Part shown: in pieces, positions 1 to 64,000 of the stretch
Layout: every line of letters starts with the position of its first letter
Position numbering within the stretch: position 1 is the stretch's first letter
Origin: Myxococcales bacterium
GTDB lineage: Bacteria > Myxococcota_A > Bradymonadia > REDH01
Assembly: GCA_947496715.1 (NCBI GenBank)
Contig: CANMDT010000006.1
Location: forward strand, 1,121 to 65,120
Direction: 5' to 3'
Length of the DNA: 64,000 nt
Notes under the pieces: model-generated
The model's database searches: none
What the model was told of the DNA's origin: nothing
The model's input: the letters and a program-made list of their open reading frames with translations, nothing else
Made by a program: the position numbers and the translations under genes

Positions 1-3000
1 CGTCGTAGTAACCGATCTGGCCATCCTCGTTCTCCTTGAACTGCGCGAAGCTGTAGCGGGCGCCGTCCGAGAGGGTCACGTTGGTGTAGTCGTCGCCGTA
101 GTAGCCCTTCTGGGCGGCTTCGGAGGTCGAGGGCAGGCGGTAGTCATACTCGTAGGAGAGGTTGACGAGCTGGCCGGTGACGTTGTCCGTCGCGTAGGTA
201 CCGGGGCTGGGGATGGTGATGGCCTCAGCAATGAAGTTGATGGCTTCCTGCGCCGCGATCGAGGCCATGAGGCCGCCGTGCTCGGTGTTGTACCACTCGA
301 CGCCACGACCCGAGGCCTTGAGGAGCCAGAACTGGTAGGCGTTCAGCGCGGGCGTGAAGAAGCTGCTCATCGAGCCGGCGAAGACCGGGTAGATCGAGAT
401 GGCGAAGCCAGGACGCTCGCGACGGAACATCGAGTAGACGTAGCGAGACTCGTACATCTCCTTGAGGTTGACGAAGTTCTCGTACTCGTCGGCGCCGGAG
501 TCGAAGACGCGGCAGTCGCTGGCCGAGCCGTTGTACTCATCCGAGCAGAAGCCGTAGGGGACCTTGACCTCGCCGGCGCCGAGCTGGTCGGCGAACCGCA
601 TGCTGCGGTTGTACATGGGGGTCATGCCCTTGAGGTGCGCAAGGCCGGCCTTGATCTCGGGAGCGTAGGCGAAGGCCACGTTCGAGTTCGGGTCAATCGC
701 GGTGGCGTCGGTGTTGTAGAACATGACGGGCAGGGTGCTGTAGTGCCAGTAGGTCCATTGGTTATCGCGGATCCGGTCGCCCTCGGGGTCGGTGTCGGTC
801 GCGCCAGCAGCGGTGTAGGTGTAGTCGTCCACGTCGAGCATGGTGGTGACCTTGTTGGGCGACCGCGAGACGATGCTGCTGTCGAAGGAGCCGGTAACGG
901 GGTCGAAGCTGGCGCGGACCTTGAGCTTGCTGGGGGCCTCGTTGAAGACCTCAACCATGTTCACGTAAGAGAAGGCGATAGCGGCGTAGTCGTACATGCC
1001 GAGGCCCGAGATGTCGGAGTTGGGCTTGCGGGCGTACTCCATCGTCGAGGTGTACTGGTACTCGGTGATGCTGTTGTCGAACTCGGTGCCGTCGGCAAGA
1101 CGACCCTCGCGGAGCTGCTGAAGCAGCGCGGGGCTCTGGGCCAGACGGTCGGCTTCGCTGCCGCCGCAAGAGGCGGGGGCCACGTCACCGGTGGCGTAGC
1201 CGTCAACCTTGAAGGTCTTGTAGCCCGCGTCGTCGCAGTCCTCGTTGAAGGTCTCGTGACGAAGCGCCCAGTACTGCGGGAAGTAGTTCATCGCGTCGGA
1301 CGAGGCGCGGAACTGGTGGCGCATGCCAACCGTGTGTCCGATTTCGTGCTCGAGCGTCGCGCGGTGCATGATGCCACGGACCCACTGCCAGAGCTCGAGG
1401 CGGAGCGCCTCCCTGTCGTTGATGAGTTCAGGGTGCCGCTCAAGGAGCCCGGCGCGGTACTTGGCAAGCTGGTAGGCAAGGCCCACCATGTCCGAGTCCC
1501 AAGCGCCGTCCATGAAGCAGAAGCTCTTCATGCCGAACTGACGCTGACGCTCGTTGATGCGGCGGCTAACCGCCTTGAGCGTGCCGAAGTCGATGGGCGA
1601 TTCGAAGCTCGACGCCATCGTCTGCTCGTCGTCGGTCAGCTCCTTGCCTGCCTGGCGGGCGATCTCGGCGGCGGGGAAGATCTGCTTGAAGTCGGCGAGC
1701 TTGGCACGCTGCTCCACAGACGACCCGCGGAAGACCTCGAGGGGCTCGCTCTGCATCGCGGTCTTTGCCCGGAAGAACTCGGGCTTCTGCTTGAGGATGG
1801 TCTTGACGCGGGGACGGTTCAGCACCTCGAGGTTGGTGCGCTTGGCCCGCTCGAAGTTCTTGAGGTTCTTGTTGATCTCGCCCTTGAGGTAGTTGAAGTA
1901 CTTGGCCTGCCCCTCGTTCTTGAGGTTGCCGAAGTAGGCATCCGCCGGGAACTGGGCGCGGAGGCTCTCGAAGTACTCCTTCGTCGGCTTCGCGAAGCCC
2001 ACATCCTCAGGCTCGAGCTCGCCGAGCAGGATCTGGAGGAGCTCGTAGACCCGGTTTGCAGACTCGTCGTAGTTCGCGCCGTTCATGTTGGCGTTGCCGC
2101 TCACGATCTGGGCGGTGATGGGGTCTGCGGCGCTCGGGCCGTAGCCGCCCCAGGGCAGCGTGGTCTGGTTGTTGACCCAGTTGATGTAGCTGTAGCGAAG
2201 GTCGCCCAGGAGCTTCTCCTTGCCAACCTGCTTGCAGATTCCCTTTGCATAGCCCTCGGCCGAGGCCTCAGCAGCGGCCTGCAGAAGGTCGGCGGCTGCG
2301 GGGTCCTTGAACTCAGCCTTCCAACCATCGATCGTGGGCTGGAAGTCGGCGATGTTGTCGAAGCCGGGGTTGAAGCAGAGGTAGAACATGCGGCCGACCT
2401 GCTCCGGGGTCTTGCCCTGGGCGGCGGCCACCGCACGCGCGAAGACCGCGCTCCACTGCTCCGTTGCGCGGAAGGTGTCGTCGATCAGCGGGACCGGCAA
2501 CTCCGTGTTGAGGTAGAAGGCCAGCGGCTTGGCGGTGCGCTCAGCAATCGGCTTCACAGAGCCGTCTTCGTTGCGGTAGTTCTGGAAGATTTTCCAGTTG
2601 TTGGCGAGCAGCACCTTCGACGAGTCGCGGCAGCCGTAGAAGCGATCGTAGACGCAGCGCTCGGTCCGGAAGAAGCCGAACTTGAGCATGTCGTACTCGT
2701 CGTACTGACGTGCGATGTAATCGTCGGTCGGGTCAATCTTGCGGAACGACGAACGGACCTCGATGGTCTCGGGGCCGCAGTCGGCGCCGTTGTTCGGGTA
2801 ACCGAAGTCAGTGATGCACTCGATCCAGGGCGAGGCGCTCACGTAGGTGGTCACAACGTCGAAGTAGATGACCTCGCTGTTCTCCGTCGTGCAATCGACA
2901 GACTTGCCATCCTTGTCGGAGCACTCGGTCCGGAAGGTGATCTCCTTGCCGGAGTCCTGGGGGGTGACGGCGACTTGGCCCATCATCTCGATGCTCGGGA

Positions 3001-3508
3001 ATGGGTCAGACTCGGAGGAGATCTGGTTGTTGGTCCAGTCAACCCGGAGGTACTCACGCTCATACCAGGGACGGTCCGAACCGTTCTCCGAGATGGTGTT
3101 GGTACGCTCGCCGGTGGCGGCGCTGTAGTCACGCTGCACGTCGAAGTACTGGCTGACACGGAAACTCACAATCGGCTGGCCGTACTCGGGCGTGAAGCCC
3201 TGAACGCCCTGCTGGCTGGTCGAGATACCGATGACATCTTCATGGGTCCGGCGACCGATGAGGCTGTCTTCGGTGAACTCGAACTTGAGCTTCTCCATGT
3301 TGCCTTCAAGGCCCTGGAACATGGTGTAAGCGGTCGAGTTGGCATCAACCACCGTCTGGCGGAAGTACCACTCGCCCTCGAACATCTTCTTCGCAATCTT
3401 GTTGGGCTGCGTCCGGTCGATGTCGCCGGGGACCTCAGCACATCCGGCGAGGTAGGCAACGCCCACAAGCACCAAGCTCATTGTAGTCATCCGATTTCGA
3501 CGCGACAT
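1..3508 (-). CDS. Large secreted lipoprotein metzincin-type zinc metallopeptidase. The C-terminus runs off the window start.
   Basis: Minus-strand ATG at 3508 is preceded by AAGGAG. N-terminus MSRRNRMTTMSLVLVGVAYLAGC carries a lipobox. The frame stays open to base 1. The motif HEIGHTVGMRH (HExxHxxGxxH) lies near 1330-1370. The listed + ORF 278..3589 is its antisense shadow. Confidence 0.7.
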   Translation of the reverse strand, partial: MSRRNRMTTMSLVLVGVAYLAGCAEVPGDIDRTQPNKIAKKMFEGEWYFRQTVVDANSTAYTMFQGLEGNMEKLKFEFTEDSLIGRRTHEDVIGISTSQQGVQGFTPEYGQPIVSFRVSQYFDVQRDYSAATGERTNTISENGSDRPWYEREYLRVDWTNNQISSESDPFPSIEMMGQVAVTPQDSGKEITFRTECSDKDGKSVDCTTENSEVIYFDVVTTYVSASPWIECITDFGYPNNGADCGPETIEVRSSFRKIDPTDDYIARQYDEYDMLKFGFFRTERCVYDRFYGCRDSSKVLLANNWKIFQNYRNEDGSVKPIAERTAKPLAFYLNTELPVPLIDDTFRATEQWSAVFARAVAAAQGKTPEQVGRMFYLCFNPGFDNIADFQPTIDGWKAEFKDPAAADLLQAAAEASAEGYAKGICKQVGKEKLLGDLRYSYINWVNNQTTLPWGGYGPSAADPITAQIVSGNANMNGANYDESANRVYELLQILLGELEPEDVGFAKPTKEYFESLRAQFPADAYFGNLKNEGQAKYFNYLKGEINKNLKNFERAKRTNLEVLNRPRVKTILKQKPEFFRAKTAMQSEPLEVFRGSSVEQRAKLADFKQIFPAAEIARQAGKELTDDEQTMASSFESPIDFGTLKAVSRRINERQRQFGMKSFCFMDGAWDSDMVGLAYQLAKYRAGLLERHPELINDREALRLELWQWVRGIMHRATLEHEIGHTVGMRHQFRASSDAMNYFPQYWALRHETFNEDCDDAGYKTFKVDGYATGDVAPASCGGSEADRLAQSPALLQQLREGRLADGTEFDNSITEYQYTSTMEYARKPNSDISGLGMYDYAAIAFSYVNMVEVFNEAPSKLKVRASFDPVTGSFDSSIVSRSPNKVTTMLDVDDYTYTAAGATDTDPEGDRIRDNQWTYWHYSTLPVMFYNTDATAIDPNSNVAFAYAPEIKAGLAHLKGMTPMYNRSMRFADQLGAGEVKVPYGFCSDEYNGSASDCRVFDSGADEYENFVNLKEMYESRYVYSMFRRERPGFAISIYPVFAGSMSSFFTPALNAYQFWLLKASGRGVEWYNTEHGGLMASIAAQEAINFIAEAITIPSPGTYATDNVTGQLVNLSYEYDYRLPSTSEAAQKGYYGDDYTNVTLSDGARYSFAQFKENEDGQIGYYD

Positions 3509-3585
3509 GCTCTACTCCTTTCAAGGTGGCGTCAGGCGCCACGCAGACTGTTTGAATTGTTCAGAAACGTTGGCTTAACAGGGTT

Positions 3586-4914
3586 CTAGTAGGAGGCGCG
3601 GACCGACAGTCCCACCGAGGTGTACCGAAGGTTGCCTGACTCAAGATCAAAGAAGGGGAAGGGCGTGCTCTTGTGGTCACGCGTCGTGGTCGCATTCCGC
3701 GTAGTCATGGAGGCCGACAAACCAAAGACCTCGTTGATCCGGTAGGAGGCGTTGAAGCCGCCCGACATCGACTGGCCCTGTCGCGTTCCTGCGATGGAGT
3801 AGGGCGAGTTGCGCACGCTCTTGTCTGTCAGCGAGGCCACATCGTAGGCGTAGCTGTCGGCGATGCCGAAGCTCATGCCGGTCGAGACGCCCGACTTGCC
3901 CCACTTGTAGCGCAGCGAGAAGTCGTTGCTCACGCTGTAGGAGGCGAAGATGCCGGAGTCCAAGAAGACCGCCGTCTCTGCCGTCTTGTAGTTCTTGGTC
4001 GTGTCGGTGATGGTGCTGACCAACGACTGCTCCCGCGACTCGGGGGAGGGCTGAAAGACGTCGCCGCCGATGTCGTCCGGGTTGTCCACGATGAGCGATG
4101 CGTCGCGGTAGAAATTCTTCGCGTAGCCGAGCGAGTAGCTGACGCTGAGGTCGGAGTAGGACCAGCTCAGGTCTGAGCCCACGCTGAGGTCGCCGTAGCG
4201 GTGCTGGAAGAGGTCGTCGGGCGTGAGGCCGGCCGACGCGCCGCCGCTGAAGCTGACGCTCGCGCCGCTGTCGCCAAGCTCGAAGCCGCTGTAGGAGAGG
4301 CCCAGGCTCGGGCTCGAGAAGCAGACCGTTCGAAGCTGATTGCCGTAGCAGCCGCCTGAATACTTCGACAGGTAGGTGGTCATGCCGGCGTCGAGGCTCA
4401 CGCCAATCTCATCGTTCACGCTGTAGCTTGCGCTCAGCGAGTAGGTGTTGGTCACGACACCGCTCGAAATGTACTCCGGGCGGAAGATGGTGCCGAGCGA
4501 GCTGCGGACGCCGACCGAAACCGTGATGTCGATGGGGAGGAGCTTTTCGGCTGCGGCAACATCGGCTGTGCTGATGGTCGCACCGGTCGCGGCACTCGCC
4601 AGCGTTGCCGTTGCGGCATTCACGACGGGCGCAATCTCTGCAGCCGGCGCGGGTGCAACCTCGGGCGCAGCGAGGGGCGTCGCTTCGGCGCCGGAACCCT
4701 CGGCGGCGGCAGGTTCGGCCGGCTCAGGCTGGCCAGAACCCTCTACGGCGGCAGGTTCGGTCGGCTCAGGCTGGCCGGAACCCTCGACGGCGGCAGGTTC
4801 GGACGGCTCAATCTGGCCGGAACCCTCGGGTACGAACTCGTCCGCTGCGACGAGTGCCGGGGCGAGGAGAGTGAGGGCAAATGCTACACGACGAAAGTAG
4901 GCCACGAAGCCTCC
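3586..4914 (-). CDS. Outer-membrane beta-barrel-like protein with an N-terminal E/P/A-rich tandem repeat region
   Basis: AGGAGG precedes a GTG start at 4914. A signal peptide VAYFRRVAFALTLLAPALVAADE follows. The protein has three copies of an EPAAVEGSGQPEPT repeat. The C-terminal half is Ser/Tyr/Gly-rich with alternating residues and ends ...RASY (terminal aromatic). Confidence 0.55.
   Translation of the reverse strand, partial: GGFVAYFRRVAFALTLLAPALVAADEFVPEGSGQIEPSEPAAVEGSGQPEPTEPAAVEGSGQPEPAEPAAAEGSGAEATPLAAPEVAPAPAAEIAPVVNAATATLASAATGATISTADVAAAEKLLPIDITVSVGVRSSLGTIFRPEYISSGVVTNTYSLSASYSVNDEIGVSLDAGMTTYLSKYSGGCYGNQLRTVCFSSPSLGLSYSGFELGDSGASVSFSGGASAGLTPDDLFQHRYGDLSVGSDLSWSYSDLSVSYSLGYAKNFYRDASLIVDNPDDIGGDVFQPSPESREQSLVSTITDTTKNYKTAETAVFLDSGIFASYSVSNDFSLRYKWGKSGVSTGMSFGIADSYAYDVASLTDKSVRNSPYSIAGTRQGQSMSGGFNASYRINEVFGLSASMTTRNATTTRDHKSTPFPFFDLESGNLRYTSVGLSVRASY
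4692..4842. repeat. About 3.5 copies of a 42-bp in-frame tandem repeat inside the OMP gene
   Basis: Units ggctcaggctggccRgaaccctcKacggcggcaggttcggNc at 4721-4762 and 4763-4804, with degenerate flanking copies. Confidence 0.7.
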
Positions 4915-5152
4915 TAGAAAATCTTGCTGCGATGTCGCGTTCCAGATGGCGCAGAGGCCACGGTCGGGTTGGAGAAGAGGCGTTCTGGTTGCGGGGCGGG
5001 GGCTGCAGTTCCTCCATCTCGCCGACACTCTCTCGCCACGGACCGCGGACTGAGCGAAGTTTTCGGCTAGCCTCCTCTCTACCGACCGTCAACGGAACTT
5101 TGCGTTGAATAGGTTTGGCCGCCAGCATGGGACGGAGGAGGTCGCCGCAGGC

Positions 5153-5593
5153 TTAGCCAGGGAGGTGAATCTTCGGCTTCTCGGGGTGCTTCTGGTAGAA
5201 GATGATCGTCCGGCCAACCCAAGCGATCGCATCCGCCTTCGTCTTCTCGTGTACCCAGAGGGCGAAGGCCTCGCGGCTCACAGGAGCAGCGTCGAGAAGC
5301 TTCACCTTGATCAGTTCGTGGTCGAGCAGGCCTCTGCGAATCGCAGCGATCAGACCATCGCTCAGTCCGCCACGACCGACCATCACGATGGGCTTCACCT
5401 CATGTGCGAGTCGCCGGAGCTTCTCTCGGTGCAGGGAGGTCCGCTTCGGGCTGAGCTTGAGAATGAGTGCGCCGCGGGCCAGGCCGACGACGGCCGCTTC
5501 GAGCCTATCCACCTCAGGATCTGGGAGCGGGGCGAGGGCTTCTGGCGTCGCCTCGTCTGCGTCGGAGGAGGTCTCTTCGGGGCGTTCGGACAT
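5153..5593 (-). CDS. yhbY: RNA-binding protein YhbY (CRS1/CRM domain) with an acidic N-terminal extension
   Basis: Core LHREKLRRLAHEVKPIVMVGRGGLSDGLIAAIRRGLLDHELIKVKLL matches the YhbY family signature (HELIKVK). Confidence 0.8.
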   Translation of the reverse strand: MSERPEETSSDADEATPEALAPLPDPEVDRLEAAVVGLARGALILKLSPKRTSLHREKLRRLAHEVKPIVMVGRGGLSDGLIAAIRRGLLDHELIKVKLLDAAPVSREAFALWVHEKTKADAIAWVGRTIIFYQKHPEKPKIHLPG

Positions 5594-5845
5594 GCAGTTT
5601 GCTCAGGCTGAGGACGGCCGCGACGGTGGCGCGCGGGGGCCGACTGGTAGTGTGTTGAGGTCAGCCGCACAAGCAGGGGCGAAGGTTGCGAATGGGAGAT
5701 GTCTGGGTCTGGCGGCGCGGAGCGACGAACTTTTGGGGTCTGGCGCACCCATTGCGCTGTAGAAACATCTATTTTCGTGGCAACTCGCGCATCAGTCGTC
5801 TAGGGCGGGCGCCGTCCCAGAGCGGGTCACAAGGAGGCTTGGTCG

Positions 5846-7291
5846 TTGATTCTCGAAAACCTCCAGAAAATCCGTAGCGTTGGTCGCGACGAACTTGGCG
5901 AAGTGCACGTCTGCGAACACCCAGGTTTTGCTGGCCAGATCGCCCTCAAAGAGTTCGACGCATGGACCCTTGCTGACGAGGCGGGGCGAGAGAAGTACCG
6001 GGAAGCGGTCGGACGACTCATCGCCTCTCCTTCCTCTAGGTCCCCCCGATTGCTGGCATTGGAAATGGAGGAACAGCGGGCGCGGCAGGCTACCGATTGG
6101 GTCGATGGCGCCTCGCTCACCTCCATCGTGAGCGTCAAGAAGGGGCTCTCCGGCGACCAGGCCAGCGAGATCTGTCTCGGCATCCTCGTTGCGCTGGAAG
6201 ATCTCCACGCGAAGGTCGGCGCCCACGGAGCGCTCACACCGAACAAGGTGCTGCTCACGCAGGGTTTGAACGCAGACGGCGTCATGGTCACCGACCCCTG
6301 CCAGCACCTCCTCTACAGTGTCTCCGACCCGCTCAAGGTCGTTACCGAGTCGCCTGAGCGGTTCGTCGGACAGCCGGCCTTCCTCTCGCCGGAACAGGTG
6401 GAGGGCCAGCCCCCGACCGTCGCCTCCGACATCTACGTCGTCGGCCTCATCCTCTACTACATGGTTACCGGCGTGAGCCCCTTCGCGTCCAGCTCTGCGA
6501 CCCGCACGCTCCGACGCCAGATGGCGGAGCAGCCGCTGCCCGTTGCGCTCGCCAAAGCCTCCGTCAAACTGAGCCCGGCCATCGAGAACGCCATCACGAC
6601 GGCGCTCCAGAAGGACCCTTCGCAGCGGTTCTCCTCCGTTGCTGCCTTCCGTGCGGCGCTCTCCGACGAGCACACGGTCTCGGACGCCGGCGCGCGGACC
6701 TCCAGCGGTGTCGGCATCGAAGCGATCAGCGGCTCGTTCTTGGCAGCGCTTGAGTCGAGCATCGCGCCCGCCGCGCCCTCCGTCCGGCAGACGGGCCAGA
6801 TGGCTGCCATCTCGAAGAAGCGGAAGACGCAGACTGCCGCCCCCTCGGTGATTGTGAACCTTGACGACGCGCCGCCCTCTGCCCTTGGTCCAAATCGGAC
6901 GGCTTCGCCCGTCATCGACGACACCGATCCGCGCTCCCCGGTCGCACCCGTAACGCCATCGTCGCTTCCCGCCGACCCTGCCGGCGAGGCGGCTGCTCCC
7001 CCGGACGCGCGGCCCTTTGTCTCGAAGATGACCCCGCCGCCTGTGGCGGATGAGGCTGAACCGCCGGCCCGCTTCGGCAGTGTCTCCTCTACCTGGCGCA
7101 ACGACTCCGGCGGCGACTGGTTCGATGTCGGCGAAGACCCATCGAGCTTTACAGACCATCTCGCCGAGCGTGAGGCCCAAGGTCACCAAGCCGGCGCAGG
7201 GATTCCGTCGGGAGCGAAGGTCGTGATCGGCGTTGTGCTCCTGGCGGCACTCGGATTGCTGCTGCTCTTGCTCGCAAGCAGCGCCGGCTAG
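5846..7291 (+). CDS. Ser/Thr protein kinase-like protein, probably a pseudokinase. Kinase fold at the N-terminus, P/A/S-rich linker, C-terminal transmembrane helix.
   Basis: TTG start with AAGGAGG 8 nt upstream. G-loop-like VGRDELGEVHV, an ALK lysine, SPE (for APE) and DIYVVGLILYYMVTG are present. The catalytic loop reads HGALTPNKVLL instead of HRDLKPxN, so the catalytic Asp is missing, and DFG is replaced by DPC. C-terminal VVIGVVLLAALGLLLLLLA is a transmembrane helix. Confidence 0.65.
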   Translation: MILENLQKIRSVGRDELGEVHVCEHPGFAGQIALKEFDAWTLADEAGREKYREAVGRLIASPSSRSPRLLALEMEEQRARQATDWVDGASLTSIVSVKKGLSGDQASEICLGILVALEDLHAKVGAHGALTPNKVLLTQGLNADGVMVTDPCQHLLYSVSDPLKVVTESPERFVGQPAFLSPEQVEGQPPTVASDIYVVGLILYYMVTGVSPFASSSATRTLRRQMAEQPLPVALAKASVKLSPAIENAITTALQKDPSQRFSSVAAFRAALSDEHTVSDAGARTSSGVGIEAISGSFLAALESSIAPAAPSVRQTGQMAAISKKRKTQTAAPSVIVNLDDAPPSALGPNRTASPVIDDTDPRSPVAPVTPSSLPADPAGEAAAPPDARPFVSKMTPPPVADEAEPPARFGSVSSTWRNDSGGDWFDVGEDPSSFTDHLAEREAQGHQAGAGIPSGAKVVIGVVLLAALGLLLLLLASSAG

Positions 7292-8214
7292 TTGTTCGGC
7301 GCGCCCACGGGCTGGTAGAGCAGCTCTTCGTTGATGTGGGGTCCGTGCATCGTCGGGTCCTTCGCGATGGAGACACGATCGCGCACAGGGCGGGCGCGGT
7401 ACTTGGACTTCTTCGACTTGGAGACATCGACCCAGAGGTAGGTCGACTCTCTGGCGTCGAGGTGGACGAAGCCGCTGTGGGGATAGACGCCGACGCCCAC
7501 GCGGGCGAAGGTTGCCTCTGCAAAGGCGGTAATCTCCTGCAGCGACACGCCCGGCATGTTGAAGTCACAGGCCCGAGCCTGACCATGCCGCGACCCCTCG
7601 GTGGCATTGAGGAAGCGGGTGCGGTAGCCGCTCACCACACGCAGTTCTGCATCGAAGTGCTGGCCCACGAGATAGAGCATGGCGAGGAGCCGGGTGTCGA
7701 TGGAGCGGGTGCTCCGGGCGCGCTGGTCGCGGAGCAGATAGGAGGCCTGGCGGACAGCCTCTTGCGTCATGCGGCCTGCGCGGTCGTAGAGTTGGATGCG
7801 GGCCCGCTCGCGGGTGTTGACCGAATAGAGGCGGAGTTCACCGGGCTTTACCTGTGTCCGGTTCTCGGCCGCCAGCCGGCGCTGGATGCTTACAGGCCGC
7901 GCGTCTGCCTCTGGTGCGACCTCAAGCCGTGCGAGGTTGAGGGCCTCATCGACGATGAGCCAGGCACCGGTGAGAGCGTCGGTCCGCGGTCCGCCGGAGC
8001 GCATCGCCGGCAGCGAATCTTCGGGGTTGGTGATGCCCGTAGCGGAGCGATCAAGCGCGGCATGGAGGCAGCTGATGGCGTCGCTGCAGGTGGCCTGGGC
8101 TGGGGGCAGCAGGTCGTCGATGTTGCCCGAAAGCGGCGCCGCGGCGACAGGTCTGGCGAGGAGTGTAACGGCGAGCAGCAGCGTCGCGACTGGCTGGACG
8201 AGTGGGGCCATCAT
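7288..8214 (-). CDS. Secreted DUF882/YcbK-family protein (peptidase M15-like)
   Basis: Signal peptide present. Motifs RLYSVNTRE, SGYRT, SRHGQARACDF and VGVGVYPHSGFVHLD are typical of DUF882. Confidence 0.75.
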   Translation of the reverse strand: MMAPLVQPVATLLLAVTLLARPVAAAPLSGNIDDLLPPAQATCSDAISCLHAALDRSATGITNPEDSLPAMRSGGPRTDALTGAWLIVDEALNLARLEVAPEADARPVSIQRRLAAENRTQVKPGELRLYSVNTRERARIQLYDRAGRMTQEAVRQASYLLRDQRARSTRSIDTRLLAMLYLVGQHFDAELRVVSGYRTRFLNATEGSRHGQARACDFNMPGVSLQEITAFAEATFARVGVGVYPHSGFVHLDARESTYLWVDVSKSKKSKYRARPVRDRVSIAKDPTMHGPHINEELLYQPVGAPNN

Positions 8215-9080
8215 GCGTTGCGAGAGGCCGGGTGGAGGCGCGCGAAGAGCAGCGCTGCGAGCTCGCGGTAACTCTTCGCGCCGCGCGAGTTCTTGTCATA
8301 CGAAAAGATGTCGAGCCCGACCGACTGTGCCTTGGCGAGGCTCGTCGTGACGCCGATGCGCACCGGTAGGATCGCCTCTGCAAACTGAGCCGAAAGTTCG
8401 GCCAGCACGGTGTCGTTGAGCGAGCCATTCCGGGTGTCGACGCGGGTGAGCACGATGCCGGCGAGGTCGAGCGACGGGTTGAGCCGAGTGCCGATGGTGG
8501 AGAGGGTCCGGATGAGCGACTCGACGCCGCGCACGGCGAGGGGCGAGAGATCGCAGGGAACGAGCACGAGGTCGGCTGCGGTCAGCGCAGCCACAGAGAG
8601 GTTGCCGAGGTTGGGCGGGCAGTCGATGAGGATGAGGTCGTAGTGGGTGCGTGCGACGCGCAGAGCGTCACGAAGCAGCATCTCCTTCCCGATGCGCGAA
8701 CCGATGATGGATTCGGTCTCGGCGAGCCGGGTATCAGCGGAGGTGATGTCGAGGCCGGGCAGCCGAGTCGGGACGACGATATCGAGCAGGTCGGCATCTC
8801 CGCGCTCGTCGAGGAGGACGGTAGAGATGGCGCCGCCGCCCGGCTGCAGCAGTGCGCTGAGCGCGGCCCGGACATGACCCTGCGGATCGAGGTCGAGCAG
8901 GAGGACCTTGCGCTTGTGCACCGTGGCGAAGGCCGCAGCGAGGTTGACGGCGGAGGTCGTCTTGCCGACGCCGCCCTTCTGTGAGGCGATGGCGATGACC
9001 GTCGCGTGGCGGTTTCCGTTGGCGTGCCTTGCGGGACGCTCCATAACGCGACGGAGGCCGTCACGAAGCAGACTGCGCAT
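8211..9080 (-). CDS. ParA/MinD-family ATPase (orphan ParA-like)
   Basis: Deviant Walker A KGGVGKTT, LLLDLDPQG and DLILIDCPP. A GGAGAGG Shine-Dalgarno sequence precedes the ATG. The stop overlaps the start of the DUF882 gene (ATGA). Confidence 0.8.
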   Translation of the reverse strand: MRSLLRDGLRRVMERPARHANGNRHATVIAIASQKGGVGKTTSAVNLAAAFATVHKRKVLLLDLDPQGHVRAALSALLQPGGGAISTVLLDERGDADLLDIVVPTRLPGLDITSADTRLAETESIIGSRIGKEMLLRDALRVARTHYDLILIDCPPNLGNLSVAALTAADLVLVPCDLSPLAVRGVESLIRTLSTIGTRLNPSLDLAGIVLTRVDTRNGSLNDTVLAELSAQFAEAILPVRIGVTTSLAKAQSVGLDIFSYDKNSRGAKSYRELAALLFARLHPASRNA

Positions 9081-9268
9081 CTGGGTTCCTCTCCGAAAGA
9101 TGGTGCCAACTGTGAGGGATTGCGGCGGGTGTCAAGCAGCAAGTGCCTTGGCAGCCCGTGAGCAGGTTCGCAGAGTTCGGGTTGCAGTTGCGTGGCAGAC
9201 AGGTAGAATGCGCGTTTGAAAGGTGAAGATTCTTGGAGAACGTAGGTTCTCCTGTTGCGAGGCAGGCG

Positions 9269-11035
9269 ATGCAGATTCGTTCGGTACATCAGATTTTTGC
9301 ACTGGTCGTCTTGCTCCTCTCGTCGGGGCTCGCAGCCTGCAGCAGCGACCCTGCCTGCACGACCAGTACTGACTGCGACCGCGGCAAGGTCTGCGACAAC
9401 GGCAACTGCGCCGTCTTTGCCTGCACGGGCGATGATGGATGCGCGAACGAGGATGCGGCGGGCTTTCAAGAGTCATGTGCCTTCCTCGGCAGCGACGGGA
9501 GCTTTGACCCTGCCGCCGGCGGTGTTTGCACATCAGAGGAATGTCAGGGCATTCGCGACTGCGAGGCGGGAACCAGCTGCATCGAGGGCGTCTGCTATGC
9601 GGGCGCGGACCTCTGTGCCAGCGTGACCTGCTCTTCGGAGCAGACTTGTAACCCGGCAAACGGGCGGTGCGAAACGGTCGTCAGCGACCCCTGCGCCGGC
9701 GTCTCCTGCCCGACCGGCCAGACCTGCAATAGCGATACGGGCCTTTGCTCGGGCGCCACCGACTGCCGCACCGGCATCTCCTGCCCGACTGGTCAGAACT
9801 GCAACCCCGATACGGGCCTCTGTTCGGGCGCGACCGACCTCTGCGCCGGTATATCCTGCCCCACAGGCCAGACCTGCAGTGGCGCGACGGGCCTCTGCCA
9901 GGACAACGTTGCTGCAGGCAGCCTCTGCGCCGCCTGCACGAGCGACGCCGCCTGCACAAACGGCAAGTGCGTCACGCTCGCAGCAGGCAGCTTCTGTGGC
10001 CAAGCTTGCACCGCCAACACCGATTGTGGCACAGGGTTCACCTGCTTCGACTTCTCGGGCACCATCGGCAAGCAGTGCATTCCGCTGTCGGGGCGTTGTG
10101 ATGACTGCAACGCCCAGGGATGCAGCGATGGTAGCTACTGCGAGGTCAACACAGGCAACTGCAGGCCCGCGACCCCCTCCTGCTCAGCCTGCCTGAACGA
10201 CCTCCAGTGCGGCGCCGGCGCCGTCTGCGCGCAGCTCGGCACGGGCCGTGTCTGCCTCGACAGCTGCACGGGCGGCGGCTGTGAGTCGAGCTACACCTGC
10301 AGCACCACTGCAGTCCCCGGCAGTCAGCTCTGCGCGCCCTCCACGGGCTCCTGTACCAGCTGCAACCTCACCGCCGGCTCTTGCACCGGCGGCACGCCCG
10401 TCCTTGACCCCATTGCCTGCCGCTGCGTCGGCTGCGTCTCGGCAACCGACTGCGACGCTGGGGAGACCTGCACGGCCTCCGGACAGTGCCTTGCGCAGAG
10501 CGGCACCTGCACAACCTCTACCGACTGCGGCGCGACCGGCTACTGCGTTGAGGGCTTCTGCGTCGACTGCCTGACCGCATCGGACTGCGCGGGCTCCGAC
10601 CTCTGCGTGCGCGGCGTATGCGCCCCCTGTACCTGCCCCACGGGCCAGATCTGCGACCGCACCGGCGCCTGCGTAGACCAGCCCACGGGCGGCTGCGTGG
10701 ACGATGTGGACTGCATCCAGCAGGCACAGACGCTCGGTGATTCGGGCATGGGCGCCACCTGCGATACCGACACGGGCGCCTGCTTCATCCTCTCTGTCTG
10801 CAACCCGTCGGGCGGTCTGGGAACCCCCTCCCGCATCGACCCATTCAACGCGGCCTGCCCGGGCTCCACTACCTGCACCTTTGACATTCTGAGCAGCACA
10901 GGCCGCTGCAACGGTTGTTCTTCCGCTGCGGACTGCCGCACCGGAGAAAGCTGCTACGATTGCGCGGGTACGCCCGTCTGCGTGGATGCTGTGACGCTTG
11001 GTCCGTTTGGCCTCATCATCTGCACGCTGCTCTAG
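9269..11035 (+). CDS. Cysteine-rich repeat lipoprotein (Myxococcus-type disulfide repeat)
   Basis: Lipoprotein signal MQIRSVHQIFALVVLLLSSGLAAC. There are many repeats of C-x-TGQ-x-C-N-x-DTGLCSGATD, and about 100 Cys in total. Confidence 0.7.
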   Translation: MQIRSVHQIFALVVLLLSSGLAACSSDPACTTSTDCDRGKVCDNGNCAVFACTGDDGCANEDAAGFQESCAFLGSDGSFDPAAGGVCTSEECQGIRDCEAGTSCIEGVCYAGADLCASVTCSSEQTCNPANGRCETVVSDPCAGVSCPTGQTCNSDTGLCSGATDCRTGISCPTGQNCNPDTGLCSGATDLCAGISCPTGQTCSGATGLCQDNVAAGSLCAACTSDAACTNGKCVTLAAGSFCGQACTANTDCGTGFTCFDFSGTIGKQCIPLSGRCDDCNAQGCSDGSYCEVNTGNCRPATPSCSACLNDLQCGAGAVCAQLGTGRVCLDSCTGGGCESSYTCSTTAVPGSQLCAPSTGSCTSCNLTAGSCTGGTPVLDPIACRCVGCVSATDCDAGETCTASGQCLAQSGTCTTSTDCGATGYCVEGFCVDCLTASDCAGSDLCVRGVCAPCTCPTGQICDRTGACVDQPTGGCVDDVDCIQQAQTLGDSGMGATCDTDTGACFILSVCNPSGGLGTPSRIDPFNAACPGSTTCTFDILSSTGRCNGCSSAADCRTGESCYDCAGTPVCVDAVTLGPFGLIICTLL

Positions 11036-11041
11036 GGCGCG

Positions 11042-13243
11042 CTACTCGCCCGTAGCCGGCTGCTCGCCGCGACGGGCCTCGTTGACGGCACGCCAGAGGG
11101 CGACCGACCTGTCGGCAGCAGCCTTCGCAACGCTGTCGCTCGCCTTGTCTGCGATGCGGCTTCGGAGCCCATAGAGCGACTCGAGGAGCTCAGGGTAGTA
11201 TCCCGCGAGGGCCTCCTCTTCGATAGCATCGAGCAGCGCCTCTGCGTCGCGTCGGAGGCCGAAGCGGGTGTCGATGGCAGCAAGAAGGAGCCGCGACGAT
11301 GCGGCAGCCTGAGGCATCCCCGCCTTGTCGGCGTAGGTGGCCTGCTGCGCCACGAGGGTGTGGCAGTCGGCCATGGAGGCCTCCGTAGGCTCCTCGTCGG
11401 AGTCCACGCCGCAGGAGAGCCGGATGAGGCCGTCGAGCGCAACCATCGCGTCGCTCCACCCTCCGGCCGCGACGAAGCCGGCGACCGCCTGTACCAACGA
11501 GGCTGCGGCGCTCCGCTTGTTGTCAATCTGCAGCGAGAGTTCAGCGGTATGGAGGAAGAGTCGGGCACGGGCGTGCGAGGGCGGAGCCTCGGCGAGCGAC
11601 TCGCGGATGTCGGTCAGTAGGCCGATCGCGGTGCGCTGCTCGCCGGCGCCGAGCAGTGCGGCGACCCGCTTGAGCTGGAGCACCGACCGAAGCATCAGCG
11701 GCAGCTCCTTGAGCTCCACCGCGGCGCTGCCGAGCACCAGTGCAGCCTGGGCGCCGTCCGCTTCGCCTAGTGCCTCCGCCAGCAGGTAGTAGCTGCGCAG
11801 GAGGAGGTCGTCGCGCTTGGCCGCGCGTGCATCGTTTTGGAGCGTCTGCGCGAGTGCGGCGGCCTCGAGCGGGTCGTTGCCGCGGAGCGCCGTCTCGACC
11901 GCTTCGACGCGGCTGTCCCAGAGCATGTCGGGGTTGGGCTGCAGCGCAGACAGGGTCGCGCTCCGCTGGCGGTCGACCATGGCCGCAGCCTCGAGCCCCA
12001 CGCTGTCTGCGAGCGCCGAGCGAATGTCGAGCGTGTTGAGCTCGGCCCTCTGGTCCTGCTTCTCTCGCGCATCAGCGACGGCGAGCGAGATCACGCGGAG
12101 CGCGTCTCCATCCAGACCAAGGGCGTTCAGATTGGCTGCGTAGATTTCGGTAAGGTGAGAGCGAAGCCCGGCTGGCAGGCTCTCTCTTGCGAGGGCGTCA
12201 CGCGCGATGAATACCGCCTCGGCAAAGTCGCCACGGCGGCTCGCGGCAGAGGCAAGCAGGCTCGGGGCCATGAGGTGGGGTAGGTCGGTCGCCTTGGCGG
12301 CCGGCAGCTCGAGGCCACCGGGGAGCATGCGGATGGCGGTCATCTTGCTGTCGACGGGCGGTTCGCCCACGACGAGATTTGTGACCGCCGCGCCGCCCTG
12401 CGCGAGTGACCAGCCCAGGATGACGCCGAGGTCGCTGTAGGAGAGCTTGGGTTCGATGAGGCGGCCCGGTTCGCTCTCCGCGGGGTCCACCTTTTCAGCG
12501 AGCGAACGGATGGCGAGGTTGGTCACCCCCTGCTCGGCAGCCAGGGTGGAGAGCTCTTCCATCCAGCTGTCCATCGGTGGCTCGGCCCCCTCTGCGCTCT
12601 GGGCGATATGGATCGTGACGAGCTGCGGCGCGCTGCGCTCGGGCCCTGTGAGCATGGCGAGGCCCTTTGCGGGTGCGGTTCCCTGAACGACCGCAGCGAT
12701 CGCGAGATCGCCCTCGATGCGCTGCACCTGGGCGATAGCAACCATGCTGTCCGAGATGCGCTCGGGGCAGCGCTCCGGGTCGAGGTCGAGCAGAGCGTAG
12801 CGTTCACCGACGGCGAGCCGCCGTGCAGCAGCACCGACGAGCGCGACGGAGCGGTCGGCGTTGCGGGTGAAGGCGACCAACTCCTTGCCCGTCGGTGCGG
12901 GCTCAAAGCTGGTGACTGGCGCAAAGGTTGTCGCAGCAAGGGCGTCGCGGAGTTGCAGGCCGAGAACGGTCGCGTTGGCGGGCCGTTCAGGCTGTTGGCT
13001 GCGGCAGAGGTAGCCGAGGAGCGGCGCCTTGGAAGCAAGGGGCCAGTGTGGGGCCTGGACGGCCTGCCAGGTGGTCTTGGCGAGCCCCTTGGAGCCACCC
13101 AACATCCAGCCGCGGTCGGCCGTGAGGGTAATCCGTGCGGGCTGCGCCTCCAAGACGGCTGCTTCGCGCCGCGCCGCGCTGCTGGCAGCACATCCCGTCG
13201 CAGCGAGTCCCAAGAGCAGCAGGAGCGAGGGACGGGTCAGCAT
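11042..13243 (-). CDS. Hypothetical 733-aa lipoprotein. The C-terminal half is helical and TPR-like. No recognisable catalytic motif.
   Basis: Lipobox LLLLGLAATGC. Long ORF with GC3-rich codon usage. The antisense + ORFs have low-complexity translations. Confidence 0.55.
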   Translation of the reverse strand: MLTRPSLLLLLGLAATGCAASSAARREAAVLEAQPARITLTADRGWMLGGSKGLAKTTWQAVQAPHWPLASKAPLLGYLCRSQQPERPANATVLGLQLRDALAATTFAPVTSFEPAPTGKELVAFTRNADRSVALVGAAARRLAVGERYALLDLDPERCPERISDSMVAIAQVQRIEGDLAIAAVVQGTAPAKGLAMLTGPERSAPQLVTIHIAQSAEGAEPPMDSWMEELSTLAAEQGVTNLAIRSLAEKVDPAESEPGRLIEPKLSYSDLGVILGWSLAQGGAAVTNLVVGEPPVDSKMTAIRMLPGGLELPAAKATDLPHLMAPSLLASAASRRGDFAEAVFIARDALARESLPAGLRSHLTEIYAANLNALGLDGDALRVISLAVADAREKQDQRAELNTLDIRSALADSVGLEAAAMVDRQRSATLSALQPNPDMLWDSRVEAVETALRGNDPLEAAALAQTLQNDARAAKRDDLLLRSYYLLAEALGEADGAQAALVLGSAAVELKELPLMLRSVLQLKRVAALLGAGEQRTAIGLLTDIRESLAEAPPSHARARLFLHTAELSLQIDNKRSAAASLVQAVAGFVAAGGWSDAMVALDGLIRLSCGVDSDEEPTEASMADCHTLVAQQATYADKAGMPQAAASSRLLLAAIDTRFGLRRDAEALLDAIEEEALAGYYPELLESLYGLRSRIADKASDSVAKAAADRSVALWRAVNEARRGEQPATGE

Positions 13244-13297
13244 GAGATCTCGGGGAGGGCGTATCGTGGGTCGTCGTGGCGAGTCGCGCGGGTCGGC

Positions 13298-13855
13298 TCA
13301 GACCTCGGCGATTTCCTTCTCTTTCTTGGAAACGGCATCGTCCACTTTCGCGACGCCTTTGTCTGTCAGCTCCTGCACCTTGGCAGTTGCACGGCGGGCG
13401 TCGTCTTCCGAGATATCGCTGTCCTTCTGGAGCTGCTTGATGAACTCGTTGGCATCGCGTCGGGCGTTGCGGATGATGATCTTGGCATCCTCGCCAAGCT
13501 TGCGGGCCTGCTTTGCCAGGTCGTTGCGCCGCTCGCCTGTGAGGGGCGGGATGGGGAGCCGGATCATGGTGCCGTCGTTGGTTGGCGTCAGCCCGAGGTC
13601 GCTTTGGTGGATGGCGCGCTCAATCTGGCCGAGCACCCCCTTCTCCCAGGGCTGCACGGTGATCATGCGTGGCTCTGGGACCTTGACGGTGGCGATCTGC
13701 GTCAGCGGCGTCATCTGCCCGTAGTAGTCGAGCTTGATATCGTCGAGGATGGAGGCGGTCGCGCGGCCTGTCCGGATACGGATGAGGTCGCGGCTCAGGG
13801 CCGTCATGGCCTTGTCGCAGGAGAGCAGGAGATCGGTTTCGATATCGTCGAGCAT
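13298..13855 (-). CDS. frr: Ribosome recycling factor
   Basis: RIRTGRA...VQPWE...RRDANE motifs, 185 aa. Confidence 0.9.
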   Translation of the reverse strand: MLDDIETDLLLSCDKAMTALSRDLIRIRTGRATASILDDIKLDYYGQMTPLTQIATVKVPEPRMITVQPWEKGVLGQIERAIHQSDLGLTPTNDGTMIRLPIPPLTGERRNDLAKQARKLGEDAKIIIRNARRDANEFIKQLQKDSDISEDDARRATAKVQELTDKGVAKVDDAVSKKEKEIAEV

Positions 13856-13940
13856 GATTGCCTCAAAGAGTCTGTGACAGGCCGGCAGCAGCCTCTGCTC
13901 GGTATGCCGAAGTTTCGTTCAAACCTCAACGCCAGATGCG

Positions 13941-14687
13941 TTACGCGAACTCGAAGGCCGGCGAGAGCGTTCCGTCGATGACCGTCCCGATGTTCTCGCC
14001 CAACGCTACGCGGCGGAGGTTGCCCCGCTCGCGGAGGTTGAAGACGACGATGGGCAGGTTGTTCTCTTTGCAGAGCGCGATGGCGGTGCTGTCGAGCACC
14101 TTGAGGTTCTGTGCGAGGACGGTGTCGTAGGAGAGGCGGCTGTAGCGCTTGGCCTCGGGGTGGGTCTTGGGATCGGCCTCAAACACGCCGTCCACCTTGG
14201 TGCCCTTGCAGATGACCTCTGCGTGGATCTCCATGGCGCGCAGACAGCCCGCCATGTCGGTCGTGAAGTAGGGGTTGCCGGTACCCGCGGCGAAGATGAC
14301 GATGCGCCCCTTCTCGAGGTGTCGTACCGCTCGCCGCCGGATGTAGGGCTCGGCAACCTCCTGCATGGCGATGGCGGAGAGGACGCGGGTGAAGAGTCCC
14401 AGCCGCTCAAGCGCGTCCTGCATTGCGAGGGCGTTCATGCAGGTCGCGAGCATGCCCATGTAGTCAGCGGAGGCACGGTCCATGCCCTTGGCGCTTGCAG
14501 CAATGCCGCGGAAGATGTTTCCGCCGCCGATGACGAGGCAGACCTCTACACCCTCTGCGGCGACCTCCTGAACCTCCTGCGCGATGTAGGAGAGCGTCTC
14601 GGGGTCGATGCCGGTTCCGAGCGGGCCGGCAAGGGCCTCACCGGAGAGTTTGAGCATGACACGACGGTATCTGGGCGTTCCGGCCAT
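13941..14687 (-). CDS. pyrH: Uridylate kinase
   Basis: [11 protein letters not shown]...[10 protein letters not shown]...[14 protein letters not shown]. Start taken at the internal ATG 14687 (MAGTPRYRR), not the upstream in-frame Met. Confidence 0.9.
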
Positions 14688-14710
14688 GGGTTCGTTCCGA
14701 GTTCGGGATT

Positions 14711-14742
14711 GCAGATAAAGAAAAGCCCGCCGAGGCGGGCTT
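14711..14742 (-). terminator. Rho-independent terminator after tsf
   Basis: GC stem GCCCGCC-GA-GGCGGGC (14725-14740) is followed on the minus strand by TTTTCTTTAT. It sits between the tsf stop and the pyrH start. Confidence 0.55.
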
Positions 14743-14754
14743 TGCAGGGCTGAG

Positions 14755-15672
14755 TTAGAGCAGCGCGGCGGCGACTTCGGCGGCGAAGTCGGTCTCTTCC
14801 TTCTCGATGCCCTCACCGCGGGCAAAGCGGGTGAAGCCGGCAATCTTGATGGGGGTACCGAGCTCCTTGCTCATGGCGGCGAGGTGGGCCTCGACGGTGA
14901 TGTCGGCATTGGTGACCCAAGCCTGATCGAGCATGCAGATCTCTTTTTTCCACTTCGAGAGACGACCGAGGGCCATCTTCTCGGCGATCTCGGCCGGCTT
15001 CCCGGACTCCTTCGCCTGCTGCTCGTAGACGGCCTTCTCGGCGGCGAGGACGGCAGGGTCGATGTCGTTGTCGGAGACGGCGATGGGTGAGCAGGCGCAG
15101 ACGTGGAGAGAGATCTCCTTGGCGAGCTGCGTGAAGCGGGGGTCGGTGAGCTCGGTGCCCGCCTCGGCGACGGCGATGACGCCGATCTTGCCTTCGGCGT
15201 GGATGTAGCCTCCGACGCGGCCGGGGCCTGCGAGCTCGTAGAAGGCGACGCGACGGATGTTGATGTTCTCACCCGTGGTGCCGATGCGGGCAAGACGGAC
15301 CACATCGAGGGTGGAGTCCTCGAAGGGGACAGCGGCGAGTGCGTCGACCGTGGTGGTCTTGTTCGTCAGGGCAAGCCTGGCGATGGCGTCTACGAAGTTC
15401 CGGAAGTCGAGGTTGCGGGCGACGAAGTCGGTCTCGCAGTTGACCTCAACGAGCGCGCCTGACTTGCCGTCGGCCGCGATGGCGAAGTGGACAAGGCCCT
15501 CCGAGGCAATCTTGCCCGAGCGCTTTGCAGCCTTGGCCATACCCTTGACGCGAAGCCACTCGACGGCCTTCTCGAGGTCGCCGCCGGACTCGTCGAGAGC
15601 CTTTTTGCAGTCCATCATGCCGGCGCCGGTGCGCTCGCGCAGGTCTCTCACATCAGAAGCAGAGGTCGCCAT
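14755..15672 (-). CDS. tsf: Elongation factor Ts
   Basis: [26 protein letters not shown]..., with a UBA-like N-terminus and the EF-Ts core. Start is at the internal ATG 15672. Confidence 0.9.
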
Positions 15673-15730
15673 GTTCCATCTCGAAATGCTGGGGTGGGGC
15701 CAAGGGCTCGCCACCGTGGGATTGAAGAAG

Positions 15731-16540
15731 TTAGTCGCGCTCGACGGTGGTCGGCTTGCGAAGCACCTGAGCAGTCATGCTCTCGGCGGTGGTCACAGCT
15801 GCGGAGTCGCCTTCGAAGCTGACGCTGGTCAGGTCTTCCTGACGGCGATGGCCGCTTCCACGACGGGCGCCCTCGATGCAGGCGTCGGCGATGGCCGAGG
15901 CAAAGAGGCGGATGGAGCGGATGGCGTCGTCGTTCGCGGGTACGACGTGGTCGATGTTGTCGGGGTCGCAGTTGGTGTCGGTCAGGGCGATGACCGGGAT
16001 ACCGCAGCGGTTGCACTCTTGGATGGCGATCGTCTCGTTGCGGGGATCGACAACGAAGGCGGCGCCGGGAAGGCCGGGCATGTCCTTGATGCCACCGAGG
16101 TTGAACTCGAGGCGGTCACGCTCGCGGGAGAGGCCCAGGGCCTCCTTCTTGGTGAACTTGTCGAGCGAGCCGTCAGCGGCCATGCGGTCGAGCTCCTTGA
16201 GGCGCTCGATACCGGTCTTGATGGTGCGGAAGTTGGTCAGCGTGCCGCCGAGCCAACGGTTGGTGATGTGGAACTGCTTGGCGCGGGCCGACTCCTCCTG
16301 GAGGATGATCTGGGCCTGCTTCTTGGTGCCGATGAAGAGAACGCTGCGGCCCTGGCCGACGACGCCGTTGATGAAGTCGTAGGCGCGGTCGAACTGGCGG
16401 ACCGTCTTGGAGAGGTCGATGATGTGCACGCCGTTGCGCGAGCCGTAGATGTAGGGAGCCATCTTCGGGTTCCAACGACCCGTCTGGTGGCCAAAGTGAA
16501 CGCCGGCATCGAGCAAGTCACGCATTGCAATCTTCGACAT
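15731..16540 (-). CDS. rpsB: 30S ribosomal protein S2
   Basis: [27 protein letters not shown]. An AAGGAGAGAGAAG ribosome-binding site precedes ATG 16540. Confidence 0.9.
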
Positions 16541-16702
16541 CTTCTCTCTCCTTGGTTTGCGTTGGGCCTCCGCGACCTTCATCTCCTGCTGCTCCCCGTC
16601 TGAAAGACGGTACGCTGAGCGCAAGATCCGGTCGCGTGCGAAGTGGGCCGCGCAGATAGCAGCGGTTTGGCGAAATCGCAAGCCAAGTATGCCGCGCGGG
16701 GC

Positions 16703-18058
16703 CTAGAACCAGCGGTCGATTGAGAAGGCCTCGGTCACCGCTTCACGGTCTCCGTCGGTCGCCCGCCAGATTGCCTCGAGCCTCTCTGCCGGCGCGTAGG
16801 CCGCGCCATTGGGACCCAGCAGCGGAGCGAGGTAGCGGGCCTCGGAGGGGCGATGGTCGGTCTGCTCATCGAGGCCGTCGGCGGCGATTGCGACGAGGTT
16901 GGTTGCGAGGTCGCGCAGCGACTGTCCCCGGAAGTGGCCGCTCAATCCCTCGGTCCGGGCGATTCGGGCCAGCTCCGCCACCGATTCCGGGTTCGCATCC
17001 GGCAGCAGCGCGAAGGCGTTACGACGAGCCGTCTGTGCGTAAAAGATGCCCTTCCAGAGCGCCGGTAGGGCCAGCAGCCAGGGGAGCGGCGCGCAGTCAG
17101 CGGTGCGGGTCTCGATGTAGCTCTTCATCCGCACATCGGGGAAGGCGGTAGAGAGGTGCAGTTCCCAGTCGCCAAGCGTCGGCGAGAGCTCATACTCACC
17201 CGCGAGGTGGCGGCGGAAGGAGCGGCCGGTCCAGTCGAGGTAACGGCCCTCCCGGCGCACGAAGAGCATGGGCACATCGAGCAGCCACTCCGCATAGTCG
17301 GAGAACCGGGCTTCCGGCGAGAGCAGCGCAGGGGGAGTTCCGCATCGGCGCGGGTCGGTCTCCTGCCAGACGGCCATGCGGCTCGACACCTCGTGCGTTG
17401 CGACGCCCAGTTTGTAAGGGCTGCAGGCGAAGAGCGCGGTCACCAGCGGATTGAGCGTGCAGGAGAGCCGGAGCATCTCCATCGCGTCGTCCTCTGTCCG
17501 GTAGTCAAAGTTGGCCTGCACGGTGCAGGTCATCTTCATCATCCAGTGGGCGAGCCGGCCCTGCTTGCCCATGTAGTCTCGCATCACGCCGTAGCGTGAC
17601 TTGGGCACCCAGCCCACCTCTGAGGTATCGTGCCATGGGTGCATGCCAAAAAGCGCCCAGCGCTGGCCGAGCCGCCCGCCCAGTTCGGCAACTTCGGCGA
17701 GGTGGCTACGGAGTTCGGCCTCGGTCTCCTCGATGCGTGAGACAATCCTGCCGGAGAGTTCGAGCTGGCCGCCTGGCTCCAAGGTGATGGCAGCCCCGTT
17801 CTTCTCCAGCGCGATGAGGGCGTCGCCGTCATAGATGGGGCTCCAGCCGTATCGTTCGGAGAGCTGGCGGAGCAGCGCCTCGATGCCCTGCGCCCCTTCA
17901 AACCGAAGCGGCGAGAGGGTCGCCTGGTCAAATCCGAACTTCTCATGCTCAGTTCCGACGCCGAGCAGGGCAGCCCCTTTGCTGCCGCGCGCGAAGGAGG
18001 CGGTGAGGTCATCGAAGCCGCGGAGCGGTGTCTCGTCGTGAAGCTGGTCTCGTGACAT
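16703..18058 (-). CDS. Glutamate--cysteine ligase, family 2 (plant/proteobacterial GCS2 type)
   Basis: 451 aa. Global resemblance to the GCS2 family: ...EHEKFGF..., LEPGGQLELSG, MMKMTCTVQANFDY. Confidence 0.7.
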   Translation of the reverse strand: MSRDQLHDETPLRGFDDLTASFARGSKGAALLGVGTEHEKFGFDQATLSPLRFEGAQGIEALLRQLSERYGWSPIYDGDALIALEKNGAAITLEPGGQLELSGRIVSRIEETEAELRSHLAEVAELGGRLGQRWALFGMHPWHDTSEVGWVPKSRYGVMRDYMGKQGRLAHWMMKMTCTVQANFDYRTEDDAMEMLRLSCTLNPLVTALFACSPYKLGVATHEVSSRMAVWQETDPRRCGTPPALLSPEARFSDYAEWLLDVPMLFVRREGRYLDWTGRSFRRHLAGEYELSPTLGDWELHLSTAFPDVRMKSYIETRTADCAPLPWLLALPALWKGIFYAQTARRNAFALLPDANPESVAELARIARTEGLSGHFRGQSLRDLATNLVAIAADGLDEQTDHRPSEARYLAPLLGPNGAAYAPAERLEAIWRATDGDREAVTEAFSIDRWF

Positions 18059-18080
18059 CGTGCCGAAAGGGGATTGGGAC

Positions 18081-19211
18081 TCAGCGCGTAGGAGCGCTCA
18101 GCAGCCGCGTAACGGCTGGGACATAGAACTGCCAATAGGTGTTCTGCGAGGTGAATGCATCTCGGCGGCGCTCGGTGATGGAGCGGAACCAGGAGAGCCC
18201 AGCGAATCGGTAGCTGCCCGGCTCAAAATCAACGTCCGATAGGTCGGCCGCCATGTAGATGCGGTGCGAGCCGAGGATCACCTTACGGGTCAACAGCGGG
18301 ATGTGTTCAGAGGCGTTCATCTCGCGCAGAAGCACCGGCATGGCAGGCAGGTCGGGCAGGGCGAACTCGGCGAGCACCTCGGTGCCGGGCAGCGCTTCGA
18401 GGACGGGGAACCAGTAGTAGTAGTTTGCGCCGCTCGACGCTTCAGGCAGCAGTTCCTCGCCCTCCGGCGTCAGCATCACGCGGGGCGCGACGCGCGGAGC
18501 ATCGGGGTTGGAGATGAGGAGCAGCCGGCCGTTGCGGTGGATGAAGGCCAAGGTGGGGCCTTCGGGCATGTTGTCGTTGCCATACTGCTGACGGTAGAGC
18601 CGCGGGAGCCAGTGGGGGACATCTGCCGTATCGTACAGGTTGAGAAAGCTACGGCCGGTCCAGCCTGTCCAGTGCACGCCCAGGAGCTCTTCCACGACAG
18701 CGCGCGCCTCTGGCTGCGTGGGCTCTTCGATGCCGTTGAACTCCAAGTAGATGTGGTGGCCTGCGCTGGTAAAGTTTGCAAGAGCGCGGGCGTCGTCGTT
18801 GGAGATGCCGCCGAAGACCTTTTTAGAGAAGTCGATGTGAGCGGTCTCGGTCGCTATGCCGAGGAGGTCGTCGGCATAGACCCCGTAAGAGTCGGTGAAA
18901 AAGATCCACTCCTTGCCGGAAAGGTCGAGCTCGGCAATCGGAGTCTGGACTTCGCGATTGGTCGGGTCGTAACCGGCATGCGAGGTGAGGGGCATCCAGC
19001 GCTCGCCCACGGGGGGCTGATACTTCTCGTGGTTGAGGAGCCAGATGGCGCCTCGGTGCTCGCGCGCAGATTCGAAGGGGACGGTGTAGTCGACCAGGAC
19101 GATCTTGGGCTGCTTCCACGGGGTGAACTGCCAGGTCAGGAACGAGACCCAGACGGGCGCTGTGGCCAGCGCCAGCAGCAGCAGCACGCGGTAGACGTTG
19201 CGAAGGCTCAC
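18081..19211 (-). CDS. Membrane-anchored periplasmic protein of unknown function, co-transcribed with the GT2 synthase
   Basis: N-terminal transmembrane helix LLLLALATAPVWVSFLTW. 376 aa with Trp/Tyr-rich conserved-looking blocks. Its start overlaps the GT2 stop. Confidence 0.55.
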   Translation of the reverse strand: MSLRNVYRVLLLLALATAPVWVSFLTWQFTPWKQPKIVLVDYTVPFESAREHRGAIWLLNHEKYQPPVGERWMPLTSHAGYDPTNREVQTPIAELDLSGKEWIFFTDSYGVYADDLLGIATETAHIDFSKKVFGGISNDDARALANFTSAGHHIYLEFNGIEEPTQPEARAVVEELLGVHWTGWTGRSFLNLYDTADVPHWLPRLYRQQYGNDNMPEGPTLAFIHRNGRLLLISNPDAPRVAPRVMLTPEGEELLPEASSGANYYYWFPVLEALPGTEVLAEFALPDLPAMPVLLREMNASEHIPLLTRKVILGSHRIYMAADLSDVDFEPGSYRFAGLSWFRSITERRRDAFTSQNTYWQFYVPAVTRLLSAPTR

Positions 19212-20608
19212 GAGGCACCAAACCCGCGCCGGGACATGGCGCCCCAGGCCTGAACGCCTCGGAAGTAGTTCACCATGCCGCGGAGCCGCCAGTAGAGCGT
19301 GAGCTGGCGATACCCGAAGTTCTCAATGATGCCGAACATCGTCATGCGGAGCAGGTCGCGCCAGTTGGGGTAGACCGAGAAGGAGATCTCCTCCAGCGCC
19401 AGGGTAGCGACGCTAAGCAGCACACCGAAGAAGAGCGAGACGGTGAGAAAGAGGAGCATGAAGGAGGTATCGACGACTCCGAGCAGGTAGCTGATCGAGA
19501 CCGTCACCAGTCCGACGAGTTCGACGATGGGGCCGAGCATCTCGAAGATGGCGAAGAAGGGAAAGATGACCATGCCGACCACGCCGTAGCGGGGGTTGAA
19601 GAACATGGTGCGATGGCGCCAGATGGAGTCGATGAGGCCGCGGTGCCATCGGTCGCGCTGCCGCCCAAGCTGCTCCAACGTCTCGGGAACCTCGGTGTAA
19701 CAGGTGGAGTCCCAGACGAAGACGATGCGGTAGGGCACATGGTCTTCGCGCATCTGGCGGTGGAGCCGGACGACCAGTTCCATGTCTTCGCCGACGGTAT
19801 CGTGGCGGTAGCCCTGCACCTTGAGCACGGCGTCGCGTGAGAAGAGTCCGAAGGCGCCGGAGATGATCAGCGTTCCGCCAAGCAGATTCCAGCCGACCCG
19901 CCCGAAGAGGAAGGCGCGGAGATACTCGACCACCTGGAAGGCGGGCACGGGCTTCTCGGGCATGCCGATGGCCTCGACCTGGCCGTTGCGGATGGTGCAG
20001 CCGTTCGCCACCCGGACTGTGCCTCCGGTTGCGATGGTCCGGGCGGGGTCGTCGATGAAGGGGAGTGCAAGCCGAAGGAGGGCGTCGGGGCTGATGAGGG
20101 TGTCTGCATCGATGCTGCAGAAGAGGGGGAAGCGGGCCGCGTTGATGCCGCAGTTGAGTGCGTCGGCTTTGCCGCCGTTCACCTTGTCGATGAGCGTAAG
20201 TTTGGGCTCTTTGTAGGACTTGTAGATGGCGACGACAGGCCGGGTCGGGATGACCGCCTGATAGATGGGGTGGACCTCATACATGTCGAAGGCTTCGATC
20301 ATCACCTGCGCGGTGCGATCGGTGGAGCCGTCGTTCACGACGACGACTTCGAACTCGGGATAGCGGAGCGCGAGGAGGGCGCGGACGGAACCTTCGATGG
20401 AAAGGCGCTCATTGAAGGCGGGCGCGATGATGCTGACCGGGTGGGTGTGGTAGCTCCGCAGCGAGCCGTCGAGGTCTGCGGAGATGCGCCTGCGTGCGCG
20501 CAGGAAAATCTCGGCGAGCGAGAGCCCGAAGAGGATCAGGTAGCTGGTGTTCAACCCCACGAAGAAGAAGAGGAAGGCCCAGTCGATGATGTAGATGAAG
20601 CGATCCAA
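19208..20608 (-). CDS. Processive family-2 glycosyltransferase, a polysaccharide synthase of the PgaC/IcaA/NodC/cellulose-synthase type
   Basis: Two N-terminal transmembrane helices, DGSTD, DADT, GGTV..., QRDRWHRG (QxxRW) and four C-terminal transmembrane helices. Confidence 0.8.
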   Translation of the reverse strand: MDRFIYIIDWAFLFFFVGLNTSYLILFGLSLAEIFLRARRRISADLDGSLRSYHTHPVSIIAPAFNERLSIEGSVRALLALRYPEFEVVVVNDGSTDRTAQVMIEAFDMYEVHPIYQAVIPTRPVVAIYKSYKEPKLTLIDKVNGGKADALNCGINAARFPLFCSIDADTLISPDALLRLALPFIDDPARTIATGGTVRVANGCTIRNGQVEAIGMPEKPVPAFQVVEYLRAFLFGRVGWNLLGGTLIISGAFGLFSRDAVLKVQGYRHDTVGEDMELVVRLHRQMREDHVPYRIVFVWDSTCYTEVPETLEQLGRQRDRWHRGLIDSIWRHRTMFFNPRYGVVGMVIFPFFAIFEMLGPIVELVGLVTVSISYLLGVVDTSFMLLFLTVSLFFGVLLSVATLALEEISFSVYPNWRDLLRMTMFGIIENFGYRQLTLYWRLRGMVNYFRGVQAWGAMSRRGFGAS

Positions 20609-20629
20609 GGTGTCGTCTGCTCGGGTGTG

Positions 20630-22078
20630 CTAGCGGTTGGCTTCGAGGTCGCGGACCGAAGTCGCGGAGAAGTTTTCGTCGTCGATATTGAACTCGAAGG
20701 CCAGCGGAGGGAGCTGGTCGGGCGCAACGGCCTCGAGGTAGCCGTCACTGGCAGACAGCGGCGGCAGCTCGTCGAAGGGGGCAAACTGCTCCTCGAAGGC
20801 GAGCGGTGGCAGCGGCGCCGGTTCGTCGAAGCCCCCGTCGGGCAGCGGCTGTGCGAGGATGGAGGTGCCGCCCTCCTCGTCCTCCCAGAAGTTCTCGATG
20901 CCGGAGCGCGGCAGCGGCGCCGGTGCGCCCAGGGGTGCGGCGATGGCGGGGCTGAGCATGGTTGCGCCCCGCCCGAGCAGATAGTTGGAACCCGTATGCG
21001 GGTCTTCGGTGAGGATGCGCTGCGCCATGTCGCGCGCGAAGGGGTCGTTGCTATCAGATGCGATGCGCGCCAACTCTGCGAGGCCGGAATCGCCCAGATC
21101 TCGGAGCGCGGAGGCTGCGTTGAGACGGACCCACCAGCTGGTATCCGAGAGCCTCGTCGCCAGATGTGAGACCATCTCCTTGAGGCCGACGCGACCTGCG
21201 GTTCGCGCAGCCTGTGCGCGGACCTCCCAGCGGTCATCCTCGAGGCCCATAATGATGTCGTCGGGCGCGAGGGTGAGGCGGAGGATGCCCGCCGCGCGAA
21301 AGGCTGCAATGCGGATCTCGTGGTCCTGATCCGTCAGCGCATACTGGATGTAGGGGGCAGAACGGGTGTCGCCCGATAGGGCGAGTACCTCGAGGATGGT
21401 GGCATACAGCCGCGCCTCGGCGCGGGTCTGCGGCGGCTTGCGGAGCAGGGCGCGCAGGCGCGGATGGGCGGCTGAACCGAGGTCGACGAGGATCGCTGCG
21501 ATCTGCGGGCGCGAGATGCCTGCAGGCGTCGCAAGCGAGGCAAGGAGCGGGTCGACAGCGCGGGGGTCGGCGGAGCGGCCGAGGCCACGCGCGGCGGCGA
21601 GTCGGACGGCGGGGACCGGGTCTCGGAGTCTGTCGAAGAGGATCTGCGGCTCGACCTTGCCCTCGAGCATGCCGAGGATACGGACTGCCTCGAGGCGCCG
21701 CCACCAGATGAGGGAGCGGCTGCGACGGACGGCGAAGTCGATGAGTCCGAGTCCTTGGTAGAGGGCTACGAGGTCATCTTGGAGCCTGCTCGCGATGGAG
21801 GAGGCGTAGGCCTCAAGCAGCTCCGCGGCCTCGTCTTTGCGGAGCGGTTTGAGGGTCTTGATGACCTCGGAGAGGGGAATCTCGTTGCTGAGATAGCGGA
21901 CCAGAATCGGTGCGACGCTCCGATTGGCGGCCAACCGTTCGCGCCGCTGCCGGATGCGCCTGAGACGGATCAGGACGACAGCGGCGAGCACCGCGATGAG
22001 CGCAACGAACTGCACGCTGATGAGCCGGACAAAGAGCCGGTAGAGCGGGTCGGTGAGGAGCAGGTCGAAGGTGTTCAT
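20630..22078 (-). CDS. Membrane-anchored HEAT-repeat (PBS-lyase type) protein with an acidic/Pro-rich C-terminal tail
   Basis: Transmembrane helix LISVQFVALIAVLAAVVLI. Repeated D/E-P-x-VR-x-AA-x-ALG HEAT units. The tail carries LPPLAFE twice. The start overlaps the stop of the upstream OMP gene (ATGA). Confidence 0.65.
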   Translation of the reverse strand: MNTFDLLLTDPLYRLFVRLISVQFVALIAVLAAVVLIRLRRIRQRRERLAANRSVAPILVRYLSNEIPLSEVIKTLKPLRKDEAAELLEAYASSIASRLQDDLVALYQGLGLIDFAVRRSRSLIWWRRLEAVRILGMLEGKVEPQILFDRLRDPVPAVRLAAARGLGRSADPRAVDPLLASLATPAGISRPQIAAILVDLGSAAHPRLRALLRKPPQTRAEARLYATILEVLALSGDTRSAPYIQYALTDQDHEIRIAAFRAAGILRLTLAPDDIIMGLEDDRWEVRAQAARTAGRVGLKEMVSHLATRLSDTSWWVRLNAASALRDLGDSGLAELARIASDSNDPFARDMAQRILTEDPHTGSNYLLGRGATMLSPAIAAPLGAPAPLPRSGIENFWEDEEGGTSILAQPLPDGGFDEPAPLPPLAFEEQFAPFDELPPLSASDGYLEAVAPDQLPPLAFEFNIDDENFSATSVRDLEANR

Positions 22079-23610
22079 CGGGCTGCCACCGGAGGCGCGG
22101 CGCGACCAAAGCGACGGGTGAAGCCGAGCGTGAGGGCATGTCGGACGCGGGTAGCGCGATCGGCGCCTGTGTCGGACGGCGCGGTCACGGCGTAACTCAG
22201 TTTTATGGTGGACAGGTAGGAGATGGGGAGTGTGTAGCCGAGATAGGCCCCGACCTGTGGCGAGCCTTCGCGAAGGAGTGCAGGGTCCTGCGACTGGTCG
22301 AAGGGTTCTGTCCCGTAGAGCAGCCAGGCATCCAGGCGCTCTTCATCCGAGATGAGGAGTGTGCCCTTGGCCTGATAGGTGAGGAGCGGCGGTGCAGCGA
22401 CGTCGCCGAAGACGGCCGTCACGCCGGGCTCGAAGAGGAAGCCGTCGAACCGGAGCGCGACGAAGGGGGCAATGAGCTGCACGGTCGGTGTCGTTGCCGG
22501 GGCGCTGCCCGACGCGGGGAGGTCGTAGGAGGAGATGCGGTAGGCTGCGCCAAGCCCGACCCGTTCTCCGAGGTCGATGCTGTTGTCCCACGAGAGGGCC
22601 CAGCTGGGCAGGAACTCGGGGTTGGGCGCAACGGCAAGCGCGAGCCGCGTGTTGTAAATGCTGTTCGGGCGGTAGCGGAGCGAGGGCTCGATGGCGAAGT
22701 CGACGCGGCGTGTCCCGTAACGGCGCGTGTCGAGCACAAAGCCGAGCCCTTCGGCGAACCTGGTGCCGCTATACTCGGCGGCCAGCTGAAGGCTCTGCCA
22801 GTCGGCGTTGCCCTGGCCGGAGGTATCTACGGAGGTGTAGGTGGCGGCTCCGTCGACACGAATCGGCATGAACCGGCGCGCGAGCAGGGCACGCATTGCA
22901 GCCCGCTGCGGGTCGTCGGACTGGGGCGGCAGGGCGTCGAGTTCCTCGGAGAGCCGGGCCAGTTCGTCGCGGTCGAAGAGGACCTGCATAAAGCGGGTGC
23001 GGGCGGCATCGTCTTCGGGCGCTGCTTGAAGATAGGCTGCGTAGCCTTCGATGGCGGTATCGAGGTCACCCGACTGGAAGGCGATCTCAGCGAGGAGTCG
23101 GGTGGCCTCCGTCTGGTCGCTAGCGCTGTCCCGCGCTGCTCCGGCCTCGGCGGCAGCCTCGGCGCGCCGCCCCATCCAGAGTAGAACGCGGGCTGTGGCG
23201 CATCGGAGTTCGCCGTAAGCGGCATACTGAGATTGGAAGGATTGCAGCGTATTCAAGGCGTCGTCGAGGTTTCCCGCGGCGGCCTGAATCTTGGCGTAGG
23301 TGATGGCAACATCAACATCGCCTGGCACGAAGCGGCGGGCGATGCGTGCAGCCTCGAGCGCTTCGCGGAGGTTGCCGGCGGCGAGCGCCTCCTCCGCTTC
23401 GCTGATGAGGCGTGCCACAGAGGGGGTGGCAATCTCAGGAGCGCCTTGCGTCGCCTCGGTCGCGGAGCCTTCGGCCTGGGCAGGCGCAGCGGTGGCGGCC
23501 GAGCCTTCGCCTTCGGCAGCCCGCAGCGTTGCCGGCAGGGCGAGCCACGCGCAGAGCGAGAGGCCCGCAGCCCAGCGGGCGATCGTGCGATTCTGAAGCG
23601 TCACAGACAT
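22075..23610 (-). CDS. Outer-membrane protein: N-terminal TPR region plus a C-terminal beta-barrel (PgaA/BcsC/YaiO-like exopolysaccharide export porin)
   Basis: Signal peptide. TPR-like helices (residues 60-230). The C-terminal 250 aa have alternating hydrophobic residues and end ...LGFTRRF-like strands. Confidence 0.6.
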   Translation of the reverse strand: MSVTLQNRTIARWAAGLSLCAWLALPATLRAAEGEGSAATAAPAQAEGSATEATQGAPEIATPSVARLISEAEEALAAGNLREALEAARIARRFVPGDVDVAITYAKIQAAAGNLDDALNTLQSFQSQYAAYGELRCATARVLLWMGRRAEAAAEAGAARDSASDQTEATRLLAEIAFQSGDLDTAIEGYAAYLQAAPEDDAARTRFMQVLFDRDELARLSEELDALPPQSDDPQRAAMRALLARRFMPIRVDGAATYTSVDTSGQGNADWQSLQLAAEYSGTRFAEGLGFVLDTRRYGTRRVDFAIEPSLRYRPNSIYNTRLALAVAPNPEFLPSWALSWDNSIDLGERVGLGAAYRISSYDLPASGSAPATTPTVQLIAPFVALRFDGFLFEPGVTAVFGDVAAPPLLTYQAKGTLLISDEERLDAWLLYGTEPFDQSQDPALLREGSPQVGAYLGYTLPISYLSTIKLSYAVTAPSDTGADRATRVRHALTLGFTRRFGRAAPPVAAR

Positions 23611-23914
23611 AGCCCGATAGGGTAGCGCGCAAGCGGAGACCCCGCCAGATTTCGCCTAGCACAGGGGCATCTCGCCTGCGAGGAGTCTTTGAGGGTGAAT
23701 CGAGAGCTGAGGGGGAATGTTTCTTCACATGCCAATGATTGCAAAGGGAGGCTTGGGGCTTTGTTGAAGGGCGTGGCAGGGCATAGAAAACTCTCGCGAC
23801 AGCGCCGTGACAGCGAGAGAGCAAAATCCGCTCGACAGGGTGGAAGACTTTGGGTAACATTTGAATTCATGGTCCGAGCGTTCTCGGGCGAAACCTCGAA
23901 CCAAGGAAGATGAG

Positions 23915-24319
23915 ATGGCAAGGATAACGATTGAGGCACGGATCGCGAAGATTCGTCGTGACCGGGAAGCTTTGGAGAAGAAGGAGCAGTCGTTGCTTGC
24001 ACAGAGCACAGACCGGGCCATCAAGAAGATTCTCACGGTCATGAAGGATTCAGGGCTGACTGCGGCGCAGGTGGTCAAGGCTTTGGCGGTTGCGGGCGCA
24101 ACGGCTGCGCCGAACGCGAAGGGGACAAAGGCCGCCAAAACGATTATCAAAGGCGTCAAGCCTGCATTTGCCCCGAAGGCGAAGGGCGGCAAGGTTGCGC
24201 CGAAGTATCGCAACCCTGAGAACGCAGAACAGACCTGGACGGGTCGCGGAATCCCGCCGACCTGGGCTCGTTTGATGCGTGAGGCCGGCCGGCTGAACGA
24301 GTCGATCATTCAAAAGTAG
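23915..24319 (+). CDS. H-NS-family nucleoid-associated protein
   Basis: The C-terminus KYRNPENAEQTWTGRGIPPTWARLMREAG matches the H-NS DNA-binding motif (Y.dEnGe.kTWTGqGRtP). The N-terminus is coiled-coil-like. AAGGAAG ribosome-binding site. It lies in a locally AT-richer patch. Confidence 0.7.
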   Translation: MARITIEARIAKIRRDREALEKKEQSLLAQSTDRAIKKILTVMKDSGLTAAQVVKALAVAGATAAPNAKGTKAAKTIIKGVKPAFAPKAKGGKVAPKYRNPENAEQTWTGRGIPPTWARLMREAGRLNESIIQK

Positions 24320-24514
24320 ACGCAATCTGGAGATGGAATGTCGCGCACTGTCTGAATCGATGCAAATCGAGGGTGACGGTGCGCGATGTCGTTTTGGCCG
24401 AAGCAGAAGGTCATTGTCAGGCCGTCGTCTGCGCTTGATTGAAGCAACGTGCACTCTTACCCAGCGAACCGCCCCGCCGCGCTGAGAGGCGAGAGCGGCA
24501 AACCGAGGAGTGTG

Positions 24515-25576
24515 ATGAGCAGCATCGACGCCACCGCCACCGTTCAAGAATACTATGGCAAAACGCTTCAGACGAGCGCCGACCTCAAGACCAGCGCCTG
24601 CTGCACGCCTGATGCGATGCCGGAGTTCGTAAAGCCGCTCCTGGCGCGCATCCACGATGAGGTGGTGAATCGCTACTACGGCTGCGGGCTCGTCGTTCCT
24701 ACTGCGCTCGACGGCGCCCGGGTCCTCGACATCGGTTCGGGATCAGGCCGCGACGCCTATCTGCTCGCCCAGCTGGTTGGAGAGTGGGGAGAGGTGGTCG
24801 GTGTGGACATGACCGCCGAGCAGCTCGCGGTTGCCCGCTCCCATGTGGAGTGGCACCGCGAGCAGTTCGGGTTTACCCGCGCGAATACGCGGTTCCTCGA
24901 GGGCTTCATCGAGAAGCTGTCGGAACTGCCCCTCGAACCCCACTCCTTTGATGTGGTTGTCTCGAACTGCGTGGTGAATCTCTCCCGACAAGCCAGCGGT
25001 CTTTGCCGGCGCGCGACGTCTGCTCAAGGCGGGCGGCGAGATGTATTTCTCCGATGTCTACTGCGACCGTCGTCTGCCGGAGGCCGTGCGCAATCACCCT
25101 GTGCGCTCTACGGAGAGTGTCTGGGCGGCGCCCTCTACTGGAACGACTTCTTGGGGATGGCGAAGGCGGCCGGTTTTGGCGACCCGCGCCTTGTGACCAG
25201 CCGTCCGCTCGAGATTCTCGACCCGGAGCTGAAGGCGGCCCTCGGCCAGGCAAAATTCTATTCTGCGACCTACCGTCTGTTTGCCATCGATGGGCTGGAG
25301 CCGCTCTGCGAGGATTACGGCCAGGCTGTCATCTACCGAGGCGGGGCGTTGGGCGAGGAGGAGTGCTTTATCCTCGATGGTCACCATGCCATCGAACAGG
25401 GCCGGGTTTTTCCCGTGTGCGGCAATACCTGGCGGATGCTCCAGGACACCCGCTTTGCCCCCTACTTTGACTTCATCGGGAACTTCGACCGCCATTTTGG
25501 CATCTTCCCAGGGTGCGGGACGCTCAATCCGCTCGAGCCCGTGGCAGGCGCTGTTACGGCTGTCGCCTGCTGCTAG
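24515..25576 (+). CDS. arsM: Arsenite S-adenosylmethionine methyltransferase (ArsM-like). The internal 24985-25104 segment is read out of frame because of a compensating indel pair.
   Basis: Motifs CCTPDAMPEF, YYGCGLVVP, VLDIGSGSGRD. The conserved PDKPAVF...GGEMYFSDVY block is encoded only in the alternative frame between about 24985 and 25104. The frame is restored for ALYGECLGGALYWNDF. Confidence 0.7.
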   Translation: MSSIDATATVQEYYGKTLQTSADLKTSACCTPDAMPEFVKPLLARIHDEVVNRYYGCGLVVPTALDGARVLDIGSGSGRDAYLLAQLVGEWGEVVGVDMTAEQLAVARSHVEWHREQFGFTRANTRFLEGFIEKLSELPLEPHSFDVVVSNCVVNLSRQASGLCRRATSAQGGRRDVFLRCLLRPSSAGGRAQSPCALYGECLGGALYWNDFLGMAKAAGFGDPRLVTSRPLEILDPELKAALGQAKFYSATYRLFAIDGLEPLCEDYGQAVIYRGGALGEEECFILDGHHAIEQGRVFPVCGNTWRMLQDTRFAPYFDFIGNFDRHFGIFPGCGTLNPLEPVAGAVTAVACC

Positions 25577-26847
25577 CGGGTGTTGCGGCGGCGCATGGAG
25601 CGTCGGAGCCGTGCGAGCAGGTCGTTGGGCAGGTAGGGCTTGATGAGGAAGTCGTCGGCGCCGACCTCGAAGGCCTTGACGACGCTGTCGTCGCGTGAGG
25701 CGACGGAGGTGACGACGATGGGTGTCTCGTCGTACCGCCTGTCTGCGCGGAGCTGGGCGAGGATGCTGAGTCCGTTGATACCCGGCAGCGAGCTCTCGAG
25801 GATGACAGCGCGCAGGTCGGGGAGGGCGAGCGCGGCGTCGATTTGGGCCCCTGTGGCGGCGATGCGGACGCGGAAGTTCTCGCGTTCGAGGAGCGAGGTC
25901 AGGAACTCCTGCAGCAGCGGGTCGGCCTCGATGACGACGACCAGCGGGAGCTGGTTTTCGACGACGGCGGCGGGCGTGACGATGGTCCGAGCGGGCTGCG
26001 CCGTCGCCTTGAGGAAGAGCGCCTCGAGTTGGGCGATCACCTCGCGGGTGTCGCGCGGCTCGCCGACGGTGAGGGTCGCCGCGACGAGCGGGATGGGGCT
26101 CCTGTCGGAGGCTCCGAGTGCGAAGGGGAGCTCGGAGAGGCGTTCGAGGATGCGGCGCAGCAGGACGATGGCGCTGGCGTCGTCGCAGCCTGCGAGCATG
26201 AGGACGAGCTCGCCGCGGTGGAGGCGGAAGAGGCCGTCGGAGCGTCGGAGGAGCCCGCGGAGTGCCTCTCCGAGCTGTTGGAGGAGCAGGCCCTGTTGCT
26301 CTTCGGTGGCGTTGGCAAGCTTGGCAGCGAGGCCTGGCGCGCCGAGCATGGCGAGCGCGAAGGGTTCGCCGAGCCGCTGCAGGGAGTGGCTGCGGGCCTG
26401 CCAGGCGAGCTGAAAGGCGCGTCGGTTGGGGAGTCCGGACTGTTGGTCGAGCAGGGTCGAGCGCCGGAGCTCGTTGCGGCGCCTGAGGAGTCGGGTGGCA
26501 CAATCGGCTACGGCGTGGCGCTGCAGGGGCTTATCGAGCCGCTCCGCGAGTTCGAGCGCTGCAGGGGGGCGCACGGAGCGGTTGGAGAAGCCGGCCAGCA
26601 TGGCGAGCTCACCTTCGGGCGGCGTCTGGAGCGCAGCAGCGAGCCGGTCGAGTCCCTCATTGGGCAGTTCGAGGTCGATGAGGATGAGCGCGGGGAATTG
26701 CCGCGCGATGGTGGTCAGCGCCCAGTCGACGGCACGAGCCACAACGACCTCACGGTCGAGCGCGGTGAGTGCCTGCTCGGCGATCTTGGCCGCCGCAGGG
26801 TCGTCGGAGATGATGAGGATGAGCTGTTCGGCCCGTTCGATGCGCAT
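25573..26847 (-). CDS. Response regulator with REC-like, degenerate GGDEF and REC domain architecture
   Basis: C-terminal canonical receiver (VVVIEADPLL...DLRAVILESSLPGINGLSIL...FLIKPY). The middle domain starts LLDQQSGLPNRRAF like a GGDEF domain, but the active-site motif reads HRGEL. The N-terminal domain is a degenerate receiver. Confidence 0.65.
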   Translation of the reverse strand: MRIERAEQLILIISDDPAAAKIAEQALTALDREVVVARAVDWALTTIARQFPALILIDLELPNEGLDRLAAALQTPPEGELAMLAGFSNRSVRPPAALELAERLDKPLQRHAVADCATRLLRRRNELRRSTLLDQQSGLPNRRAFQLAWQARSHSLQRLGEPFALAMLGAPGLAAKLANATEEQQGLLLQQLGEALRGLLRRSDGLFRLHRGELVLMLAGCDDASAIVLLRRILERLSELPFALGASDRSPIPLVAATLTVGEPRDTREVIAQLEALFLKATAQPARTIVTPAAVVENQLPLVVVIEADPLLQEFLTSLLERENFRVRIAATGAQIDAALALPDLRAVILESSLPGINGLSILAQLRADRRYDETPIVVTSVASRDDSVVKAFEVGADDFLIKPYLPNDLLARLRRSMRRRNTR

Positions 26848-26859
26848 CGTCTCGCCGGG

Positions 26860-27807
26860 TTAGGCGTGGAGTCCGGTGTCGGCGAGCCAGCGCTCTGCGT
26901 CGAGTGCAGCCATGCAGCCGGTACCGGCTGCGGTAACGGCCTGACGGTAGATATGGTCTGCACAGTCGCCGGCAGCGAAGACGCCCGGAATCTTGGTGCG
27001 GGTGGAGCCGGGCACGACGTTGAGGTAGCCCGCCTCGTCCATGTCGAGCCACTCGGCGAAGGGCTTGGTGTTGGGGGTGTGGCCGATGGCGAGGAAGAGG
27101 CCCTGTGTGGCCATCTCGCTCAGCTCGCCGGTAACGGTGTCGCGGAGCTTGAGTCCGGAGACGCCGGTCTCGCGGGTGCCGAGGACCTCGAGGACCTCGC
27201 TGTTCCAACGGACCTTGACCTTGGGGTTGCTGAGGACGCGCTCCTGCATGACGGCGGAGGCGCGGAAGCTGTCGCGGCGGTGAATGAGGACGACCTCACT
27301 GCACATCTTGGCGAGGTAGGAGGCCTCTTCCATGGCGGTGTCGCCGCCGCCGACAACAGCGATGGGGCGGTCTTTGAAGAAGAAGCCGTCGCAGGTGGCG
27401 CAGGCGCTGACGCCGTAGCCCGAGAGGTGCTGCTCGGACTCGAGGCCGAGATACTTGGCGGAGGCGCCCGTGGCGACGATGACGGCGTCGGCGAGGACGA
27501 CGGTGTCGTCGTCGAGGAAGAGCTTCTTGGGGGAGGAGGCGAAGTCGACCTTCTCGACCATGTTGTAGCGGATGTCGGTTCCGAAGCGCTGGGCCTGCTT
27601 GGTCATCACATCCATGAGGTCGGGGCCCATGATGCCGTGCTCAAAGCCGGGGTAGTTCTCGACTTCGGTGGTGATGGTGAGCTGGCCTCCGGGCTGGATG
27701 CCGGCGAAGAGGAGGGGCTTCATGTCGGCGCGGCCGGCGTAGATGGCGGCGGTGAGTCCGGCGGCGCCGGAGCCGATGATGACGATGGGGTAGACGGTGT
27801 CGCTCAT
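26860..27807 (-). CDS. trxB: Thioredoxin-disulfide reductase
   Basis: GSGAAG FAD motif, CATCDG redox centre and GGGDTA NADPH motif. Confidence 0.9.
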   Translation of the reverse strand: MSDTVYPIVIIGSGAAGLTAAIYAGRADMKPLLFAGIQPGGQLTITTEVENYPGFEHGIMGPDLMDVMTKQAQRFGTDIRYNMVEKVDFASSPKKLFLDDDTVVLADAVIVATGASAKYLGLESEQHLSGYGVSACATCDGFFFKDRPIAVVGGGDTAMEEASYLAKMCSEVVLIHRRDSFRASAVMQERVLSNPKVKVRWNSEVLEVLGTRETGVSGLKLRDTVTGELSEMATQGLFLAIGHTPNTKPFAEWLDMDEAGYLNVVPGSTRTKIPGVFAAGDCADHIYRQAVTAAGTGCMAALDAERWLADTGLHA

Positions 27808-27881
27808 GCAGGATCTCGCATCAGATGGGGAGCGGCTCGGTACGGCGGGCGTGGTGCTGTGTCAACGGAGTCGGAGGCTCC

Positions 27882-27916
27882 AAAAACGGCGACGCGCCGG
27901 GGATGAGCCGGCGCGT
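27882..27916 (-). terminator. Possible terminator after glnA
   Basis: Stem ACGCGCCGG/CCGGCGCGT with a 7-nt loop, followed on the minus strand by a TTTTT run 5 nt away. Confidence 0.35.
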
Positions 27917-27935
27917 GTTGGACGAGCTCTTCGAC

Positions 27936-29363
27936 CTAGCAGTCGTAGTAGAGCTCGAACTCCATGGGGGTGGGGCGGAGGCGGTTGACCTGCACTTCGC
28001 GCTCATACTTGTAGGAGATCCAGGCGTCGATGAGGTCCTGGCTGAAGACGTTGCCCTTGAGGAGGTAGGCGTGGTCGGCCTCGAGCGCCTTGAGGGCCTC
28101 ATCGAGCGAACCGGGCGTGCCCGGGATGCCGGCGCGCTCCTCGGGGGAGAGCGAGTAAATGTCCTTGTCGGCGGGCTCGCCGGGGTTGATGCGGTTCTCG
28201 ATGCCGTCAAGGCCGGCGAGGAGGATGGCCGAGAAGGCGAGGTAGGCGTTGCAGGAGGGGTCGGGCGTACGGAACTCGATGCGCTTGGCCTTGGGGCTCG
28301 AGTTGTACATGGGGATGCGGATGGCAGCCGAGCGGTTGCGGCTGGAGTAGGCGAGGCTGATGGGGGCCTCGTAGCCGGGCACCAGACGGCGGAAGCTGTT
28401 GGTGGTGGGGTTGGTGAGCGCGACGAGCGAGGCGCCGTGATGGAGGATGCCGCCGATGAAGTGGAGCGCGGTCTCAGAGAGGCCGGCATACTTGTCGCCC
28501 GCGAAGAGGGGCTTGTTGTCGCGCCAGAGGGAGACGTGGATGTGCATTCCCGAGCCGTTGTCTCCGTAGAGGGGCTTGGGCATGAAGGTGGCGGTCTTGT
28601 TGTGGCGGAAGGCGACGTTCTTCACGCAGTACTTAAACCACTGGAGCTTGTCGGCCATGGTGACGAGGGTGTCGAAGCGCATGTCGATTTCGCACTGACC
28701 GCCGGTGGCGACCTCGTGGTGCTCGGTCTCGATCTCGATGCCGAGCTTCTCCATCTCTACGACCATCTCCTGACGGATGTGACGGACCTTATCGTAGGGG
28801 GGCGCGGGGAAGTAGCCGCCCTTGTAGGGGGCCTTGTAGCCAAGGTTGCCACCCTCATCGCGGCCGGAGTTCCACTTCCCTTCGTCGGAGTCGACCTTGT
28901 AGAAGGCGCCGTTCTGGGTGGACTCGAAGCGGACGTCATCGAAGAGGAAGAACTCCGCTTCGGGACCGAAGAAGGAGGTGGTCGCGATGCCGGTCGACTT
29001 GAGGTACTCCTCGGCGCGCTGGGCGACGGCGCGGGGGTCGCGCTCGTAGGACTGGCCGGTGACGGGGTCGAAGATGTTGCAGATGAGCGAGAGCGTCTTG
29101 CGCTCGTAGAAGGGGTCGATGCGGGCGCTCTTGACCTCGGGGCGGAGGAGCATGTCGGAGGACTCGATGGAGCGCCAGCCGCGGATGGAGGAGCCGTCGA
29201 AGCCCTTTCCATCCTCGAAGAAGGCCTCGTCGAACTGGCTGACGGGCATACCAACATGCTGCCAGGTACCGGGCAGGTCCATGAACTTGAGGTCGATGAA
29301 CTCGACCCCCTCGTCCTTGGCGAACTTCACTACATCCTTGGGCGTCTTGAACTCGGGGGCCAT
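27936..29363 (-). CDS. glnA: Glutamine synthetase type I
   Basis: [35 protein letters not shown], and a C-terminal ...ELYYDC. Confidence 0.9.
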
Positions 29364-29422
29364 GATTCTGTCCTTGCGCGTGCGGGGCGAACCCCAGGTG
29401 AGAAAGAGGTTGGGAAGTCTGG

Positions 29423-29797
<375 letters not shown>

Positions 29798-29833
29798 TCA
29801 CGGAGGGGATTTGCAACGCGGGAAGGCGGGGAA

Positions 29834-29877
29834 TTGTCAATTTGACGCAGCGTGTTGACGCAATCAGCCCTTTGACC
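29834..29877. promoter_or_regulatory. Cluster of TTGAC-type direct repeats upstream of glnB. Candidate regulator binding site.
   Basis: TTGTCAA, TTGACGCA (29842-29849), TTGACGCA (29855-29862) and TTGACC (29872-29877), within 110 bp upstream of the glnB start on the minus strand. Confidence 0.3.
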
Positions 29878-30328
29878 AGTGCGTTCGGGAGAGTCGCTCC
29901 GCGAGCGAGCGACCCGAGCCGAGCAGGAGGAGCGGGAGCCAGAGCAGCCAGAGCGTGGCCGGCGTGAGCAGCCGACAGGCGGCCTCTTTGGTTCGTTCGA
30001 GGCCGTCTGCCGGCCGTTCGGCGGCGTCGCAGAGTTCGATGCCGAGCCATTGCGGGAGCAACGACCTGCCCGCGGCGGCGAGGGCAACGGCGATGAGGTG
30101 GCCCGGCAGGAGCGCGAGCAAGAGGTCGCGGTAGAGGTGGCCTGGCGCTTTGGCGAGCGCGAGCGCGAGGTGCTCGAGCTGGGGGAGGTCTGGATTGGGG
30201 CGAAGGGCTGCAGGAACACTGAGCGCTCCGAGCCAAAAAAGGAGGCCGGCGGTTGTCACGCAGAGGAGCGCCTGCCCAGCAGCGAGCGCGAGCCTGCGGA
30301 GGCGGTTGGTCGGCTGGTCAGCCGCCAT
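29864..30328 (-). CDS. Small hypothetical membrane protein overlapping the 3' end of rsmE
   Basis: ATG 30328 starts MAADQPTNRL... The protein contains LLCVTTAGLLFWLGAL and LWLLWLPLLLLG hydrophobic segments. The upstream in-frame part of the 285-aa ORF is low-complexity shadow of rsmE. Confidence 0.4.
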   Translation of the reverse strand: MAADQPTNRLRRLALAAGQALLCVTTAGLLFWLGALSVPAALRPNPDLPQLEHLALALAKAPGHLYRDLLLALLPGHLIAVALAAAGRSLLPQWLGIELCDAAERPADGLERTKEAACRLLTPATLWLLWLPLLLLGSGRSLAERLSRTHWSKG

Positions 30329-31055
30329 GGGTGACGCGGCCGTCGAGGAGGGCGCGGGCGATGACGAGCGAGGCCATGCCGGCCGACTCAGCGCGGAGGA
30401 TGCGGGGTCCGAGCCCGACGGCGCGTCCGCCTGCGGCAAGGAGCGCAGCCCGTTCGAATGGAGCGAGGCCGCCCTCGGGGCCGATGACGAGGCAGGTTGT
30501 CTCTGCGAGCGCCGGCCAGGGGGTGAGCGGTGAGGTCTCGTCGCAGAAGAGGAGCGAGCTGCCCTCGGGGCGGAGTTTGAGCCAGTCGGCGAGGGTGGCG
30601 GGCGGTGCGAGGGTGGGCAGTCGGCGGGTACCACACTGGGCGGCGGCGGCCTCGATGATGCGCTGCCAGCGCTCGATCTTGCTGGCTTCGCGGTCGGAGG
30701 GCTTGGCGACGTTGTGCTCAAGGAGCAGGGGCTGGATCTCGTCTGCGCCCACCTCCACGGCCTTCTCGAGCAGCCACTCCCAGCGGTGGGCGCGGAGCAG
30801 CGCTGCAGCGAGGATCAGGCGACCTGTGACGGGCTGATCGGGGAAGCTGGCGGTGAGCTCGATGGCCTCGGTGCCGTCGTCGGAGAGCCGGCCCTCCCAC
30901 TGTCCGCCGTCGCGGCCGAGCAGGAGCAGCGGCGCGCCGGCGCGGAGCCTGCGGACGTGGCTGGCGTAGTGCGTCTGCTCCCGCGTGAGGCGGATGCTGT
31001 CGGGCCCAACCTGATCGGGTGTGACCGTGAGTCGGAGCGGCGCAGTGGGCTTCAC
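30318..31055 (-). CDS. rsmE: 16S rRNA (uracil1498-N3)-methyltransferase RsmE
   Basis: C-terminus ...IGPEGGLAPFERAALLAAGGRAVGLGPRILRAESAGMASL. The N-terminal PUA-like region reads ...HVRRLRAGAPLLLLGRDGGQWEG. The GTG start overlaps the prmA stop (GTGA). Confidence 0.7.
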   Translation of the reverse strand: MKPTAPLRLTVTPDQVGPDSIRLTREQTHYASHVRRLRAGAPLLLLGRDGGQWEGRLSDDGTEAIELTASFPDQPVTGRLILAAALLRAHRWEWLLEKAVEVGADEIQPLLLEHNVAKPSDREASKIERWQRIIEAAAAQCGTRRLPTLAPPATLADWLKLRPEGSSLLFCDETSPLTPWPALAETTCLVIGPEGGLAPFERAALLAAGGRAVGLGPRILRAESAGMASLVIARALLDGRVTHGG

Positions 31056-32017
31056 GGGGCCGGCTTCTGCAGGAGGATGGAGCACCAGTCGCCCATGGTC
31101 TCGGAACGCAGATGTGTTGCGCCGAGTTCGAGGAAGGTCTCTTCGACGGAGCGGCGCTCGGTCTCGAGGATGCCGGAGAGGAGGAGGAATCCGCCCTCTG
31201 CGGTGGTGCGGTAGAGCTCGACCTTGAGCCGCTTGATGACGGTGGCAAGGATGTTTGCGACGACGAGGTCGAAGGTGTCGGTGAACTGGTCGAGCGGCTT
31301 TGTGCTGGCGACGATGGGGACGGCGAGTTCGTTGCGCTCGACATTCTCTCGCGTGGCCGTGACCGCAATCGGGTCGTTGTCGATGGCGATGAGGTGGGTG
31401 GCGCCAAGACGGGCGGCTGCGATGGCGAGGATGCCGGAGCCGGTCCCGACGTCGAGGACGGAGTGGATGGGGTGAGCGAGGAGGAGCTCGTCGATGCCGC
31501 GCAGGCAGAGCCGCGTGGTCTCGTGGGTGCCGGTTCCGAAGGCCATGCCGGGGTCGATCTCGACGAGGATCATACCCTCCGCCTGAGGCTTTTCCCAAGG
31601 TGGATGGACAATGATGCGGGGCGAGATCTGCGTGGGCTTGAAGTAGGCAAGGTAGGCGGTGAGGTAGCCGTGGTCGGTGATGGGGATGGCGGTGACCACG
31701 ATGGGCCAGGCGTCGTCGAAGCGGCCGCGGAAGGCCTCTCTGAGCTCGTCGAGGTCGCCGTCGTGTTCGAGGTGAATCTGCCAGACGACGCCGTCGACGG
31801 CGCCGATGCGTTCGACCTCTTCAGGTGTCTGCGACTCGCGGTCGATGCGCTCAAAGCCGAGGATGTCGTCGAAGCCCCAGAGCGAACCTTCGATGGCGTC
31901 TTCGAGTGGCTCGGAGCGCTCGCGGAGCTGAATCTGGTAGCGGACGAGCGGGCCCGTTTCGGGGGGCGGCGGGAGGAGCGCGGGGTCGGTCGGCGAAGGG
32001 TTGGACATGAGGCGCAC
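31052..32017 (-). CDS. prmA: Ribosomal protein L11 methyltransferase
   Basis: VLDVGTGSGILAIAAARLGA...IDNDP...ANIL motifs. Confidence 0.85.
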   Translation of the reverse strand: MRLMSNPSPTDPALLPPPPETGPLVRYQIQLRERSEPLEDAIEGSLWGFDDILGFERIDRESQTPEEVERIGAVDGVVWQIHLEHDGDLDELREAFRGRFDDAWPIVVTAIPITDHGYLTAYLAYFKPTQISPRIIVHPPWEKPQAEGMILVEIDPGMAFGTGTHETTRLCLRGIDELLLAHPIHSVLDVGTGSGILAIAAARLGATHLIAIDNDPIAVTATRENVERNELAVPIVASTKPLDQFTDTFDLVVANILATVIKRLKVELYRTTAEGGFLLLSGILETERRSVEETFLELGATHLRSETMGDWCSILLQKPAP

Positions 32018-32071
32018 TGCGGGCGTAAACAGGGATGCGAGAGGCTACACCACAACTCGCTGAGAGGTCGA

Positions 32072-32851
32072 ATGTCGAGTGAGATTTTGCTGTCCGAAGA
32101 GCGTGATGGTGTGCTGTGGCTGACCATGAACCGGCCGGAGCGTCGCAACGCGCTGTCGACCGAACTGGTACGGGCGCTGGTGGCCGCCTTCGAGGGTGTG
32201 TCGGTTTCGACGACGGTGGGCGCGGTGGTGCTGACGGGCGCGGGCGACTTCTTTTGCAGCGGCGCCGACCTCAATCCTGCGCTGGCGGCGGCCGGCCCGC
32301 TTGCGATGCATGAGGACCGTCGAAACTTTGTGCGGCTGCTGCGTGCGATGCGGAGCTGCGGTCGTCCTGTCATTGCCCGGGTGCATGGTCCTGCGCTGGC
32401 AGGCGGGCTCGGCCTCGTGGCTGCCTGTGACCTGGCGGTGGCGTCGGAGGCTGCCCACTTTGCGACGCCGGAGATCAAGATTGGGCTCTTCCCGATGATG
32501 ATCATGGCGCTGATCGCGCGGAACATCGGTCGCAAGCGGGCGCTGGAGTTGATGTACACGGGCGACAAGATTTCGGCGCAGGAGGCAGCGACGCTCGGGC
32601 TGGTGAACCGGGCGGTGGCGGCGGAGGCGCTCGACGCCGAGGTGGCGGCGCTGGCCGGCAAGATTGCGGGCTTCTCGCCGGCGGTCATGCGCCTTGGCCG
32701 CGAGGCCTTCTACGCCATGGAGGAGATGCCGCTCGACGGGGCACTGGAGTATCTCTGCGACCAGCTGACGCTTGCGACGCTGACGGAGGATGCGTCGGAG
32801 GGCGTGATGGCCTTCGTGGGCAAGCGTCCGCCGGTCTGGAAGGGGCGCTAG
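32072..32851 (+). CDS. Enoyl-CoA hydratase/isomerase family protein
   Basis: LTMNRPERRNAL...GAGDFFCSGADL...ARVHGPALAGGLGL (crotonase fold). Confidence 0.8.
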   Translation: MSSEILLSEERDGVLWLTMNRPERRNALSTELVRALVAAFEGVSVSTTVGAVVLTGAGDFFCSGADLNPALAAAGPLAMHEDRRNFVRLLRAMRSCGRPVIARVHGPALAGGLGLVAACDLAVASEAAHFATPEIKIGLFPMMIMALIARNIGRKRALELMYTGDKISAQEAATLGLVNRAVAAEALDAEVAALAGKIAGFSPAVMRLGREAFYAMEEMPLDGALEYLCDQLTLATLTEDASEGVMAFVGKRPPVWKGR

Positions 32852-33594
32852 CCTCCGAAGAGGTTGTCCATGGTGTAGCGGCCCGGTGGCTGCGCAACGA
32901 GCCATCGGCCGGCGGTGAGGGCGCCGCTGGCGAAGAGGGAGCGGTCTGTGGCGCGGTGGGTCAGCTCGAGCCGTTCGCCGTCGCCGAGGAAGTGGACGGT
33001 GTGGTCGCCGATGACGTCGCCGCCGCGGAGCGCAGCCATGCCGATCTCGCCCTCGGCGCGTGGGGCAATCTGGCCGAAGCGGGCCTGCTCCATGACGGTT
33101 GAGGCTGCTCGTCCTTGGTGCGCTGCATGGGCGAGGAGTTTGGCGGTACCGGAGGGGGCATCCTTCTTGAGGCGATGGTGGGTCTCCACAACCTCGATGT
33201 CGAAGGAGGCGGGGAGTGCGCTGCTGGCGAGTGTCACGAGCCGGCGGAGCATGGCGACGCCGAGGCTGGTGTTGGCGGTGTGGAGCAACGCTGTGTGGCG
33301 TGCAGCATCGTTGAGTTGCTCCTCGGTCTGCGCCGTGATGCCGGTGGTTCCCGAGAGGAGCGGGATGCGGCGAAGTCCGCAGAGGCGGGCGACATCGCGC
33401 AGGGCGTCGGGGGAGGAGAAGTCGATGATGAGGTCTGCCTGCAGGCCGTCGAGGTCCTGCTCGAGCGCCGCGAGGTTTTCGCGGCCCACGCGGTGGACGA
33501 GGTCGAAGCCGCCGTGGCGCGCGGCAGCCTGCTCGATGGCGAGCCCCATGCGGCCGTTAGCGCCCACGAGGATGGTTCGGAGCGGGCGGCTCAC
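32848..33594 (-). CDS. dapB: 4-hydroxy-tetrahydrodipicolinate reductase
   Basis: ILVGANGRMG...DFSSP...ETHHRLKKDAPSGTA. The GTG start overlaps the dapA stop. Confidence 0.8.
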   Translation of the reverse strand: MSRPLRTILVGANGRMGLAIEQAAARHGGFDLVHRVGRENLAALEQDLDGLQADLIIDFSSPDALRDVARLCGLRRIPLLSGTTGITAQTEEQLNDAARHTALLHTANTSLGVAMLRRLVTLASSALPASFDIEVVETHHRLKKDAPSGTAKLLAHAAHQGRAASTVMEQARFGQIAPRAEGEIGMAALRGGDVIGDHTVHFLGDGERLELTHRATDRSLFASGALTAGRWLVAQPPGRYTMDNLFGG

Positions 33595-34478
33595 CTTGGC
33601 ACCCCGAGGGCTTCGAGGCTGGCGAAGAGTTCGGCCTTCTCCGCGCTCGAGAGAGGGAGCATGGGGAGGCGGAGGTTCTGGCTCTCGAAGCCGAGCCACT
33701 CCAGTGCGGCCTTGAGGGGCGCGGGGCTGGCCTGCTTGAACATGAGCTGATGGAGGGCCGCAATCTTGGGCTGGAGCGCCTGGGCGGTGGCGAGGTCACC
33801 GGCGGCCATGGCGTCGCAAAGTGCGCTCATCCAGGCCGGCGCCATGTTGCCGACCACGGAGATGACGCCGTGGCCGCCGATCGCCATGAAGGGGAGGGTG
33901 GTGGCATCGTCGCCGGAGAGCAGGAGTTTGTGGCCCGCCTCTGCGATGAGGAGGCTGTCGGTGAGGAGGTCTGCGGAGGCCTCTTTGAAGCCGAGGATGT
34001 TGGGCAGCGCGGCGATGGCGAGCATGGAGGAGAGGGTAAGCCCGACGGCGGTCCGGCCGGGGACATTGTAGGCGATGACCGGCAGCGGCGAGGCCTCGGC
34101 TGCTTGGGTAAAGTGGGCGACGAGTCCGGCTTGTGGCGGCTTGTTGTAGAAGGGGACGACGACCATGAGGGCGTCGACGGGTGCCTCGGCGCCGAAGAAG
34201 CGGACCTGTTCGACCGCCTCTCGGGTGTCGTTGGTGCCGATGCCGCCGACGATGCGGGCGCGGGAGCCGACGGCGGAGCGGACGGTGCGCATGGCGGCGA
34301 GGCGCTCATCTCGCGACATGGTTGCCGACTCACCGGTGGTACCGCAGACGACGATGCCGTCGACGCCGTTATCCACGGTCCAGGCCGCGTGGCGGGCGAG
34401 GCCATCGTGGTCCATCTCTCCGCTTGCGCGAAAGGGGGTTGGAATGGCGATGTAACAGCCGCCGAGGGGGTGGGGCAT
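33591..34478 (-). CDS. dapA: 4-hydroxy-tetrahydrodipicolinate synthase
   Basis: IAIPTPF...VCGTTGES...YNVPGRT, and the catalytic Lys in GFKEAS. ATG 34478 with an AGGAAAC ribosome-binding site. Confidence 0.85.
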   Translation of the reverse strand: MPHPLGGCYIAIPTPFRASGEMDHDGLARHAAWTVDNGVDGIVVCGTTGESATMSRDERLAAMRTVRSAVGSRARIVGGIGTNDTREAVEQVRFFGAEAPVDALMVVVPFYNKPPQAGLVAHFTQAAEASPLPVIAYNVPGRTAVGLTLSSMLAIAALPNILGFKEASADLLTDSLLIAEAGHKLLLSGDDATTLPFMAIGGHGVISVVGNMAPAWMSALCDAMAAGDLATAQALQPKIAALHQLMFKQASPAPLKAALEWLGFESQNLRLPMLPLSSAEKAELFASLEALGVPR

Positions 34479-34710
34479 GGTGCGTTTCCTAGAAAAAGGA
34501 TGCAGAAAATTGGACTTGGGTTTGGTTGGCGACGAGGGCGCTTCCATTACACGCGGTAGCTGTCGGATGGCTACTGCGAAGGGTCAATGGAGTTGGACAT
34601 GAGCGCAGTGTTGGCGGTGTTGGCGAGTGCAGGGCTTGGGATCTGGGCAAGTTCGCTAGCGATTCGTGCGGTTCTGCTCGCTGTTCCGTCGCGAGACGCT
34701 CGCTCGTAGT

Positions 34711-36687
34711 TCACTCGAGCCGCCACGACTCGAAGGTTGGCGGTCTGGAACGAGAGAGCTCTTCGAGGAAGAGGCTGGCTCGGGCGTAGACGCGGCCTTC
34801 GGTGCGGGAGAAGTAGGTGGCGGGGCGCAGGAGATAGAGGTCTCGTTTTGCGCGCGTTGCGGCAACGTAGAAGAGGCGCCGTTCCTCTTCGAGGTCATCT
34901 CCCGTTGCGGAGCGGGCCGAGGGGAACTGGTCTTCGGCGAGCCAGATGAGGAAGACGGACTGGAACTCGAGCCCCTTGGCCTGGTGGACGGAGGAGAGGA
35001 TGACCCGCTCGGTCTCGGGGTTGGCGTCGGCCTGGAAGTCGGATCCGGTGCCTGGGTCGAGGGCGAGTGAGTCGAGGAACGCGGGGATGTTGGGCTGTCC
35101 GGCGGCGTATGCGACGAGTGTGTCGAGGTCTCGGATTCGGTTAGCAGGGTTGTCGTCGATGCGTGCGAGGAGGTCGTCGTAGAAGGCGGCGCGGAGCCGT
35201 TCGATGGCGCGTGAGGGGCTCTGCTGCAGTTCCTCGGAGAAGAGCTCGGCGAGGACCTTTGCGATGGGTTCGAAGGCGCCAGCTGCCCGCTTTGGGATGG
35301 AGAGGAGTCGCGGGTTGCTGAGTGTCTCGGGGATGGCGCCGCAGGAGAGGAGCTGGTCGTGGATGCGGGCTGCGGCTGCCGGTCCGATACCGTCGACGAG
35401 CGTGGCGAAGCGGAAGAAAGCGATGGTATCGCGGGGGTTAGCGGCGAACTTCAAGAGCGAGAGGACATCTTTGATGTGGCGCTGCTCGAAGAACTTGAGG
35501 CCGGAGCGGATCTCGAAGGGGATGTTGCGGCGGCCGAGCTCGATCTGGAGCTCCATGGAGTGCCAGTGGGCGCGGTAGAGGACGGCGATGGAGGCGAGTT
35601 CGACGCCCTCGTCGCGGAGTTCGAGGATGCGCTGTGCGACGAAGGCGGCCTGCTCCGACTCATCCCGGGCGATGATGTTGGCGGGGATGGGGCCGGAGGG
35701 GTTGGAGGTGAAGAGCTGTTTGGGGAACTGGGCCGGATTGTGGCTGATGCTAACGTTGGCGAGCGCGAGGAGCTCGGGCGAAGAGCGGTAGTTCTGCTCA
35801 AGGTTGTAGGTGACGGCTTCCGGGTAGCGCGTCGGGAAGTTGAGGATGTTGGAGATGTCGGCGCCGCGGAAGGAGTAGATGGCCTGACAGTCGTCGCCGA
35901 CGACCATCACGGAGCGGTGTCGTGCAGCCATGAGGTCGACGATTTCGCACTGGATGGGGTTGGTGTCCTGGAACTCGTCGACGAGGAGGTGGTCGAAGCG
36001 TCGCTGCAGGGATTCGCGGACGTCGTCGTGTTCTCGGAGGAGGCGGCGCCAGAGGACGAGGAGGTCGTCGAAGTCGGTGACACCGGCCTCGAACTTGCGG
36101 CTCTGGTAGAGGGCGATGCAGTCGCCAATCTCTGATGTGAGTGCGGAGAAGGCCGAGGCGCGTTCGAGGATGAGTGGCTCGAGGTCGCGTTCTGTGTTGA
36201 TGGCTGCGGAGAGGAGGTCGCGGAGGGTCGAGGCCTTGGGGAAGCGGGTATCAGGCGGCTTGGTGATGTCGGCGGCGCAGCGCTTCATAAGACCTTCTGC
36301 ATCTTCACGGTCGAGCGTTGCGAAGTTGGGGGGCAGGCCAAAGCGGTCGGCGTGCTCTTGGATGAGCCGTCGGCCGATGGAGTGGAAGGTGCCGCTGGCG
36401 ACGGCGTAGCCTGTGCGGCCGAGGAGGTCGGCGAGCCGTCGCGACATCTCGGCGGCGGCCTTGTTGGTGAAGGTGAGCGAGAGGATGCGCTCGGGCCGCA
36501 CGCCGGCCTGGATAAGGTGGGCGATGCGGTGGGTGAGGGTGCGTGTCTTGCCTGAGCCGGGTCCGGCGATGACGAGTGCGGGCTGGAAGGGAGCTGTGAC
36601 GACGGCGCGCTGCTGATCGTTGAGGCCGTCGAGGTGGGCGGGGACCGGCACGGGGGCCGTTGGCTGCATTCGATAGGTCTTGCTCAT
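34711..36687 (-). CDS. UvrD/PcrA/Rep-family ATP-dependent DNA helicase
   Basis: LNDQQRAVV...VIAGPGSGKT...LTFTNKAAAEM...VDEFQDTNP motifs. The first 123 codons of the listed ORF are upstream shadow. Confidence 0.8.
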   Translation of the reverse strand: MSKTYRMQPTAPVPVPAHLDGLNDQQRAVVTAPFQPALVIAGPGSGKTRTLTHRIAHLIQAGVRPERILSLTFTNKAAAEMSRRLADLLGRTGYAVASGTFHSIGRRLIQEHADRFGLPPNFATLDREDAEGLMKRCAADITKPPDTRFPKASTLRDLLSAAINTERDLEPLILERASAFSALTSEIGDCIALYQSRKFEAGVTDFDDLLVLWRRLLREHDDVRESLQRRFDHLLVDEFQDTNPIQCEIVDLMAARHRSVMVVGDDCQAIYSFRGADISNILNFPTRYPEAVTYNLEQNYRSSPELLALANVSISHNPAQFPKQLFTSNPSGPIPANIIARDESEQAAFVAQRILELRDEGVELASIAVLYRAHWHSMELQIELGRRNIPFEIRSGLKFFEQRHIKDVLSLLKFAANPRDTIAFFRFATLVDGIGPAAAARIHDQLLSCGAIPETLSNPRLLSIPKRAAGAFEPIAKVLAELFSEELQQSPSRAIERLRAAFYDDLLARIDDNPANRIRDLDTLVAYAAGQPNIPAFLDSLALDPGTGSDFQADANPETERVILSSVHQAKGLEFQSVFLIWLAEDQFPSARSATGDDLEEERRLFYVAATRAKRDLYLLRPATYFSRTEGRVYARASLFLEELSRSRPPTFESWRLE

Positions 36688-36780
36688 CGCGATGGGCCTG
36701 CGGCTCCGGAGCGGGCGTGGGCGATAGACCCGCGACGGCTGCTGTGATACGATGCTAAGCGCGGAAGTCGCAAGCGGCGA

Positions 36781-37797
36781 GTGAAGTTGCTCACACGGCG
36801 AGGGTTCAGCGTGGCGAAGCTGTTGTTTGTCGACCAGGGGATTTCGACTGAGTGCTTGCTCGACGATAGGGCGGGTGAGATTTCGCTGGGTCGGAGTCCA
36901 TCTTGCACGGTTCGGGTGAACAATCCGAGTCTGTCGCGGGTGCATGCGGTGCTTGTTCGCGAGGGGAGCCCTGCGCGCTACCGGGTCTTTGATCGCGGCT
37001 CGTCGAACGGCACCTACGTGAACGGGCAGCGTCAGGCGGAGGCGCTGCTGCGTCACGGCGACCAGCTGATGTGTGGCGAGTTTATCTTCCTGTTTGTGGA
37101 CGATGCCGGCGCCATGGGCGGCGCCGAGTCGCGGTCGATGCCGCCGATGCCGAGCCCGATGCAGACGCAGGGCAGGATGGCGCTGGAGGTCACGGAGCAG
37201 GCAGAAGAGGCATCTCCGGAGGGCAGCGACGCGGCTCCTCCGGTGGGCACCCGTTCGTTGCGGCCGCTGTCGACCGATGCGCAGATAGCGCAGGTGACCG
37301 AGGATGGGTTTTATGCTGCGCTGGAGCAGGCCGACGCTCTCCGGATGGAGCTGGAGATGTCGCAGCGCGAGCGGGAGATGCTGTCGGAGCAGGTGCGGGG
37401 GCTGATGTTCGAGGTGAACCGGCTGCGGAGCGAGCCGCAGACAGCGCTGGAGCAGGCAGCACTGTCGGAGGGTTCGATGCTGGGCGAGGATGTGGTTCGG
37501 CGGCAGTCACTGGAGCAGATGGGCCGCCTCCGGGGTCAGGTGGAGAAGATGGCTGCGGAGCGCGAGGAGCTGCTGCTTCGCTGCCGTCGGTTGACGGAGC
37601 TGGAGCAGGAGAACCGTCGGCTGAAGGAGCAGGTTGCCGCGGCAGCCGGTTCTGCTCCGTCGGAGTCGGAGCTCGGCGGGCGCCTGGAGAAGATGAAGGA
37701 GGCCTTCATGCAGCTCGACACCGAGATGCTCGCGTTGGAGGAGGTGAACCGTGGGCTTCGGACTGAAGTGGAGCGGCTGCGGGGCGGCGGTCGGTGA
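36781..37797 (+). CDS. FHA-domain protein with a long C-terminal coiled coil
   Basis: FHA core ISLGRSPSCTVRVNNPSLSRVHAVLVREG...RVFDRGSSNGTYVNGQR. The C-terminal half has ERE/LRR heptads. Confidence 0.7.
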   Translation: MKLLTRRGFSVAKLLFVDQGISTECLLDDRAGEISLGRSPSCTVRVNNPSLSRVHAVLVREGSPARYRVFDRGSSNGTYVNGQRQAEALLRHGDQLMCGEFIFLFVDDAGAMGGAESRSMPPMPSPMQTQGRMALEVTEQAEEASPEGSDAAPPVGTRSLRPLSTDAQIAQVTEDGFYAALEQADALRMELEMSQREREMLSEQVRGLMFEVNRLRSEPQTALEQAALSEGSMLGEDVVRRQSLEQMGRLRGQVEKMAAEREELLLRCRRLTELEQENRRLKEQVAAAAGSAPSESELGGRLEKMKEAFMQLDTEMLALEEVNRGLRTEVERLRGGGR

Positions 37798-38609
37798 GTC
37801 GGTTCGGGCAGTGGCTGCTGGTTTTGGCTCTGCTCTTGGGACCTGTCGGAGCGAGTGCTACTGAGCCGCTGGCTGTGGCAACCCGCCTGCGCGAGCTGGC
37901 CTCGATGCCGGAGGCGCAGCGGCTGGCAGGGCAGCGCACGCTGGCGGAGCGTGGCGGTGAGGTTGTGGCGGCGCTGGCGTTGGCGGCGGCCGATCGCAGT
38001 CTGGCCGATGAGGTGACGCAGGTAGCGCTGGTGGTCTTGGGGGAGGTTGGGAGCGCGGAGGCCTGTGCGGGGCTGCCGAACGAGGCTGCGCTGGAGGGGC
38101 GGAGCGCGGCGATTGGGCTCGCGGCGGCGGTGGCACGGGCGCGTTGCGGGGGCTTCTCTGCGCTGCAGCTGCGGCTTGGCTCTGTGGATGCCCGGGTGCG
38201 TGCGAAGGCGGCTGTGGCCTTGGGCATTCTGGGTCGCAGCGAACTGTTGGTGCCGGTGGTAGCGGCGAGCAGCGACCCTGTGAATGCGGGCTATGCGACC
38301 TTCTGGGCGCTGGCGCGTGGGCTGATGGGAGACGGTTCGGTGTCGAGCGTGGTCGAGGTGCTGGAGCGTCAGCCTGCGACGGCGCGGCTCGGCTGGCTGG
38401 CGCGTATGCGGAGCTCGCCGCTTGGTCCTGCGCCTGACTGGCAGCCGGGCTGGCTCGAAGAGGCAGACCCGCTGACGGGCGAGGCGCTGGTGGGTGAGTA
38501 TCTGCGCCGGTGCGAGGCGATGCCGGAGGCGGTCGCCAAGGCCGCGGCGCTGAAATGGCCTAGGCTTGCGCCGCGTCTGGCACAGGGCTGCGGGGAAGCG
38601 TTACCGTAA
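37794..38609 (+). CDS. Secreted Ala/Leu-rich HEAT-like repeat protein (hypothetical)
   Basis: Signal peptide MSRFGQWLLVLALLLGPVGASA. Its start overlaps the FHA gene stop (ATGA). Its 3' end overlaps the convergent histidine kinase by 50 bp. Confidence 0.45.
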   Translation: MSRFGQWLLVLALLLGPVGASATEPLAVATRLRELASMPEAQRLAGQRTLAERGGEVVAALALAAADRSLADEVTQVALVVLGEVGSAEACAGLPNEAALEGRSAAIGLAAAVARARCGGFSALQLRLGSVDARVRAKAAVALGILGRSELLVPVVAASSDPVNAGYATFWALARGLMGDGSVSSVVEVLERQPATARLGWLARMRSSPLGPAPDWQPGWLEEADPLTGEALVGEYLRRCEAMPEAVAKAAALKWPRLAPRLAQGCGEALP

Positions 38610-40122
38610 AGCGGGCGCCGCCAAGGGGGCCGGAGGGGGTGACGGCGATGGTGCCACCCTGGAGTTCGATGATGCGCCGCGAGATGGTGAGGCCGAGCCC
38701 TGTGCCGCCGGGTCGGCGGGTCCAGAAGGGCTCAAAGAGGTGGGGAAGGTCGGCTGCGGCGATTCCTGGGCCGGAGTCGTCGATGTGGATGACGGCTGTG
38801 CTCGGACTGAGTTCGGCAGAGACTTCGATCATTCTCGGCCTGCTCTCGGGGGAGGCGTCGAGGAGTCGGAGGGCGTTCTGGAGCAGGTTGAGGAAGACCT
38901 GCTGCAGGCCGTCTGTGGAGCCCAGCACACATGCCTCTGCGGGGATGGCTGCGGCGATGCGTGTCTGGTTTCGGGCTGCCTCGGGTTCGAGGAGCAGGAG
39001 GAGGCTTCGGAAGAGAGAGGTCAGGTTGACGGGTTCGTCGTCGATGCGGGGCTGCCGTGCGAGGCTGAGGTAGTCTTCGGTGAGCGCGTTGAGTCGGGCG
39101 ATATCGGACTCGATGCGGCGGAGCGCGAAGCGGGCATCTTCGCTTGCGCCGGTGAGGCTGTCTGCGAGCATCTCGGCATTGAGACCCATGCTGGAGAGGG
39201 GGTTTCGGATCTCGTGGGTGATGCGGCTTGCGAGCTCACCTGCAGCTGCGAGGCGTTCGGCGCGGAGTCGGGCGTCGTGCTCGCGCTGGAGTGCGTCGTT
39301 GGCGGCTTCCAACTCCTGGTTCTGGGTGCGGAGCCGCTGGTCGCGCTCGGAGATGCTGGCGCTCATGTGGCCAAACTCGCGAGCGAGGTCGCCGATTTCG
39401 TCGTCGCTCTCGGGTAGTTCGGCGGCACGGTAGTCGCCTGTCCGGAGCCGGAGTGCGGCTACGCGGAGTGCGTCGACGGCGCGGAGTGCGCGGGCGACAT
39501 AGAGCAGGGCGATGGAGGCGACAGCGAGACTGAGCGCGACGGCGATGACAACATAGCGGACGGTCTGCTGCTCCTTCTCTCTCGCGAGCTCGAAGGCCCG
39601 GTCTGCGAAGCCATCGACGAGGGTGCCGAGCCGGTCGATGCGGCTCTCGAAGCGGGTCGCGAGCCGCTCGGCATCGCGCTGCTTGGCATCGACGGCGCTG
39701 GTGTTTGCTTCGAGTTCGACGGCGAGATCGCTGATGCGGGCCCTGAGTCGCTGCTGCTCTACGTGGAGCTCTTCGGAAGCGCTGATAAGTGAGCTGATGA
39801 GCGAGGCGGCCTCGACGCCTGTGGCCTCTTTGGCGAGGAGTTCGATCTGGCGGTCGAGCGTGATGAGGGCATGCTCGAGGCGTAGCATGGAGGGGTTGAG
39901 TTCTTGGCTGTTGCGGAGGGTGCGCCGGAGGGCTTCGGTGTCGTTGAGCGCGAGTGCGCGGCCGACGGCGCGGGACTCGCGGCGGAGCTCGTCGAGCTGG
40001 CGGCTGACGGGGACAAAGTCGTCGTGGATGAGCGAGAGGTCGGTGATGAGCGAGCGGACGCGCACGGCCTGGTAGGCGATGGCGCCAGCGGCCGCGAGGC
40101 TGGAGAGCAGCACTGCTGCCAT
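38560..40122 (-). CDS. Sensor histidine kinase (transmembrane, HAMP-like, HisKA, HATPase_c)
   Basis: H-box ITHEIRNPLSSM, N-box LLQNALRL, G-boxes DSGPGI and GGTGLGL. The start is uncertain (ATG 40122 or GTG 40233). Confidence 0.75.
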   Translation of the reverse strand: MAAVLLSSLAAAGAIAYQAVRVRSLITDLSLIHDDFVPVSRQLDELRRESRAVGRALALNDTEALRRTLRNSQELNPSMLRLEHALITLDRQIELLAKEATGVEAASLISSLISASEELHVEQQRLRARISDLAVELEANTSAVDAKQRDAERLATRFESRIDRLGTLVDGFADRAFELAREKEQQTVRYVVIAVALSLAVASIALLYVARALRAVDALRVAALRLRTGDYRAAELPESDDEIGDLAREFGHMSASISERDQRLRTQNQELEAANDALQREHDARLRAERLAAAGELASRITHEIRNPLSSMGLNAEMLADSLTGASEDARFALRRIESDIARLNALTEDYLSLARQPRIDDEPVNLTSLFRSLLLLLEPEAARNQTRIAAAIPAEACVLGSTDGLQQVFLNLLQNALRLLDASPESRPRMIEVSAELSPSTAVIHIDDSGPGIAAADLPHLFEPFWTRRPGGTGLGLTISRRIIELQGGTIAVTPSGPLGGARFTVTLPRSPVPDAAQA

Positions 40123-40241
40123 GACGCGGGCGATGAGGGAGCGACGCGAAATCAAGCGTGTCCTTGGCAACCTTCGTTGACGATTTGGCGCAAAGCAGAG
40201 TAACCGCATCGCGGTCGGAGATTGTCGCCGCACGGAGGCAC

Positions 40242-41762
40242 ATGTTCAAGAAAGTCTTGATCGCGAATCGAGGAGAGATCGCGATTCGCGTAATGCGCAC
40301 GCTCAAGGAGATGGGGATCGCGACAGTAGCGGTCTACAGCGAGGCCGATAGGCGGGCGCTGCATGTCCGATACGCTGACGAGGCCTACTGTGTTGGTCCG
40401 GCGCCGAGCCGCGAGAGTTACCTCCGGATGGACAAGATTCTGGAGGTCGCGAAGCTGACGGGCGCCGAGGCGATCCACCCAGGCTACGGCTTCCTTTCGG
40501 AGAATGCGGAGTTCGCGCAGGCCTGTGCCGATGCGGGTGTGGTCTTCATCGGTCCTCCGCCCTCGGCGATCGAGGCGATGGGCGAGAAGACCGCCGCGCG
40601 TCGCCGGATGATCGCGGCGGGCGTGCCTGTTGTGCCTGGTACCGAGCACCCGATTCCGACAGCCGCAGAGGCGCTGGTGTTTGCAGAGGCAATCGGCTTT
40701 CCCGTGCTGATCAAGGCTGCGGCCGGCGGCGGCGGCAAGGGCATGCGTCGCGTGGACGAGGCGTCGCGGTTCGAGGAGGCCTTCGACGGGGCGAGGCGCG
40801 AGGCGCGGTCGGCCTTCGGCAACGAGGCCTGCTACGTGGAGAAGTTCGTGGTCGAGCCGAAGCATGTGGAGATTCAGGTGCTGTGCGACGAGCATGGCAA
40901 CGGGGTCTCGCTGTTCGAGCGCGACTGCAGCGTGCAGCGGCGTCACCAGAAGGTGATTGAGGAGTCGCCCTGCGCGGTGCTGTCAGACGAGATTCGCCGC
41001 AAGATGGGCGAGGTTGCGGTGCAGGGCGCGAAGGCCGTTGGCTACGTGGGCGCCGGCACCTTCGAGTTCCTGCTCGACCGGGACAAGAACTTCTACTTCC
41101 TCGAGATGAACACCCGCCTTCAGGTGGAGCACCCCGTGACCGAGGCCGTTGTGGGTGTAGACTTGGTGGAGGAGCAGCTGCACATTGCGGCAGGGCTGCC
41201 GCTGCGCTTCACGCAGGAGCAGCTCTCGCAGCGCGGTCACGCCATCGAGGTGCGCATCTACGCGGAGGACCCCGCGAACCAGTTCTTGCCGTCGCCGGGC
41301 CTCATCCGTCGCATGGTTGTTCCGCAGGGGCCGGGCGTGCGAAACGACAGCGGCTACGACTCGGGCACCGAGGTGAGCCTGCACTACGATCCCATGGTGG
41401 CGAAGTTCATCGTCACGGGCGAGACGCGGGAGAAGGCGCGGCTGCGGCTGCTCCGGGCGCTCGACGAGTACCAGGTGGATGGCATCGCGAACAACATTGC
41501 GTTCCTCAAGGCCTGCCTTGTGGAGCCCGACTTTGTGAGCGGCAGCTACGACACCGGCGTTGTGAATCCGATCCTGGAGCGTTTCAAGGCGGTGAAGCCG
41601 CTTGAGGGCGAGGACGAGGCGCTGGCGCTCGCTGCGGCTGCGCTGTCGCTTCACCTTCGTCGTGCGCAGTCGGCATCGCCTGCGGCATCTGGTGGCGAGA
41701 CGGACCGTGATGGTTGGCGTGACTTTGGCAGAGCGCGGCAGGTTAGCCGCCTCTCCACCTAA
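40242..41762 (+). CDS. accC: Biotin carboxylase (acetyl/propionyl-CoA carboxylase biotin carboxylase subunit)
   Basis: MFKKVLIANRGEIA...GYGFLSEN...EMNTRLQVEHPVTE. About 55-aa C-terminal extension. Confidence 0.85.
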   Translation: MFKKVLIANRGEIAIRVMRTLKEMGIATVAVYSEADRRALHVRYADEAYCVGPAPSRESYLRMDKILEVAKLTGAEAIHPGYGFLSENAEFAQACADAGVVFIGPPPSAIEAMGEKTAARRRMIAAGVPVVPGTEHPIPTAAEALVFAEAIGFPVLIKAAAGGGGKGMRRVDEASRFEEAFDGARREARSAFGNEACYVEKFVVEPKHVEIQVLCDEHGNGVSLFERDCSVQRRHQKVIEESPCAVLSDEIRRKMGEVAVQGAKAVGYVGAGTFEFLLDRDKNFYFLEMNTRLQVEHPVTEAVVGVDLVEEQLHIAAGLPLRFTQEQLSQRGHAIEVRIYAEDPANQFLPSPGLIRRMVVPQGPGVRNDSGYDSGTEVSLHYDPMVAKFIVTGETREKARLRLLRALDEYQVDGIANNIAFLKACLVEPDFVSGSYDTGVVNPILERFKAVKPLEGEDEALALAAAALSLHLRRAQSASPAASGGETDRDGWRDFGRARQVSRLST

Positions 41763-41775
41763 GCGGAGCAGGACG

Positions 41776-42309
41776 ATGGGCATCGATCGGTATGTACGGG
41801 TTCCCGCAAAGCGTGGCGCCAAGGCAGTAGAGATTGCGGTGGAGCCTGCGGGCGAGGACCGGTTTGTGGTGACGGTGGATGGCCGCCGCTTCGAACTCGA
41901 TGCTCACGCGCATGCGAGCGGCGTGGCGATGCGGCATGAGGGCCGGAGCCTCGATGCCCGCGTGGTATGGGAGGGGAGCGATGCGGTGGTGACGCTGCCG
42001 AATGGCGACTCGAAGTTCGAGATGCTCGACGCCCGCACCTACGCGCTGAAGGCTGCGACCGGTGCTGCCGGTGGCTCGGCGAAGCCGGTGCTCAACAGCC
42101 CGATGGCCGGCAAGATCATCCTGGTGAAGGTGGTCGAGGGCGACGCGGTGAAGGAGGGGCAGACGCTCGTCATCATCGAGGCGATGAAGATGGAGAATGA
42201 GCTCCGCTGCCTGGCTGCCGGCAAGGTGGTGAGGGTCGCGGTTGCGGCGGGCGACATTGTGAAGCCGGGCGATAAGCTACTCGAACTGGCTTACGACGCG
42301 CAGGACTAG
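41776..42309 (+). CDS. Biotin carboxyl carrier protein (biotinyl domain)
   Basis: C-terminal VLNSPMAGKIILVKV...EAMKMENEL biotinylation motif. GGAG ribosome-binding site. Confidence 0.8.
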   Translation: MGIDRYVRVPAKRGAKAVEIAVEPAGEDRFVVTVDGRRFELDAHAHASGVAMRHEGRSLDARVVWEGSDAVVTLPNGDSKFEMLDARTYALKAATGAAGGSAKPVLNSPMAGKIILVKVVEGDAVKEGQTLVIIEAMKMENELRCLAAGKVVRVAVAAGDIVKPGDKLLELAYDAQD

Positions 42310-43315
42310 TCTGCGGAGGGCTTCGCGCCGCTGTGGAGGAAGGCCTCGACGACGGCGCGCGCTGCACGGCCGGGGTGCTGGAGACCCGCGGTGACACTTC
42401 GCATGGCAGCTTCGCGGGCTGCTGCTGCTTCTGGCTGCGCCGCGAGAGCCTCTTCGATGCCAGTGGCGATGGCATCTGTGAGCCAGCGTTCGCGCTGCGC
42501 GCGTCGGCGTTCCTCGGCGTGGCCCGAAACGGTGGCCTCGGCATGGAGGCGCAGGAGCGTCTGCCAGACTTCGTCGATACCGGCTCCGGTGAGGGCGCTG
42601 GTGAGGAGGACGGGCGGCGCCTCGTTGCGTTCGCGCGGGAGCACATGGAGTGCGGCGGCGTAGTCGCGGGCGGTACGCTTGGCGGTGCTCTCGAGGAGGC
42701 CGTCGGCCTTGTTGATGACGAGCAGGTCGGCCCGTTCGAGGATGCCCCGCTTGATGCCCTGGAGGTCGTCACCGCCGGCAGGGAGGAGGAGGAGAGCGAG
42801 GAGGTCGACCATGTCGGCGACGGCGGCTTCGGACTGGCCGACTCCGACGGTCTCGATGAGGATGGTGTCGAAGCCGGCGGCCTCGCAGAGGAGCATGGCC
42901 TCGCGGGTCTTGCGGGCTGCGCCGCCGAGCGTGCCTGCCGAGGGGGAGGGGCGGACGAAGGCTTGCGGGAGGAGGGCGAGCTCCTGCATGCGGGTCTTGT
43001 CCCCCAAGATAGAGCCGCCCGTGAGGGTGGAGCTGGGGTCGACGGCGAGGACGGCGAGCTTGCGGCCGGAAGCGACGAGGTTGGCGCCGAAGCGGTCGAT
43101 GAAGGAGGACTTTCCGACGCCGGGTGCGCCGGTGATGCCTACGCGCAGGGAGCCGCCCGTGTGGGGGAGGATGAGGTCGAGGAGGTCGAGCGCGACGGCT
43201 TGGTCGTCGGGCCGCCGGCTCTCGACCATGGTGATGGCGCGTGCGAGGAGGGTGCGGTTGCCCGCGAGGAGGCCGTCGGCGAGTTCCCGTGCGGAGGGGC
43301 GTCGGGCGGGCGCGG

Positions 43316-43319
<4 letters not shown>
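42306..43319 (-). CDS. meaB: Methylmalonyl-CoA mutase-associated GTPase MeaB/ArgK
   Basis: [26 protein letters not shown] motifs. Confidence 0.85.
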
Positions 43320-45441
<2,122 letters not shown>

Positions 45442-45445
<4 letters not shown>

Positions 45446-47133
45446 GGTGTCTCCGAGGGGAGCTGCGCTGCGAGCTGCAGGAGCGGTGCGAGGCCTGTGG
45501 CGAGGTTGAGGAAGTCGGTGAGGCCGGCGGCCTTGAGCTCGGCGGCCGCGTCGCCTGGGTTGCCGGCTGCGAAGAGGTGGCTGGCACCGGCGCTGCGGGC
45601 AGCTTCGATGAAGGCAGGGGTCTGCTCTGCGAGGAGGGCGTCGGAGGTGCAGAGGCAGGCAACGGCGGCGGCGGCTGTGCCGCTGCCGAGCCTGACTTCG
45701 GTGGAGTTGAAGCCGAGCGTGGCGAAGAGGCCCTTGGCGAAGGCGATGCGGGGCTTGAGCTTGTCGGAGGGGTCGCCGATGTAGAGCGCGATTGTGGGGC
45801 GTGCACCGGGCGTGGTGGCTTCGACGGCAGAGCGGGCGGCTTCGACAGGTTGCGACCAGCGGCGGGGTGCGGCGGGGCCGGCTACGGCAACTGCCGGGGC
45901 GACGGCGCGTTCGCCGAGGTCGGGGAACTCGGTGACGCCGATGATTGATGCGCGGCGGCGTGTCACGGCGGCGGCGAACTTGGGTGCGCTCTCGGCGTCT
46001 CCCTTTGCAACGAGTCCGCTGCCGTCCTTTGCACCGCGCTGCTCCTCCTGGAAGAGGGCCCATGCGGCCTGTGCGAGTTGTTCGGTGAGCTGTTCGAGCG
46101 CGGCGGAGCCCTGCGCGGGGTCTGCGACAACGCCGAGGTGCGACTCTTCGCGGAGGATGCAGGCTGCGTTCAGGGCGAGTCGGAGGGCTTCGGGGGAGGC
46201 GGCGCCGGAGGCAGCGTCGTGGCCTCGGAGGGCGATGGACTGGGCGCCGCCGAAGATGGCAGCGGAGGTCTCGACGGAGAGGCGGATGAGGTTGGTCCAG
46301 GGGGCGAGCGTTGTCTTGGAGGCCAGCGTCTCGAGCGCGTGGATGCGCGGCACGGCGGTGAGGCCGGCGCGGTCAAACAGCGACGAAATGAGCAGCCGCG
46401 CGGCGCGGAACTTGGCGAGGGTGAAGAAGAGGTCGCGACCCGTGCCGAGGAGGAGTTCGATGCGGGCAGCGACCGGCTCGAGTTCCATGCCGCGGGCATC
46501 GGCAGCCTGTAGCCAACGGGCGGCTGCGGTGAGTGCGAGTGCGAGTTCGGTGGCCTCGGAGTGGCCTGCCTCAGCAGAGAAGGTCGCGTCTGCGAGGAGT
46601 GCGCCCGGGGATTGGAGCGCGGCTTCGACGGCGGTCGCGGTTGCCGCTGCGGAGGCCTGGGCGCGGAGCTGGGCGGGGAAGGGGTTGGAGGTCGCCTTGA
46701 CGCGGTGGGCGATGGGGGCGAGCTCGGCGGTGTTGGCGCTCGGTGCGCGGAGCAGTGCGATGCGTGGGAGCGGCTGGAGGTCGACGAGCGCGTGGGCCAG
46801 GTCGATGTCACGAAGCGCGGTATCGAGCCAGACCAGCGAGGCCTCGCGCGAGGCCGCTGTCGCGACGAGTGCGGCGAGTTGGGCGGCATCGTCGGAGACG
46901 ACGAGGGCAGCGGTGGTCCAGGGCCCGTGGGTGGCGAAGGCCTCGGCGATGGCGCCGTGGGTTGCGGTGGCGCGTGCTGTCGGAGGCGCGGGCTGGACGA
47001 GGGGCGGGAGTTGGAAGCCGTCGCGGCTGCGGATGCTGATGGTGTCGAGGGCGACACCCTTGAGGTCCTTCTCGACCTGGACACGCCACTGTTGGAGCGA
47101 GGTGGGAGAGAAGGCGGAGGGTCTGTGCTGCAT
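45442..47133 (-). CDS. mutA: Methylmalonyl-CoA mutase small (beta) subunit
   Basis: Colinear with MCM beta. The start overlaps the large subunit (ATGA). ATG 47133 (MQHRPSAF...). Confidence 0.7.
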
Positions 47134-47393
47134 GGGACCACGCTCTGGCGGATTGGTTGTTGGGCAGGGTAGTCGGGGGCGGGTTGGCCTGCAACCGATG
47201 GCGCAAAGTTGGCAGGCGGGTCTGCAAAAAGGTGCGGCTTTGCGCGCGGCGATGGAGGCGCGGGCGCAGTGGGAGCTGAGGCGGCGCGGGCGGCGGCGCA
47301 GGTTGGCGAAGTGGGTGCGGATTGTGTGCGTGCGTGGCACGAATCTTGTAGACTTGAGCAGGCAGGGCGCAGTCGCGCCAAAGCAGGTGATGC

Positions 47394-48098
47394 ATGTCGA
47401 AAAGTCGTAAGCGCAAAATCGGTCGGGGCTTCACGCTGGTGGAGCTGATGATCGTGGTGGTCATCGCGGGCGTGATCCTGGCGATTGGGGCCTACTTCGT
47501 GAACCGTCCGAACAATGCGAACAACCTCAAGCGTGCGACCGCGCGGACTCGGAATCTGGTGGAGGAGGTGCGTGCTGCAGCCCGGTCGACGGGTCGAGCG
47601 ATGCTGATCCAGATTCAGGAGTCGGATGTGTCATGGGAAGGCACGGCAGAGGGAGGGCGCGGTTCGAGCGTGGGTCGCATCACGGTCTATGTGTCGCCCG
47701 ACAACACCTGCCAGGGGGGCGTCGTTGGCACGCTGCCAACGCTGACGAAGAATCCTGGCTTTGAGGTGGATCATACGCCGAGCGGCAACTTTCGTGGCGC
47801 GGCGCTGGTTCGGGTAGAGCCGTCGAGCTCCTCGGGGGTGACGACGCTCTGTCTCACGCCTGCGGGCCGGATGGTGGATGCTGTGACGGGCGCGGCCTAC
47901 GCGTCGGTGGGGAACGCATCTGCGCAGAACGGGCTGGTGTTTGGCGGGCGGGTGCTGCTGGAGTTCGTGGAGGCGATTTGTGAGGGTGGCAGCAACGACG
48001 ATTGCCACACGGGCGCGCTGACACGCGACCTCGAGGTGGGGCCGATGGGTATGATAGACCAGATGCCGCCAGGCTTCCTGATCCGGAGTCTCTTCTGA
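47394..48098 (+). CDS. Prepilin-type minor (pseudo)pilin of the FimT/FimU/GspH type
   Basis: Class III signal: MSKSRKRKIGRGFTLVELMIVVVIAGVILAIGA. Confidence 0.7.
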   Translation: MSKSRKRKIGRGFTLVELMIVVVIAGVILAIGAYFVNRPNNANNLKRATARTRNLVEEVRAAARSTGRAMLIQIQESDVSWEGTAEGGRGSSVGRITVYVSPDNTCQGGVVGTLPTLTKNPGFEVDHTPSGNFRGAALVRVEPSSSSGVTTLCLTPAGRMVDAVTGAAYASVGNASAQNGLVFGGRVLLEFVEAICEGGSNDDCHTGALTRDLEVGPMGMIDQMPPGFLIRSLF

Positions 48099-48730
48099 TG
48101 AAAACGAAGCTGACAGCGCGTCTCGGTGCCGGTTCGATGGAGCGGGGCTTCACGATTCTGGAGGTGCTCATCGCGGTGCTGGTGCTGACGATTGGCATCA
48201 TCGGCATCATCGGCATTCAGACGGTCGCGATTGTCTCGGCGCGTGCCACGAACAACATGCGGAACGCCTCGGTGCTGGCAGAGACGCAGCTAGAGCGGCT
48301 GCGTCGCGACTCGGTGCTCTGGGTGCGGTCGATTGGCTGGGACAGCTCTTCTTCGCTGGGTCGGGCGATGGCATCGCCGGGCAGTTGGGTGCGTCCGGCT
48401 GCAGAGCCCGCGGTAGACAATGTGACCTACAACCAGCTCGGTTTGCCGAAACTGCCTGAGAGCACGCGGCTTGGTGATGGTGCTGCGACCTACTCGCAGC
48501 TCAACAGCAATTTCTGTCTCTTTTACCGCGTGACGCGGCTGGGAGATGAGTCGCTGGGTCGGGTGGAGGTGCGTGTTGTCTGGGCCCGGAACGAGGCGGG
48601 CGACTATCTGATTTCGCAGGGTTGCGACACGGTGATGGACCCAACCAACTTTGGCAGTGACAGCCTCTCGGAGGTTGTGGCGTCGACGGTTCTTGCGCCG
48701 AATCCGGCGCTTTCGGGAGGTGCACTGTGA
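48098..48730 (+). CDS. pilV: Type IV pilus minor pilin PilV-like
   Basis: ERGFTILEVLIAVLVLTIGIIG prepilin cleavage/methylation motif. The start overlaps the upstream stop (TGATG). Confidence 0.65.
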   Translation: MKTKLTARLGAGSMERGFTILEVLIAVLVLTIGIIGIIGIQTVAIVSARATNNMRNASVLAETQLERLRRDSVLWVRSIGWDSSSSLGRAMASPGSWVRPAAEPAVDNVTYNQLGLPKLPESTRLGDGAATYSQLNSNFCLFYRVTRLGDESLGRVEVRVVWARNEAGDYLISQGCDTVMDPTNFGSDSLSEVVASTVLAPNPALSGGAL

Positions 48731-49947
48731 GCGGGCGCGCTGTGAGAGCGATGCGCGGCTTCACGCTGGTGGAGCTGCTGATCGCGGTGTTGCTCAGTTC
48801 GATCGTGATCATCGCGCTGGGTACGCTGATCACGAATGCGACGAAGGTGTTTGATACGACCTCGCAGTCAGGGCTGGCGCTGGAGCGGCTTCACATGGCG
48901 CTGGATGTGGTGCGGAACGATCTGAGGACGGCCGGCTACGAGATGGCGCCGAATGCGGGATTGGACGATCCGCGGCTCTACAAGGGGCTCCGGAAGCCCT
49001 GTGCCAACCCGAGTTGGATGGGCAGCGAGAAGTTCGTGGCGGTGAAGCTGCTCGACGGCGGCGCCACGCTGGCGCTGTCGGGCTCTGATGCCGACGCCTT
49101 CCCGCCGGCAAGTTATGTGTCTGGCAAGAAGCCCGACCGCCTGGAGCTTGCGGGGGCCTTCCGAACGGGGCAGCGGTTTCATCCCGACACGGTCGCGCCG
49201 GGCGCTTCGTCGCTCACCTTGTTCAACCCATCGATGAGCAACGAGCTGGCGGCCTATGTCTTTGACGGCGCGATTCTGGGCGTCGTGAACAAGCAGGGCG
49301 GCATGCAGTTTCTGCGCGCCGGGGTTGTGACCTGGGGTAACCCGACGGGTGTTGTCGGATTGGATGCGGGCGACACCTTCTTGGGCGAGGTGGGCGACTT
49401 CGGGAGCGACTCTCTCTGCCGCTTCGACTTCCTCGACAAGAGCGACGTCATCGTGTCGCTGCAGCGTGTGGCCTACGACGTGGTTCAGGACCCTGTGGCT
49501 GCGACCGACTTCCTGCTGGTCCGCGAGGAGCTCGACGCTTCTGGCGCCTCCTTGGACCCTCCGCGACGGGTCATCATCGCGCGGAACATCGTGGACTTTC
49601 AGGTCTGGTTTGACGGCGTCGCGGGGGCCGCGGGGCTGGTGCCGGACATGCAGAACGATGGCGATCGGAGCGGCGAGGTCTGGTCGGACGACGAGGGGAC
49701 GATCCCGAACGAGAAGATGGGCGGTACCTCGGATGTTCAGGTGGAGCGGGCACGGTATGCCTATCTTCAGATTTCGGCGCGGTTTGACGGCCCGACGAAG
49801 GGGCTGGCGGCAGATGGTTCTGGCGAGGCCCTCAAGCAGACCTTCCCGCTCTACCCGAATGTTCCTGGCTCGGAGGAGCGTTCCTATGTCTCGACGGTCC
49901 GCGGCGAGGTGACGCTCACCAACTTCGCCTTCGCCGATGTGCGATAA
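48727..49947 (+). CDS. pilW: Type IV pilus minor pilin PilW-like
   Basis: MRGFTLVELLIAVLLSSIVIIALG. GTG start overlapping the pilV stop. 406 aa. Confidence 0.65.
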   Translation: MSGRAVRAMRGFTLVELLIAVLLSSIVIIALGTLITNATKVFDTTSQSGLALERLHMALDVVRNDLRTAGYEMAPNAGLDDPRLYKGLRKPCANPSWMGSEKFVAVKLLDGGATLALSGSDADAFPPASYVSGKKPDRLELAGAFRTGQRFHPDTVAPGASSLTLFNPSMSNELAAYVFDGAILGVVNKQGGMQFLRAGVVTWGNPTGVVGLDAGDTFLGEVGDFGSDSLCRFDFLDKSDVIVSLQRVAYDVVQDPVAATDFLLVREELDASGASLDPPRRVIIARNIVDFQVWFDGVAGAAGLVPDMQNDGDRSGEVWSDDEGTIPNEKMGGTSDVQVERARYAYLQISARFDGPTKGLAADGSGEALKQTFPLYPNVPGSEERSYVSTVRGEVTLTNFAFADVR

Positions 49948-49957
49948 GGGAGCCAAG

Positions 49958-50614
49958 ATGAAGCAACTTCAGCCCAAGAAAGTGAGCGAGCGGGGCAGTG
50001 CGCTGATCATTTCGCTGCTTGTACTGATGGCGTTGACCGGGCTGGGTGCGGTGGCCTTCACCTCGGCGATTTCGGGTGCGCAGGCGTCGCGGTTACGCCG
50101 TTCTACGGCGCAGGCGTCACAGATCACCGAGGGTGCGATGGCGGCGGCTGTGAATGCGCTGCAGTGCCAGTCGCTGGCCGATGCCATCGTGCAGCTGGCG
50201 ACCAATTCTCCGACGCGGACCGCGGCGCTGGAGAAGAATGTGGACCTGCAGTGCAAGACCACCTTCGTCACGGGCCAAGATTCGGCGTCGGCCTTTGGCG
50301 TCTACGCGGCGACCTCCGCGGGGGAACAGTCGGGCATGCAGCCAGCCTACTATGTGACCTATCGGAACCCCGTGGACGCGCGCCACGCTGCGGGCTCGGA
50401 GGTGGGTAAATACTGCCTCAAGCGGCTCGAAGTGAGCGTGGTTGGGGCGGTGGCGCCGCTGCTGGCGGAGGAGCTGATTGACGCAGATCAGCGGGCCTTG
50501 GACACCACAAATGACAGTTCGCTCGGGCGTTCGAACGCGGCGGGTTCGATGCGGAGCCGGATGGACGCAGAGGTCTTCGCGGGGCCGTTTCCCTGCTCGC
50601 AGACGGAGAAGTAG
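49958..50614 (+). CDS. pilX: Type IV pilus assembly protein PilX-like
   Basis: SERGSALIISLLVLMALTGLG, the N-terminal PilX domain. GGGAG ribosome-binding site. Confidence 0.6.
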   Translation: MKQLQPKKVSERGSALIISLLVLMALTGLGAVAFTSAISGAQASRLRRSTAQASQITEGAMAAAVNALQCQSLADAIVQLATNSPTRTAALEKNVDLQCKTTFVTGQDSASAFGVYAATSAGEQSGMQPAYYVTYRNPVDARHAAGSEVGKYCLKRLEVSVVGAVAPLLAEELIDADQRALDTTNDSSLGRSNAAGSMRSRMDAEVFAGPFPCSQTEK

Positions 50615-50616
50615 CG

Positions 50617-53600
50617 ATGCGGCACTGCAATAGGATTTTAGGGCTCGGCGCGGGGCTGCTCGGCGGTCTGCTGCTTCCGGCGCTGGCGTTAGGTCAGGAG
50701 TCGGGCGCGGAGTCGCAGCCGGTCTCGACGCCTTCGGTGCTCATCATCCTCGATTCCAGCGGGAGCATGGACTTCACCTCGGTGCCCGACACGGTGCCGT
50801 CGGTCTGTGTGGACCCGACATCGCTGCCGCTCGGCGCGCCGCCAACCTATTTGACGGACAACGAGCGGACCCGGATGATGATCGCCAAAGAGGCGCTGAC
50901 CGGCACGGTGGCGAACCGCTTCTGCGCGGCCGACGGCCGGACCACCTCGGGGCGCATCGACACCATCAACGGGGCGCGTCCCCAGGGCTTCCAGCACAGC
51001 CTGCTCTGCGCCTACGACGGCAACCCCACAACCTCCGACTGTGACCCTGCACAGCTGCCCGCTTCGCAGGCCTCCAACGGGCTGCTTGATGACCTTCGTG
51101 ATACCGTCAACTTCGGGTTCATGACCTACGACTCCTTCCCCGAGTCGGCGACCGATAGTTCGGGCATGTGGTCGTATGGCAACGCGAACACCACCTCGGG
51201 CGGCGCGACGATTCCCTGCGGCAGCGGGACCTGCGTGAACCTGGGTGTGCGTCGCCTCTCAACGGGCGCGAGCGATAGCATCCTGGGTCCGACCATCCCG
51301 CCGCTCAACCCGACGACCGACACGCTGGCCTTCCGTCAGGCGAACAACCTGACAGTGCAGGGGGCGATCCTCGAATCGATCCCCTACTGGTCCACGCCCA
51401 TCGCTGCGGCGCTCGAAGACACGGTCCGCTTCTACACAGGCCCTGCTGCCTCGACGGGGATCTGCGGCGCGGGCTCGTGCGACTATTCGCTCGGCCAGCC
51501 AGATCCGCTGGCGGATTGCCGAGATCGCAACGTCATCCTCATCACAGACGGCGAAGACTCGTTCGAGTCCTGTTACGCAGGCGCTTCGTCGTCGGGCTCG
51601 GGTGAGGGCGCGACGGGTTGCGAGGGCTACTGGTATGATCAGGCGACAGCCTATGCGGCTGACCTCGCAGACATGGGCATCGACCTCTATGTGGTGGCCT
51701 TCAATGTGTCGGGGACCGGGCTCATCTTTGATGCGATTGCTGAGGCGAACAAGCCGGGTCGCAAGGCCTTCATCGCGAACACGCAGGACGAACTGCGCTT
51801 TCAGTTGAGCGCGGTGCTGAGCTCGGTGCTGGCGGGCGAGGCGTCGCGGGTCGCGCCGCTGACGACGACGCGGACGGCGGAGTACCGCAGCGCGGGGACC
51901 ATCGGGACCTACAACATGTGGGCGATTTCGACAGTGCATGCCGACTCGCCCTATTGGTCGGGCGATGTGTTGCGCCGGCAGTTTGGCTGCGCGGGGACGG
52001 TGCTCGAGGAGGATCTGGGGGCTCGTATCCTCTTCTCGTCGTGGCTGGATGAACTCGACGCGTCGGAGCTTCGGACTGACCGCAAACTCTACACGCCGCA
52101 GCCGCAGGTGCATGGCTGCGCGCTGCCCAATCGTGAGAGCCTGTTTGCCGACACGCATGGCCTCATTGGCAGTACGTTGACGAACGCTACCTACGGTGTG
52201 AGCAACGCCGAGATTGTGGCGGCCTGTTCGGCAACGGGGCTCCCGGGTTCCGACGTGACGGCGTCGGCAGCCTGTATCGACCTGACCGACGGCGTGAAGG
52301 GAATCGGGATCACGCTGACGGAGGAGAACACGATGGCCGATTCGTGTCTCACGGAGCTTCGCGACGTGGTGACGCAGGCCGCGGCGAACTATGCGCTGTT
52401 CAATGTCGCGACCGCGAACGAGGCGGAGTTGGTGACGGACTGGACCTTCGGGGAGACCATCAGCGAACTCTGGCAGAACGCGGACTATCGGGCGCCGTTG
52501 GAGATGCTCCTGCCGGCGAGCATCCCGCTGACCGGCGCGGGGATTCCCGCAGCCAACGACCGACAGAGCCGTATGGGAGACATCTTCCACTCGACCCCTG
52601 AGGTTGTGGGGGCACCTGACCCTGAGCTCGATTTCAGCGTGGCCTACCGGACCTTCGCCGAGACGGTCGCGAGCCGCCCGACGATGCTCTATGCCAACAC
52701 GAACGACGGGCTGCTGCACGCCTTCAACACCGAGACGGGCGAGGAGGCCTGGGCGATGACGCCGGCCTCGCTCCTGCCGAAGTTGAAGTCGACGCTTTCC
52801 GGACATGCGCTGACGATGGACGGTTCGCCTGTTGCGCAAGATGTGCGGGTCTACCGCGGCCCGACTGCGAGCAGCTTTGAGGAGCGCTGGAAGACGGTTC
52901 TGGTGACCGGCTACCGCGGCGGCGGGCGGGGTTACACGGCGATGGATGTGAGCGATCCGCTCGCGCCGAAGTTCCTCTGGGAGCTCGATTCGGAGCTCGA
53001 CCCGCAGCTCGGTTACACCTTCGGCGAGCCGGCGCTGGGCACGGTCTTTGTGGCCGACTGCACCGCATCGGGCGCATCGTGCGAGAAGGGCGTTGCGATC
53101 CTGCCTGGCGGCCTGCCGTCGACGGGCGTCGCGGGCTTTTCGGCAACGCGCATCGGCAGGGTGCTCTATGTGGTGGAGCTCGAGACGGGGAAGGTGCTCC
53201 GCCGCTTCGATCGCTGGAACGATTCGACGGGCGATGAGCAGGTCTTTCCGGCTCCCTTCTCCGGCTCGATGGCCGCCTTTGACGTCTTTGCCGACGCGAC
53301 GGTGTCGCGCGCCTTTGTGGGTGATGCAGCGGGCAACATGTGGCGCATCGACATGTCGAGCGCCGACCTGACGGAGTGGGAGGTGACGAAGTTCTTCGAC
53401 CCGATCACCACGCTCGAACTTTACAGTTCGGGATCGGGCGAGCCGGACCCCGGCACGCTCGACTTTGGCGCGATCTTCTACCGACCGACGATAGCGCTCC
53501 GTCGGGCCGACGGTCGCGCGGTGGTGGTGTTTGGCTACGGCAACGTAGACGACCTTCGCTCGGTCGACGCCGAGAAGAACTATGTGGTTTCGGTGGTCGA

Positions 53601-54222
53601 GAAGCCGATCATCAGCAACACGACGGGGCTTGTGACAGGCATCGAAGGCGACATGAATTGGATGCTCGAACTGGCAGCCAACGAGAAGGTCTCGGCGCGG
53701 CCACGCATCTTTGATGAGACGGCCTACTTTGCCACCTTCCTGCCCGAGACGGGGAGTGCGAGCTGCTCGATGGGCAAGGCGCGGGTCTATGGCATCGACT
53801 TCCAGGGGACGGACGCTGCGGAGCGGCACATCGTCGACACGATTGACCGGGATGTGACCTTTGTTCCGCGTCTGACGGAGGCGCCGCTCGATCCGACGAG
53901 CGTCGACAAGGTGCCTTACTGGGAGTCCGGAACGGTGGATGCGTCGGTGATTGCCGAGAACTCGATCGTCTACTCGCTCGACATCACGCGGCCGGTGAGC
54001 TGCTATGAGACGTCGGCGGTGAGCGATCCGTTCGGTGGGAGCCGGGTGAAGTTCGGGGGCATTTCTGACGCAGGCTGGTCGCTCCAGATTGGTGCTTCGG
54101 GCCAGTCGGCGGCGAGCGACACGGCGGCCTCGGCGCAGGCCTCCAGCCAGACCTCGGTTGACCTCGATACGCAGAAGCCCCTCAACTCGTTTCCGACGAG
54201 TTGGGGCGTGATCGTGGAGTAG
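50617..54222 (+). CDS. pilY1: PilY1-like type IV pilus tip adhesin with an N-terminal von Willebrand A domain
   Basis: Signal peptide. The vWA domain opens VLIILDSSGSMD (MIDAS). The C-terminal beta-propeller block is MLYANTNDGLLHAFNTETGEEAWAMTP. Confidence 0.75.
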   Translation: MRHCNRILGLGAGLLGGLLLPALALGQESGAESQPVSTPSVLIILDSSGSMDFTSVPDTVPSVCVDPTSLPLGAPPTYLTDNERTRMMIAKEALTGTVANRFCAADGRTTSGRIDTINGARPQGFQHSLLCAYDGNPTTSDCDPAQLPASQASNGLLDDLRDTVNFGFMTYDSFPESATDSSGMWSYGNANTTSGGATIPCGSGTCVNLGVRRLSTGASDSILGPTIPPLNPTTDTLAFRQANNLTVQGAILESIPYWSTPIAAALEDTVRFYTGPAASTGICGAGSCDYSLGQPDPLADCRDRNVILITDGEDSFESCYAGASSSGSGEGATGCEGYWYDQATAYAADLADMGIDLYVVAFNVSGTGLIFDAIAEANKPGRKAFIANTQDELRFQLSAVLSSVLAGEASRVAPLTTTRTAEYRSAGTIGTYNMWAISTVHADSPYWSGDVLRRQFGCAGTVLEEDLGARILFSSWLDELDASELRTDRKLYTPQPQVHGCALPNRESLFADTHGLIGSTLTNATYGVSNAEIVAACSATGLPGSDVTASAACIDLTDGVKGIGITLTEENTMADSCLTELRDVVTQAAANYALFNVATANEAELVTDWTFGETISELWQNADYRAPLEMLLPASIPLTGAGIPAANDRQSRMGDIFHSTPEVVGAPDPELDFSVAYRTFAETVASRPTMLYANTNDGLLHAFNTETGEEAWAMTPASLLPKLKSTLSGHALTMDGSPVAQDVRVYRGPTASSFEERWKTVLVTGYRGGGRGYTAMDVSDPLAPKFLWELDSELDPQLGYTFGEPALGTVFVADCTASGASCEKGVAILPGGLPSTGVAGFSATRIGRVLYVVELETGKVLRRFDRWNDSTGDEQVFPAPFSGSMAAFDVFADATVSRAFVGDAAGNMWRIDMSSADLTEWEVTKFFDPITTLELYSSGSGEPDPGTLDFGAIFYRPTIALRRADGRAVVVFGYGNVDDLRSVDAEKNYVVSVVEKPIISNTTGLVTGIEGDMNWMLELAANEKVSARPRIFDETAYFATFLPETGSASCSMGKARVYGIDFQGTDAAERHIVDTIDRDVTFVPRLTEAPLDPTSVDKVPYWESGTVDASVIAENSIVYSLDITRPVSCYETSAVSDPFGGSRVKFGGISDAGWSLQIGASGQSAASDTAASAQASSQTSVDLDTQKPLNSFPTSWGVIVE

Positions 54223-54226
54223 GGCG

Positions 54227-55000
54227 ATGATGGCGCGCAGGCTCACACTGTTCTTTGTTCTGCTCCTCGTTTCGGCCTGTGACCGTGGTGCGGCGCCGGC
54301 CTCTCCTGCTGGTCCTGCTGCTTCGGTTTCGGCCTCCGGAGATGGCTCCGGAGCGAGCGTCGACCTGCCCATCTTCGGGCTCCCGCGGCTGCCGGGAACG
54401 CAGGTGGAGTTCATGTCGGAGGCGCTGGCCCATGCCCGCATTGCATCGAGCGTGCGGGATACGGTTTCGAGGCTCCTTGAGGCCGACAAGCGGTTCGCCG
54501 TCACCCGCTTCGACGGCGGCACGCGGCTGGTCTCGATGGATGGCAGCAGCCGCAGCATCTTTGTCTACCGGCTGCCAGGCGAGGGTGACACGATGCTCTC
54601 CTACTTTGCTGCTGCGCGGCCGCAGGAGGTTGGCGACGGCTCGGCGGCCCCGCCGCCGGCTGCTGCAACGTCGGGGCCGCAGCAGGTTCGCCGAGGTGCG
54701 TCGGCGCCCGGAGATCCGGCATCTTCAGGCGCTTCGGCCGGCCAGGGCGGTATCAAGGTTGGCAGCGACGGGCTGCGGTTCAGCCGTCCCGACTCCGTCG
54801 CTGCGATGCAGCGGCTCCTTGAACGGCCTGCTCCCGTGACCAAGGGCGGCGCTCGCCGCACTGTCCCCAACCAACCCATCTTGGACGCGGCCGGTCGGCC
54901 GACGGGGTATGAGCGCACGCTCTACGGCCGCGTGGTCCGTTCGAGCCCGCCGCCGCGCGTTACGCCTGTGCGGCGGAACGACAGCGTGTCGCAGTATTGA
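54227..55000 (+). CDS. Hypothetical lipoprotein, in the PilY2-like position
   Basis: Lipobox LLLVSAC. 257 aa. Tightly follows pilY1. Confidence 0.5.
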   Translation: MMARRLTLFFVLLLVSACDRGAAPASPAGPAASVSASGDGSGASVDLPIFGLPRLPGTQVEFMSEALAHARIASSVRDTVSRLLEADKRFAVTRFDGGTRLVSMDGSSRSIFVYRLPGEGDTMLSYFAAARPQEVGDGSAAPPPAAATSGPQQVRRGASAPGDPASSGASAGQGGIKVGSDGLRFSRPDSVAAMQRLLERPAPVTKGGARRTVPNQPILDAAGRPTGYERTLYGRVVRSSPPPRVTPVRRNDSVSQY

Positions 55001-55025
55001 GTCGCCCGTGACGAAAGGGCTGCTC

Positions 55026-56189
55026 ATGGCCCTGCTGCTCCTGCTCCCAGCGGGCGTTGCGTGGGCCGACGCATGGGGCGACGACTGCAACGCCTGCCCA
55101 CCCGGTGCCCGCTGGCGCGACGGCGCTGCTGTAACCTTCGAGGTGCCCGCCACGGTGCTCAGTGGCAGCTTGGCCTACGACCTGCGCGATGCCATGCGCG
55201 CCTGGCAGGAGGGGCCCTGCGTGGCACCGGCGCTCACTGCAGAGGTGGTCGACCAGACGCGGTTTCAGCGCGATGGTTTGAACGCCGTGGTTTTCGTGGA
55301 GTCTGCCCCGGATTCCGGCAATGAGGAGTCGGTGATCGCTGCCACCTGCAACCGGTGCGATGCAGCGGGCTTCATCGTGGAGTCGGACATCGAACTGTTC
55401 GGCCCGGCTGAGCGGTGGAACGATAACTGCCTCAGCGCCTCGTTTTCGCAGCGCGGTGTGCTGCTGCATGAACTCGGCCACGCGCTCGGGCTCGACGACC
55501 GCTACGACGATGGCGGACGGGTGACATATGGCGTGGTGGGCTCCGGTCAGAGCCATCGATTTGGTAGCCCTGCAGCAGGCGATTTTGGGGAGTTGTGCGG
55601 CCTGTATGGGGTGCGTCCTGATGCAGCCCTCTTCACCCCCGTGGCCGAGGGCTGCGTCGACTCGTTCGGGCGTGCGGGAGAGCGTTGCGATGGCGAAGGG
55701 CCGAGCCCCGCAGGACTGCTCTGCGTGCAGTTTGAGGGCGCCTCGCGCTGGGCCTGGCGCTGTGACAGCTGGCAGGCGTGCGAGGCTGGGGCGACCTGCG
55801 TCCCGCTCGGTTCCGAGGAGGATGACGTCGGCTTCTGCAGGCCCGATGCTCCCGTTGTAGCAGCCGCGTTGGGCGACCCGTGCGAGCAGGATTCTGCGTG
55901 CGCAGAGGGCCTCTGCGCTGCGGAGGCTGGGCAGGCCGGGCGCTGCCTGCAGGAGTGCGGTCCGAGCCTTGCCTGCGGCGGTGCCTGTAGCGATGTGGTG
56001 AGCGCGGGTGGCTACCGCGGCCGGTGGTGCAGGCTGGCCGAGACGACGAAGCCTGCGGTGCGTGAAGCGCAGGGCTGCGCGACGGCCGCCGCCGTGGGTT
56101 GGCCTGCGGCGCTGTTGTTCGGATTTCTCCATGTGGCGCGCCGGCGTCGGCAGGCGATCCGGCTTGCCACTCGGGGTCCTGCGCCGTAA
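55026..56189 (+). CDS. Secreted metzincin-like zinc protease with a Cys-rich C-terminal region and a MYXO-CTERM-like sorting tail
   Basis: Signal peptide MALLLLLPAGVAWA. HELGHALGLDD (HExxHxxGxxD, snapalysin-like). Many Cys in 250-370. The C-terminus GCATAAAVGWPAALLFGFLHVARRRRQ has the pattern Cys, hydrophobic stretch, Arg cluster. Confidence 0.65.
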   Translation: MALLLLLPAGVAWADAWGDDCNACPPGARWRDGAAVTFEVPATVLSGSLAYDLRDAMRAWQEGPCVAPALTAEVVDQTRFQRDGLNAVVFVESAPDSGNEESVIAATCNRCDAAGFIVESDIELFGPAERWNDNCLSASFSQRGVLLHELGHALGLDDRYDDGGRVTYGVVGSGQSHRFGSPAAGDFGELCGLYGVRPDAALFTPVAEGCVDSFGRAGERCDGEGPSPAGLLCVQFEGASRWAWRCDSWQACEAGATCVPLGSEEDDVGFCRPDAPVVAAALGDPCEQDSACAEGLCAAEAGQAGRCLQECGPSLACGGACSDVVSAGGYRGRWCRLAETTKPAVREAQGCATAAAVGWPAALLFGFLHVARRRRQAIRLATRGPAP

Positions 56190-56221
56190 CGATTGGCACC
56201 GTTGTTCGAGCAAGGTGGCAG

Positions 56222-57934
56222 ATGTTCTTGGCTGGTTGGAGAGCGTTGGCGAGAGAGCGGGGGCGGGCTGTCTGCAGCCTCGTTGCTGCGCTCGCGTTGC
56301 TCCTGCCGTGGACCGCGCTGCAGGCCGGAGAGCTGACGCGGGGCGATCGGCTGGCGATCCTCTACAGCCCGCAGCTCCGCTTCTCTGCAGACCGTGAGCC
56401 GCTCATCCGCGTTGGCCTGATGGATGCCGCCGCCGAGGTGCGGCTGACGGCCAACACGCTTGTTCAGATCGACCCGATGGGCGATGGTGCGCTCGCGGTG
56501 GATGTGCCCGCAAACACAACGCTCACGGTGCGGATTCGGGGCGGCGAGCCGGGTCGCTATAGTTACGCCGTGGTGGTTTCGGAGCTGCCGGCCGACTCGC
56601 TCGCGGGTGCCGAGAGGCTGGTGTCGCAGTGGCAGGGGCTTGGCTGGGACGCAGAGGTGCTGCAGGTTGGTGCGGTGTTTGCGGTCGACGGGCAGCGGTT
56701 CGACACGCGCAAGCTGCTGATCGCGGTGGGGCGGACCTCGTCGCAGGCGGAGGCGGACTCTCTGACGGAGCGGCTCGCGACGGAGCGGGGCATCGAGGCG
56801 ACAGTACATTCGGAGCTGGCTGACTATCCGGGTGGCTGGTTCGATGTGTCGGGGCTACCGGGTGGCGTGGTGGTTCACAGCCGTGATCTCGCCTGGCTTC
56901 GCGGTCGGCCGGAGACGGTCTTTACGGTGGAAGATGTCGTCTATGATCGCGGGACGAAGGGCGAGGGCAAAGAGAAGCGCAGGTATGTGGGTTCGCTCAT
57001 TTTTGCCGCCGATCGCGGTGGGCAGATGGTGCTGGTGAACGAGGTTGGTTTGGAGCGGTTGGTGGAGGGCGTGCTGCCCTCGGAGATGTATGTCTCGGCG
57101 CCCGTCGAGGCGCTCCGCGCGCAGGCGGTTGCGGCCCGCTCCGAGGTGCTCGGCTCGCTTGGCACGCGCTACACCGCCGACCCCTACATGACCTGCTCCG
57201 ACCAGCGCTGCCAAGTCTACAAGGGCATCGGCGCAGAGTCGGCAACGACGACGGCGGCAGCGCGGCAGACGCGAGGCCTCGTGCTGGCGAGTGGCGACGC
57301 GCTCATCCGTGCCTCTTTCTCGGCCAACAATGGCGGCTTCGCGGGCGGCAACGACACCACGTGGGGGAGCGAGCCTCTTCCATACCTTCAGCCCCACTAC
57401 GATGGCGCGGAGGCCTCGTCGAAGTTTGCAGGCGGCATCGGTAGCGACGGTGCAGTCGCTGCCTTCCTCGCGGAGCCCGGCGACGTGTTGTCGAACATCC
57501 GTGAATTTGGCGCGCTGGCCTCGTTCCGCTGGCGGGTAGAGTTGAACGCAGCGCAGCTCGCCGAGGCGGTCGCAAAGCGGCAGTCTGTGGGCAAGGTGCG
57601 TTCCATCCGTGTTGCGGCGCGCGACCGGAGCGGCAGGGCGACGCGGCTCGAGCTGGAGGGCGACGCCGGGAGCCTGGTGGTGGAGCGTGAACTGAACATT
57701 CGCCGCACGCTCGGCAGCCTGCGGAGCGCGCTGTTTGTGCTTGAGCCGACGACGAACGCGGCGGGCTTCGTCGAGAAGTTGGTGATCCAGGGCGGTGGCT
57801 TCGGACATGGCGTGGGTATGTGTCAGACGGGCGCAATCGGCGCGGCGCAGCGGGGCTGGACGGCCGAGCAGATCCTTGAGCGGTACTATCCGGGAACTGC
57901 GCTCCGGAACCTTTATGCGGCCGGGGGCGAATGA
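56222..57934 (+). CDS. SpoIID/LytB-domain protein (amidase activator / lytic transglycosylase-like)
   Basis: C-terminal GGGFGHGVGMCQTGAIGAA motif. Signal peptide. Confidence 0.8.
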   Translation: MFLAGWRALARERGRAVCSLVAALALLLPWTALQAGELTRGDRLAILYSPQLRFSADREPLIRVGLMDAAAEVRLTANTLVQIDPMGDGALAVDVPANTTLTVRIRGGEPGRYSYAVVVSELPADSLAGAERLVSQWQGLGWDAEVLQVGAVFAVDGQRFDTRKLLIAVGRTSSQAEADSLTERLATERGIEATVHSELADYPGGWFDVSGLPGGVVVHSRDLAWLRGRPETVFTVEDVVYDRGTKGEGKEKRRYVGSLIFAADRGGQMVLVNEVGLERLVEGVLPSEMYVSAPVEALRAQAVAARSEVLGSLGTRYTADPYMTCSDQRCQVYKGIGAESATTTAAARQTRGLVLASGDALIRASFSANNGGFAGGNDTTWGSEPLPYLQPHYDGAEASSKFAGGIGSDGAVAAFLAEPGDVLSNIREFGALASFRWRVELNAAQLAEAVAKRQSVGKVRSIRVAARDRSGRATRLELEGDAGSLVVERELNIRRTLGSLRSALFVLEPTTNAAGFVEKLVIQGGGFGHGVGMCQTGAIGAAQRGWTAEQILERYYPGTALRNLYAAGGE

Positions 57935-59493
57935 GTCGCCAGTTTGGAGTCCTGCTGGCTGTCGTGTTGCTGCTTTGCAGCAGCGCTGCCCGGGCGAGTG
58001 AGGGGAGCGGGTTTACGGAGCTGCGGCTGACGCGGGCGGAGCTGCTCGCGGAGCTGTCGGCCCGCAACTCCGCGGTGGCCGAGGCGCTGGCTGCGGTGCG
58101 CGAGGCGGAGATAGCGGAGCGGGCGCTCGAGGCGCGCTGGTCGTGGGGGCTGCAGGCCTCTGTGGGCTATGACCAGAACGAGTCCTATCCGGGCGGCAGC
58201 GGTCGCGGCGAACTGAGCACCGACGGACTCGGGCGCTGGTCGATGGGGCTGGCGAAGGCGTTGCCGTGGGGCACCACCATGGCGCTGACGCTCGGTCAGC
58301 TCCGCCGGACGCAGTCTGTGCCCTGTTCGACCGGCAACGAGGAGGGGCTCTACATTCCCTGCCTCTTCTTCGGAGCCGACAAGAGCCCCATCGAGCTCGG
58401 GCCCTGGTTCACGACGGCCGTGAGCGTGACCTTGACGCAACCGCTGCTCAAGGGCGCCGGCCGTGGCGTTTCGGAGGTGGTAGAGCAGCAGGCTTCGCTG
58501 GAGTTGGAGGCGCGTCGCAAGAGCGCCTCCGGGCTGGTTGCGCGGGCCTCGCTCGAGGCGCTCACCCTCTACGCCCGCTGGGTTGCCGCGAACTCCGAAC
58601 TCGCCGACCTCCGCGCCTCGCTAGAGCGGTCCAAGCGGCTCACCGAGATGGCAACGGCGCTGGTCGAAGCGGACCAGCTGGCGGCGGTGGAGGTTGCCTC
58701 GTTCGAGGTGCGCGAGCTCTCGCTGCGCGAAGCCCTGATGACCGCGGAAGAGTCGCTCGCGCTTGTCGGTTCTGGACTGGCAGCGGCGATCGGCGCGCCG
58801 CCCGGCGTCGTGGTCGTCCCGACCGAGCCGCTGCGGAGCTGGCTGCCACCCTCCGAGGGCGCAGATGCGCTCTGCGCAGAGGCCATCGCCCTGGATCCGA
58901 GGCTGCAGGAGCTAGCGATGCGCCGGCAGCAGGCGGAGCTCGCGGTGGAGACGGCCCGGGAGGAGGGGCGCCCGTCGCTCGACCTGACAGGTTCGCTCTC
59001 GCCTTCGGGCACCTCCGACGGCTGGAGTGGGAGCCTCTCCGACGCTGCCTCCATGGAGGCCCGCGGCTACGGTGCCGCGCTTACGCTCACGATGCCGCTC
59101 GACAATGTCGCCGCCGACGCCCGGCTCGAGCAGTCGAGGCTCGTCGGAGAGCGGCTCCGCACGCAGCAGTCGGCGCTCGAAGCGACGGTCTGCCGCGAGG
59201 TGCGGGTGGGCCGCGAGCGGCTCGCGACCATGGGTGCGCGTCGGGAGCTGGCGACGCGCAGGAGCGAGGAGACCGCGCGGCTCCTTGCTGCGCGCGAGGC
59301 CAAGTTTGAGGCCGGCTACGGGACAATGGATGAACTCTTCGCTGCGCTCGAGGGCCACGAACAATCCCGCGCTGCGGAGCGTCGGATTGCTGCCGAGGAG
59401 GAGACGGCCCAGCTGCAGCTTCTCGCCGCGCGCGGTCGGCTCCTGTCGACCTTCGCAGAGGCCCCGGTCACCTCGGACGCGTCGTCCCCATGA
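57931..59493 (+). CDS. TolC-family outer membrane efflux protein
   Basis: Signal peptide. Two repeats of the coiled-coil plus beta-strand architecture. Start/stop overlaps with both neighbours (ATGA). Confidence 0.75.
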   Translation: MSRQFGVLLAVVLLLCSSAARASEGSGFTELRLTRAELLAELSARNSAVAEALAAVREAEIAERALEARWSWGLQASVGYDQNESYPGGSGRGELSTDGLGRWSMGLAKALPWGTTMALTLGQLRRTQSVPCSTGNEEGLYIPCLFFGADKSPIELGPWFTTAVSVTLTQPLLKGAGRGVSEVVEQQASLELEARRKSASGLVARASLEALTLYARWVAANSELADLRASLERSKRLTEMATALVEADQLAAVEVASFEVRELSLREALMTAEESLALVGSGLAAAIGAPPGVVVVPTEPLRSWLPPSEGADALCAEAIALDPRLQELAMRRQQAELAVETAREEGRPSLDLTGSLSPSGTSDGWSGSLSDAASMEARGYGAALTLTMPLDNVAADARLEQSRLVGERLRTQQSALEATVCREVRVGRERLATMGARRELATRRSEETARLLAAREAKFEAGYGTMDELFAALEGHEQSRAAERRIAAEEETAQLQLLAARGRLLSTFAEAPVTSDASSP

Positions 59494-62400
59494 CCGGCCG
59501 CTCGGAGTCGCGGCTCACCCGCATGGCGGTAGAGCGGAAGGTCGCGACCTTGATGCTCACCCTGTCGCTCATGGTTCTGGGCCTGGTCGCCTGGTTCCGC
59601 ATCCCGGTCGAACTGGTTCCGTCGGGCTTCTCGCCCCCCTTCCTCTATGTGGAGGTTCCTACGCTCCGCTCAGCGCCACGCGACATCGAGCAGCGGGTCG
59701 CCGAGCCCTTCGAGGCGGCGCTGCGGCTGGTCAAGGGCGTGGAGCGGGTGGAGACCCGCATCGGCTCCAACTCTGCCGGCTTTCTGGTCGCACTGGCGAA
59801 CCGGACCAACATGGATGTTGCCTACAACGAGGTGCGCGAGCAGCTCGACCGGGCCCGCGTTGGTATGGGCGACGAGGTGCTCACCTACTTTGTCTGGAAG
59901 TATAACCCGAGCGACGACCCGGTCGTCTGGCTCGGCATCTCGACGGAGCGGGAGGGCGAACAGCTCGCAGGCCGCGTGCAGACGAGCATCGTCCCGCAGT
60001 TGGAGCGGGTGGAGGGTGTCTCGCGCGTCGAACTTATCGGCGCACCCGACGATGCGGTGGAGGTCGACTTCGACCTCGCCCGGATGGCTGCGCGGGGGCT
60101 GACGACGACAGAGGCGGTGGAGTCGCTTCGGAGGGCGGGATTCCTGCTCTCTGCGGGAGCAATCGAGACCCGCTCCGGCCGCCAACCTGTGCGGGTGCTT
60201 GCTGAGCTGCAGTCGCTGGCCGACCTCTCTTCGCTGCCTGTGGGCCGCTCCGTCAAACTCGGCGAGGTTGCCACGGTGAAGATGGTCGACAGGGCGGAGC
60301 GGATGGTCCACCGGGTCAACGGGCAGGAGGCCATCTTCGTGGCGGTGTTCAAGGAGTCGGCGGCGAACGCGGTCGAGGTATCGACTGCGACGAAGCGGGC
60401 CCTCGCCGAGGTCATCGCCCGCGAGCCGCGGCTGGCAACGCTCGAGCAACATGTGCTCTTCGACCAGGGCTCGATGATCGAGACCTCCATAAGAGACCTC
60501 TACGGCAGCGCCCTCGAGGGGGCGGCGCTCGCGATCCTCATCCTCTGGCTCTTCCTCCGGCGCGCGGTCATCACCGTGGTCATCGCGCTGACCATCCCCG
60601 CCAGCCTGCTCATCGCCGTCACGGTGATGTATTTCGCGGGTTACTCGCTCAACATCCTCTCCCTCACCGGCCTCATCCTTGCCGTCGGCATGGTGGTCGA
60701 CAACGCCATCGTCGTGAGTGAGCAGATCGAGCGTCGCATCTCGGCCGGGGTTCCACGTCGCGAGGCGGTGATCGGCGGCGCGAGCGAGGTCGGCCTGGCG
60801 ATCACTGTCTCGACGGCGACCCATGTCATGGCCTTTGTGCCCATCACGCTGATGAGCGGCAGCCAGAGCGTAACCTTCTACCTGTCGCAGCTCGGCTTGC
60901 CGGTCTGCGCCTCGATCGTCGCGAGCCTCTTCGTCTCGCTCATCTGGATCCCCTGGATCGCAGCGCACCTCCCGTGGGCCATTCCGGGCGTGCCGATTGG
61001 GGAGGACAAGGTGCGGGTGGAGGATCGGTTTGCGGGGTGGCTGGAGGTAGCGCTCCGCCACCGCGGGGATGTGGCGCTGGTCGCCACGCTGCTCTTCGCC
61101 TCGGTCTTCCTGATCGGCGACAAGGTGCAGCAGAGCGACCAGGCGCAGGCCAACATCGGCGATGTTCGCATGATCTACGCCTTCGACGACAATGTCACAG
61201 TGGATGAGCAGGAGAGGGTGCTCGCGGAGGCGGAGCGCATTTTGCTCGCGGGCCGTGAAGAGCTCGGGCTCCGCGACATCGTGGTCCGCATGGGTGGCTG
61301 GATGGGGCGTCCGCAGGTGCGCTGCTTCCTGGTGCCGCCGGACGATCGCAAGCTCACGCGCGAGGGTGTCATCGCCGAGCTGCAGCGTCGGGTCCCCCGA
61401 AAGGCTGGCGCGAAGTGGTCGCTCACCTGGGACACATCGGGTGGTGTCGGCGGCATTGACCTCATGATCGCCGGCAGACAGTCGGCTCAGCTCGATGCGC
61501 TGCTTCCGGCTGTGATCGAGCGGCTCGAGCGGCTGCCGGGTGTGACGAGCGTTGTCCGGCGCAACGAGGCAAGCACCAGCCGCGAACTCCAGCTCAGGCC
61601 CGACCGCGAGATCGCCGCCACGCTTGGGTTGCCTGTTGGGGCCGTCGGTGCCTTCGTCGACCTGGCCCTGCGCGGCCGTGAGGTCGGCCAACTTGTCGGT
61701 GGTGATGAACCCATCAAGATCTACGCCTCTGCGGGGGCCGCCGCCGCGACCAGTCCGGCTGCGCTCGACGCGCTCCCGCTCCCGACACTCTCCGGCATGG
61801 TCCCGCTCGGCTCGGTAACCCATGGTCAGGTGGCCTCCGGCACCGGCTCCATCGAGCGGGTCAACGGCCGCACGGTTGCGCAGCTCGTCGTTCGTACCTC
61901 CCGCGAAGACATCGATGCGCTCGGCAAGGAGATGGATAAGGCGCTCGCAGCCTTTCCCTGGCCGGAAGGGTATGGTCCGGAGAAGGGGAGCCGGCTGACG
62001 GGGATCGCCTCCAACAACAGTGACCTCTTCATCGCCTTCCTGCTGGCCACGGTCTTCATCTTTCTGCTCATGGGCTTCCTCTTCGAGTCCTTCGTCCTGC
62101 CGCTCGCCATCCTCTTCTCGGTCCCGTTTGCCTTCACCGGGGCCATCTGGACGCTCTATCTGACGGGCACACCGTTCGATGTCATGGCCGGCATCGGGCT
62201 GGTGATTCTGGTGGGTGTGGTTGTAAACAACGGCATCGTGCTCATCGACCTTGTGGCGGAGCGGAGACGTGGCGGGCTGACGCGGACCGAGGCGCTGGTA
62301 GCTGCCGGTAGAGAGCGTTTCAGGCCGGTCGTGATGACCGCGTTGACGACCATTGTCGGGCTCATCCCGATGGCCTTCGGCTCGACCGCGATTGTCGGCA

Positions 62401-62585
62401 TCCCCTACGCACCGCTTGGCCGGTCGCTGATGGGTGGCATGCTCTTTTCGACAGTGCTGACGCTGGTGGTCGTGCCGGTTGCCTATACCGTGATCGACGA
62501 CATCCGGCTCTGGTTCTACCGGCTATCGGGCCTTGGCGGCGACGAGGGAGAGGAGCGAGACGAAGTGAGCGACGCCGCGGTCTAG
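59490..62585 (+). CDS. RND-superfamily efflux transporter (AcrB/CzcA-like), 1031 aa
   Basis: 12-TM topology with two large periplasmic loops. Conserved GLILAVGMVVDNAIVV and GLVILVGVVVNNGIVLID motifs. Confidence 0.85.
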   Translation: MTGRSESRLTRMAVERKVATLMLTLSLMVLGLVAWFRIPVELVPSGFSPPFLYVEVPTLRSAPRDIEQRVAEPFEAALRLVKGVERVETRIGSNSAGFLVALANRTNMDVAYNEVREQLDRARVGMGDEVLTYFVWKYNPSDDPVVWLGISTEREGEQLAGRVQTSIVPQLERVEGVSRVELIGAPDDAVEVDFDLARMAARGLTTTEAVESLRRAGFLLSAGAIETRSGRQPVRVLAELQSLADLSSLPVGRSVKLGEVATVKMVDRAERMVHRVNGQEAIFVAVFKESAANAVEVSTATKRALAEVIAREPRLATLEQHVLFDQGSMIETSIRDLYGSALEGAALAILILWLFLRRAVITVVIALTIPASLLIAVTVMYFAGYSLNILSLTGLILAVGMVVDNAIVVSEQIERRISAGVPRREAVIGGASEVGLAITVSTATHVMAFVPITLMSGSQSVTFYLSQLGLPVCASIVASLFVSLIWIPWIAAHLPWAIPGVPIGEDKVRVEDRFAGWLEVALRHRGDVALVATLLFASVFLIGDKVQQSDQAQANIGDVRMIYAFDDNVTVDEQERVLAEAERILLAGREELGLRDIVVRMGGWMGRPQVRCFLVPPDDRKLTREGVIAELQRRVPRKAGAKWSLTWDTSGGVGGIDLMIAGRQSAQLDALLPAVIERLERLPGVTSVVRRNEASTSRELQLRPDREIAATLGLPVGAVGAFVDLALRGREVGQLVGGDEPIKIYASAGAAAATSPAALDALPLPTLSGMVPLGSVTHGQVASGTGSIERVNGRTVAQLVVRTSREDIDALGKEMDKALAAFPWPEGYGPEKGSRLTGIASNNSDLFIAFLLATVFIFLLMGFLFESFVLPLAILFSVPFAFTGAIWTLYLTGTPFDVMAGIGLVILVGVVVNNGIVLIDLVAERRRGGLTRTEALVAAGRERFRPVVMTALTTIVGLIPMAFGSTAIVGIPYAPLGRSLMGGMLFSTVLTLVVVPVAYTVIDDIRLWFYRLSGLGGDEGEERDEVSDAAV

Positions 62586-64000
62586 TTTGGTTTGTCGGTA
62601 GCTGCCGGCGGGGTTGCTGTCCCGGTGTCAGCGGGTTTGGCCCGTTTGGAGTTGTCCGCCTTCTTCCGCGCCCGGTCCTTCGACTTGCCCTTCGACTTGC
62701 CCTTTTCCGCAGCCTTGGGAACCGCGGTCTGCGAATTCAGCGGCAGGAGCGTCTGGCTTACAGTGCTCTGCGAGAGTCCTGGCTCCCATGTGTGCGGGAT
62801 GATCGCAGCGCCGAATCCGTCGCGGCGGAGCTCCAAGGTCGCGCCGTCGGCGGGGTCCACATAGATGGGCATGCAGACGGTCGGAGTGCTTCCGCAGGGG
62901 GTGCCGTTGACTGCAACGGTGGCGCCGGGTGGATTGGAGTCGACGCGGATGGTGTGTGGAAGCGGCTTGAGCGTGAAGAGCAACGAGAGAGGCGCCGTGC
63001 TGGTGATGTCTGCGGTTCCTACCGGAGGTGTCTCGAAGCCTTCGCGGCGCACGGTAAGCGTCTTGATTTCGCCAATCGAGGTCCCGACCAGGGTGGTGGG
63101 GGTGACGGCACCCGTCTCGATGCCTCCGATGACCACGCGGGCGCCCAAGGGCGATGAGGTGAGGAGGATCTGTTGCTTTTCTGCGGGCGCCGGTTGGAAG
63201 GACTTCTGCCAGGAGAAGAGGCCGTAGAGCAGGGCGGCTGCGGAGATTGCACCGACGAGCATCCAGCGGCGTGAGCGGACAGGATGCGCCGTCGGGGCAG
63301 CGAAGACGGTGGAGAGCCTGTCTTTGGAGGCCGGCTCGACCGGCGCGTTGCCCGTCGACGACTCGCTCCCCTGCCAGAGGTGGGAACCTGTCACCGAGAC
63401 ACTGGCGGTCCTCGCTGGCCGATAGGAGGGCTGCGCCGGCTGAGCGGGAAGAGGCGCGCTGCCGGTGCGGGCAATCTCGGGCAGGTAGTCAGAGGGCATG
63501 GGGACGGCGAGTGTCTCGCCGGAGAACATCTCGGCGTCGAAGGCAGAGAGAGCAAGCGAAGCGCCGCGCGTCCTTCCAAAGGCAGGCAACACCGAGCTTC
63601 CCGCGCCGGGTGTCGGATTGGGCGCGCCCAGCGGTAGAGACCGCTGCGCGTTGGAAGCTGCCTCGTGGGCAGCGAAGGCATCTGCGGCGCATGCTGCAAG
63701 CAGGGCATCGGAGAGCGGCTCGGGCTCGTCTTGGCGATCGGCCGCCAGCGAGCCATTGTCGGTGAAGGAGAACTCAGCCCGCTTCAGCGCGACGGCGTCG
63801 GGCGGCAGCGCGGAGCCGGCACGTCCCGAGAGGTGGGTGAAGATGAGCATGCGGAGCCGGTGGCGCGACGAGAAGGAGGCGCGAGAGCGAAGCCAGAGCT
63901 GCAGGCTTGCGCGCATGCTGGCGAGCGCCTCGGTGGAGCGCTCCGCAGGCTGCAGCATGGCGGCTTCGAGCATCTGCGCGATCTCGTCCGGGAGCCCCTC
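62582..64000 (-). CDS. Membrane protein with two periplasmic PEGA domains. The N-terminal (cytoplasmic) part runs off the window end.
   Basis: Transmembrane helix WMLVGAISAAALLYGLFSW. PEGA-like SSPLGARVVIGG...GAVTPTTL and DSNPPGATVAVNGTPCGSTPT. Lys-rich C-terminus. The frame is open upstream of 63973 to the window edge. Confidence 0.55.
   Translation of the reverse strand, partial: EGLPDEIAQMLEAAMLQPAERSTEALASMRASLQLWLRSRASFSSRHRLRMLIFTHLSGRAGSALPPDAVALKRAEFSFTDNGSLAADRQDEPEPLSDALLAACAADAFAAHEAASNAQRSLPLGAPNPTPGAGSSVLPAFGRTRGASLALSAFDAEMFSGETLAVPMPSDYLPEIARTGSAPLPAQPAQPSYRPARTASVSVTGSHLWQGSESSTGNAPVEPASKDRLSTVFAAPTAHPVRSRRWMLVGAISAAALLYGLFSWQKSFQPAPAEKQQILLTSSPLGARVVIGGIETGAVTPTTLVGTSIGEIKTLTVRREGFETPPVGTADITSTAPLSLLFTLKPLPHTIRVDSNPPGATVAVNGTPCGSTPTVCMPIYVDPADGATLELRRDGFGAAIIPHTWEPGLSQSTVSQTLLPLNSQTAVPKAAEKGKSKGKSKDRARKKADNSKRAKPADTGTATPPAATDKPN

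Follow-up and report, generated by a model that had tools for sequence, protein, structure and literature searches.

Gene content of the locus

Within the window, by which we mean the whole 64,000-nucleotide stretch of Myxococcales DNA that was analyzed, the minus strand from 18081 to 23610 carries four ORFs (Table 1), whose coordinates in a preliminary description of this DNA agree with the ORF map. They encode, from 5' to 3', a putative outer-membrane protein (OMP), a HEAT-repeat membrane protein (HEAT), a family 2 glycosyltransferase (GT2) and a membrane-anchored protein that we call UNK. The preliminary description placed ATGA overlaps at two of the junctions. Read from the sequence, the junction of genes 1 and 2 (22075-22078) is ATGA as claimed, while that of genes 3 and 4 (19208-19211) is GTGA, though still a 4-nt start/stop overlap. 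Genes 2 and 3 do not overlap, the HEAT stop lying 21 nt from the GT2 start. The region between gene 1 and the divergent H-NS-like gene is presumed to hold the operon's promoter and regulatory sequences; no Rfam riboswitch was found there, and its sole sigma-70-like match points toward the H-NS-like gene.

Table 1. Operon, intergenic region and nearby regulator, with positions in the window
Feature	Residues	Position	Strand	Remarks
Gene 1, putative outer-membrane export protein		22075..23610	-	511 aa
Sec-type signal peptide	1-31	23518-23610	-	
TPR region	~60-247	22870-23433	-	
Beta-rich C-terminal domain	~248-501	22108-22869	-	terminal residues ...FTRRF
Gene 2, single-pass membrane HEAT-repeat protein		20630..22078	-	482 aa
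TM helix	17-37	21968-22030	-	
HEAT repeats	~125-357	21008-21706	-	
Acidic/Pro-rich tail	360-482	20633-21001	-	lineage-specific; three PPL motifs, two being LPPLAFE
Gene 3, processive family 2 glycosyltransferase synthase		19208..20608	-	466 aa, TTG start
NDGSTD motif	92-97	20318-20335	-	
DADT motif	167-170	20099-20110	-	
GEDME motif	273-277	19778-19792	-	
QRDRW motif	317-321	19646-19660	-	
Gene 4 (UNK), membrane-anchored extracytoplasmic protein		18081..19211	-	376 aa, GTG start
TM helix	9-29	19125-19187	-	
GATase1-like/CBM87-like domain	~33-230	18522-19115	-	
Hallmark motif REHRG		19050-19064	-	
Hallmark motif FTDSYG		18882-18899	-	
Hallmark motif LEFN		18735-18746	-	
Hallmark motif WTGWTGR		18651-18671	-	
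Divergent intergenic region, gene 1/H-NS-like gene		23611..23860	.	250 bp; ORF map
REC/degenerate GGDEF/pseudo-REC regulator		25573..26847	-	424 aa; Pfam Response_reg x2, weak GGDEF
N-terminal REC with Asp, LILIDLELP		26662-26688	-	sequence motif
I-site RRSD (RxxD)		26236-26247	-	sequence motif
Degenerate active-site motif HRGEL		26206-26220	-	sequence motif
C-terminal REC, Glu at phospho-acceptor position, VILESSLPG		25780-25806	-	sequence motif

The predicted synthase, its HEAT-repeat partner and the putative export protein

The three motifs that the preliminary description gives for the processive GT2 of gene 3 are all present, together with GEDME, and hydrophobic segments lie at both ends of the protein (one N-terminal helix, several C-terminal). 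It matches Glycos_transf_2, Glyco_tranf_2_3, Glyco_trans_2_3 and Chitin_synth_2 in Pfam, and the models closest to it are those of PgaC/IcaA, NodC and chitin synthase. The top NCBIfam model is PgaC_IcaA (2.2e-36), and among the paradigm proteins the best BLASTP match is E. coli PgaC (27% identity, E 3e-26), ahead of YaiP (E 1e-12), BcsA (E 0.007 across 85 residues) and NfrB (E 0.16). These matches, and the PgaA-like combination of TPR region and barrel in gene 1, raise the question of a divergent PNAG system of the Pga/Ica type, in which the GT2 would make poly-beta-1,6-GlcNAc, HEAT and the OMP would replace PgaD/IcaD and PgaA, and deacetylation would be absent or performed elsewhere. We consider this unlikely. 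The PgaC_IcaA score of 125.7 bits is far under the equivalog cutoff of 422.3, the NCBIfam PgaA model covers only the TPR region of gene 1 (17.9 bits), and BLASTP found no homologues of PgaA, PgaB or PgaD among the operon's other three proteins. Across phyla, HEAT-linked GT2s (that of the window, those of Bacillota and those of Bacteroidota) share 42-48% identity, against 27% with PgaC, and they therefore form a clade of their own. Judged from these comparisons, the window GT2 is PgaC-like and not a PgaC/IcaA equivalog.

Gene 2 proved to be, as first described, a single-pass protein with PBS-lyase-type HEAT repeats, matching HEAT_2 (1.9e-23), HEAT and HEAT_PBS in Pfam and having one N-terminal TM helix. 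Because seven K/R residues follow this helix and two precede it, the HEAT solenoid is predicted to be cytoplasmic. No strongly conserved residues were found in the family, which is what would be expected of a scaffold.

For gene 1, the signal peptide and TPR region of the preliminary description are borne out, with Pfam matches to TPR_19, TPR_16 and TPR_14 at residues 75-207, while its C-terminal beta-barrel is supported in part: the AlphaFold model has about 12 long antiparallel strands at residues 250-500, at a pLDDT of ~50-75, and no barrel family was matched by sequence, the YaiO models not reaching significance. At about 20 loci in the Bacteroidota and Ignavibacteriota, a protein with TPRs and a YaiO outer-membrane barrel (PF19413, 4e-74) is encoded directly 5' of UNK. 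An OMP of TPR/barrel type is linked to these genes in three diderm phyla and is absent from the Gram-positive (monoderm) versions.

This distribution bears on whether a polymer is secreted at all. The GT2 has weak, sub-threshold matches to HpnB, CruG and MdoH-type models, and a polymer has never yet been observed, so the enzyme may conceivably add sugars to a lipid, or build a glucan that stays periplasmic or cell-associated, like OpgH or the hopanoid/carotenoid glycosyltransferases, with neighbors belonging to an unrelated envelope function. We find this very improbable, given the link of the OMP to diderms, the QxxRW and GED motifs and multi-TM bundle typical for processive synthases, and the gene fusions, described below, that tie HEAT, GT2 and UNK together.

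The UNK protein

UNK was initially described as a TM-anchored periplasmic protein with no recognized motif, and this description stands: it has an N-terminal TM helix and no match by sequence in Pfam, NCBIfam or the PDB. Its predicted structure (pLDDT 92) has a GATase1-like fold from which the catalytic Cys is missing, and the structures nearest to the model are STM3548, ThuA-like proteins and the CBM87 module of Agd3. The remainder of the protein consists of a beta-rich subdomain and a C-terminal amphipathic helix. Across the family Trp/Tyr are universally conserved, as are D41, E51, H52, D107, E157, N159, D323 and D326, and there is no Cys. CBM87 binds polysaccharide via conserved aromatics at the same edge of the sheet (PMC7229062). 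The identification of UNK with the deacetylases and hydrolases PgaB, PelA or BcsZ, which the preliminary description had left open, is excluded; UNK shares just the GATase1-like/CBM87 fold.

In the model, D41, E51, H52, D107, E157 and N159 lie where the parallel strands end C-terminally, the classical active-site edge of the GATase1-like fold. The conserved D/E/H/N residues are also compatible with a catalytic or a metal site, and UNK may be an enzyme and not a passive binder. It could be a new enzyme (glycoside hydrolase, lyase or esterase) built on a GATase1-like scaffold, modifying or cleaving the polymer in the role of BcsZ, PgaB or PelA instead of binding and escorting it, with the rest of the system unchanged. 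Two further facts favor an enzyme: the Bacillota have UNK joined to an extracellular domain of ~700 aa whose sequence has glycosidase-like features, and the family is found away from synthases too. We nevertheless hold this to be a minority possibility, as the Cys-His-Glu triad is missing and neither Pfam nor the PDB gave a CAZy-type family match by sequence, and the nearest structures of known function (Agd3 CBM87 and GH42 domain B) use the fold as a non-catalytic module.

In Gemmatimonadota, Acidobacteriota and some Sericytochromatia, UNK can be found as an orphan. HEAT-GT2 was within 10 kb of UNK at none of the 18 Gemmatimonadota loci and none of the four in Acidobacteriota, and the Gemmatimonadota orphans, with 47-57% identity, are closer to the window's UNK than any other family members from outside its lineage. 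It is thus possible that UNK works independently of the synthase.

Conservation of the gene cluster

Comparison across genomes indicates that the four genes are conserved as a unit. Close relatives have full synteny at 88-92% identity, and the gene order is retained in distant lineages and is the same in three phyla, HEAT-GT2-UNK being common to Myxococcota and Bacillota. HEAT is immediately 5' of GT2 at every one of the 43 loci with either gene, and UNK family members lie within 10 kb of this pair in Myxococcota, Bacillota and Bacteroidota/Ignavibacteriota. A search begun from HEAT, not UNK, gave three further contigs (L097-L099) with the arrangement regulator-(OMP)-HEAT-GT2-UNK. There are also natural fusions of GT2 to UNK (P0089), of HEAT, GT2 and UNK (P0117), and of UNK to HEAT through a TM segment (L084), the topology of the last being coherent only with UNK outside and HEAT inside. 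Relatives have an extra protein of ~700 aa, the one fused to UNK in Bacillota, which was not found in the window, so that the version here may be incomplete.

The orphan UNK genes could be taken as a sign that the adjacency is due to chance or restricted to a lineage, and that there is no functional unit. The data already contradict this reading, and we give it next to no credence: 4-nt overlaps join genes 1 and 2 and genes 3 and 4, the HEAT-GT2 pair is without exception, three phyla share the gene order, and the fusions are of three kinds. With its presence in several phyla, the system is more widespread, and less of a one-off oddity, than the preliminary description assumed.

The nearby regulator

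Pfam and sequence motifs confirm the REC/degenerate-GGDEF/REC protein for which c-di-GMP input had been suggested. In the window the linkage is looser than in relatives, the gene being 2 kb from the operon with two others between. It was aligned with its orthologues in other Myxococcota (L035/L041), whose genes abut or overlap the OMP gene, and with the Firmicute counterpart, which bears GGEEF and is encoded directly 5' of HEAT. From the place of the orthologues we regard the regulator as belonging to the system; across phyla, the gene immediately 5' of either HEAT or the OMP is one that contains REC. The retained RxxD I-site and the position of the orthologue strengthen the case for c-di-GMP input.

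Proposed mechanism

Taken together, the data make it probable that the operon encodes an envelope-spanning machine for synthase-dependent polysaccharide secretion, of a so far uncharacterized type and possibly with a HexNAc-based polymer. As claimed at the outset, the subunit set matches no known pathway: deacetylase, PilZ, MshEN, BcsB and PelD domains are absent from the four proteins, and the accessory proteins have no BLASTP match to E. coli Pga, Bcs, Nfr or Yai subunits. For two of its components no counterpart has been described, and the set as a whole, likewise unstudied, turns up in several bacterial phyla.

The role of each part, as well as the polymer and the contact between regulator and HEAT, are what we infer. 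The GT2, in the inner membrane, would polymerize a nucleotide-sugar, most likely UDP-HexNAc in view of its nearest relatives, and thread the chain through its own TM bundle. HEAT, held by its single TM anchor, would be an obligate scaffold or activator at the synthase's cytoplasmic face and probably couples it to REC-domain regulators; in this organism the regulator, its I-site intact, could integrate phosphorylation and c-di-GMP. The GATase1-like/CBM87-like domain of UNK, anchored in the periplasm by the N-terminal TM helix, may bind, and perhaps process, the emerging chain and hand it on, in a role analogous to that of BcsB, and the TPR/beta-barrel protein would carry it across the outer membrane.

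Comparison with known systems

PgaABCD/IcaADBC offers the closest paradigm for the inner-membrane GT2, and likewise has a small or single-pass membrane partner encoded beside the synthase, a TPR and beta-barrel exporter, and c-di-GMP control, which is plausible here. Unlike it, the window operon has a GT2 under the family cutoff, no PgaB/IcaB deacetylase, a 482-aa protein with a predicted cytoplasmic HEAT solenoid in place of any PgaD/IcaD homologue, and an additional GATase1-like protein, likely periplasmic; its OMP is much shorter than PgaA, without detectable barrel similarity. BcsA-BcsB-BcsC (with BcsZ) similarly joins a processive GT2 to a membrane-anchored periplasmic partner and a TPR/barrel exporter, and BcsB has flavodoxin-like folds and contacts the nascent chain. 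However, the window synthase has no PilZ and barely resembles BcsA, UNK does not resemble BcsB in sequence and has an N-terminal anchor where that of BcsB is C-terminal, and there is no BcsZ-type GH8. NfrA-NfrB-YbcH, which performs c-di-GMP-activated secretion of poly-ManNAc in E. coli, also has a GT2 synthase, a TPR/barrel OMP and a small auxiliary protein, but the window system lacks MshEN, its GT2 is not appreciably similar to NfrB, and UNK does not match YbcH.

The E. coli yaiO-yaiX-yaiP-yaiS locus, itself uncharacterized, places YaiO (PF19413/TIGR04390) beside a membrane GT2, YaiP, and the OMP of the Bacteroidota/Ignavibacteriota relatives is a bona fide TPR+YaiO barrel. The window OMP falls below significance for this family, and the yai locus encodes an acyltransferase and a deacetylase but neither HEAT nor UNK. 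A degenerate GGDEF with an RxxD I-site is a known route for sensing c-di-GMP in such exopolysaccharide systems, and PelD, YdaK (B. subtilis ydaJKLMN) and PssE (Listeria) have this combination, encoded with the synthase. Here the GGDEF is instead soluble and flanked by REC domains on both sides, with Glu replacing the phospho-Asp in the second; Bacillota relatives have an intact GGEEF, those in Bacteroidota have REC/Hpt proteins only and no GGDEF, and the other subunits are unrelated to those of Pel, Yda or Pss.

UNK differs from the CBM87 of Aspergillus fumigatus Agd3 (GATase1-like, as are the ThuA-like proteins and STM3548) in sequence, the two being ~10-15% identical with no sequence-level relation, in its strongly conserved acidic residues, and in being stand-alone and TM-anchored with an extra beta-rich subdomain, whereas CBM87 is an appendage of a CE18 deacetylase. 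Even so, both have lost the Cys-His-Glu triad, both conserve aromatics at the C-terminal edge of the sheet, and both are associated with exopolysaccharide machinery.

Organization of the operon

Four consecutive genes occupy 18081-23610 on the minus strand, as the preliminary description had it and as both an ORF listing and a direct reading of that strand bear out (see table). They encode a predicted outer-membrane protein (OMP), a HEAT-repeat membrane protein (HEAT), a family-2 glycosyltransferase (GT2) and a 376-residue protein, here called UNK together with its family. Of the two coupling overlaps described before, the one between genes 1 and 2 (22075-22078) is ATGA as reported, but the one between genes 3 and 4 (19208-19211) is GTGA rather than ATGA. 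Between genes 2 and 3 there is a gap of 21 nt.

Coordinates of the features discussed, in the window unless a fetched locus or contig (L-number) is named; genes 1 to 4 are from the ORF listing and direct strand reading
Feature	Coordinates	Strand	Remarks
Gene 1, OMP	22075-23610	-	511 aa, ATG start
Gene 2, HEAT	20630-22078	-	482 aa, ATG start
HEAT acidic, proline-rich tail	20633-21001	-	aa 360-482
Gene 3, GT2	19208-20608	-	466 aa, TTG start
Gene 4, UNK	18081-19211	-	376 aa, GTG start
GCS2-type glutamate-cysteine ligase-like gene	16703-18058	-	starts 22 nt past UNK stop
H-NS-like gene	23861-24319	+	H-NS C-terminal DNA-binding domain PF00816, 1.9e-10
SAM methyltransferase gene	24449-25576	+	
REC/GGDEF/REC regulator gene	25573-26847	-	424 aa
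Regulator VILESSLPG motif	25780-25806	-	aa 348-356
PilY1-domain protein	50617-54222	+	
AcrB-type RND pump	59490-62585	+	
Gemmatimonadota locus with EAL gene and orphan UNK	L004 8901-11191		
~700-aa family	L042 11099-13207		
~700-aa family	L035 983-3835		
~700-aa family	L041 1761-4037	-	
~700-aa family	L037 3233-5443	-	
~700-aa family	L084 6232-8766		
E. coli K-12 yaiO locus	L093 380069-384616		

Downstream of gene 4 lie the glutamate-cysteine ligase-like gene, rpsB and tsf, in that order. The glutamate-cysteine ligase-like gene may be co-transcribed with the operon, in the window lineage only; no terminator-like site is seen between it and the UNK stop. On the other side, 250 bp separate the operon from the divergent H-NS-like gene, whose product could silence it. 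This small gene is kept in two relatives that are 91% identical (L007 and L008). An Rfam scan of 17500-27500 found no c-di-GMP riboswitch or any other family, promoter and terminator scans gave matches at chance level, and a repeat search of the region upstream of the operon returned nothing notable. Elsewhere the window holds a PilY1-domain protein within a same-strand ORF run at about 47-56 kb, an AcrB-type RND pump, and several large ORFs without a Pfam match (278-3589, 9233-11035 and 11042-13243).

Conservation of the gene set

The whole neighbourhood is kept in relatives at 88-92% identity, which carry the labels Bradymonadia or "delta proteobacterium" and are freshwater MAGs. For a wider census we ran the UNK profile against 185,579 species genomes, fetched 80 loci, and located HEAT and GT2 in them by tblastn and iterated HMMs. 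HEAT is immediately 5' of GT2 in all 43 loci having either gene, and the pair lies inside the fetched DNA in half of the loci (40/80). The proportion is 6 of 7 in Myxococcota, 18 of 22 in Bacillota, 15 of 24 in the Bacteroidota/Ignavibacteriota group and 1 of 3 in Sericytochromatia, and the pair was found in none of the 18 Gemmatimonadota or 4 Acidobacteriota loci. In Bacillota the order is regulator-HEAT-GT2-UNK and the OMP is absent, while Arenibacter has a hybrid kinase, a REC/Hpt protein, a REC protein, HEAT, GT2, a TPR+YaiO OMP and UNK. A search starting from HEAT added three contigs, all with the arrangement regulator-(OMP)-HEAT-GT2-UNK; their HEAT proteins are 30-41% identical to that of the window, and their UNK proteins were confirmed at E 1e-99 to 1e-126.

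Gene fusions join the same three proteins: GT2-UNK (P0089), HEAT-GT2-UNK (P0117) and, in L084, an ORF with the order UNK-TM-HEAT. The set is kept both in relatives and across phyla, and the unusual four-gene operon of the preliminary description is real and was correctly read. The HEAT-GT2-UNK core is widespread and without prior characterization; full-text searches of a collection lacking most subscription journals turned up no account of a synthase with a HEAT partner.

UNK also occurs as an orphan gene, in Gemmatimonadota beside BNR/sortilin-like genes or an EAL gene and in Acidobacteriota adjoining S9 peptidases. The Gemmatimonadota orphans (L001-L006, L009-L012 and L016-L034) have no HEAT-GT2 pair within 10 kb, and in one lineage (L004) the orphan lies 11 nt after the EAL phosphodiesterase gene. 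These orphans are the closest relatives of the window UNK outside the Bradymonadia, at 47-57% identity, whereas identity falls to 29-36% for the UNKs encoded within the operons of other Myxococcota. The window GT2, unlike UNK, stays close to its Myxococcota counterparts (62-66% identity), and this discordance suggests that the UNK subunit was laterally exchanged or displaced.

The Bacillota UNK bears a C-terminal extension of about 700 residues, which some diderm clusters (L035, L041, L037 and L084) encode as a gene of its own and which is absent from the window. Neither Pfam and NCBIfam nor the PDB sequences gave a match to the extension family. It has many invariant Trp, Tyr, Glu and Asp residues and a NAIRVYTLHP motif. 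The protein may be the system's glycosidase.

The synthase and its HEAT-repeat partner

GT2 carries the motifs NDGSTD, DADT, GEDME and QRDRW, with hydrophobic helices at both termini, and so has the D, DxD, (G/T)ED and QxxRW signature and the terminal helices expected of the processive inner-membrane GT2, with its TM channel, of synthase-dependent exopolysaccharide systems in general. Pfam finds no PilZ domain in it. The best curated family is PgaC_IcaA (TIGR03937; 125.7 bits, E 2.2e-36), with a score far below the equivalog threshold of 422.3 bits; a CelA model scores 27.7 bits (6.7e-07), where its cutoff is 699. In BLASTP, E. coli PgaC aligns with the enzyme over 349 aa at 27% identity (E 3e-26) and BcsA gives E 0.007. 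The comparison with YaiP gives 27% identity over 268 aa (E 1e-12), and that with NfrB gives E 0.16.

Gene 2 matches the Pfam families HEAT_2 (1.9e-23), HEAT and HEAT_PBS, as the first reading of its repeats implied. It has a single TM helix at aa 17-37, with seven Lys/Arg after the helix versus two before it, which places the solenoid in the cytoplasm. The last 120 or so residues form an acidic, proline-rich tail with three PPL motifs, two of them within LPPLAFE. The tail is lineage-restricted, being absent from HEAT orthologues beyond close relatives, and it resembles an array of short linear docking motifs. RefSeq and UniRef name the family "HEAT repeat domain-containing protein", which gives no functional clue.

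The 376-residue protein

The preliminary description recognized no motif in UNK, and searches of Pfam, NCBIfam and PDB sequences, with either the single sequence or a profile, gave no match. Searched with a profile, 1.84 billion representatives yielded 621 family members. RefSeq and UniRef call them "hypothetical protein", again no functional clue, and one UniRef entry for a Bacillota UNK fusion carries the name "Family 2 glycosyl transferase".

The AlphaFold model, built from a 32-sequence alignment, has a pLDDT of 92.1 and a pTM of 0.91. Its structure matches are STM3548 (2gk3, match score 15.4), a GATase1-like protein (3rht, 15.4), a ThuA-like protein (4jqs, 14.2), Agd3 (6nwz, 13.8), IFT52 (5fms, 13.4) and OST48 (6s7o_G, 13.1). 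Residues 141-364 of Agd3 form the carbohydrate-binding module CBM87, whose closest structures are 3RHT and 4JQS, and which has no Cys-His-Glu triad, relying instead on conserved aromatics along the C-terminal edge of its sheet (PMC7229062). UNK likewise lacks the Cys-His-Glu triad of class I glutamine amidotransferases, there being no conserved Cys among 32 close and 31 cross-phylum family members. Residues kept across phyla include the aromatics W27, W57, Y109, W181, W184, W201, W267, F268, Y319 and W360, as well as D41, E51, H52, D107, E157, N159, R187 and D323. Judged by secondary structure in the model, the acidic residues and the His would lie at or just past the C-terminal ends of the parallel strands. 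Binding, ahead of catalysis, is the best-supported role for the modelled protein.

An N-terminal hydrophobic helix is present in 133 of 153 family members. Positive charge is higher before than after the helix in 88 members and the reverse holds in 19, a bias that puts the domain outside the cytoplasm. The UNK-TM-HEAT fusion makes topological sense only if its UNK part lies outside and its HEAT part inside.

The predicted outer-membrane protein

Gene 1 has the signal peptide, of Sec type, and the TPR region that had been described, the latter matching TPR_19, TPR_16 and TPR_14 within residues 75-207 and modelled confidently by AlphaFold. The C-terminal beta-barrel that had also been described appears only as about 12 long antiparallel strands in residues ~250-500, at a pLDDT of 50-75, in a model built on a shallow alignment (homologues of at least 67% identity only).

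The position orthologous to gene 1 holds a proven TPR+YaiO barrel in Bacteroidota, and in about 20 loci of the Bacteroidota/Ignavibacteriota group the gene for such an OMP immediately precedes UNK. The YaiO model (PF19413 / TIGR04390) does not match the window OMP even at E 10, and it reaches an OMP homologue (L041) at E 0.0035, below the cutoff. The OMP profile gave no link to YaiO among single sequences because its alignment is too shallow, and a barrel-only HMM gave no significant link either, although that HMM also misses E. coli YaiO itself. An hhalign comparison aligns 227 columns from end to end, at E 0.012 with a probability of 3.6%, and is suggestive only. The window OMP would probably belong with YaiO, as its Bacteroidota counterparts clearly do, although its own match is not significant.

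The nearby regulator

The REC / degenerate-GGDEF / REC architecture attributed to the protein at 25573-26847 is confirmed by its domains and motifs. The N-terminal REC has the usual Asp (LILIDLELP). In the GGDEF domain (RRSD-GLFRL-HRGEL), HRGEL replaces the active-site motif and RRSD, five residues upstream, is an intact I-site; loss of GG(D/E)EF with retention of RxxD is the pattern of degenerate-GGDEF c-di-GMP receptors such as PelD, YdaK, PssE and PopA, and it recurs in L015, L035, L041, L097 and L098. The C-terminal REC has Glu in the phospho-acceptor position (VILESSLPG), and this residue is the same in all Myxococcota versions examined (L035, L041 and L097-L099). Judged by that substitution, the domain looks like a fixed phosphomimetic pseudo-receiver.

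Orthologues in L035, L041, L097 and L098 show all three features. Their genes overlap the OMP gene in L035 and L041, abut it in L098 and lie directly 5' of HEAT in L097, while in the window the regulator is 2 kb from the operon. The protein may be a dedicated receptor for post-translational c-di-GMP control of the synthase. The equivalently placed Bacillota protein carries GGEEF and an ordinary Asp, and the Bacteroidota clusters encode REC and Hpt proteins alone. What stays constant is a REC domain encoded immediately 5' of HEAT, and for this reason we propose that HEAT would act as an adaptor linking REC-type regulators to the synthase.

Significance

The understood synthase-dependent exopolysaccharide systems are few (cellulose, PNAG, alginate, Pel and Nfr), and each has informed us on polymer making, second-messenger gating and transit of the envelope. 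The present gene set would add another, with two accessory families that have no functional annotation. We give somewhat less than an even chance to the broader proposal that HEAT-GT2-UNK, joined in diderms by a TPR/YaiO-type porin, is an unrecognised, phylum-spanning family of secretion machines on a par with Bcs, Pga, Pel, Alg and Nfr.

If that proposal is right, a cytoplasmic HEAT adaptor that reads REC regulators would gate the synthase, in place of an enzyme-borne site of the PilZ, MshEN or PgaD type. The input would be a phosphorelay only in Bacteroidota, a REC-GGEEF cyclase in Bacillota, and a protein with REC, I-site-only GGDEF and phosphomimetic pseudo-REC domains in Myxococcota. One core with three regulatory solutions (phosphorelay only, active cyclase, I-site receptor) would make a natural comparison. 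Outside the membrane, a new GATase1-fold co-polymerase would handle the nascent chain, and the product could be a polymer without earlier description. The system could explain biofilm matrix polymers of unknown nature in soil, marine and freshwater bacteria. It is present in predatory Bradymonadia/Myxococcota MAGs and in cultivable Bacillaceae, Paenibacillus and Flavobacteriia, and is therefore open to genetics in tractable strains.

Comparison with known systems

The claim that this subunit set matches no characterized synthase-dependent system holds for the Pga, Bcs, Nfr and Yai subunits of E. coli. In direct comparisons, genes 1, 2 and 4 had no likeness to PgaA, PgaB, PgaD, BcsB, BcsC, BcsZ, BcsE, BcsG, NfrA, YbcH, YaiO or YaiS. 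YbcH, considered as a counterpart of UNK, was rejected for want of similarity. A polysaccharide-deacetylase domain of the PgaB/IcaB type (CE4) is absent from the four proteins and the flanking genes examined, and BLASTP against PgaB found nothing. Nor did BLASTP find similarity to PgaD: Pga and Ica have a small membrane partner (PgaD/IcaD), whereas here the partner adjacent to the synthase is the 482-aa HEAT protein. Pfam gives UNK no BcsB match, and comparison with E. coli BcsB by BLASTP or by profile reached no significance.

The ydaJKLMN operon of B. subtilis was also considered and set aside. It is not known to encode a protein with HEAT repeats or one like UNK. YdaL and YdaN are described only as required for EPS production.

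Like the Bacteroidota OMPs, E. coli YaiO is encoded beside a GT2, YaiP, itself uncharacterized. The cryptic K-12 locus (yaiO-yaiX-yaiP-yaiS, with yaiX disrupted by IS2) combines the YaiO barrel and the membrane GT2 with an acyltransferase and a deacetylase, and it looks like another unstudied synthase-type cluster.

The operon resembles the Pga and Bcs systems in working logic but lies outside both by the criteria tested here, and its best placement is as a variant form within synthase-dependent polysaccharide secretion.

Follow-up and report, generated by a model that had tools for sequence, protein, structure and literature searches.

A frameshifted arsM pseudogene whose reading frame was probably reopened by a second-site insertion in a freshwater bacterial population

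The window, that is, the whole 64,000-nucleotide stretch of DNA analysed here, carries an open reading frame for a homologue of As(III) SAM methyltransferase, arsM, which lies between a gene for an H-NS-like protein and a gene for a response regulator with a GGDEF domain (Table 1). Retranslation of the arsM frame reproduced exactly the protein quoted in the initial annotation, ...VVSNCVVNLSRQASGLCRRATSAQGGRRDVFLRCLLRPSSAGGRAQSPCALYGECLGG..., which around the region of interest reads ...VVSNCVVNLS RQASGLCRRATSAQGGRRDVFLRCLLRPSSAGGRAQSPCA LYGECLGGALYW..., and the alignment of close homologues shows that they share its start, MSSIDATAT. The H-NS-like protein matches PF00816 in its C-terminal domain only (E 2e-10), and the gene keeps this position in all related contigs. 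The GGDEF gene is convergent with arsM and overlaps it by 4 nt, so that no gene of the same operon follows arsM on its 3′ side and operon polarity cannot explain a selection to reopen the arsM frame. Up to 10 kb on each side, the neighbours are housekeeping and regulatory genes, encoding the H-NS-like protein, TPR and HEAT repeat proteins, a glycosyltransferase, ribosomal protein S2 and EF-Ts, together with the GGDEF response regulator, a thioredoxin-reductase-like protein, glutamine synthetase, P-II and DapA/DapB. Among the 43 ORFs screened over the whole 64-kb window, no ArsR, ArsC, Acr3, ArsB or ArsA domain was found; arsM thus stands alone, without ars operon partners in 64 kb, as had been noted for arsR, arsC and acr3.

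Table 1. Positions of arsM, its neighbours and the features discussed in the text
Feature	Position in window	Strand	Basis and remarks
arsM, compensated-frameshift allele (As(III) SAM methyltransferase homologue)	24515..25576	+	353 codons, open throughout; ORF and translation
Shine-Dalgarno-like GAGGAG, 4 nt before the ATG at 24515	24505..24510	+	Sequence inspection
Cys152 codon, equivalent to As-binding Cys174 of CmArsM	24968..24970	+	Retained, 5 residues before the block
Site 1, (TC)3 where intact alleles have (TC)4	24979..24984	+	DNA alignments; -2, frame shifted after codon 157 (after NLS)
Out-of-frame block, codons 158-197	24986..25105	+	Native PDKPAVFAGARRLLKAGGEMYFSDVYCDRRLPEAVRNHPV replaced by RQASGLCRRATSAQGGRRDVFLRCLLRPSSAGGRAQSPCA
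Site 2, GCGC where all other contigs have GC	25103..25106	+	+2 tandem duplication; native frame back from Leu198
Cys202 codon, equivalent to As-binding Cys224 of CmArsM	25118..25120	+	In frame again, 5 residues after the block
H-NS-like protein, 5′ neighbour of arsM, no ars gene	23915..24319	+	PF00816; 134 aa as called on related contigs
Response regulator with GGDEF domain, 3′ neighbour of arsM	25573..26847	-	3′ end overlaps arsM by 4 nt

Elsewhere in the window lie a gene for a methylmalonyl-CoA mutase with a B12-binding domain (915 residues), beside MeaB and a biotin/lipoyl-domain protein (41,602-46,063), a type IV pilus minor-pilin/PilY1-like cluster with N_methyl motif and PilY1 beta-propeller (47,394-54,222), and an RND efflux pair of OEP and AcrB-type proteins (57,931-62,585); the latter two bear no relation to arsenic. 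The exact mutase product, for which the start codon was chosen by us, is absent from the contig index. At the species level, the nearest genomes are MAGs from freshwater lakes, labelled delta proteobacterium or Bradymonadia, with 86-93% DNA identity to the window. All of them have an in-frame arsM.

The arsM product of the window still matches the ArsM family on both flanks of the out-of-frame block (Table 1), and the alternative frame, from about 24985 to 25104, encodes SPDKPAVFAGARRLLKAGGEMYFSDVYCDRRLPEAVRNHPV. The proposal of the initial annotation that the alternative frame restores the ArsM core is borne out. By adding TC at the TC repeat and removing CG/GC from GTGCGCTC, a protein of 353 residues reading NLSPDK...HPVLYGEC is obtained, which is identical, residue for residue, to P0123, a protein present on 5-6 other ENA and Logan contigs. 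This repaired protein aligns without gaps and over its full length to 5evj_A (E 2.2e-106, residues 7-336) and to 4fr0_A (4fr0/4kw7; E 6e-92), and it is likewise gapless against the close homologues, 9/9 of which read NLSPDK...HPVLYGEC. The Pfam Methyltransf_31 match, which in the window allele ends at residue 159 and reaches profile position 89 of 145 with 75 bits, extends to residue 219 with 109 bits upon repair. Against NCBIfam NF008823 the window allele scores 104 bits and the repaired protein 166, both values being below the curated cut-off of 263, and other NCBIfam ArsM models also give scores below their cut-offs. In the 4kw7/4fr0 alignment, Cys29, Cys57, Cys152 and Cys202 correspond to Cys44, Cys72, Cys174 and Cys224 of CmArsM, the four conserved cysteines of that enzyme, of which Cys174 and Cys224 form the As-binding metalloid site (PMC6138428). 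These four cysteines are invariant in 50 homologues, and the window allele encodes all of them in frame. A single NCBI contig (68,836 bp) is the only known source of P0121, the protein of the annotated frame.

DNA alignment to intact contigs establishes the indel pair as -2/+2, with both members in dinucleotide contexts and the length of the protein unchanged. The first lies in a TC repeat spanning codons 156-158, and the second in the sequence GTGCGCTC (25101-25108), where 18/18 comparable contigs read GTGCTC. The initial annotation was right that two indels leave the ORF open and replace its core, and its estimate of about 37 residues falls short of the 40 codons concerned, of which 39 are changed. 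Its placement of the indels needs revision at both sites: what was taken for a slip in a C-run near 24984 is a (TC)4 repeat shortened by one unit, and near 25103, where a G had been thought missing from an expected GTGGCGC, there is instead an extra GC. A +1/-1 repair through GTGGCGC was rejected, as the resulting NL-PDK and HPVALYGEC are both shifted by one residue against every homologue and the solved structures. The roughly 120 nt between the two sites are 100% identical to the intact alleles, and the indels aside the window arsM has no substitution at all relative to them. The pair fits the definition of a compensatory frameshift, in that neither indel is divisible by 3, their sum is, and the 40 shifted codons contain no stop. 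An ancestral in-frame state and the direction of change are established by intact alleles in 7 assemblies and in sister species, and by an intermediate, contig L109, described below. Programmed ribosomal frameshifting or transcriptional slippage was also considered and rejected: two shifts would be needed (-2 or +1, then +2 or -1), the sites have no slippery heptamer or long homopolymer, and an intact DNA allele exists.

The shifted block falls exactly between Cys152 and Cys202. Of its 40 residues, 39 differ from the native ones, Ala167 being the sole coincidence; the net charge goes from +2 to +7, and hydropathy is only weakly correlated with that of the native block (r = 0.28). All 15 columns of the block that are invariant across 50 homologues are changed (15/15). 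Lost with them are helix alphaD, strand beta5 (GGEMYFSDVY, motif III of SAM methyltransferases) and the DRRLP...HPV loop before Cys202, so that the class I SAM-methyltransferase core, made of beta4 NLSPDK, alphaD and beta5 GGE(M/L)YFSDVY, is not intact in the ORF as it stands. AlphaFold2 still puts a helix and a strand in the block, with pLDDT for residues 151-200 of 68-79 against 86-97 in an intact relative run likewise with a 51-sequence alignment, a fall of only 10-20 points and a weak indication since the alignment imposes the fold. When 60 residues of the scrambled block were searched against 5.8 billion cluster representatives, no candidates were obtained; this negative carries little weight, as the window protein's own cluster is represented there by a fragment of only 46 residues. 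From the translated sequence, we infer that the product of the window allele would be unable to fold or to methylate arsenite. The suggestion that arsM is a recently inactivated pseudogene that still looks intact agrees with these results, given the lack of substitutions relative to intact alleles, the change of every invariant position of the block and the fall of the Pfam and NCBIfam scores there.

Contigs carrying exact neighbour proteins or an antisense-ORF marker allowed the locus to be compared among assemblies. The marker is a 66-codon antisense ORF in the 5′ half of arsM (24,743-24,943, minus strand), almost certainly spurious, which public pipelines call only if arsM is frameshifted; it is present on 18 contigs and marks broken alleles. 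The -2 deletion alone, which leaves arsM broken, was found in 11 other assemblies (ERZ27280329, ERR5863121, ERZ28614158, ERZ27280309, ERZ27265269, ERZ27280257, ERZ27280287, ERZ27265267, SRR13399485, SRR6475631 and ERZ27280234), and an intact gene in 7 (ERZ4201065, ERZ27280192, ERZ27280196, ERZ27280245, ERR3856789, ERZ27280310 and ERZ27280213); some of the runs may underlie some of the assemblies, and independent samples are somewhat fewer than these counts. The -2 assemblies come from several studies and assemblers (ENA MEGAHIT, SPAdes-style and Logan). The -2 deletion is a true, widespread polymorphism. Its product from the ATG has 317 residues, 157 native and 160 out of frame, and on such contigs gene callers give a 177-residue C-terminal fragment starting from Met177. 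One of them, L109 (ERZ27280234, 44 kb), carries the -2 allele and shows no substitution relative to the window over 20544-26367, GC being the sole difference; with it, the path from the intact allele through -2 to -2/+2 is fully represented at about 99.9% identity. Scans of JGI metagenomes for each variant junction gave 0 matches, and they are uninformative because the common -2 junction was missed as well, that collection being without this population.

Both (TC)3 and (TC)4 occur on each of three SNP backgrounds, and all four allele combinations (4/4) are found with the flanking SNPs at 22500 and 25252. Between 22692 and 25252 the near-identical contigs have no SNP except one singleton; with no informative SNPs in the 2.5 kb around site 1, recurrent slippage and recombination are not distinguished as the means by which the -2 allele spread. 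The population is visibly mosaic, and recombination explains the allele combinations. Tight blocks of SNPs occur in varying combinations among contigs at 19,500-20,600, 22,604-22,692, 25,252-25,408, 25,690-25,960 and 28,326-28,476, a pattern typical of frequent homologous recombination and densest in the glycosyltransferase gene (19,208-20,608). In NODE_841 of ERZ4201065 (L081, 5,641-5,740), about 375 bp of this gene (window 19,880-20,254) are swapped for about 100 bp of unalignable sequence, and the gene call for the glycosyltransferase shrinks there from 466 to 206 aa, making it a second strain-disrupted gene in the neighbourhood.

The two indels differ in support: site 1 is found in 11 other assemblies, and site 2 in the window assembly alone, the GC insertion being missing from 18/18 other contigs that cover the site and also from a near-identical reassembly of a sample. 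The gene encoding the -2/+2 product (P0121) is not on record in the gene-position contig index, and a literature search by sample and run accessions found no paper. The insertion may nevertheless be judged against the quality of the surrounding record. Of the 64,000 window bases, 50,087 are covered by contigs with 98% identity or more, of which two reach 100% identity, along 17.3 kb and 11.3 kb respectively, and only the stretch 35,577-49,489 is without near-identical coverage. Compared with the closest contigs over these 50,087 bases, the window differs by indels nowhere but at the two sites in arsM, and its sequence has no N. Were one stray indel to fall in these 50 kb, it would have about a 0.3% chance of landing, in the right phase, within the 480-nt stop-free interval where it reopens the frame. 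On balance, the GC insertion is probably a true second-site mutation.

A less likely alternative, which we nonetheless take seriously, is that the -2 pseudogene is real and the GC at 25103-25104 is an assembly or consensus artefact from a strain mixture, the intact ORF then being accidental. The GC is private to one assembly, and it is conspicuous in a window that has essentially no private substitutions. In the reassembly ERZ28614158 (SAMN08297396; L115), of which other scaffolds are 99.98-100% identical to the window and 100% over 17.3 kb, arsM is the -2 allele without GC, and a scaffold gap of 100 N (2,595-2,694 of that contig, corresponding to window 25252-25666) begins 148 bp 3′ of site 2, at the first strain SNP. 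The absence of GC together with this nearby gap makes local assembly trouble in a strain mixture a live alternative, and the window record may itself derive from a mixture that is hard to assemble at site 2. A Logan contig from SRR6475631 (L112), which ends at 25314, likewise lacks GC. Set against this are the lack of any N or of any other indel discrepancy in 50 kb and the narrow interval and phase that a random error would have had to hit. De Bruijn assemblers invent no k-mers, and tandem duplication of a dinucleotide is an ordinary spontaneous mutation; both speak against an artefact. As a side observation, the L115 gap covers the 3′ ends of arsM and of the GGDEF gene, and no GGDEF gene is called there, an example of how mixed strains disrupt the locus in certain assemblies.

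It is rather improbable that (TC)n works as a phase-variable switch, arsM being on or off as the tract slips between 4 and 3 units, with GC as a second-site suppressor in an "off" line, a reading that overlaps the others and does not exclude them. The occurrence of both tract lengths on each of the three SNP backgrounds, in all four combinations with the flanking SNPs, is what such a switch would give, but recombination in a mosaic population gives the same pattern. Four units are short for a contingency repeat, and the tract is not conserved in sister species, where L001 reads CTGTCGCCC and L003 CTCTCGCCT.

Still more doubtful is adaptive compensation, in which the -2/+2 combination would have been selected and the reopened allele, its alphaD-beta5 core replaced by 40 out-of-frame residues, would be a working protein, either a partly or weakly active methyltransferase with a new alphaD-beta5 or a soluble As(III)-binding protein acting through Cys152 and Cys202. 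A frame-restoring second-site change is improbable by chance, the four conserved cysteines and the entire C-terminal domain are kept, the AlphaFold2 model retains a helix and a strand in the block, and fixed compensatory frameshift pairs are documented (PMC8935012, PMC8127213). However, the 15 invariant positions replaced include those of GGE.YFSDVY, hydropathy hardly follows the native pattern and the net charge is changed by +5. The allele is also seen in only 1/19 assemblies, and the single-frameshift allele is common, which means that loss of arsM is evidently tolerated. If adaptive compensation were true, the same lake populations would still contain the ancestral, the broken and the rescued allele, all segregating, and the locus would document, step by step and in nature, how a compensatory frameshift makes new sequence inside a conserved catalytic domain.

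The idea of an intact gene in which sequencing or assembly produced both indels can be dismissed: compensating indels in pairs are indeed a well-known sign of sequence error, but 11 further assemblies, made in several studies with several assemblers and lying on three SNP backgrounds, show the first indel as well. Of the suspected pair of homopolymer-type assembly errors, then, the part concerning site 1 falls and neither site is a homopolymer slip, whereas the GC at site 2 may still be an artefact.

The reading we prefer, with a probability of roughly 0.6, is that arsM became a pseudogene through a natural frameshift and that an insertion at a second site later reopened its frame. In its first step, which is documented by the assemblies, one unit of (TC)4 was lost in a recombining freshwater population related to the Bradymonadia MAGs. 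In the second, which we take to be a true mutation seen in this assembly only, GC would have been tandemly duplicated 120 nt further 3′ on a -2 allele identical to that of L109. This duplication would return translation to the native frame at Leu198 and yield the 353-codon ORF accepted by gene callers, and the predicted product would retain all four catalytic and As-binding cysteines without the alphaD-beta5 core. The second change may have been favoured by removal of the 160-residue nonsense tail, or it may be a neutral coincidence; a selected insertion would be expected in more than one sample, but it was seen in one.

Gene callers and even domain searches accept the ORF as a methyltransferase, so that surveys estimating arsenic-methylating capacity from arsM counts would overcount here, where 11/19 assemblies carry the single-frameshift allele. 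In a protein tree, the window allele would be set about 11% away from relatives with 99.6% identical DNA, the same distortion as has been described for viruses by Park and Hahn (PMC8127213). The practical value of the locus is a caution for functional inference based on arsM and for phylogeny at the protein level. If GC is confirmed, three stages of a compensatory pair are present in one natural bacterial population, stages that are usually only inferred afterwards (PMC8935012).

Compared with known systems, the repaired protein resembles ArsM/AS3MT, represented by CmArsM (PDB 4FR0/4KW7) and Chlamydomonas ArsM (PDB 5EVJ), in its full-length homology, its cysteines and its three-domain length. 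The window allele differs from these enzymes by having 40 out-of-frame residues between the As-binding cysteines, with the alphaD-beta5 core of the Rossmann fold gone; even the repaired protein stays under the NCBIfam ArsM cut-off (166 vs 263 bits), and it has no ars partners in 64 kb. MAG frameshift pseudogenes and indel artefacts are similar in that a gene annotated as intact carries frame errors, but in arsM the first indel is demonstrably biological and, the two sites aside, 50 kb of the assembly show no indel. Phase variation at simple sequence repeats (contingency loci) also involves a change in length of a dinucleotide repeat within an ORF that switches the frame, with both lengths present in the population. 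In arsM, however, the repeat counts no more than 3-4 units and L001 and L003 lack it, unlike the long, conserved tracts with rapid and reversible switching that mark such loci.

The arsM indels also resemble compensatory frameshift pairs, which have been described in vertebrates and insects (Biba, Klink and Bazykin, 2022, PMC8935012) and in RNA viruses (Park and Hahn, 2021, PMC8127213), and which share with arsM zero-sum indels, a short stop-free shifted stretch and nearly unchanged DNA that encodes a radically different peptide. Published pairs are mostly fixed between species or viruses and are inferred afterwards, whereas for arsM a single bacterial population contains the ancestral, the single-frameshift and the compensated allele side by side, at about 99.9% identity. 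What is shifted, moreover, is a conserved catalytic core and not a segment of low conservation, and the second indel is known from one assembly only. The arsM case is thus a compensatory frameshift pair atop an ordinary frameshift pseudogene polymorphism and is not new in kind; what is unusual is that all three stages have been sampled in one bacterial population and that the shifted segment is the conserved catalytic core of the enzyme.

Follow-up and report, generated by a model that had tools for sequence, protein, structure and literature searches.

In this study, we describe ten consecutive genes lying within a 64-kb stretch of DNA from an uncultured relative of the Bradymonadia (Myxococcota) (hereafter the window, meaning the whole stretch that was analysed), and we consider it probable, with moderate confidence, that they make up a mosaic super-operon in which three separable cell-envelope modules are most likely transcribed together from the presumed promoter region at 47134-47393. 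Co-transcription of the cluster appears likely from the gene layout because the modules are packed so tightly in the window genome. Module A (47394-55000) would be a type IVa pilus priming and tip set, FimU-PilV-PilW-PilX-PilY1, together with a lineage-restricted lipoprotein. [quoted passage not shown] Module C (56222-62585) would consist of a translationally coupled periplasmic SpoIID hydrolase, a TolC-like outer-membrane factor (OMF) and an Mdt(B/C)-like RND permease, a trio that seems to be kept intact as a unit across the clade and to stand alone in the nearest relative. It is possible to see SpoIID as the hinge in the history of the region, in that an older order pil-PilY1-lipoprotein-PEGA-SpoIID would have had OMF-RND added downstream in this clade. 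Since every component belongs to a well-known family, we do not regard the cluster as a new kind of system.

Table 1. Genes and boundary features of the cluster, in window coordinates.
Feature	Position	Strand	Characteristics
Divergent intergenic region, presumed promoter	47134..47393	.	Between methylmalonyl-CoA-mutase-like gene (-) and fimU (+)
fimU-like (GspH-like) minor pilin, 234 aa	47394..48098	+	PF07963 N_methyl E 5e-7; TIGR01708 GspH E 9e-10
pilV-like minor pilin, 210 aa	48098..48730	+	TIGR02523 PilV E 1.4e-12; N_methyl
pilW-like minor pilin, 406 aa	48727..49947	+	N_methyl E 1.4e-5
pilX-like (GspK-like) minor pilin, 218 aa	49958..50614	+	Weak NF037980 GspK match, E 1.7e-4
PilY1 tip adhesin, 1201 aa	50617..54222	+	PF05567 E 6e-19, 68.6 bits vs cut-off 28.1
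PilY1-coupled lipoprotein, 257 aa	54227..55000	+	Lipobox LVSAC
Secreted metzincin-like protein, 387 aa	55026..56189	+	HELGHALGLDD; Cys-rich C-terminal domain; MYXO-CTERM-type tail
SpoIID/LytB-type peptidoglycan glycan-strand hydrolase, 570 aa	56222..57934	+	TIGR02669 181 bits vs cut-off 83.3; PF08486 74 vs 23
TolC-family outer-membrane factor, 520 aa	57931..59493	+	PF02321 OEP E 1e-14, 55.3 bits vs cut-off 22, two stretches
RND permease, Mdt(B/C)-like, 1031 aa	59490..62585	+	PF00873 583 bits, covers 10-1002
PEGA-domain gene, 3' boundary of cluster	62582..63973	-	PF08308 E 8e-13; convergent, stop overlaps RND stop

Gene layout and the pilus genes

The first-pass annotation had described nine co-directional genes with overlapping or near-abutting ends. 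The co-directional packing was confirmed, but the count is ten (fimU, pilV, pilW, pilX, pilY1, lipoprotein, metzincin, SpoIID/LytB, OMF and RND, all on the plus strand between 47394 and 62585), and the same ten genes were obtained in an independent gene call on an identical metagenome contig (L001). The tight junctions are also real, the extremes being an overlap of 4 nt and a gap of 32 nt. Four junctions overlap, namely fimU/pilV by 1 nt (TGATG), pilV/pilW by 4 nt (GTGA), and SpoIID/OMF and OMF/RND by 4 nt each (ATGA in both cases). The remaining gaps measure 10 nt (pilW/pilX), 2 nt (pilX/pilY1), 4 nt (pilY1/lipoprotein), 25 nt (lipoprotein/metzincin, or 8 nt from an alternative GTG start of the metzincin gene at 55009) and 32 nt (metzincin/SpoIID); an alternative ATG for pilX is found at 49937. 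The terminator scan placed no terminator-like site at a gene junction, and such sites were not commoner than expected by chance (9 observed, against 8.6 ± 3.2 in shuffled sequence). A promoter consensus scan of the divergent region in front of fimU found none, an Rfam scan returned no matches, and the only repeats detected were prepilin-motif repeats, 36 nt, encoding RGFTLVEL, at 47424, 48143 and 48754. Upstream of fimU, the minus-strand ORF matches MM_CoA_mutase, its start being estimated at about 47133 from the onset of the conserved protein. At the other end, the gene after RND is convergent, as had been noted, and is the PEGA gene of Table 1; its 5' part extends close to the edge of the window or beyond it (the L001 gene call gives 692 aa), and its counterparts in the relatives L082 and L083 combine Pkinase and PEGA domains.

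The reading of the first five genes as a fimU-pilV-pilW-pilX-pilY1 minor-pilin set agrees with their family assignments, weakly so for pilX. Prepilin-motif models (PF07963, TIGR02532) match fimU, pilV and pilW, and pilX has a GspK-like hydrophobic N-terminus lacking E5. In L082, L083 and L085 the fimU orthologues hold the same position and the pilW orthologues are 33-34% identical; the place of pilX between pilW and pilY1 is conserved in relatives. PilY1 has a signal peptide, an N-terminal region with DxSxS/LITDG motifs and a C-terminal beta-propeller homologous to PilY1 of P. aeruginosa (PDB 3HX6; profile match with an E-value of 1.6e-37). A von Willebrand factor A (vWA) domain had been proposed for the N-terminal region. 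The motifs are indeed conserved, residues D46, S48, S50 and L308-G312 being invariant among the five orthologues aligned; however, the region gave no Pfam or NCBIfam vWA match at E up to 5 and no PDB sequence match, and hhalign paired it with no vWA protein. Both PilY1.3 and P. aeruginosa PilY1 bear an N-terminal vWFA domain (PMC7541494), and the DxSxS motif found here is compatible with a domain of that type.

The five genes are identical in kind and order to those of M. xanthus cluster_1 to _3 and P. aeruginosa fimU-pilVWXY1Y2E. Unlike these clusters, the one in the window runs unbroken from the pil genes into a protease, SpoIID and a pump. In a 2026 survey of myxobacterial PilY1 loci, whose scope lay outside the Bradymonadia, SpoIID, PEGA or efflux neighbours go unmentioned (PMC13190605), and our literature search found no published description of a pil-protease-SpoIID-pump arrangement, in line with the initial view that it was undescribed. 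There is precedent for an accessory gene next to pilY1, since tfcP is an extra gene adjoining pilY1 in M. xanthus cluster_1 (PMC13190605; PMC8833165), whereas the gene in this place in the window encodes an unrelated lipoprotein of an unnamed family.

This lipoprotein has no Pfam or NCBIfam match, and its homologues lie directly 3' of pilY1 in L002, L082, L083, L085, L087, L088 and L103. The family has 96 representatives among 1.84 billion, and no source names it. The predicted structure shows one small alpha/beta domain (residues about 45-130; AF2 pLDDT 95-97 for residues 50-130) with disordered tails, and a comparison of the model with PDB folds gave no significant match, the best being BamC at E 3e-3. 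By analogy, we infer that the lipoprotein may be a PilY1 accessory factor, like TfcP in role though not in sequence. As a candidate for a hidden membrane-fusion protein (MFP) it was rejected, since apart from one small alpha/beta domain (about 85 residues) it is disordered, and its fold does not resemble that of an MFP.

The proposed protease slot and the SpoIID wall enzyme

The protein after the lipoprotein had been called a metzincin with a HExxHxxGxxD motif. The motif is present, but the protein scores 17-18.5 bits against Pfam M10, below the cut-off of 24, and the Met-turn Met is missing: the sequence there is VTY, as against VMY or AMF in the orthologues. Asp replaces the third His of HExxHxxGxxH, and a roughly 100-aa N-terminal extension present in the orthologues is lacking. 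The orthologues of L082 and L085 reach 35-36 bits with M10, have both the third His and the Met-turn, and match NF041905 (myxosortase-dependent metalloprotease) at E 1e-9 to 1e-11, all of these matches being far below the model's cut-off of 250 bits. The window protein, in which Asp has replaced the third His and the Met-turn Met is missing, may therefore be inactive or divergent. An Asp ligand of the snapalysin type is possible (the NF033628 match has an E-value of only 0.36). The MYXO-CTERM-like tail that had been claimed just reaches the TIGR03901 cut-off (20.1 versus 20 bits, with the C-terminal 95 aa in isolation) and is thus marginal; its C-terminal Cys, TM helix and Arg-rich tail are conserved in both orthologues. 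The same tail is shared with the MYXO-CTERM metalloproteases of the MXAN_2677/MXAN_2678 family, from which the window protein differs by its HExxHxxGxxD motif and the absent Met-turn Met. The MYXO-CTERM sorting pathway comprises lipidation, MrtX cleavage and T2SS export (PMC11980579).

The SpoIID/LytB assignment is secure, with TIGR02669 and PF08486 scores above their cut-offs and a SpoIID fold in the AF2 model (pLDDT 87, pTM 0.85), for which Foldseek retrieved the SpoIID structure 5i1t (E 1.6e-12, TM 0.76) and, weakly, the SPOR protein DedD. Residue E288 (LPSEMY, PSEM motif) is invariant in 26 orthologues, and we take it to be the equivalent of the catalytic Glu of Bacillus SpoIID. The fold of the catalytic domain in the model and the invariant SEM-motif Glu are thus as in the SpoIID of Bacillus and Clostridium, whereas the window protein belongs to a Gram-negative, non-sporulating lineage, is encoded beside genes for pilus and pump and not beside sporulation genes, and carries a beta-rich extension at its N-terminus (about 230 aa) with a ferredoxin-like (SPOR-like) unit in it. 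In a SpoIID-profile scan of the genome collection, none of the relatives among the matches listed was more than 40% identical. Orthologues with the same architecture, extension included, recur in Myxococcus, Cystobacter, Polyangia and others with no neighbouring pump, and they are found across the Myxococcota in unrelated contexts, so that the linkage of SpoIID to either module may be historical rather than functional. The extension was also tried as a hidden MFP and rejected, having no hairpin in the model and being present in the pump-less orthologues. Effects of wall-modifying enzymes on piliation have precedents in the NGO1686 metalloprotease of gonococci (PMC3735123) and in LytF of S. sanguinis (PMC13192262).

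Arrangement of the modules in relatives

The gene order of the window recurs in three lineages (L082, L083/84 and L085/86; the metzincin is missing in L083), in which SpoIID is 48-53%, RND 45%, PilY1 36-39% and OMF 28-32% identical to the window proteins. The recurrence in three diverged lineages indicates that the arrangement is not a one-off accident. Moreover, for seven further pairs of SpoIID and RND matches, besides L085, the longest contig has the same listed length (14758, 14296, 19164, 19444, 57748, 117372 and 49193), which suggests that each pair may sit on one contig. However, the first-pass proposal of one coupled cluster acting as a dedicated module is not supported in that form by other relatives, which show three separable modules and not a fixed single cluster. 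The closest distinct relative, L104 (SpoIID 66.5%, OMF 42% and RND 63% identical), has SpoIID-OMF-RND alone; a divergent gene and 448 bp of intergenic sequence lie in front of the trio, and pil genes are lacking. Lujinxingia litoralis (L103) has fimU-pilVWX-PilY1-lipoprotein-PEGA and nothing more, and the more distant L002 and L088 have pil-PilY1-lipoprotein-PEGA-SpoIID with no pump. In L087 the pil block is inverted relative to SpoIID, L089 has PEGA-SpoIID only, and in L083 a minus-strand PEGA gene interrupts the series between lipoprotein and SpoIID. Separate transcription of the pil and downstream genes must therefore occur in at least two relatives (L083 and L104), which for these relatives answers to the refuting condition named in the first-pass annotation, independent promoters dividing the pil genes from those behind them.

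An unlikely explanation, though the one that survives best beside the mosaic super-operon, is that the modules are merely adjacent, kept as neighbours by slow rearrangement and each driven by a promoter inside the preceding gene. The need for the trio to be transcribed on its own in L083 and L104 fits this explanation, as does the extension of synteny to the flanks in L082 and L083, which share the MM_CoA mutase upstream and the PEGA kinase and adenylosuccinate synthase downstream. It is at odds with the junctions of the window, of which none exceeds 32 nt and four overlap, with the lack of terminator-like sites at any of them, and with L085, which keeps the cluster although its downstream flank differs.

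It seems still less likely that the genes form one integrated system, for example a contact or predation module of Bradymonadia-type predators, with the pilus tip binding a target, envelopes being attacked or remodelled by the protease and SpoIID, and the pump serving for export or protection. The tight coupling in the window and the retention of gene order in three lineages diverged to about 37% PilY1 identity are in its favour, and the Bradymonadia are contact predators with type IV pili seen where prey is touched (PMC7460792). Nevertheless, the modules are separate in L104, L103, L002, L088 and L089, inverted in L087 and interrupted in L083, and neither L083 nor L104 nor any outgroup has the metzincin. 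The SpoIID protein, moreover, has only a Sec signal and the SPOR-like unit, which is typical of enzymes acting on a cell's own wall, and its orthologues in unrelated contexts throughout the Myxococcota also speak against this explanation.

The OMF-RND pair, with no adaptor gene beside it

The identities of the TolC-family OMF and the RND permease were borne out by their PF02321 and PF00873 scores; the PF00873 match spans the RND from end to end (10-1002 of 1031), as befits a permease of 12 TM helices and two large periplasmic loops. The OMF has no PDB match by sequence; its counterpart in L102, encoded in an MdtABC-like operon, is 27% identical. The best PDB match of the RND is MdtB (E 2e-74), MexB and AcrB being also matched, and among NCBIfam models MdtC and MdtB are among the better-scoring named ones, below the generic RND_permease models. 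Its nearest outside homologues, at 34-37% identity, take the second RND place in MFP-(PP2C)-RND1-RND2-OMF operons with a 520-aa OMF. A scan of metagenomes with the RND retrieved only proteins 24-30% identical, from unrelated pumps, which provided positive controls for MFPs. The window pump thus stands nearest to the MdtABC-type systems (MFP, two RND paralogues and OMF) in PDB match, homologues and TM motifs, but it differs from them in having a single RND with no partner RND, an OMF gene upstream and overlapping, no MFP, and a translationally coupled SpoIID gene in front.

The absence of an MFP gene with the pump, as first annotated, was upheld. Pfam models detected none among the large high-GC3 ORFs of the window, in a scan that covered it outside the stretches at about 22.3-25.6, 29.7-31.0 and 32.0-33.6 kb, and tblastn with two real MFPs detected none in the whole window and none in L082-L086. 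The same tblastn search found MFPs beside nine unrelated RND genes and detected MFPs in L090-L095 and L098-L102; L104 has no MFP on record. HlyD matches at 41596-42309 were discarded as an MFP candidate, being the biotin-lipoyl domain of a biotin carboxyl carrier protein beside a biotin carboxylase. The TM4 and TM10 motifs of the RND, VVDN and VVNN, where AcrB has DD and K, were likewise considered as a marker of a degenerate RND and rejected, since all homologues share them, including those from MFP-containing operons. Most probably, the pump would use an adaptor whose gene lies in another part of the genome, to judge from its closest outside homologues, which sit in MFP-RND-RND-OMF operons.

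The 4-nt OMF/RND overlap is found in all five lineages with the trio (window, L082, L083, L085 and L104). An overlap of this kind with no MFP, at only 45% RND identity, is unusual for an adaptor-needing pump, and the persistence of the MFP-less pair may leave room for a real mechanistic difference. It has to be considered, though we find it improbable, that SpoIID-OMF-RND is an adaptor-independent or SpoIID-assisted envelope machine, in which SpoIID would open or organize peptidoglycan for the pump or bridge RND and OMF, or in which the pump would serve to export the glycan fragments that SpoIID sets free. The maintenance of the trio in five lineages down to 45% RND identity, with the overlap in each and no MFP, is what such a machine would predict, and the conserved extension of SpoIID could be brought into line with it. 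However, the same SpoIID architecture is found in Myxococcus, Cystobacter, Polyangia and others beside no pump, the modelled extension has neither the alpha-hairpin nor the lipoyl-like features of an MFP, and the RND shares all conserved TM4, TM10 and TM11 motifs with homologues that do have an MFP. The coupling of SpoIID to the pair is also looser elsewhere: the SpoIID and OMF genes overlap or abut in the window, L085 and L104, but are separated by 39 nt in L082 and 151 nt in L083. Least probable of all, and a long shot in our judgement, is a combination in which the trio would be an envelope-spanning, adaptor-less exporter with SpoIID as its obligatory assembly or bridging partner, and in which its recurrent attachment to the PilY1 operon would stem from a task in common, at the cell pole or where Bradymonadia-type predators touch their prey.

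With the mosaic super-operon as the preferred explanation, three points of the region could seed experiments in cultivable Bradymonadales. Firstly, a small unnamed lipoprotein family always directly follows pilY1 in the Bradymonadia and related Myxococcota and is a candidate accessory factor for pilus priming or the tip. Secondly, the recurrence of a PEGA protein and a SpoIID hydrolase beside the pil operon hints that pilus assembly may have a step of its own for handling peptidoglycan. Thirdly, the MFP-less OMF-RND pair coupled to SpoIID would mean either that the sharing of adaptors in trans is routine in this clade or that the pair is an exception to the adaptor rule for RND pumps.

Gene content and junctions of the cluster

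The cluster consists of ten ORFs, all co-directional, in a region of ~66% G+C where each of the ten has the high third-position G+C of real genes, and genes called independently on an identical contig from a metagenome (ENA ERZ27280234) are the same ten. Family scans identified three prepilin-type minor pilins (FimU/GspH-like, PilV-like, and PilW-like), a fourth, GspK/PilX-like pilin, a PilY1 of 1201 aa (PF05567, E 6e-19), a 257-aa protein with the lipobox LVSAC and without family, a 387-aa protein with a weak zincin-motif match and nothing else, a SpoIID/LytB protein (TIGR02669, 181 bits), a TolC-family outer membrane factor (OMF; PF02321, 55 bits), and a full-length RND permease (PF00873, 583 bits). 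Direct reading of the junction sequences agrees with the figures of the first-pass annotation: a 1-nt overlap at fimU/pilV (TGATG), 4-nt overlaps at pilV/pilW (GTGA), SpoIID/OMF, and OMF/RND (both ATGA), and gaps of 10 (pilW/pilX), 2 (pilX/pilY1), 4 (pilY1/lipoprotein), 25 (lipoprotein/metzincin), and 32 nt (metzincin/SpoIID). The tightly packed, co-directional cluster that it described is thus upheld by the ORFs, their junctions, and the independent gene call. A 36-nt direct repeat, 81-92% identical among its three copies, corresponds to the stretch of fimU, pilV, and pilW that encodes the conserved prepilin N-terminus (RGFT-L/I-VEL).

Upstream, an intergenic region of ~260 bp separates the cluster from a divergent methylmalonyl-CoA-mutase-like gene; downstream, the next gene is convergent, as first reported, and encodes a PEGA-domain protein, its stop codon overlapping that of the RND gene. 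The PEGA repeats of this neighbor are C-terminal, and in two related loci its counterpart combines a Ser/Thr kinase with a PEGA domain; the gene adjoins the cluster in three lineages, and does not in the relatives' loci L085 or L104. Terminator-like hairpins occur at chance level (9 vs 8.6 +/- 3.2 in shuffles), with none in any junction, and an Rfam scan returned zero families. With the overall count at chance level, one GC-rich hairpin of nine pairs with a T-poor tail lies in the coding sequence of the MYXO-CTERM helix, 78 nt from the metzincin stop.

Coordinates of features in the window and in loci fetched from relatives or homologues
Locus	Position	Strand	Feature
Window	47394-62585	+	Ten-gene cluster
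Window	47424-47459		36-nt direct repeat
Window	48143-48178		36-nt direct repeat
Window	48754-48789		36-nt direct repeat
Window	55026-56189	+	Metzincin
Window	56090-56111	+	GC-rich hairpin
Window	59490-62585	+	RND permease
Window	62582-63973	-	Convergent PEGA-domain gene
Window	2-3511	-	ORF >1170 aa, open at window start
Window	7288-8295	-	Peptidase_M15 (DUF882) cell-wall peptidase
Window	8211-9131	-	ParA/MinD-type ATPase
L082	16452-18476	-	Ser/Thr kinase with PEGA domain
L083	17829-20171	-	Ser/Thr kinase with PEGA domain
L002	8440-9591		Slot PEGA-domain protein
L083	8807-9856	-	Slot PEGA-domain protein
L085	7474-8493		Slot PEGA-domain protein
L088	8733-10007		Slot PEGA-domain protein
L089	8782-9978		Slot PEGA-domain protein
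L103	10534-11946		Slot PEGA-domain protein
L100	8001-12668		RND-OMF single-protein call P0192, 1555 aa
			RND-OMF single-protein call P0195, 1531 aa
L100	3278-4345		PP2C-type phosphatase
L102	1974-4178		PP2C-type phosphatase

Modular arrangement among relatives

By its SpoIID homologues, one of which bears the name 'Bradymonadia bacterium', the source organism falls near Bradymonadia. Gene neighborhoods were looked up for SpoIID, RND, and lipoprotein homologues, and all cluster proteins were run by tblastn against every fetched locus. The arrangement recurs among relatives: L082 has the full order from fimU through an M10 peptidase to RND (SpoIID 53%, PilY1 37%, RND 45%), as does L085/86 (48%, 39%, and 45%, respectively), with an additional PEGA protein ahead of M10 and a different downstream flank, and L083/84 (51%, 36%, and 45%) has the pil genes and the SpoIID-OMF-RND trio, with an opposite-strand PEGA-family gene between lipoprotein and SpoIID and the metzincin absent. 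The closest distinct relative, L104 (SpoIID 66.5%, OMF 42%, RND 63%), has the trio alone: a divergent gene precedes it across an intergenic gap of 448 bp, and pil, lipoprotein, PEGA, and M10 genes are all missing from its surroundings. Other arrangements were also found: pilVWX-PilY1-lipoprotein-PEGA-SpoIID without the pump in L002 and L088 (SpoIID 39-41%), an inverted pil-to-PEGA block convergent with SpoIID in L087 (44%), PEGA-SpoIID only in L089 (39%), and, in the cultured Lujinxingia litoralis (L103), which has the lipoprotein homologue P0292, the run fimU-pilVWX-PilY1-lipoprotein-PEGA with unrelated genes after it. Seven further pairs of SpoIID and RND matches, L085 not counted, have an equal longest-contig figure within each pair, which suggests that SpoIID-RND linkage is common in the clade.

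The cluster is real and conserved, and its arrangement across loci is clearly modular. We favor, with moderate confidence, a mosaic super-operon of three modules, namely the pil genes with pilY1 and the lipoprotein, a middle slot, and the trio, because each module occurs alone somewhere, the slot varies, and the trio of L083 and L104 needs its own promoter. Since all junctions are of 32 nt or less, the three modules are probably co-transcribed in the window genome, and mere adjacency with separate transcription is an unlikely reading. Somewhat less likely still is a genuinely integrated module for adhesion, processing, or predation; the single dedicated machine considered in the first-pass annotation is disfavored by the separation of the modules in relatives, the variable slot, and the separate promoter that the trio needs in L083 and L104. 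In the favored reading, SpoIID would be the historical hinge, with OMF-RND added later to an older pil-PilY1-lipoprotein-PEGA-SpoIID neighborhood.

Pilus-tip genes, putative surface protease, and SpoIID

The priming/tip gene set of type IVa pili is established in M. xanthus (PMC7541494). A profile built from PilY1 orthologues finds the propeller of P. aeruginosa PilY1, a solved structure, at E 1.6e-37. As for the N-terminal vWA domain first ascribed to PilY1, its motifs stand, D46, S48, S50, and LITDG 308-312 being unchanged across five orthologues, whereas HMMs, a sequence search of the PDB, and hhalign all came out negative for the domain itself. In this cluster the classical priming/tip set is joined by the lipoprotein, which always directly follows pilY1. 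Neither Pfam nor NCBIfam has a model for the lipoprotein's family, which numbers only 96 representatives in 1.84 billion protein clusters and is called 'hypothetical protein' in every source naming its members; the AlphaFold model has a single confident alpha/beta domain of ~85 residues (pLDDT ~96) with disorder on both sides, and comparison with the PDB gave nothing significant (top match BamC, E 3e-3).

What fills the middle slot differs: outgroups have a PEGA-domain protein there, L085 has PEGA together with an M10 peptidase, and L082 and the window have just the M10 or metzincin. A secreted PEGA-domain family of 340-470 aa recurs between lipoprotein and SpoIID, and the two members whose C-termini were read (L083, L002) have an aromatic end (WTF, FRW), like outer membrane proteins. 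The window metzincin has the motif described for it (HELGHALGLDD, with Asp replacing the third His), whereas it scores under the Pfam M10 cut-off and reads VTY at the Met-turn, against VMY or AMF in orthologues; those of L082 and L085 are canonical. Relative to both orthologues, it has also lost ~100 aa of the N-terminal region, and it may be diverging or inactive. Its C-terminal Cys, TM helix, and Arg-rich tail just support the MYXO-CTERM-like assignment (20.1 bits vs a cut-off of 20), and the orthologues resemble NF041905, a myxosortase-dependent metalloprotease family. In M. xanthus, MYXO-CTERM tags lead to lipidation, myxosortase cleavage, and T2SS-dependent cell-surface display (PMC11980579). 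Elsewhere in the window, the ORF open at its start has only a weak Met-zincin (DUF4953) motif match and may be another secreted metalloprotease.

The predicted SpoIID structure is confident (pLDDT 87, pTM 0.85) and superposes with C. difficile SpoIID (TM 0.76); the PSEM motif has an invariant Glu, and an N-terminal extension of ~230 aa contains a ferredoxin-like unit weakly matching the SPOR protein DedD. Among the matches listed, Myxococcus, Cystobacter, Polyangia, and others have orthologues with this 550-600-aa architecture, and there the 10-kb flanks contain none of the other cluster genes. Wall-modifying enzymes affecting piliation are known in other phyla (PMC3735123, PMC13192262), and by analogy SpoIID may plausibly be linked in function to pilus assembly. 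Outside the cluster, a Peptidase_M15 cell-wall peptidase gene adjoins a ParA/MinD-type ATPase gene.

The pump, its probable adaptor, and the variant arrangement

The absence of a membrane-fusion protein (MFP) gene is confirmed for the 64-kb window: a Pfam scan of all large high-GC3 ORFs gave none, and tblastn with a pair of bona fide MFPs, taken from L101 and L102, gave zero matches in the window and in related cluster loci, while detecting MFPs beside nine unrelated RND genes as a positive control. The only HlyD-type matches in the window fall within a carboxyl carrier protein, on its biotin-lipoyl domain, and do not represent an MFP. The closest solved relative of the RND permease is MdtB, and outside the clade its nearest homologues, at 34-37% identity, occupy the second RND position in MdtABC-like operons ordered MFP-(PP2C)-RND1-RND2-OMF, where the OMF is also 520 aa. 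AcrB carries DD and K where this subfamily reads VVDN (TM4) and VVNN (TM10), and the VVDN/VVNN trait is common to RND homologues in MFP-bearing operons. As the motifs of TM4 (VVDN), TM10 (VVNN...D), and TM11 (RxRP) are of the same kind in the adaptor-less clade and in MdtABC-like operons, the permease itself bears no mark of mechanistic difference. The same likeness stands against an adaptor-independent or SpoIID-assisted exporter, the least probable of the readings; most economically, the pump would still use an adaptor encoded elsewhere in the genome.

In the MdtABC-like operons, two independent protein clusters contain RND-OMF single-protein calls (ACR_tran then OEP), which could be true fusions or read-through of a 4-nt overlap; an OMF C-terminal on an RND would be an odd topology. 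Two such operons, from different samples, have a PP2C-type phosphatase gene between MFP and first RND.

In a full-text literature search, SpoIID, PEGA, or efflux genes joined to PilY1 clusters were nowhere described, in line with the novelty first claimed, and nothing relevant came from searches on SpoIID and pili in Myxococcus or on SpoIID in RND efflux operons. A 2026 survey of myxobacterial PilY1 loci, whose coverage leaves out Bradymonadia, does not mention SpoIID, PEGA, or efflux neighbors (PMC13190605), and the Bradymonabacteria genome paper takes up type IV pili at contacts with prey and not PilY1, SpoIID, or RND (PMC7460792). The component families are all known, and the novelty lies in a variant arrangement of them. 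Two leads stand out as the most useful: the lipoprotein family coupled to PilY1, and the conserved SpoIID-OMF-RND trio that lacks an adaptor gene.
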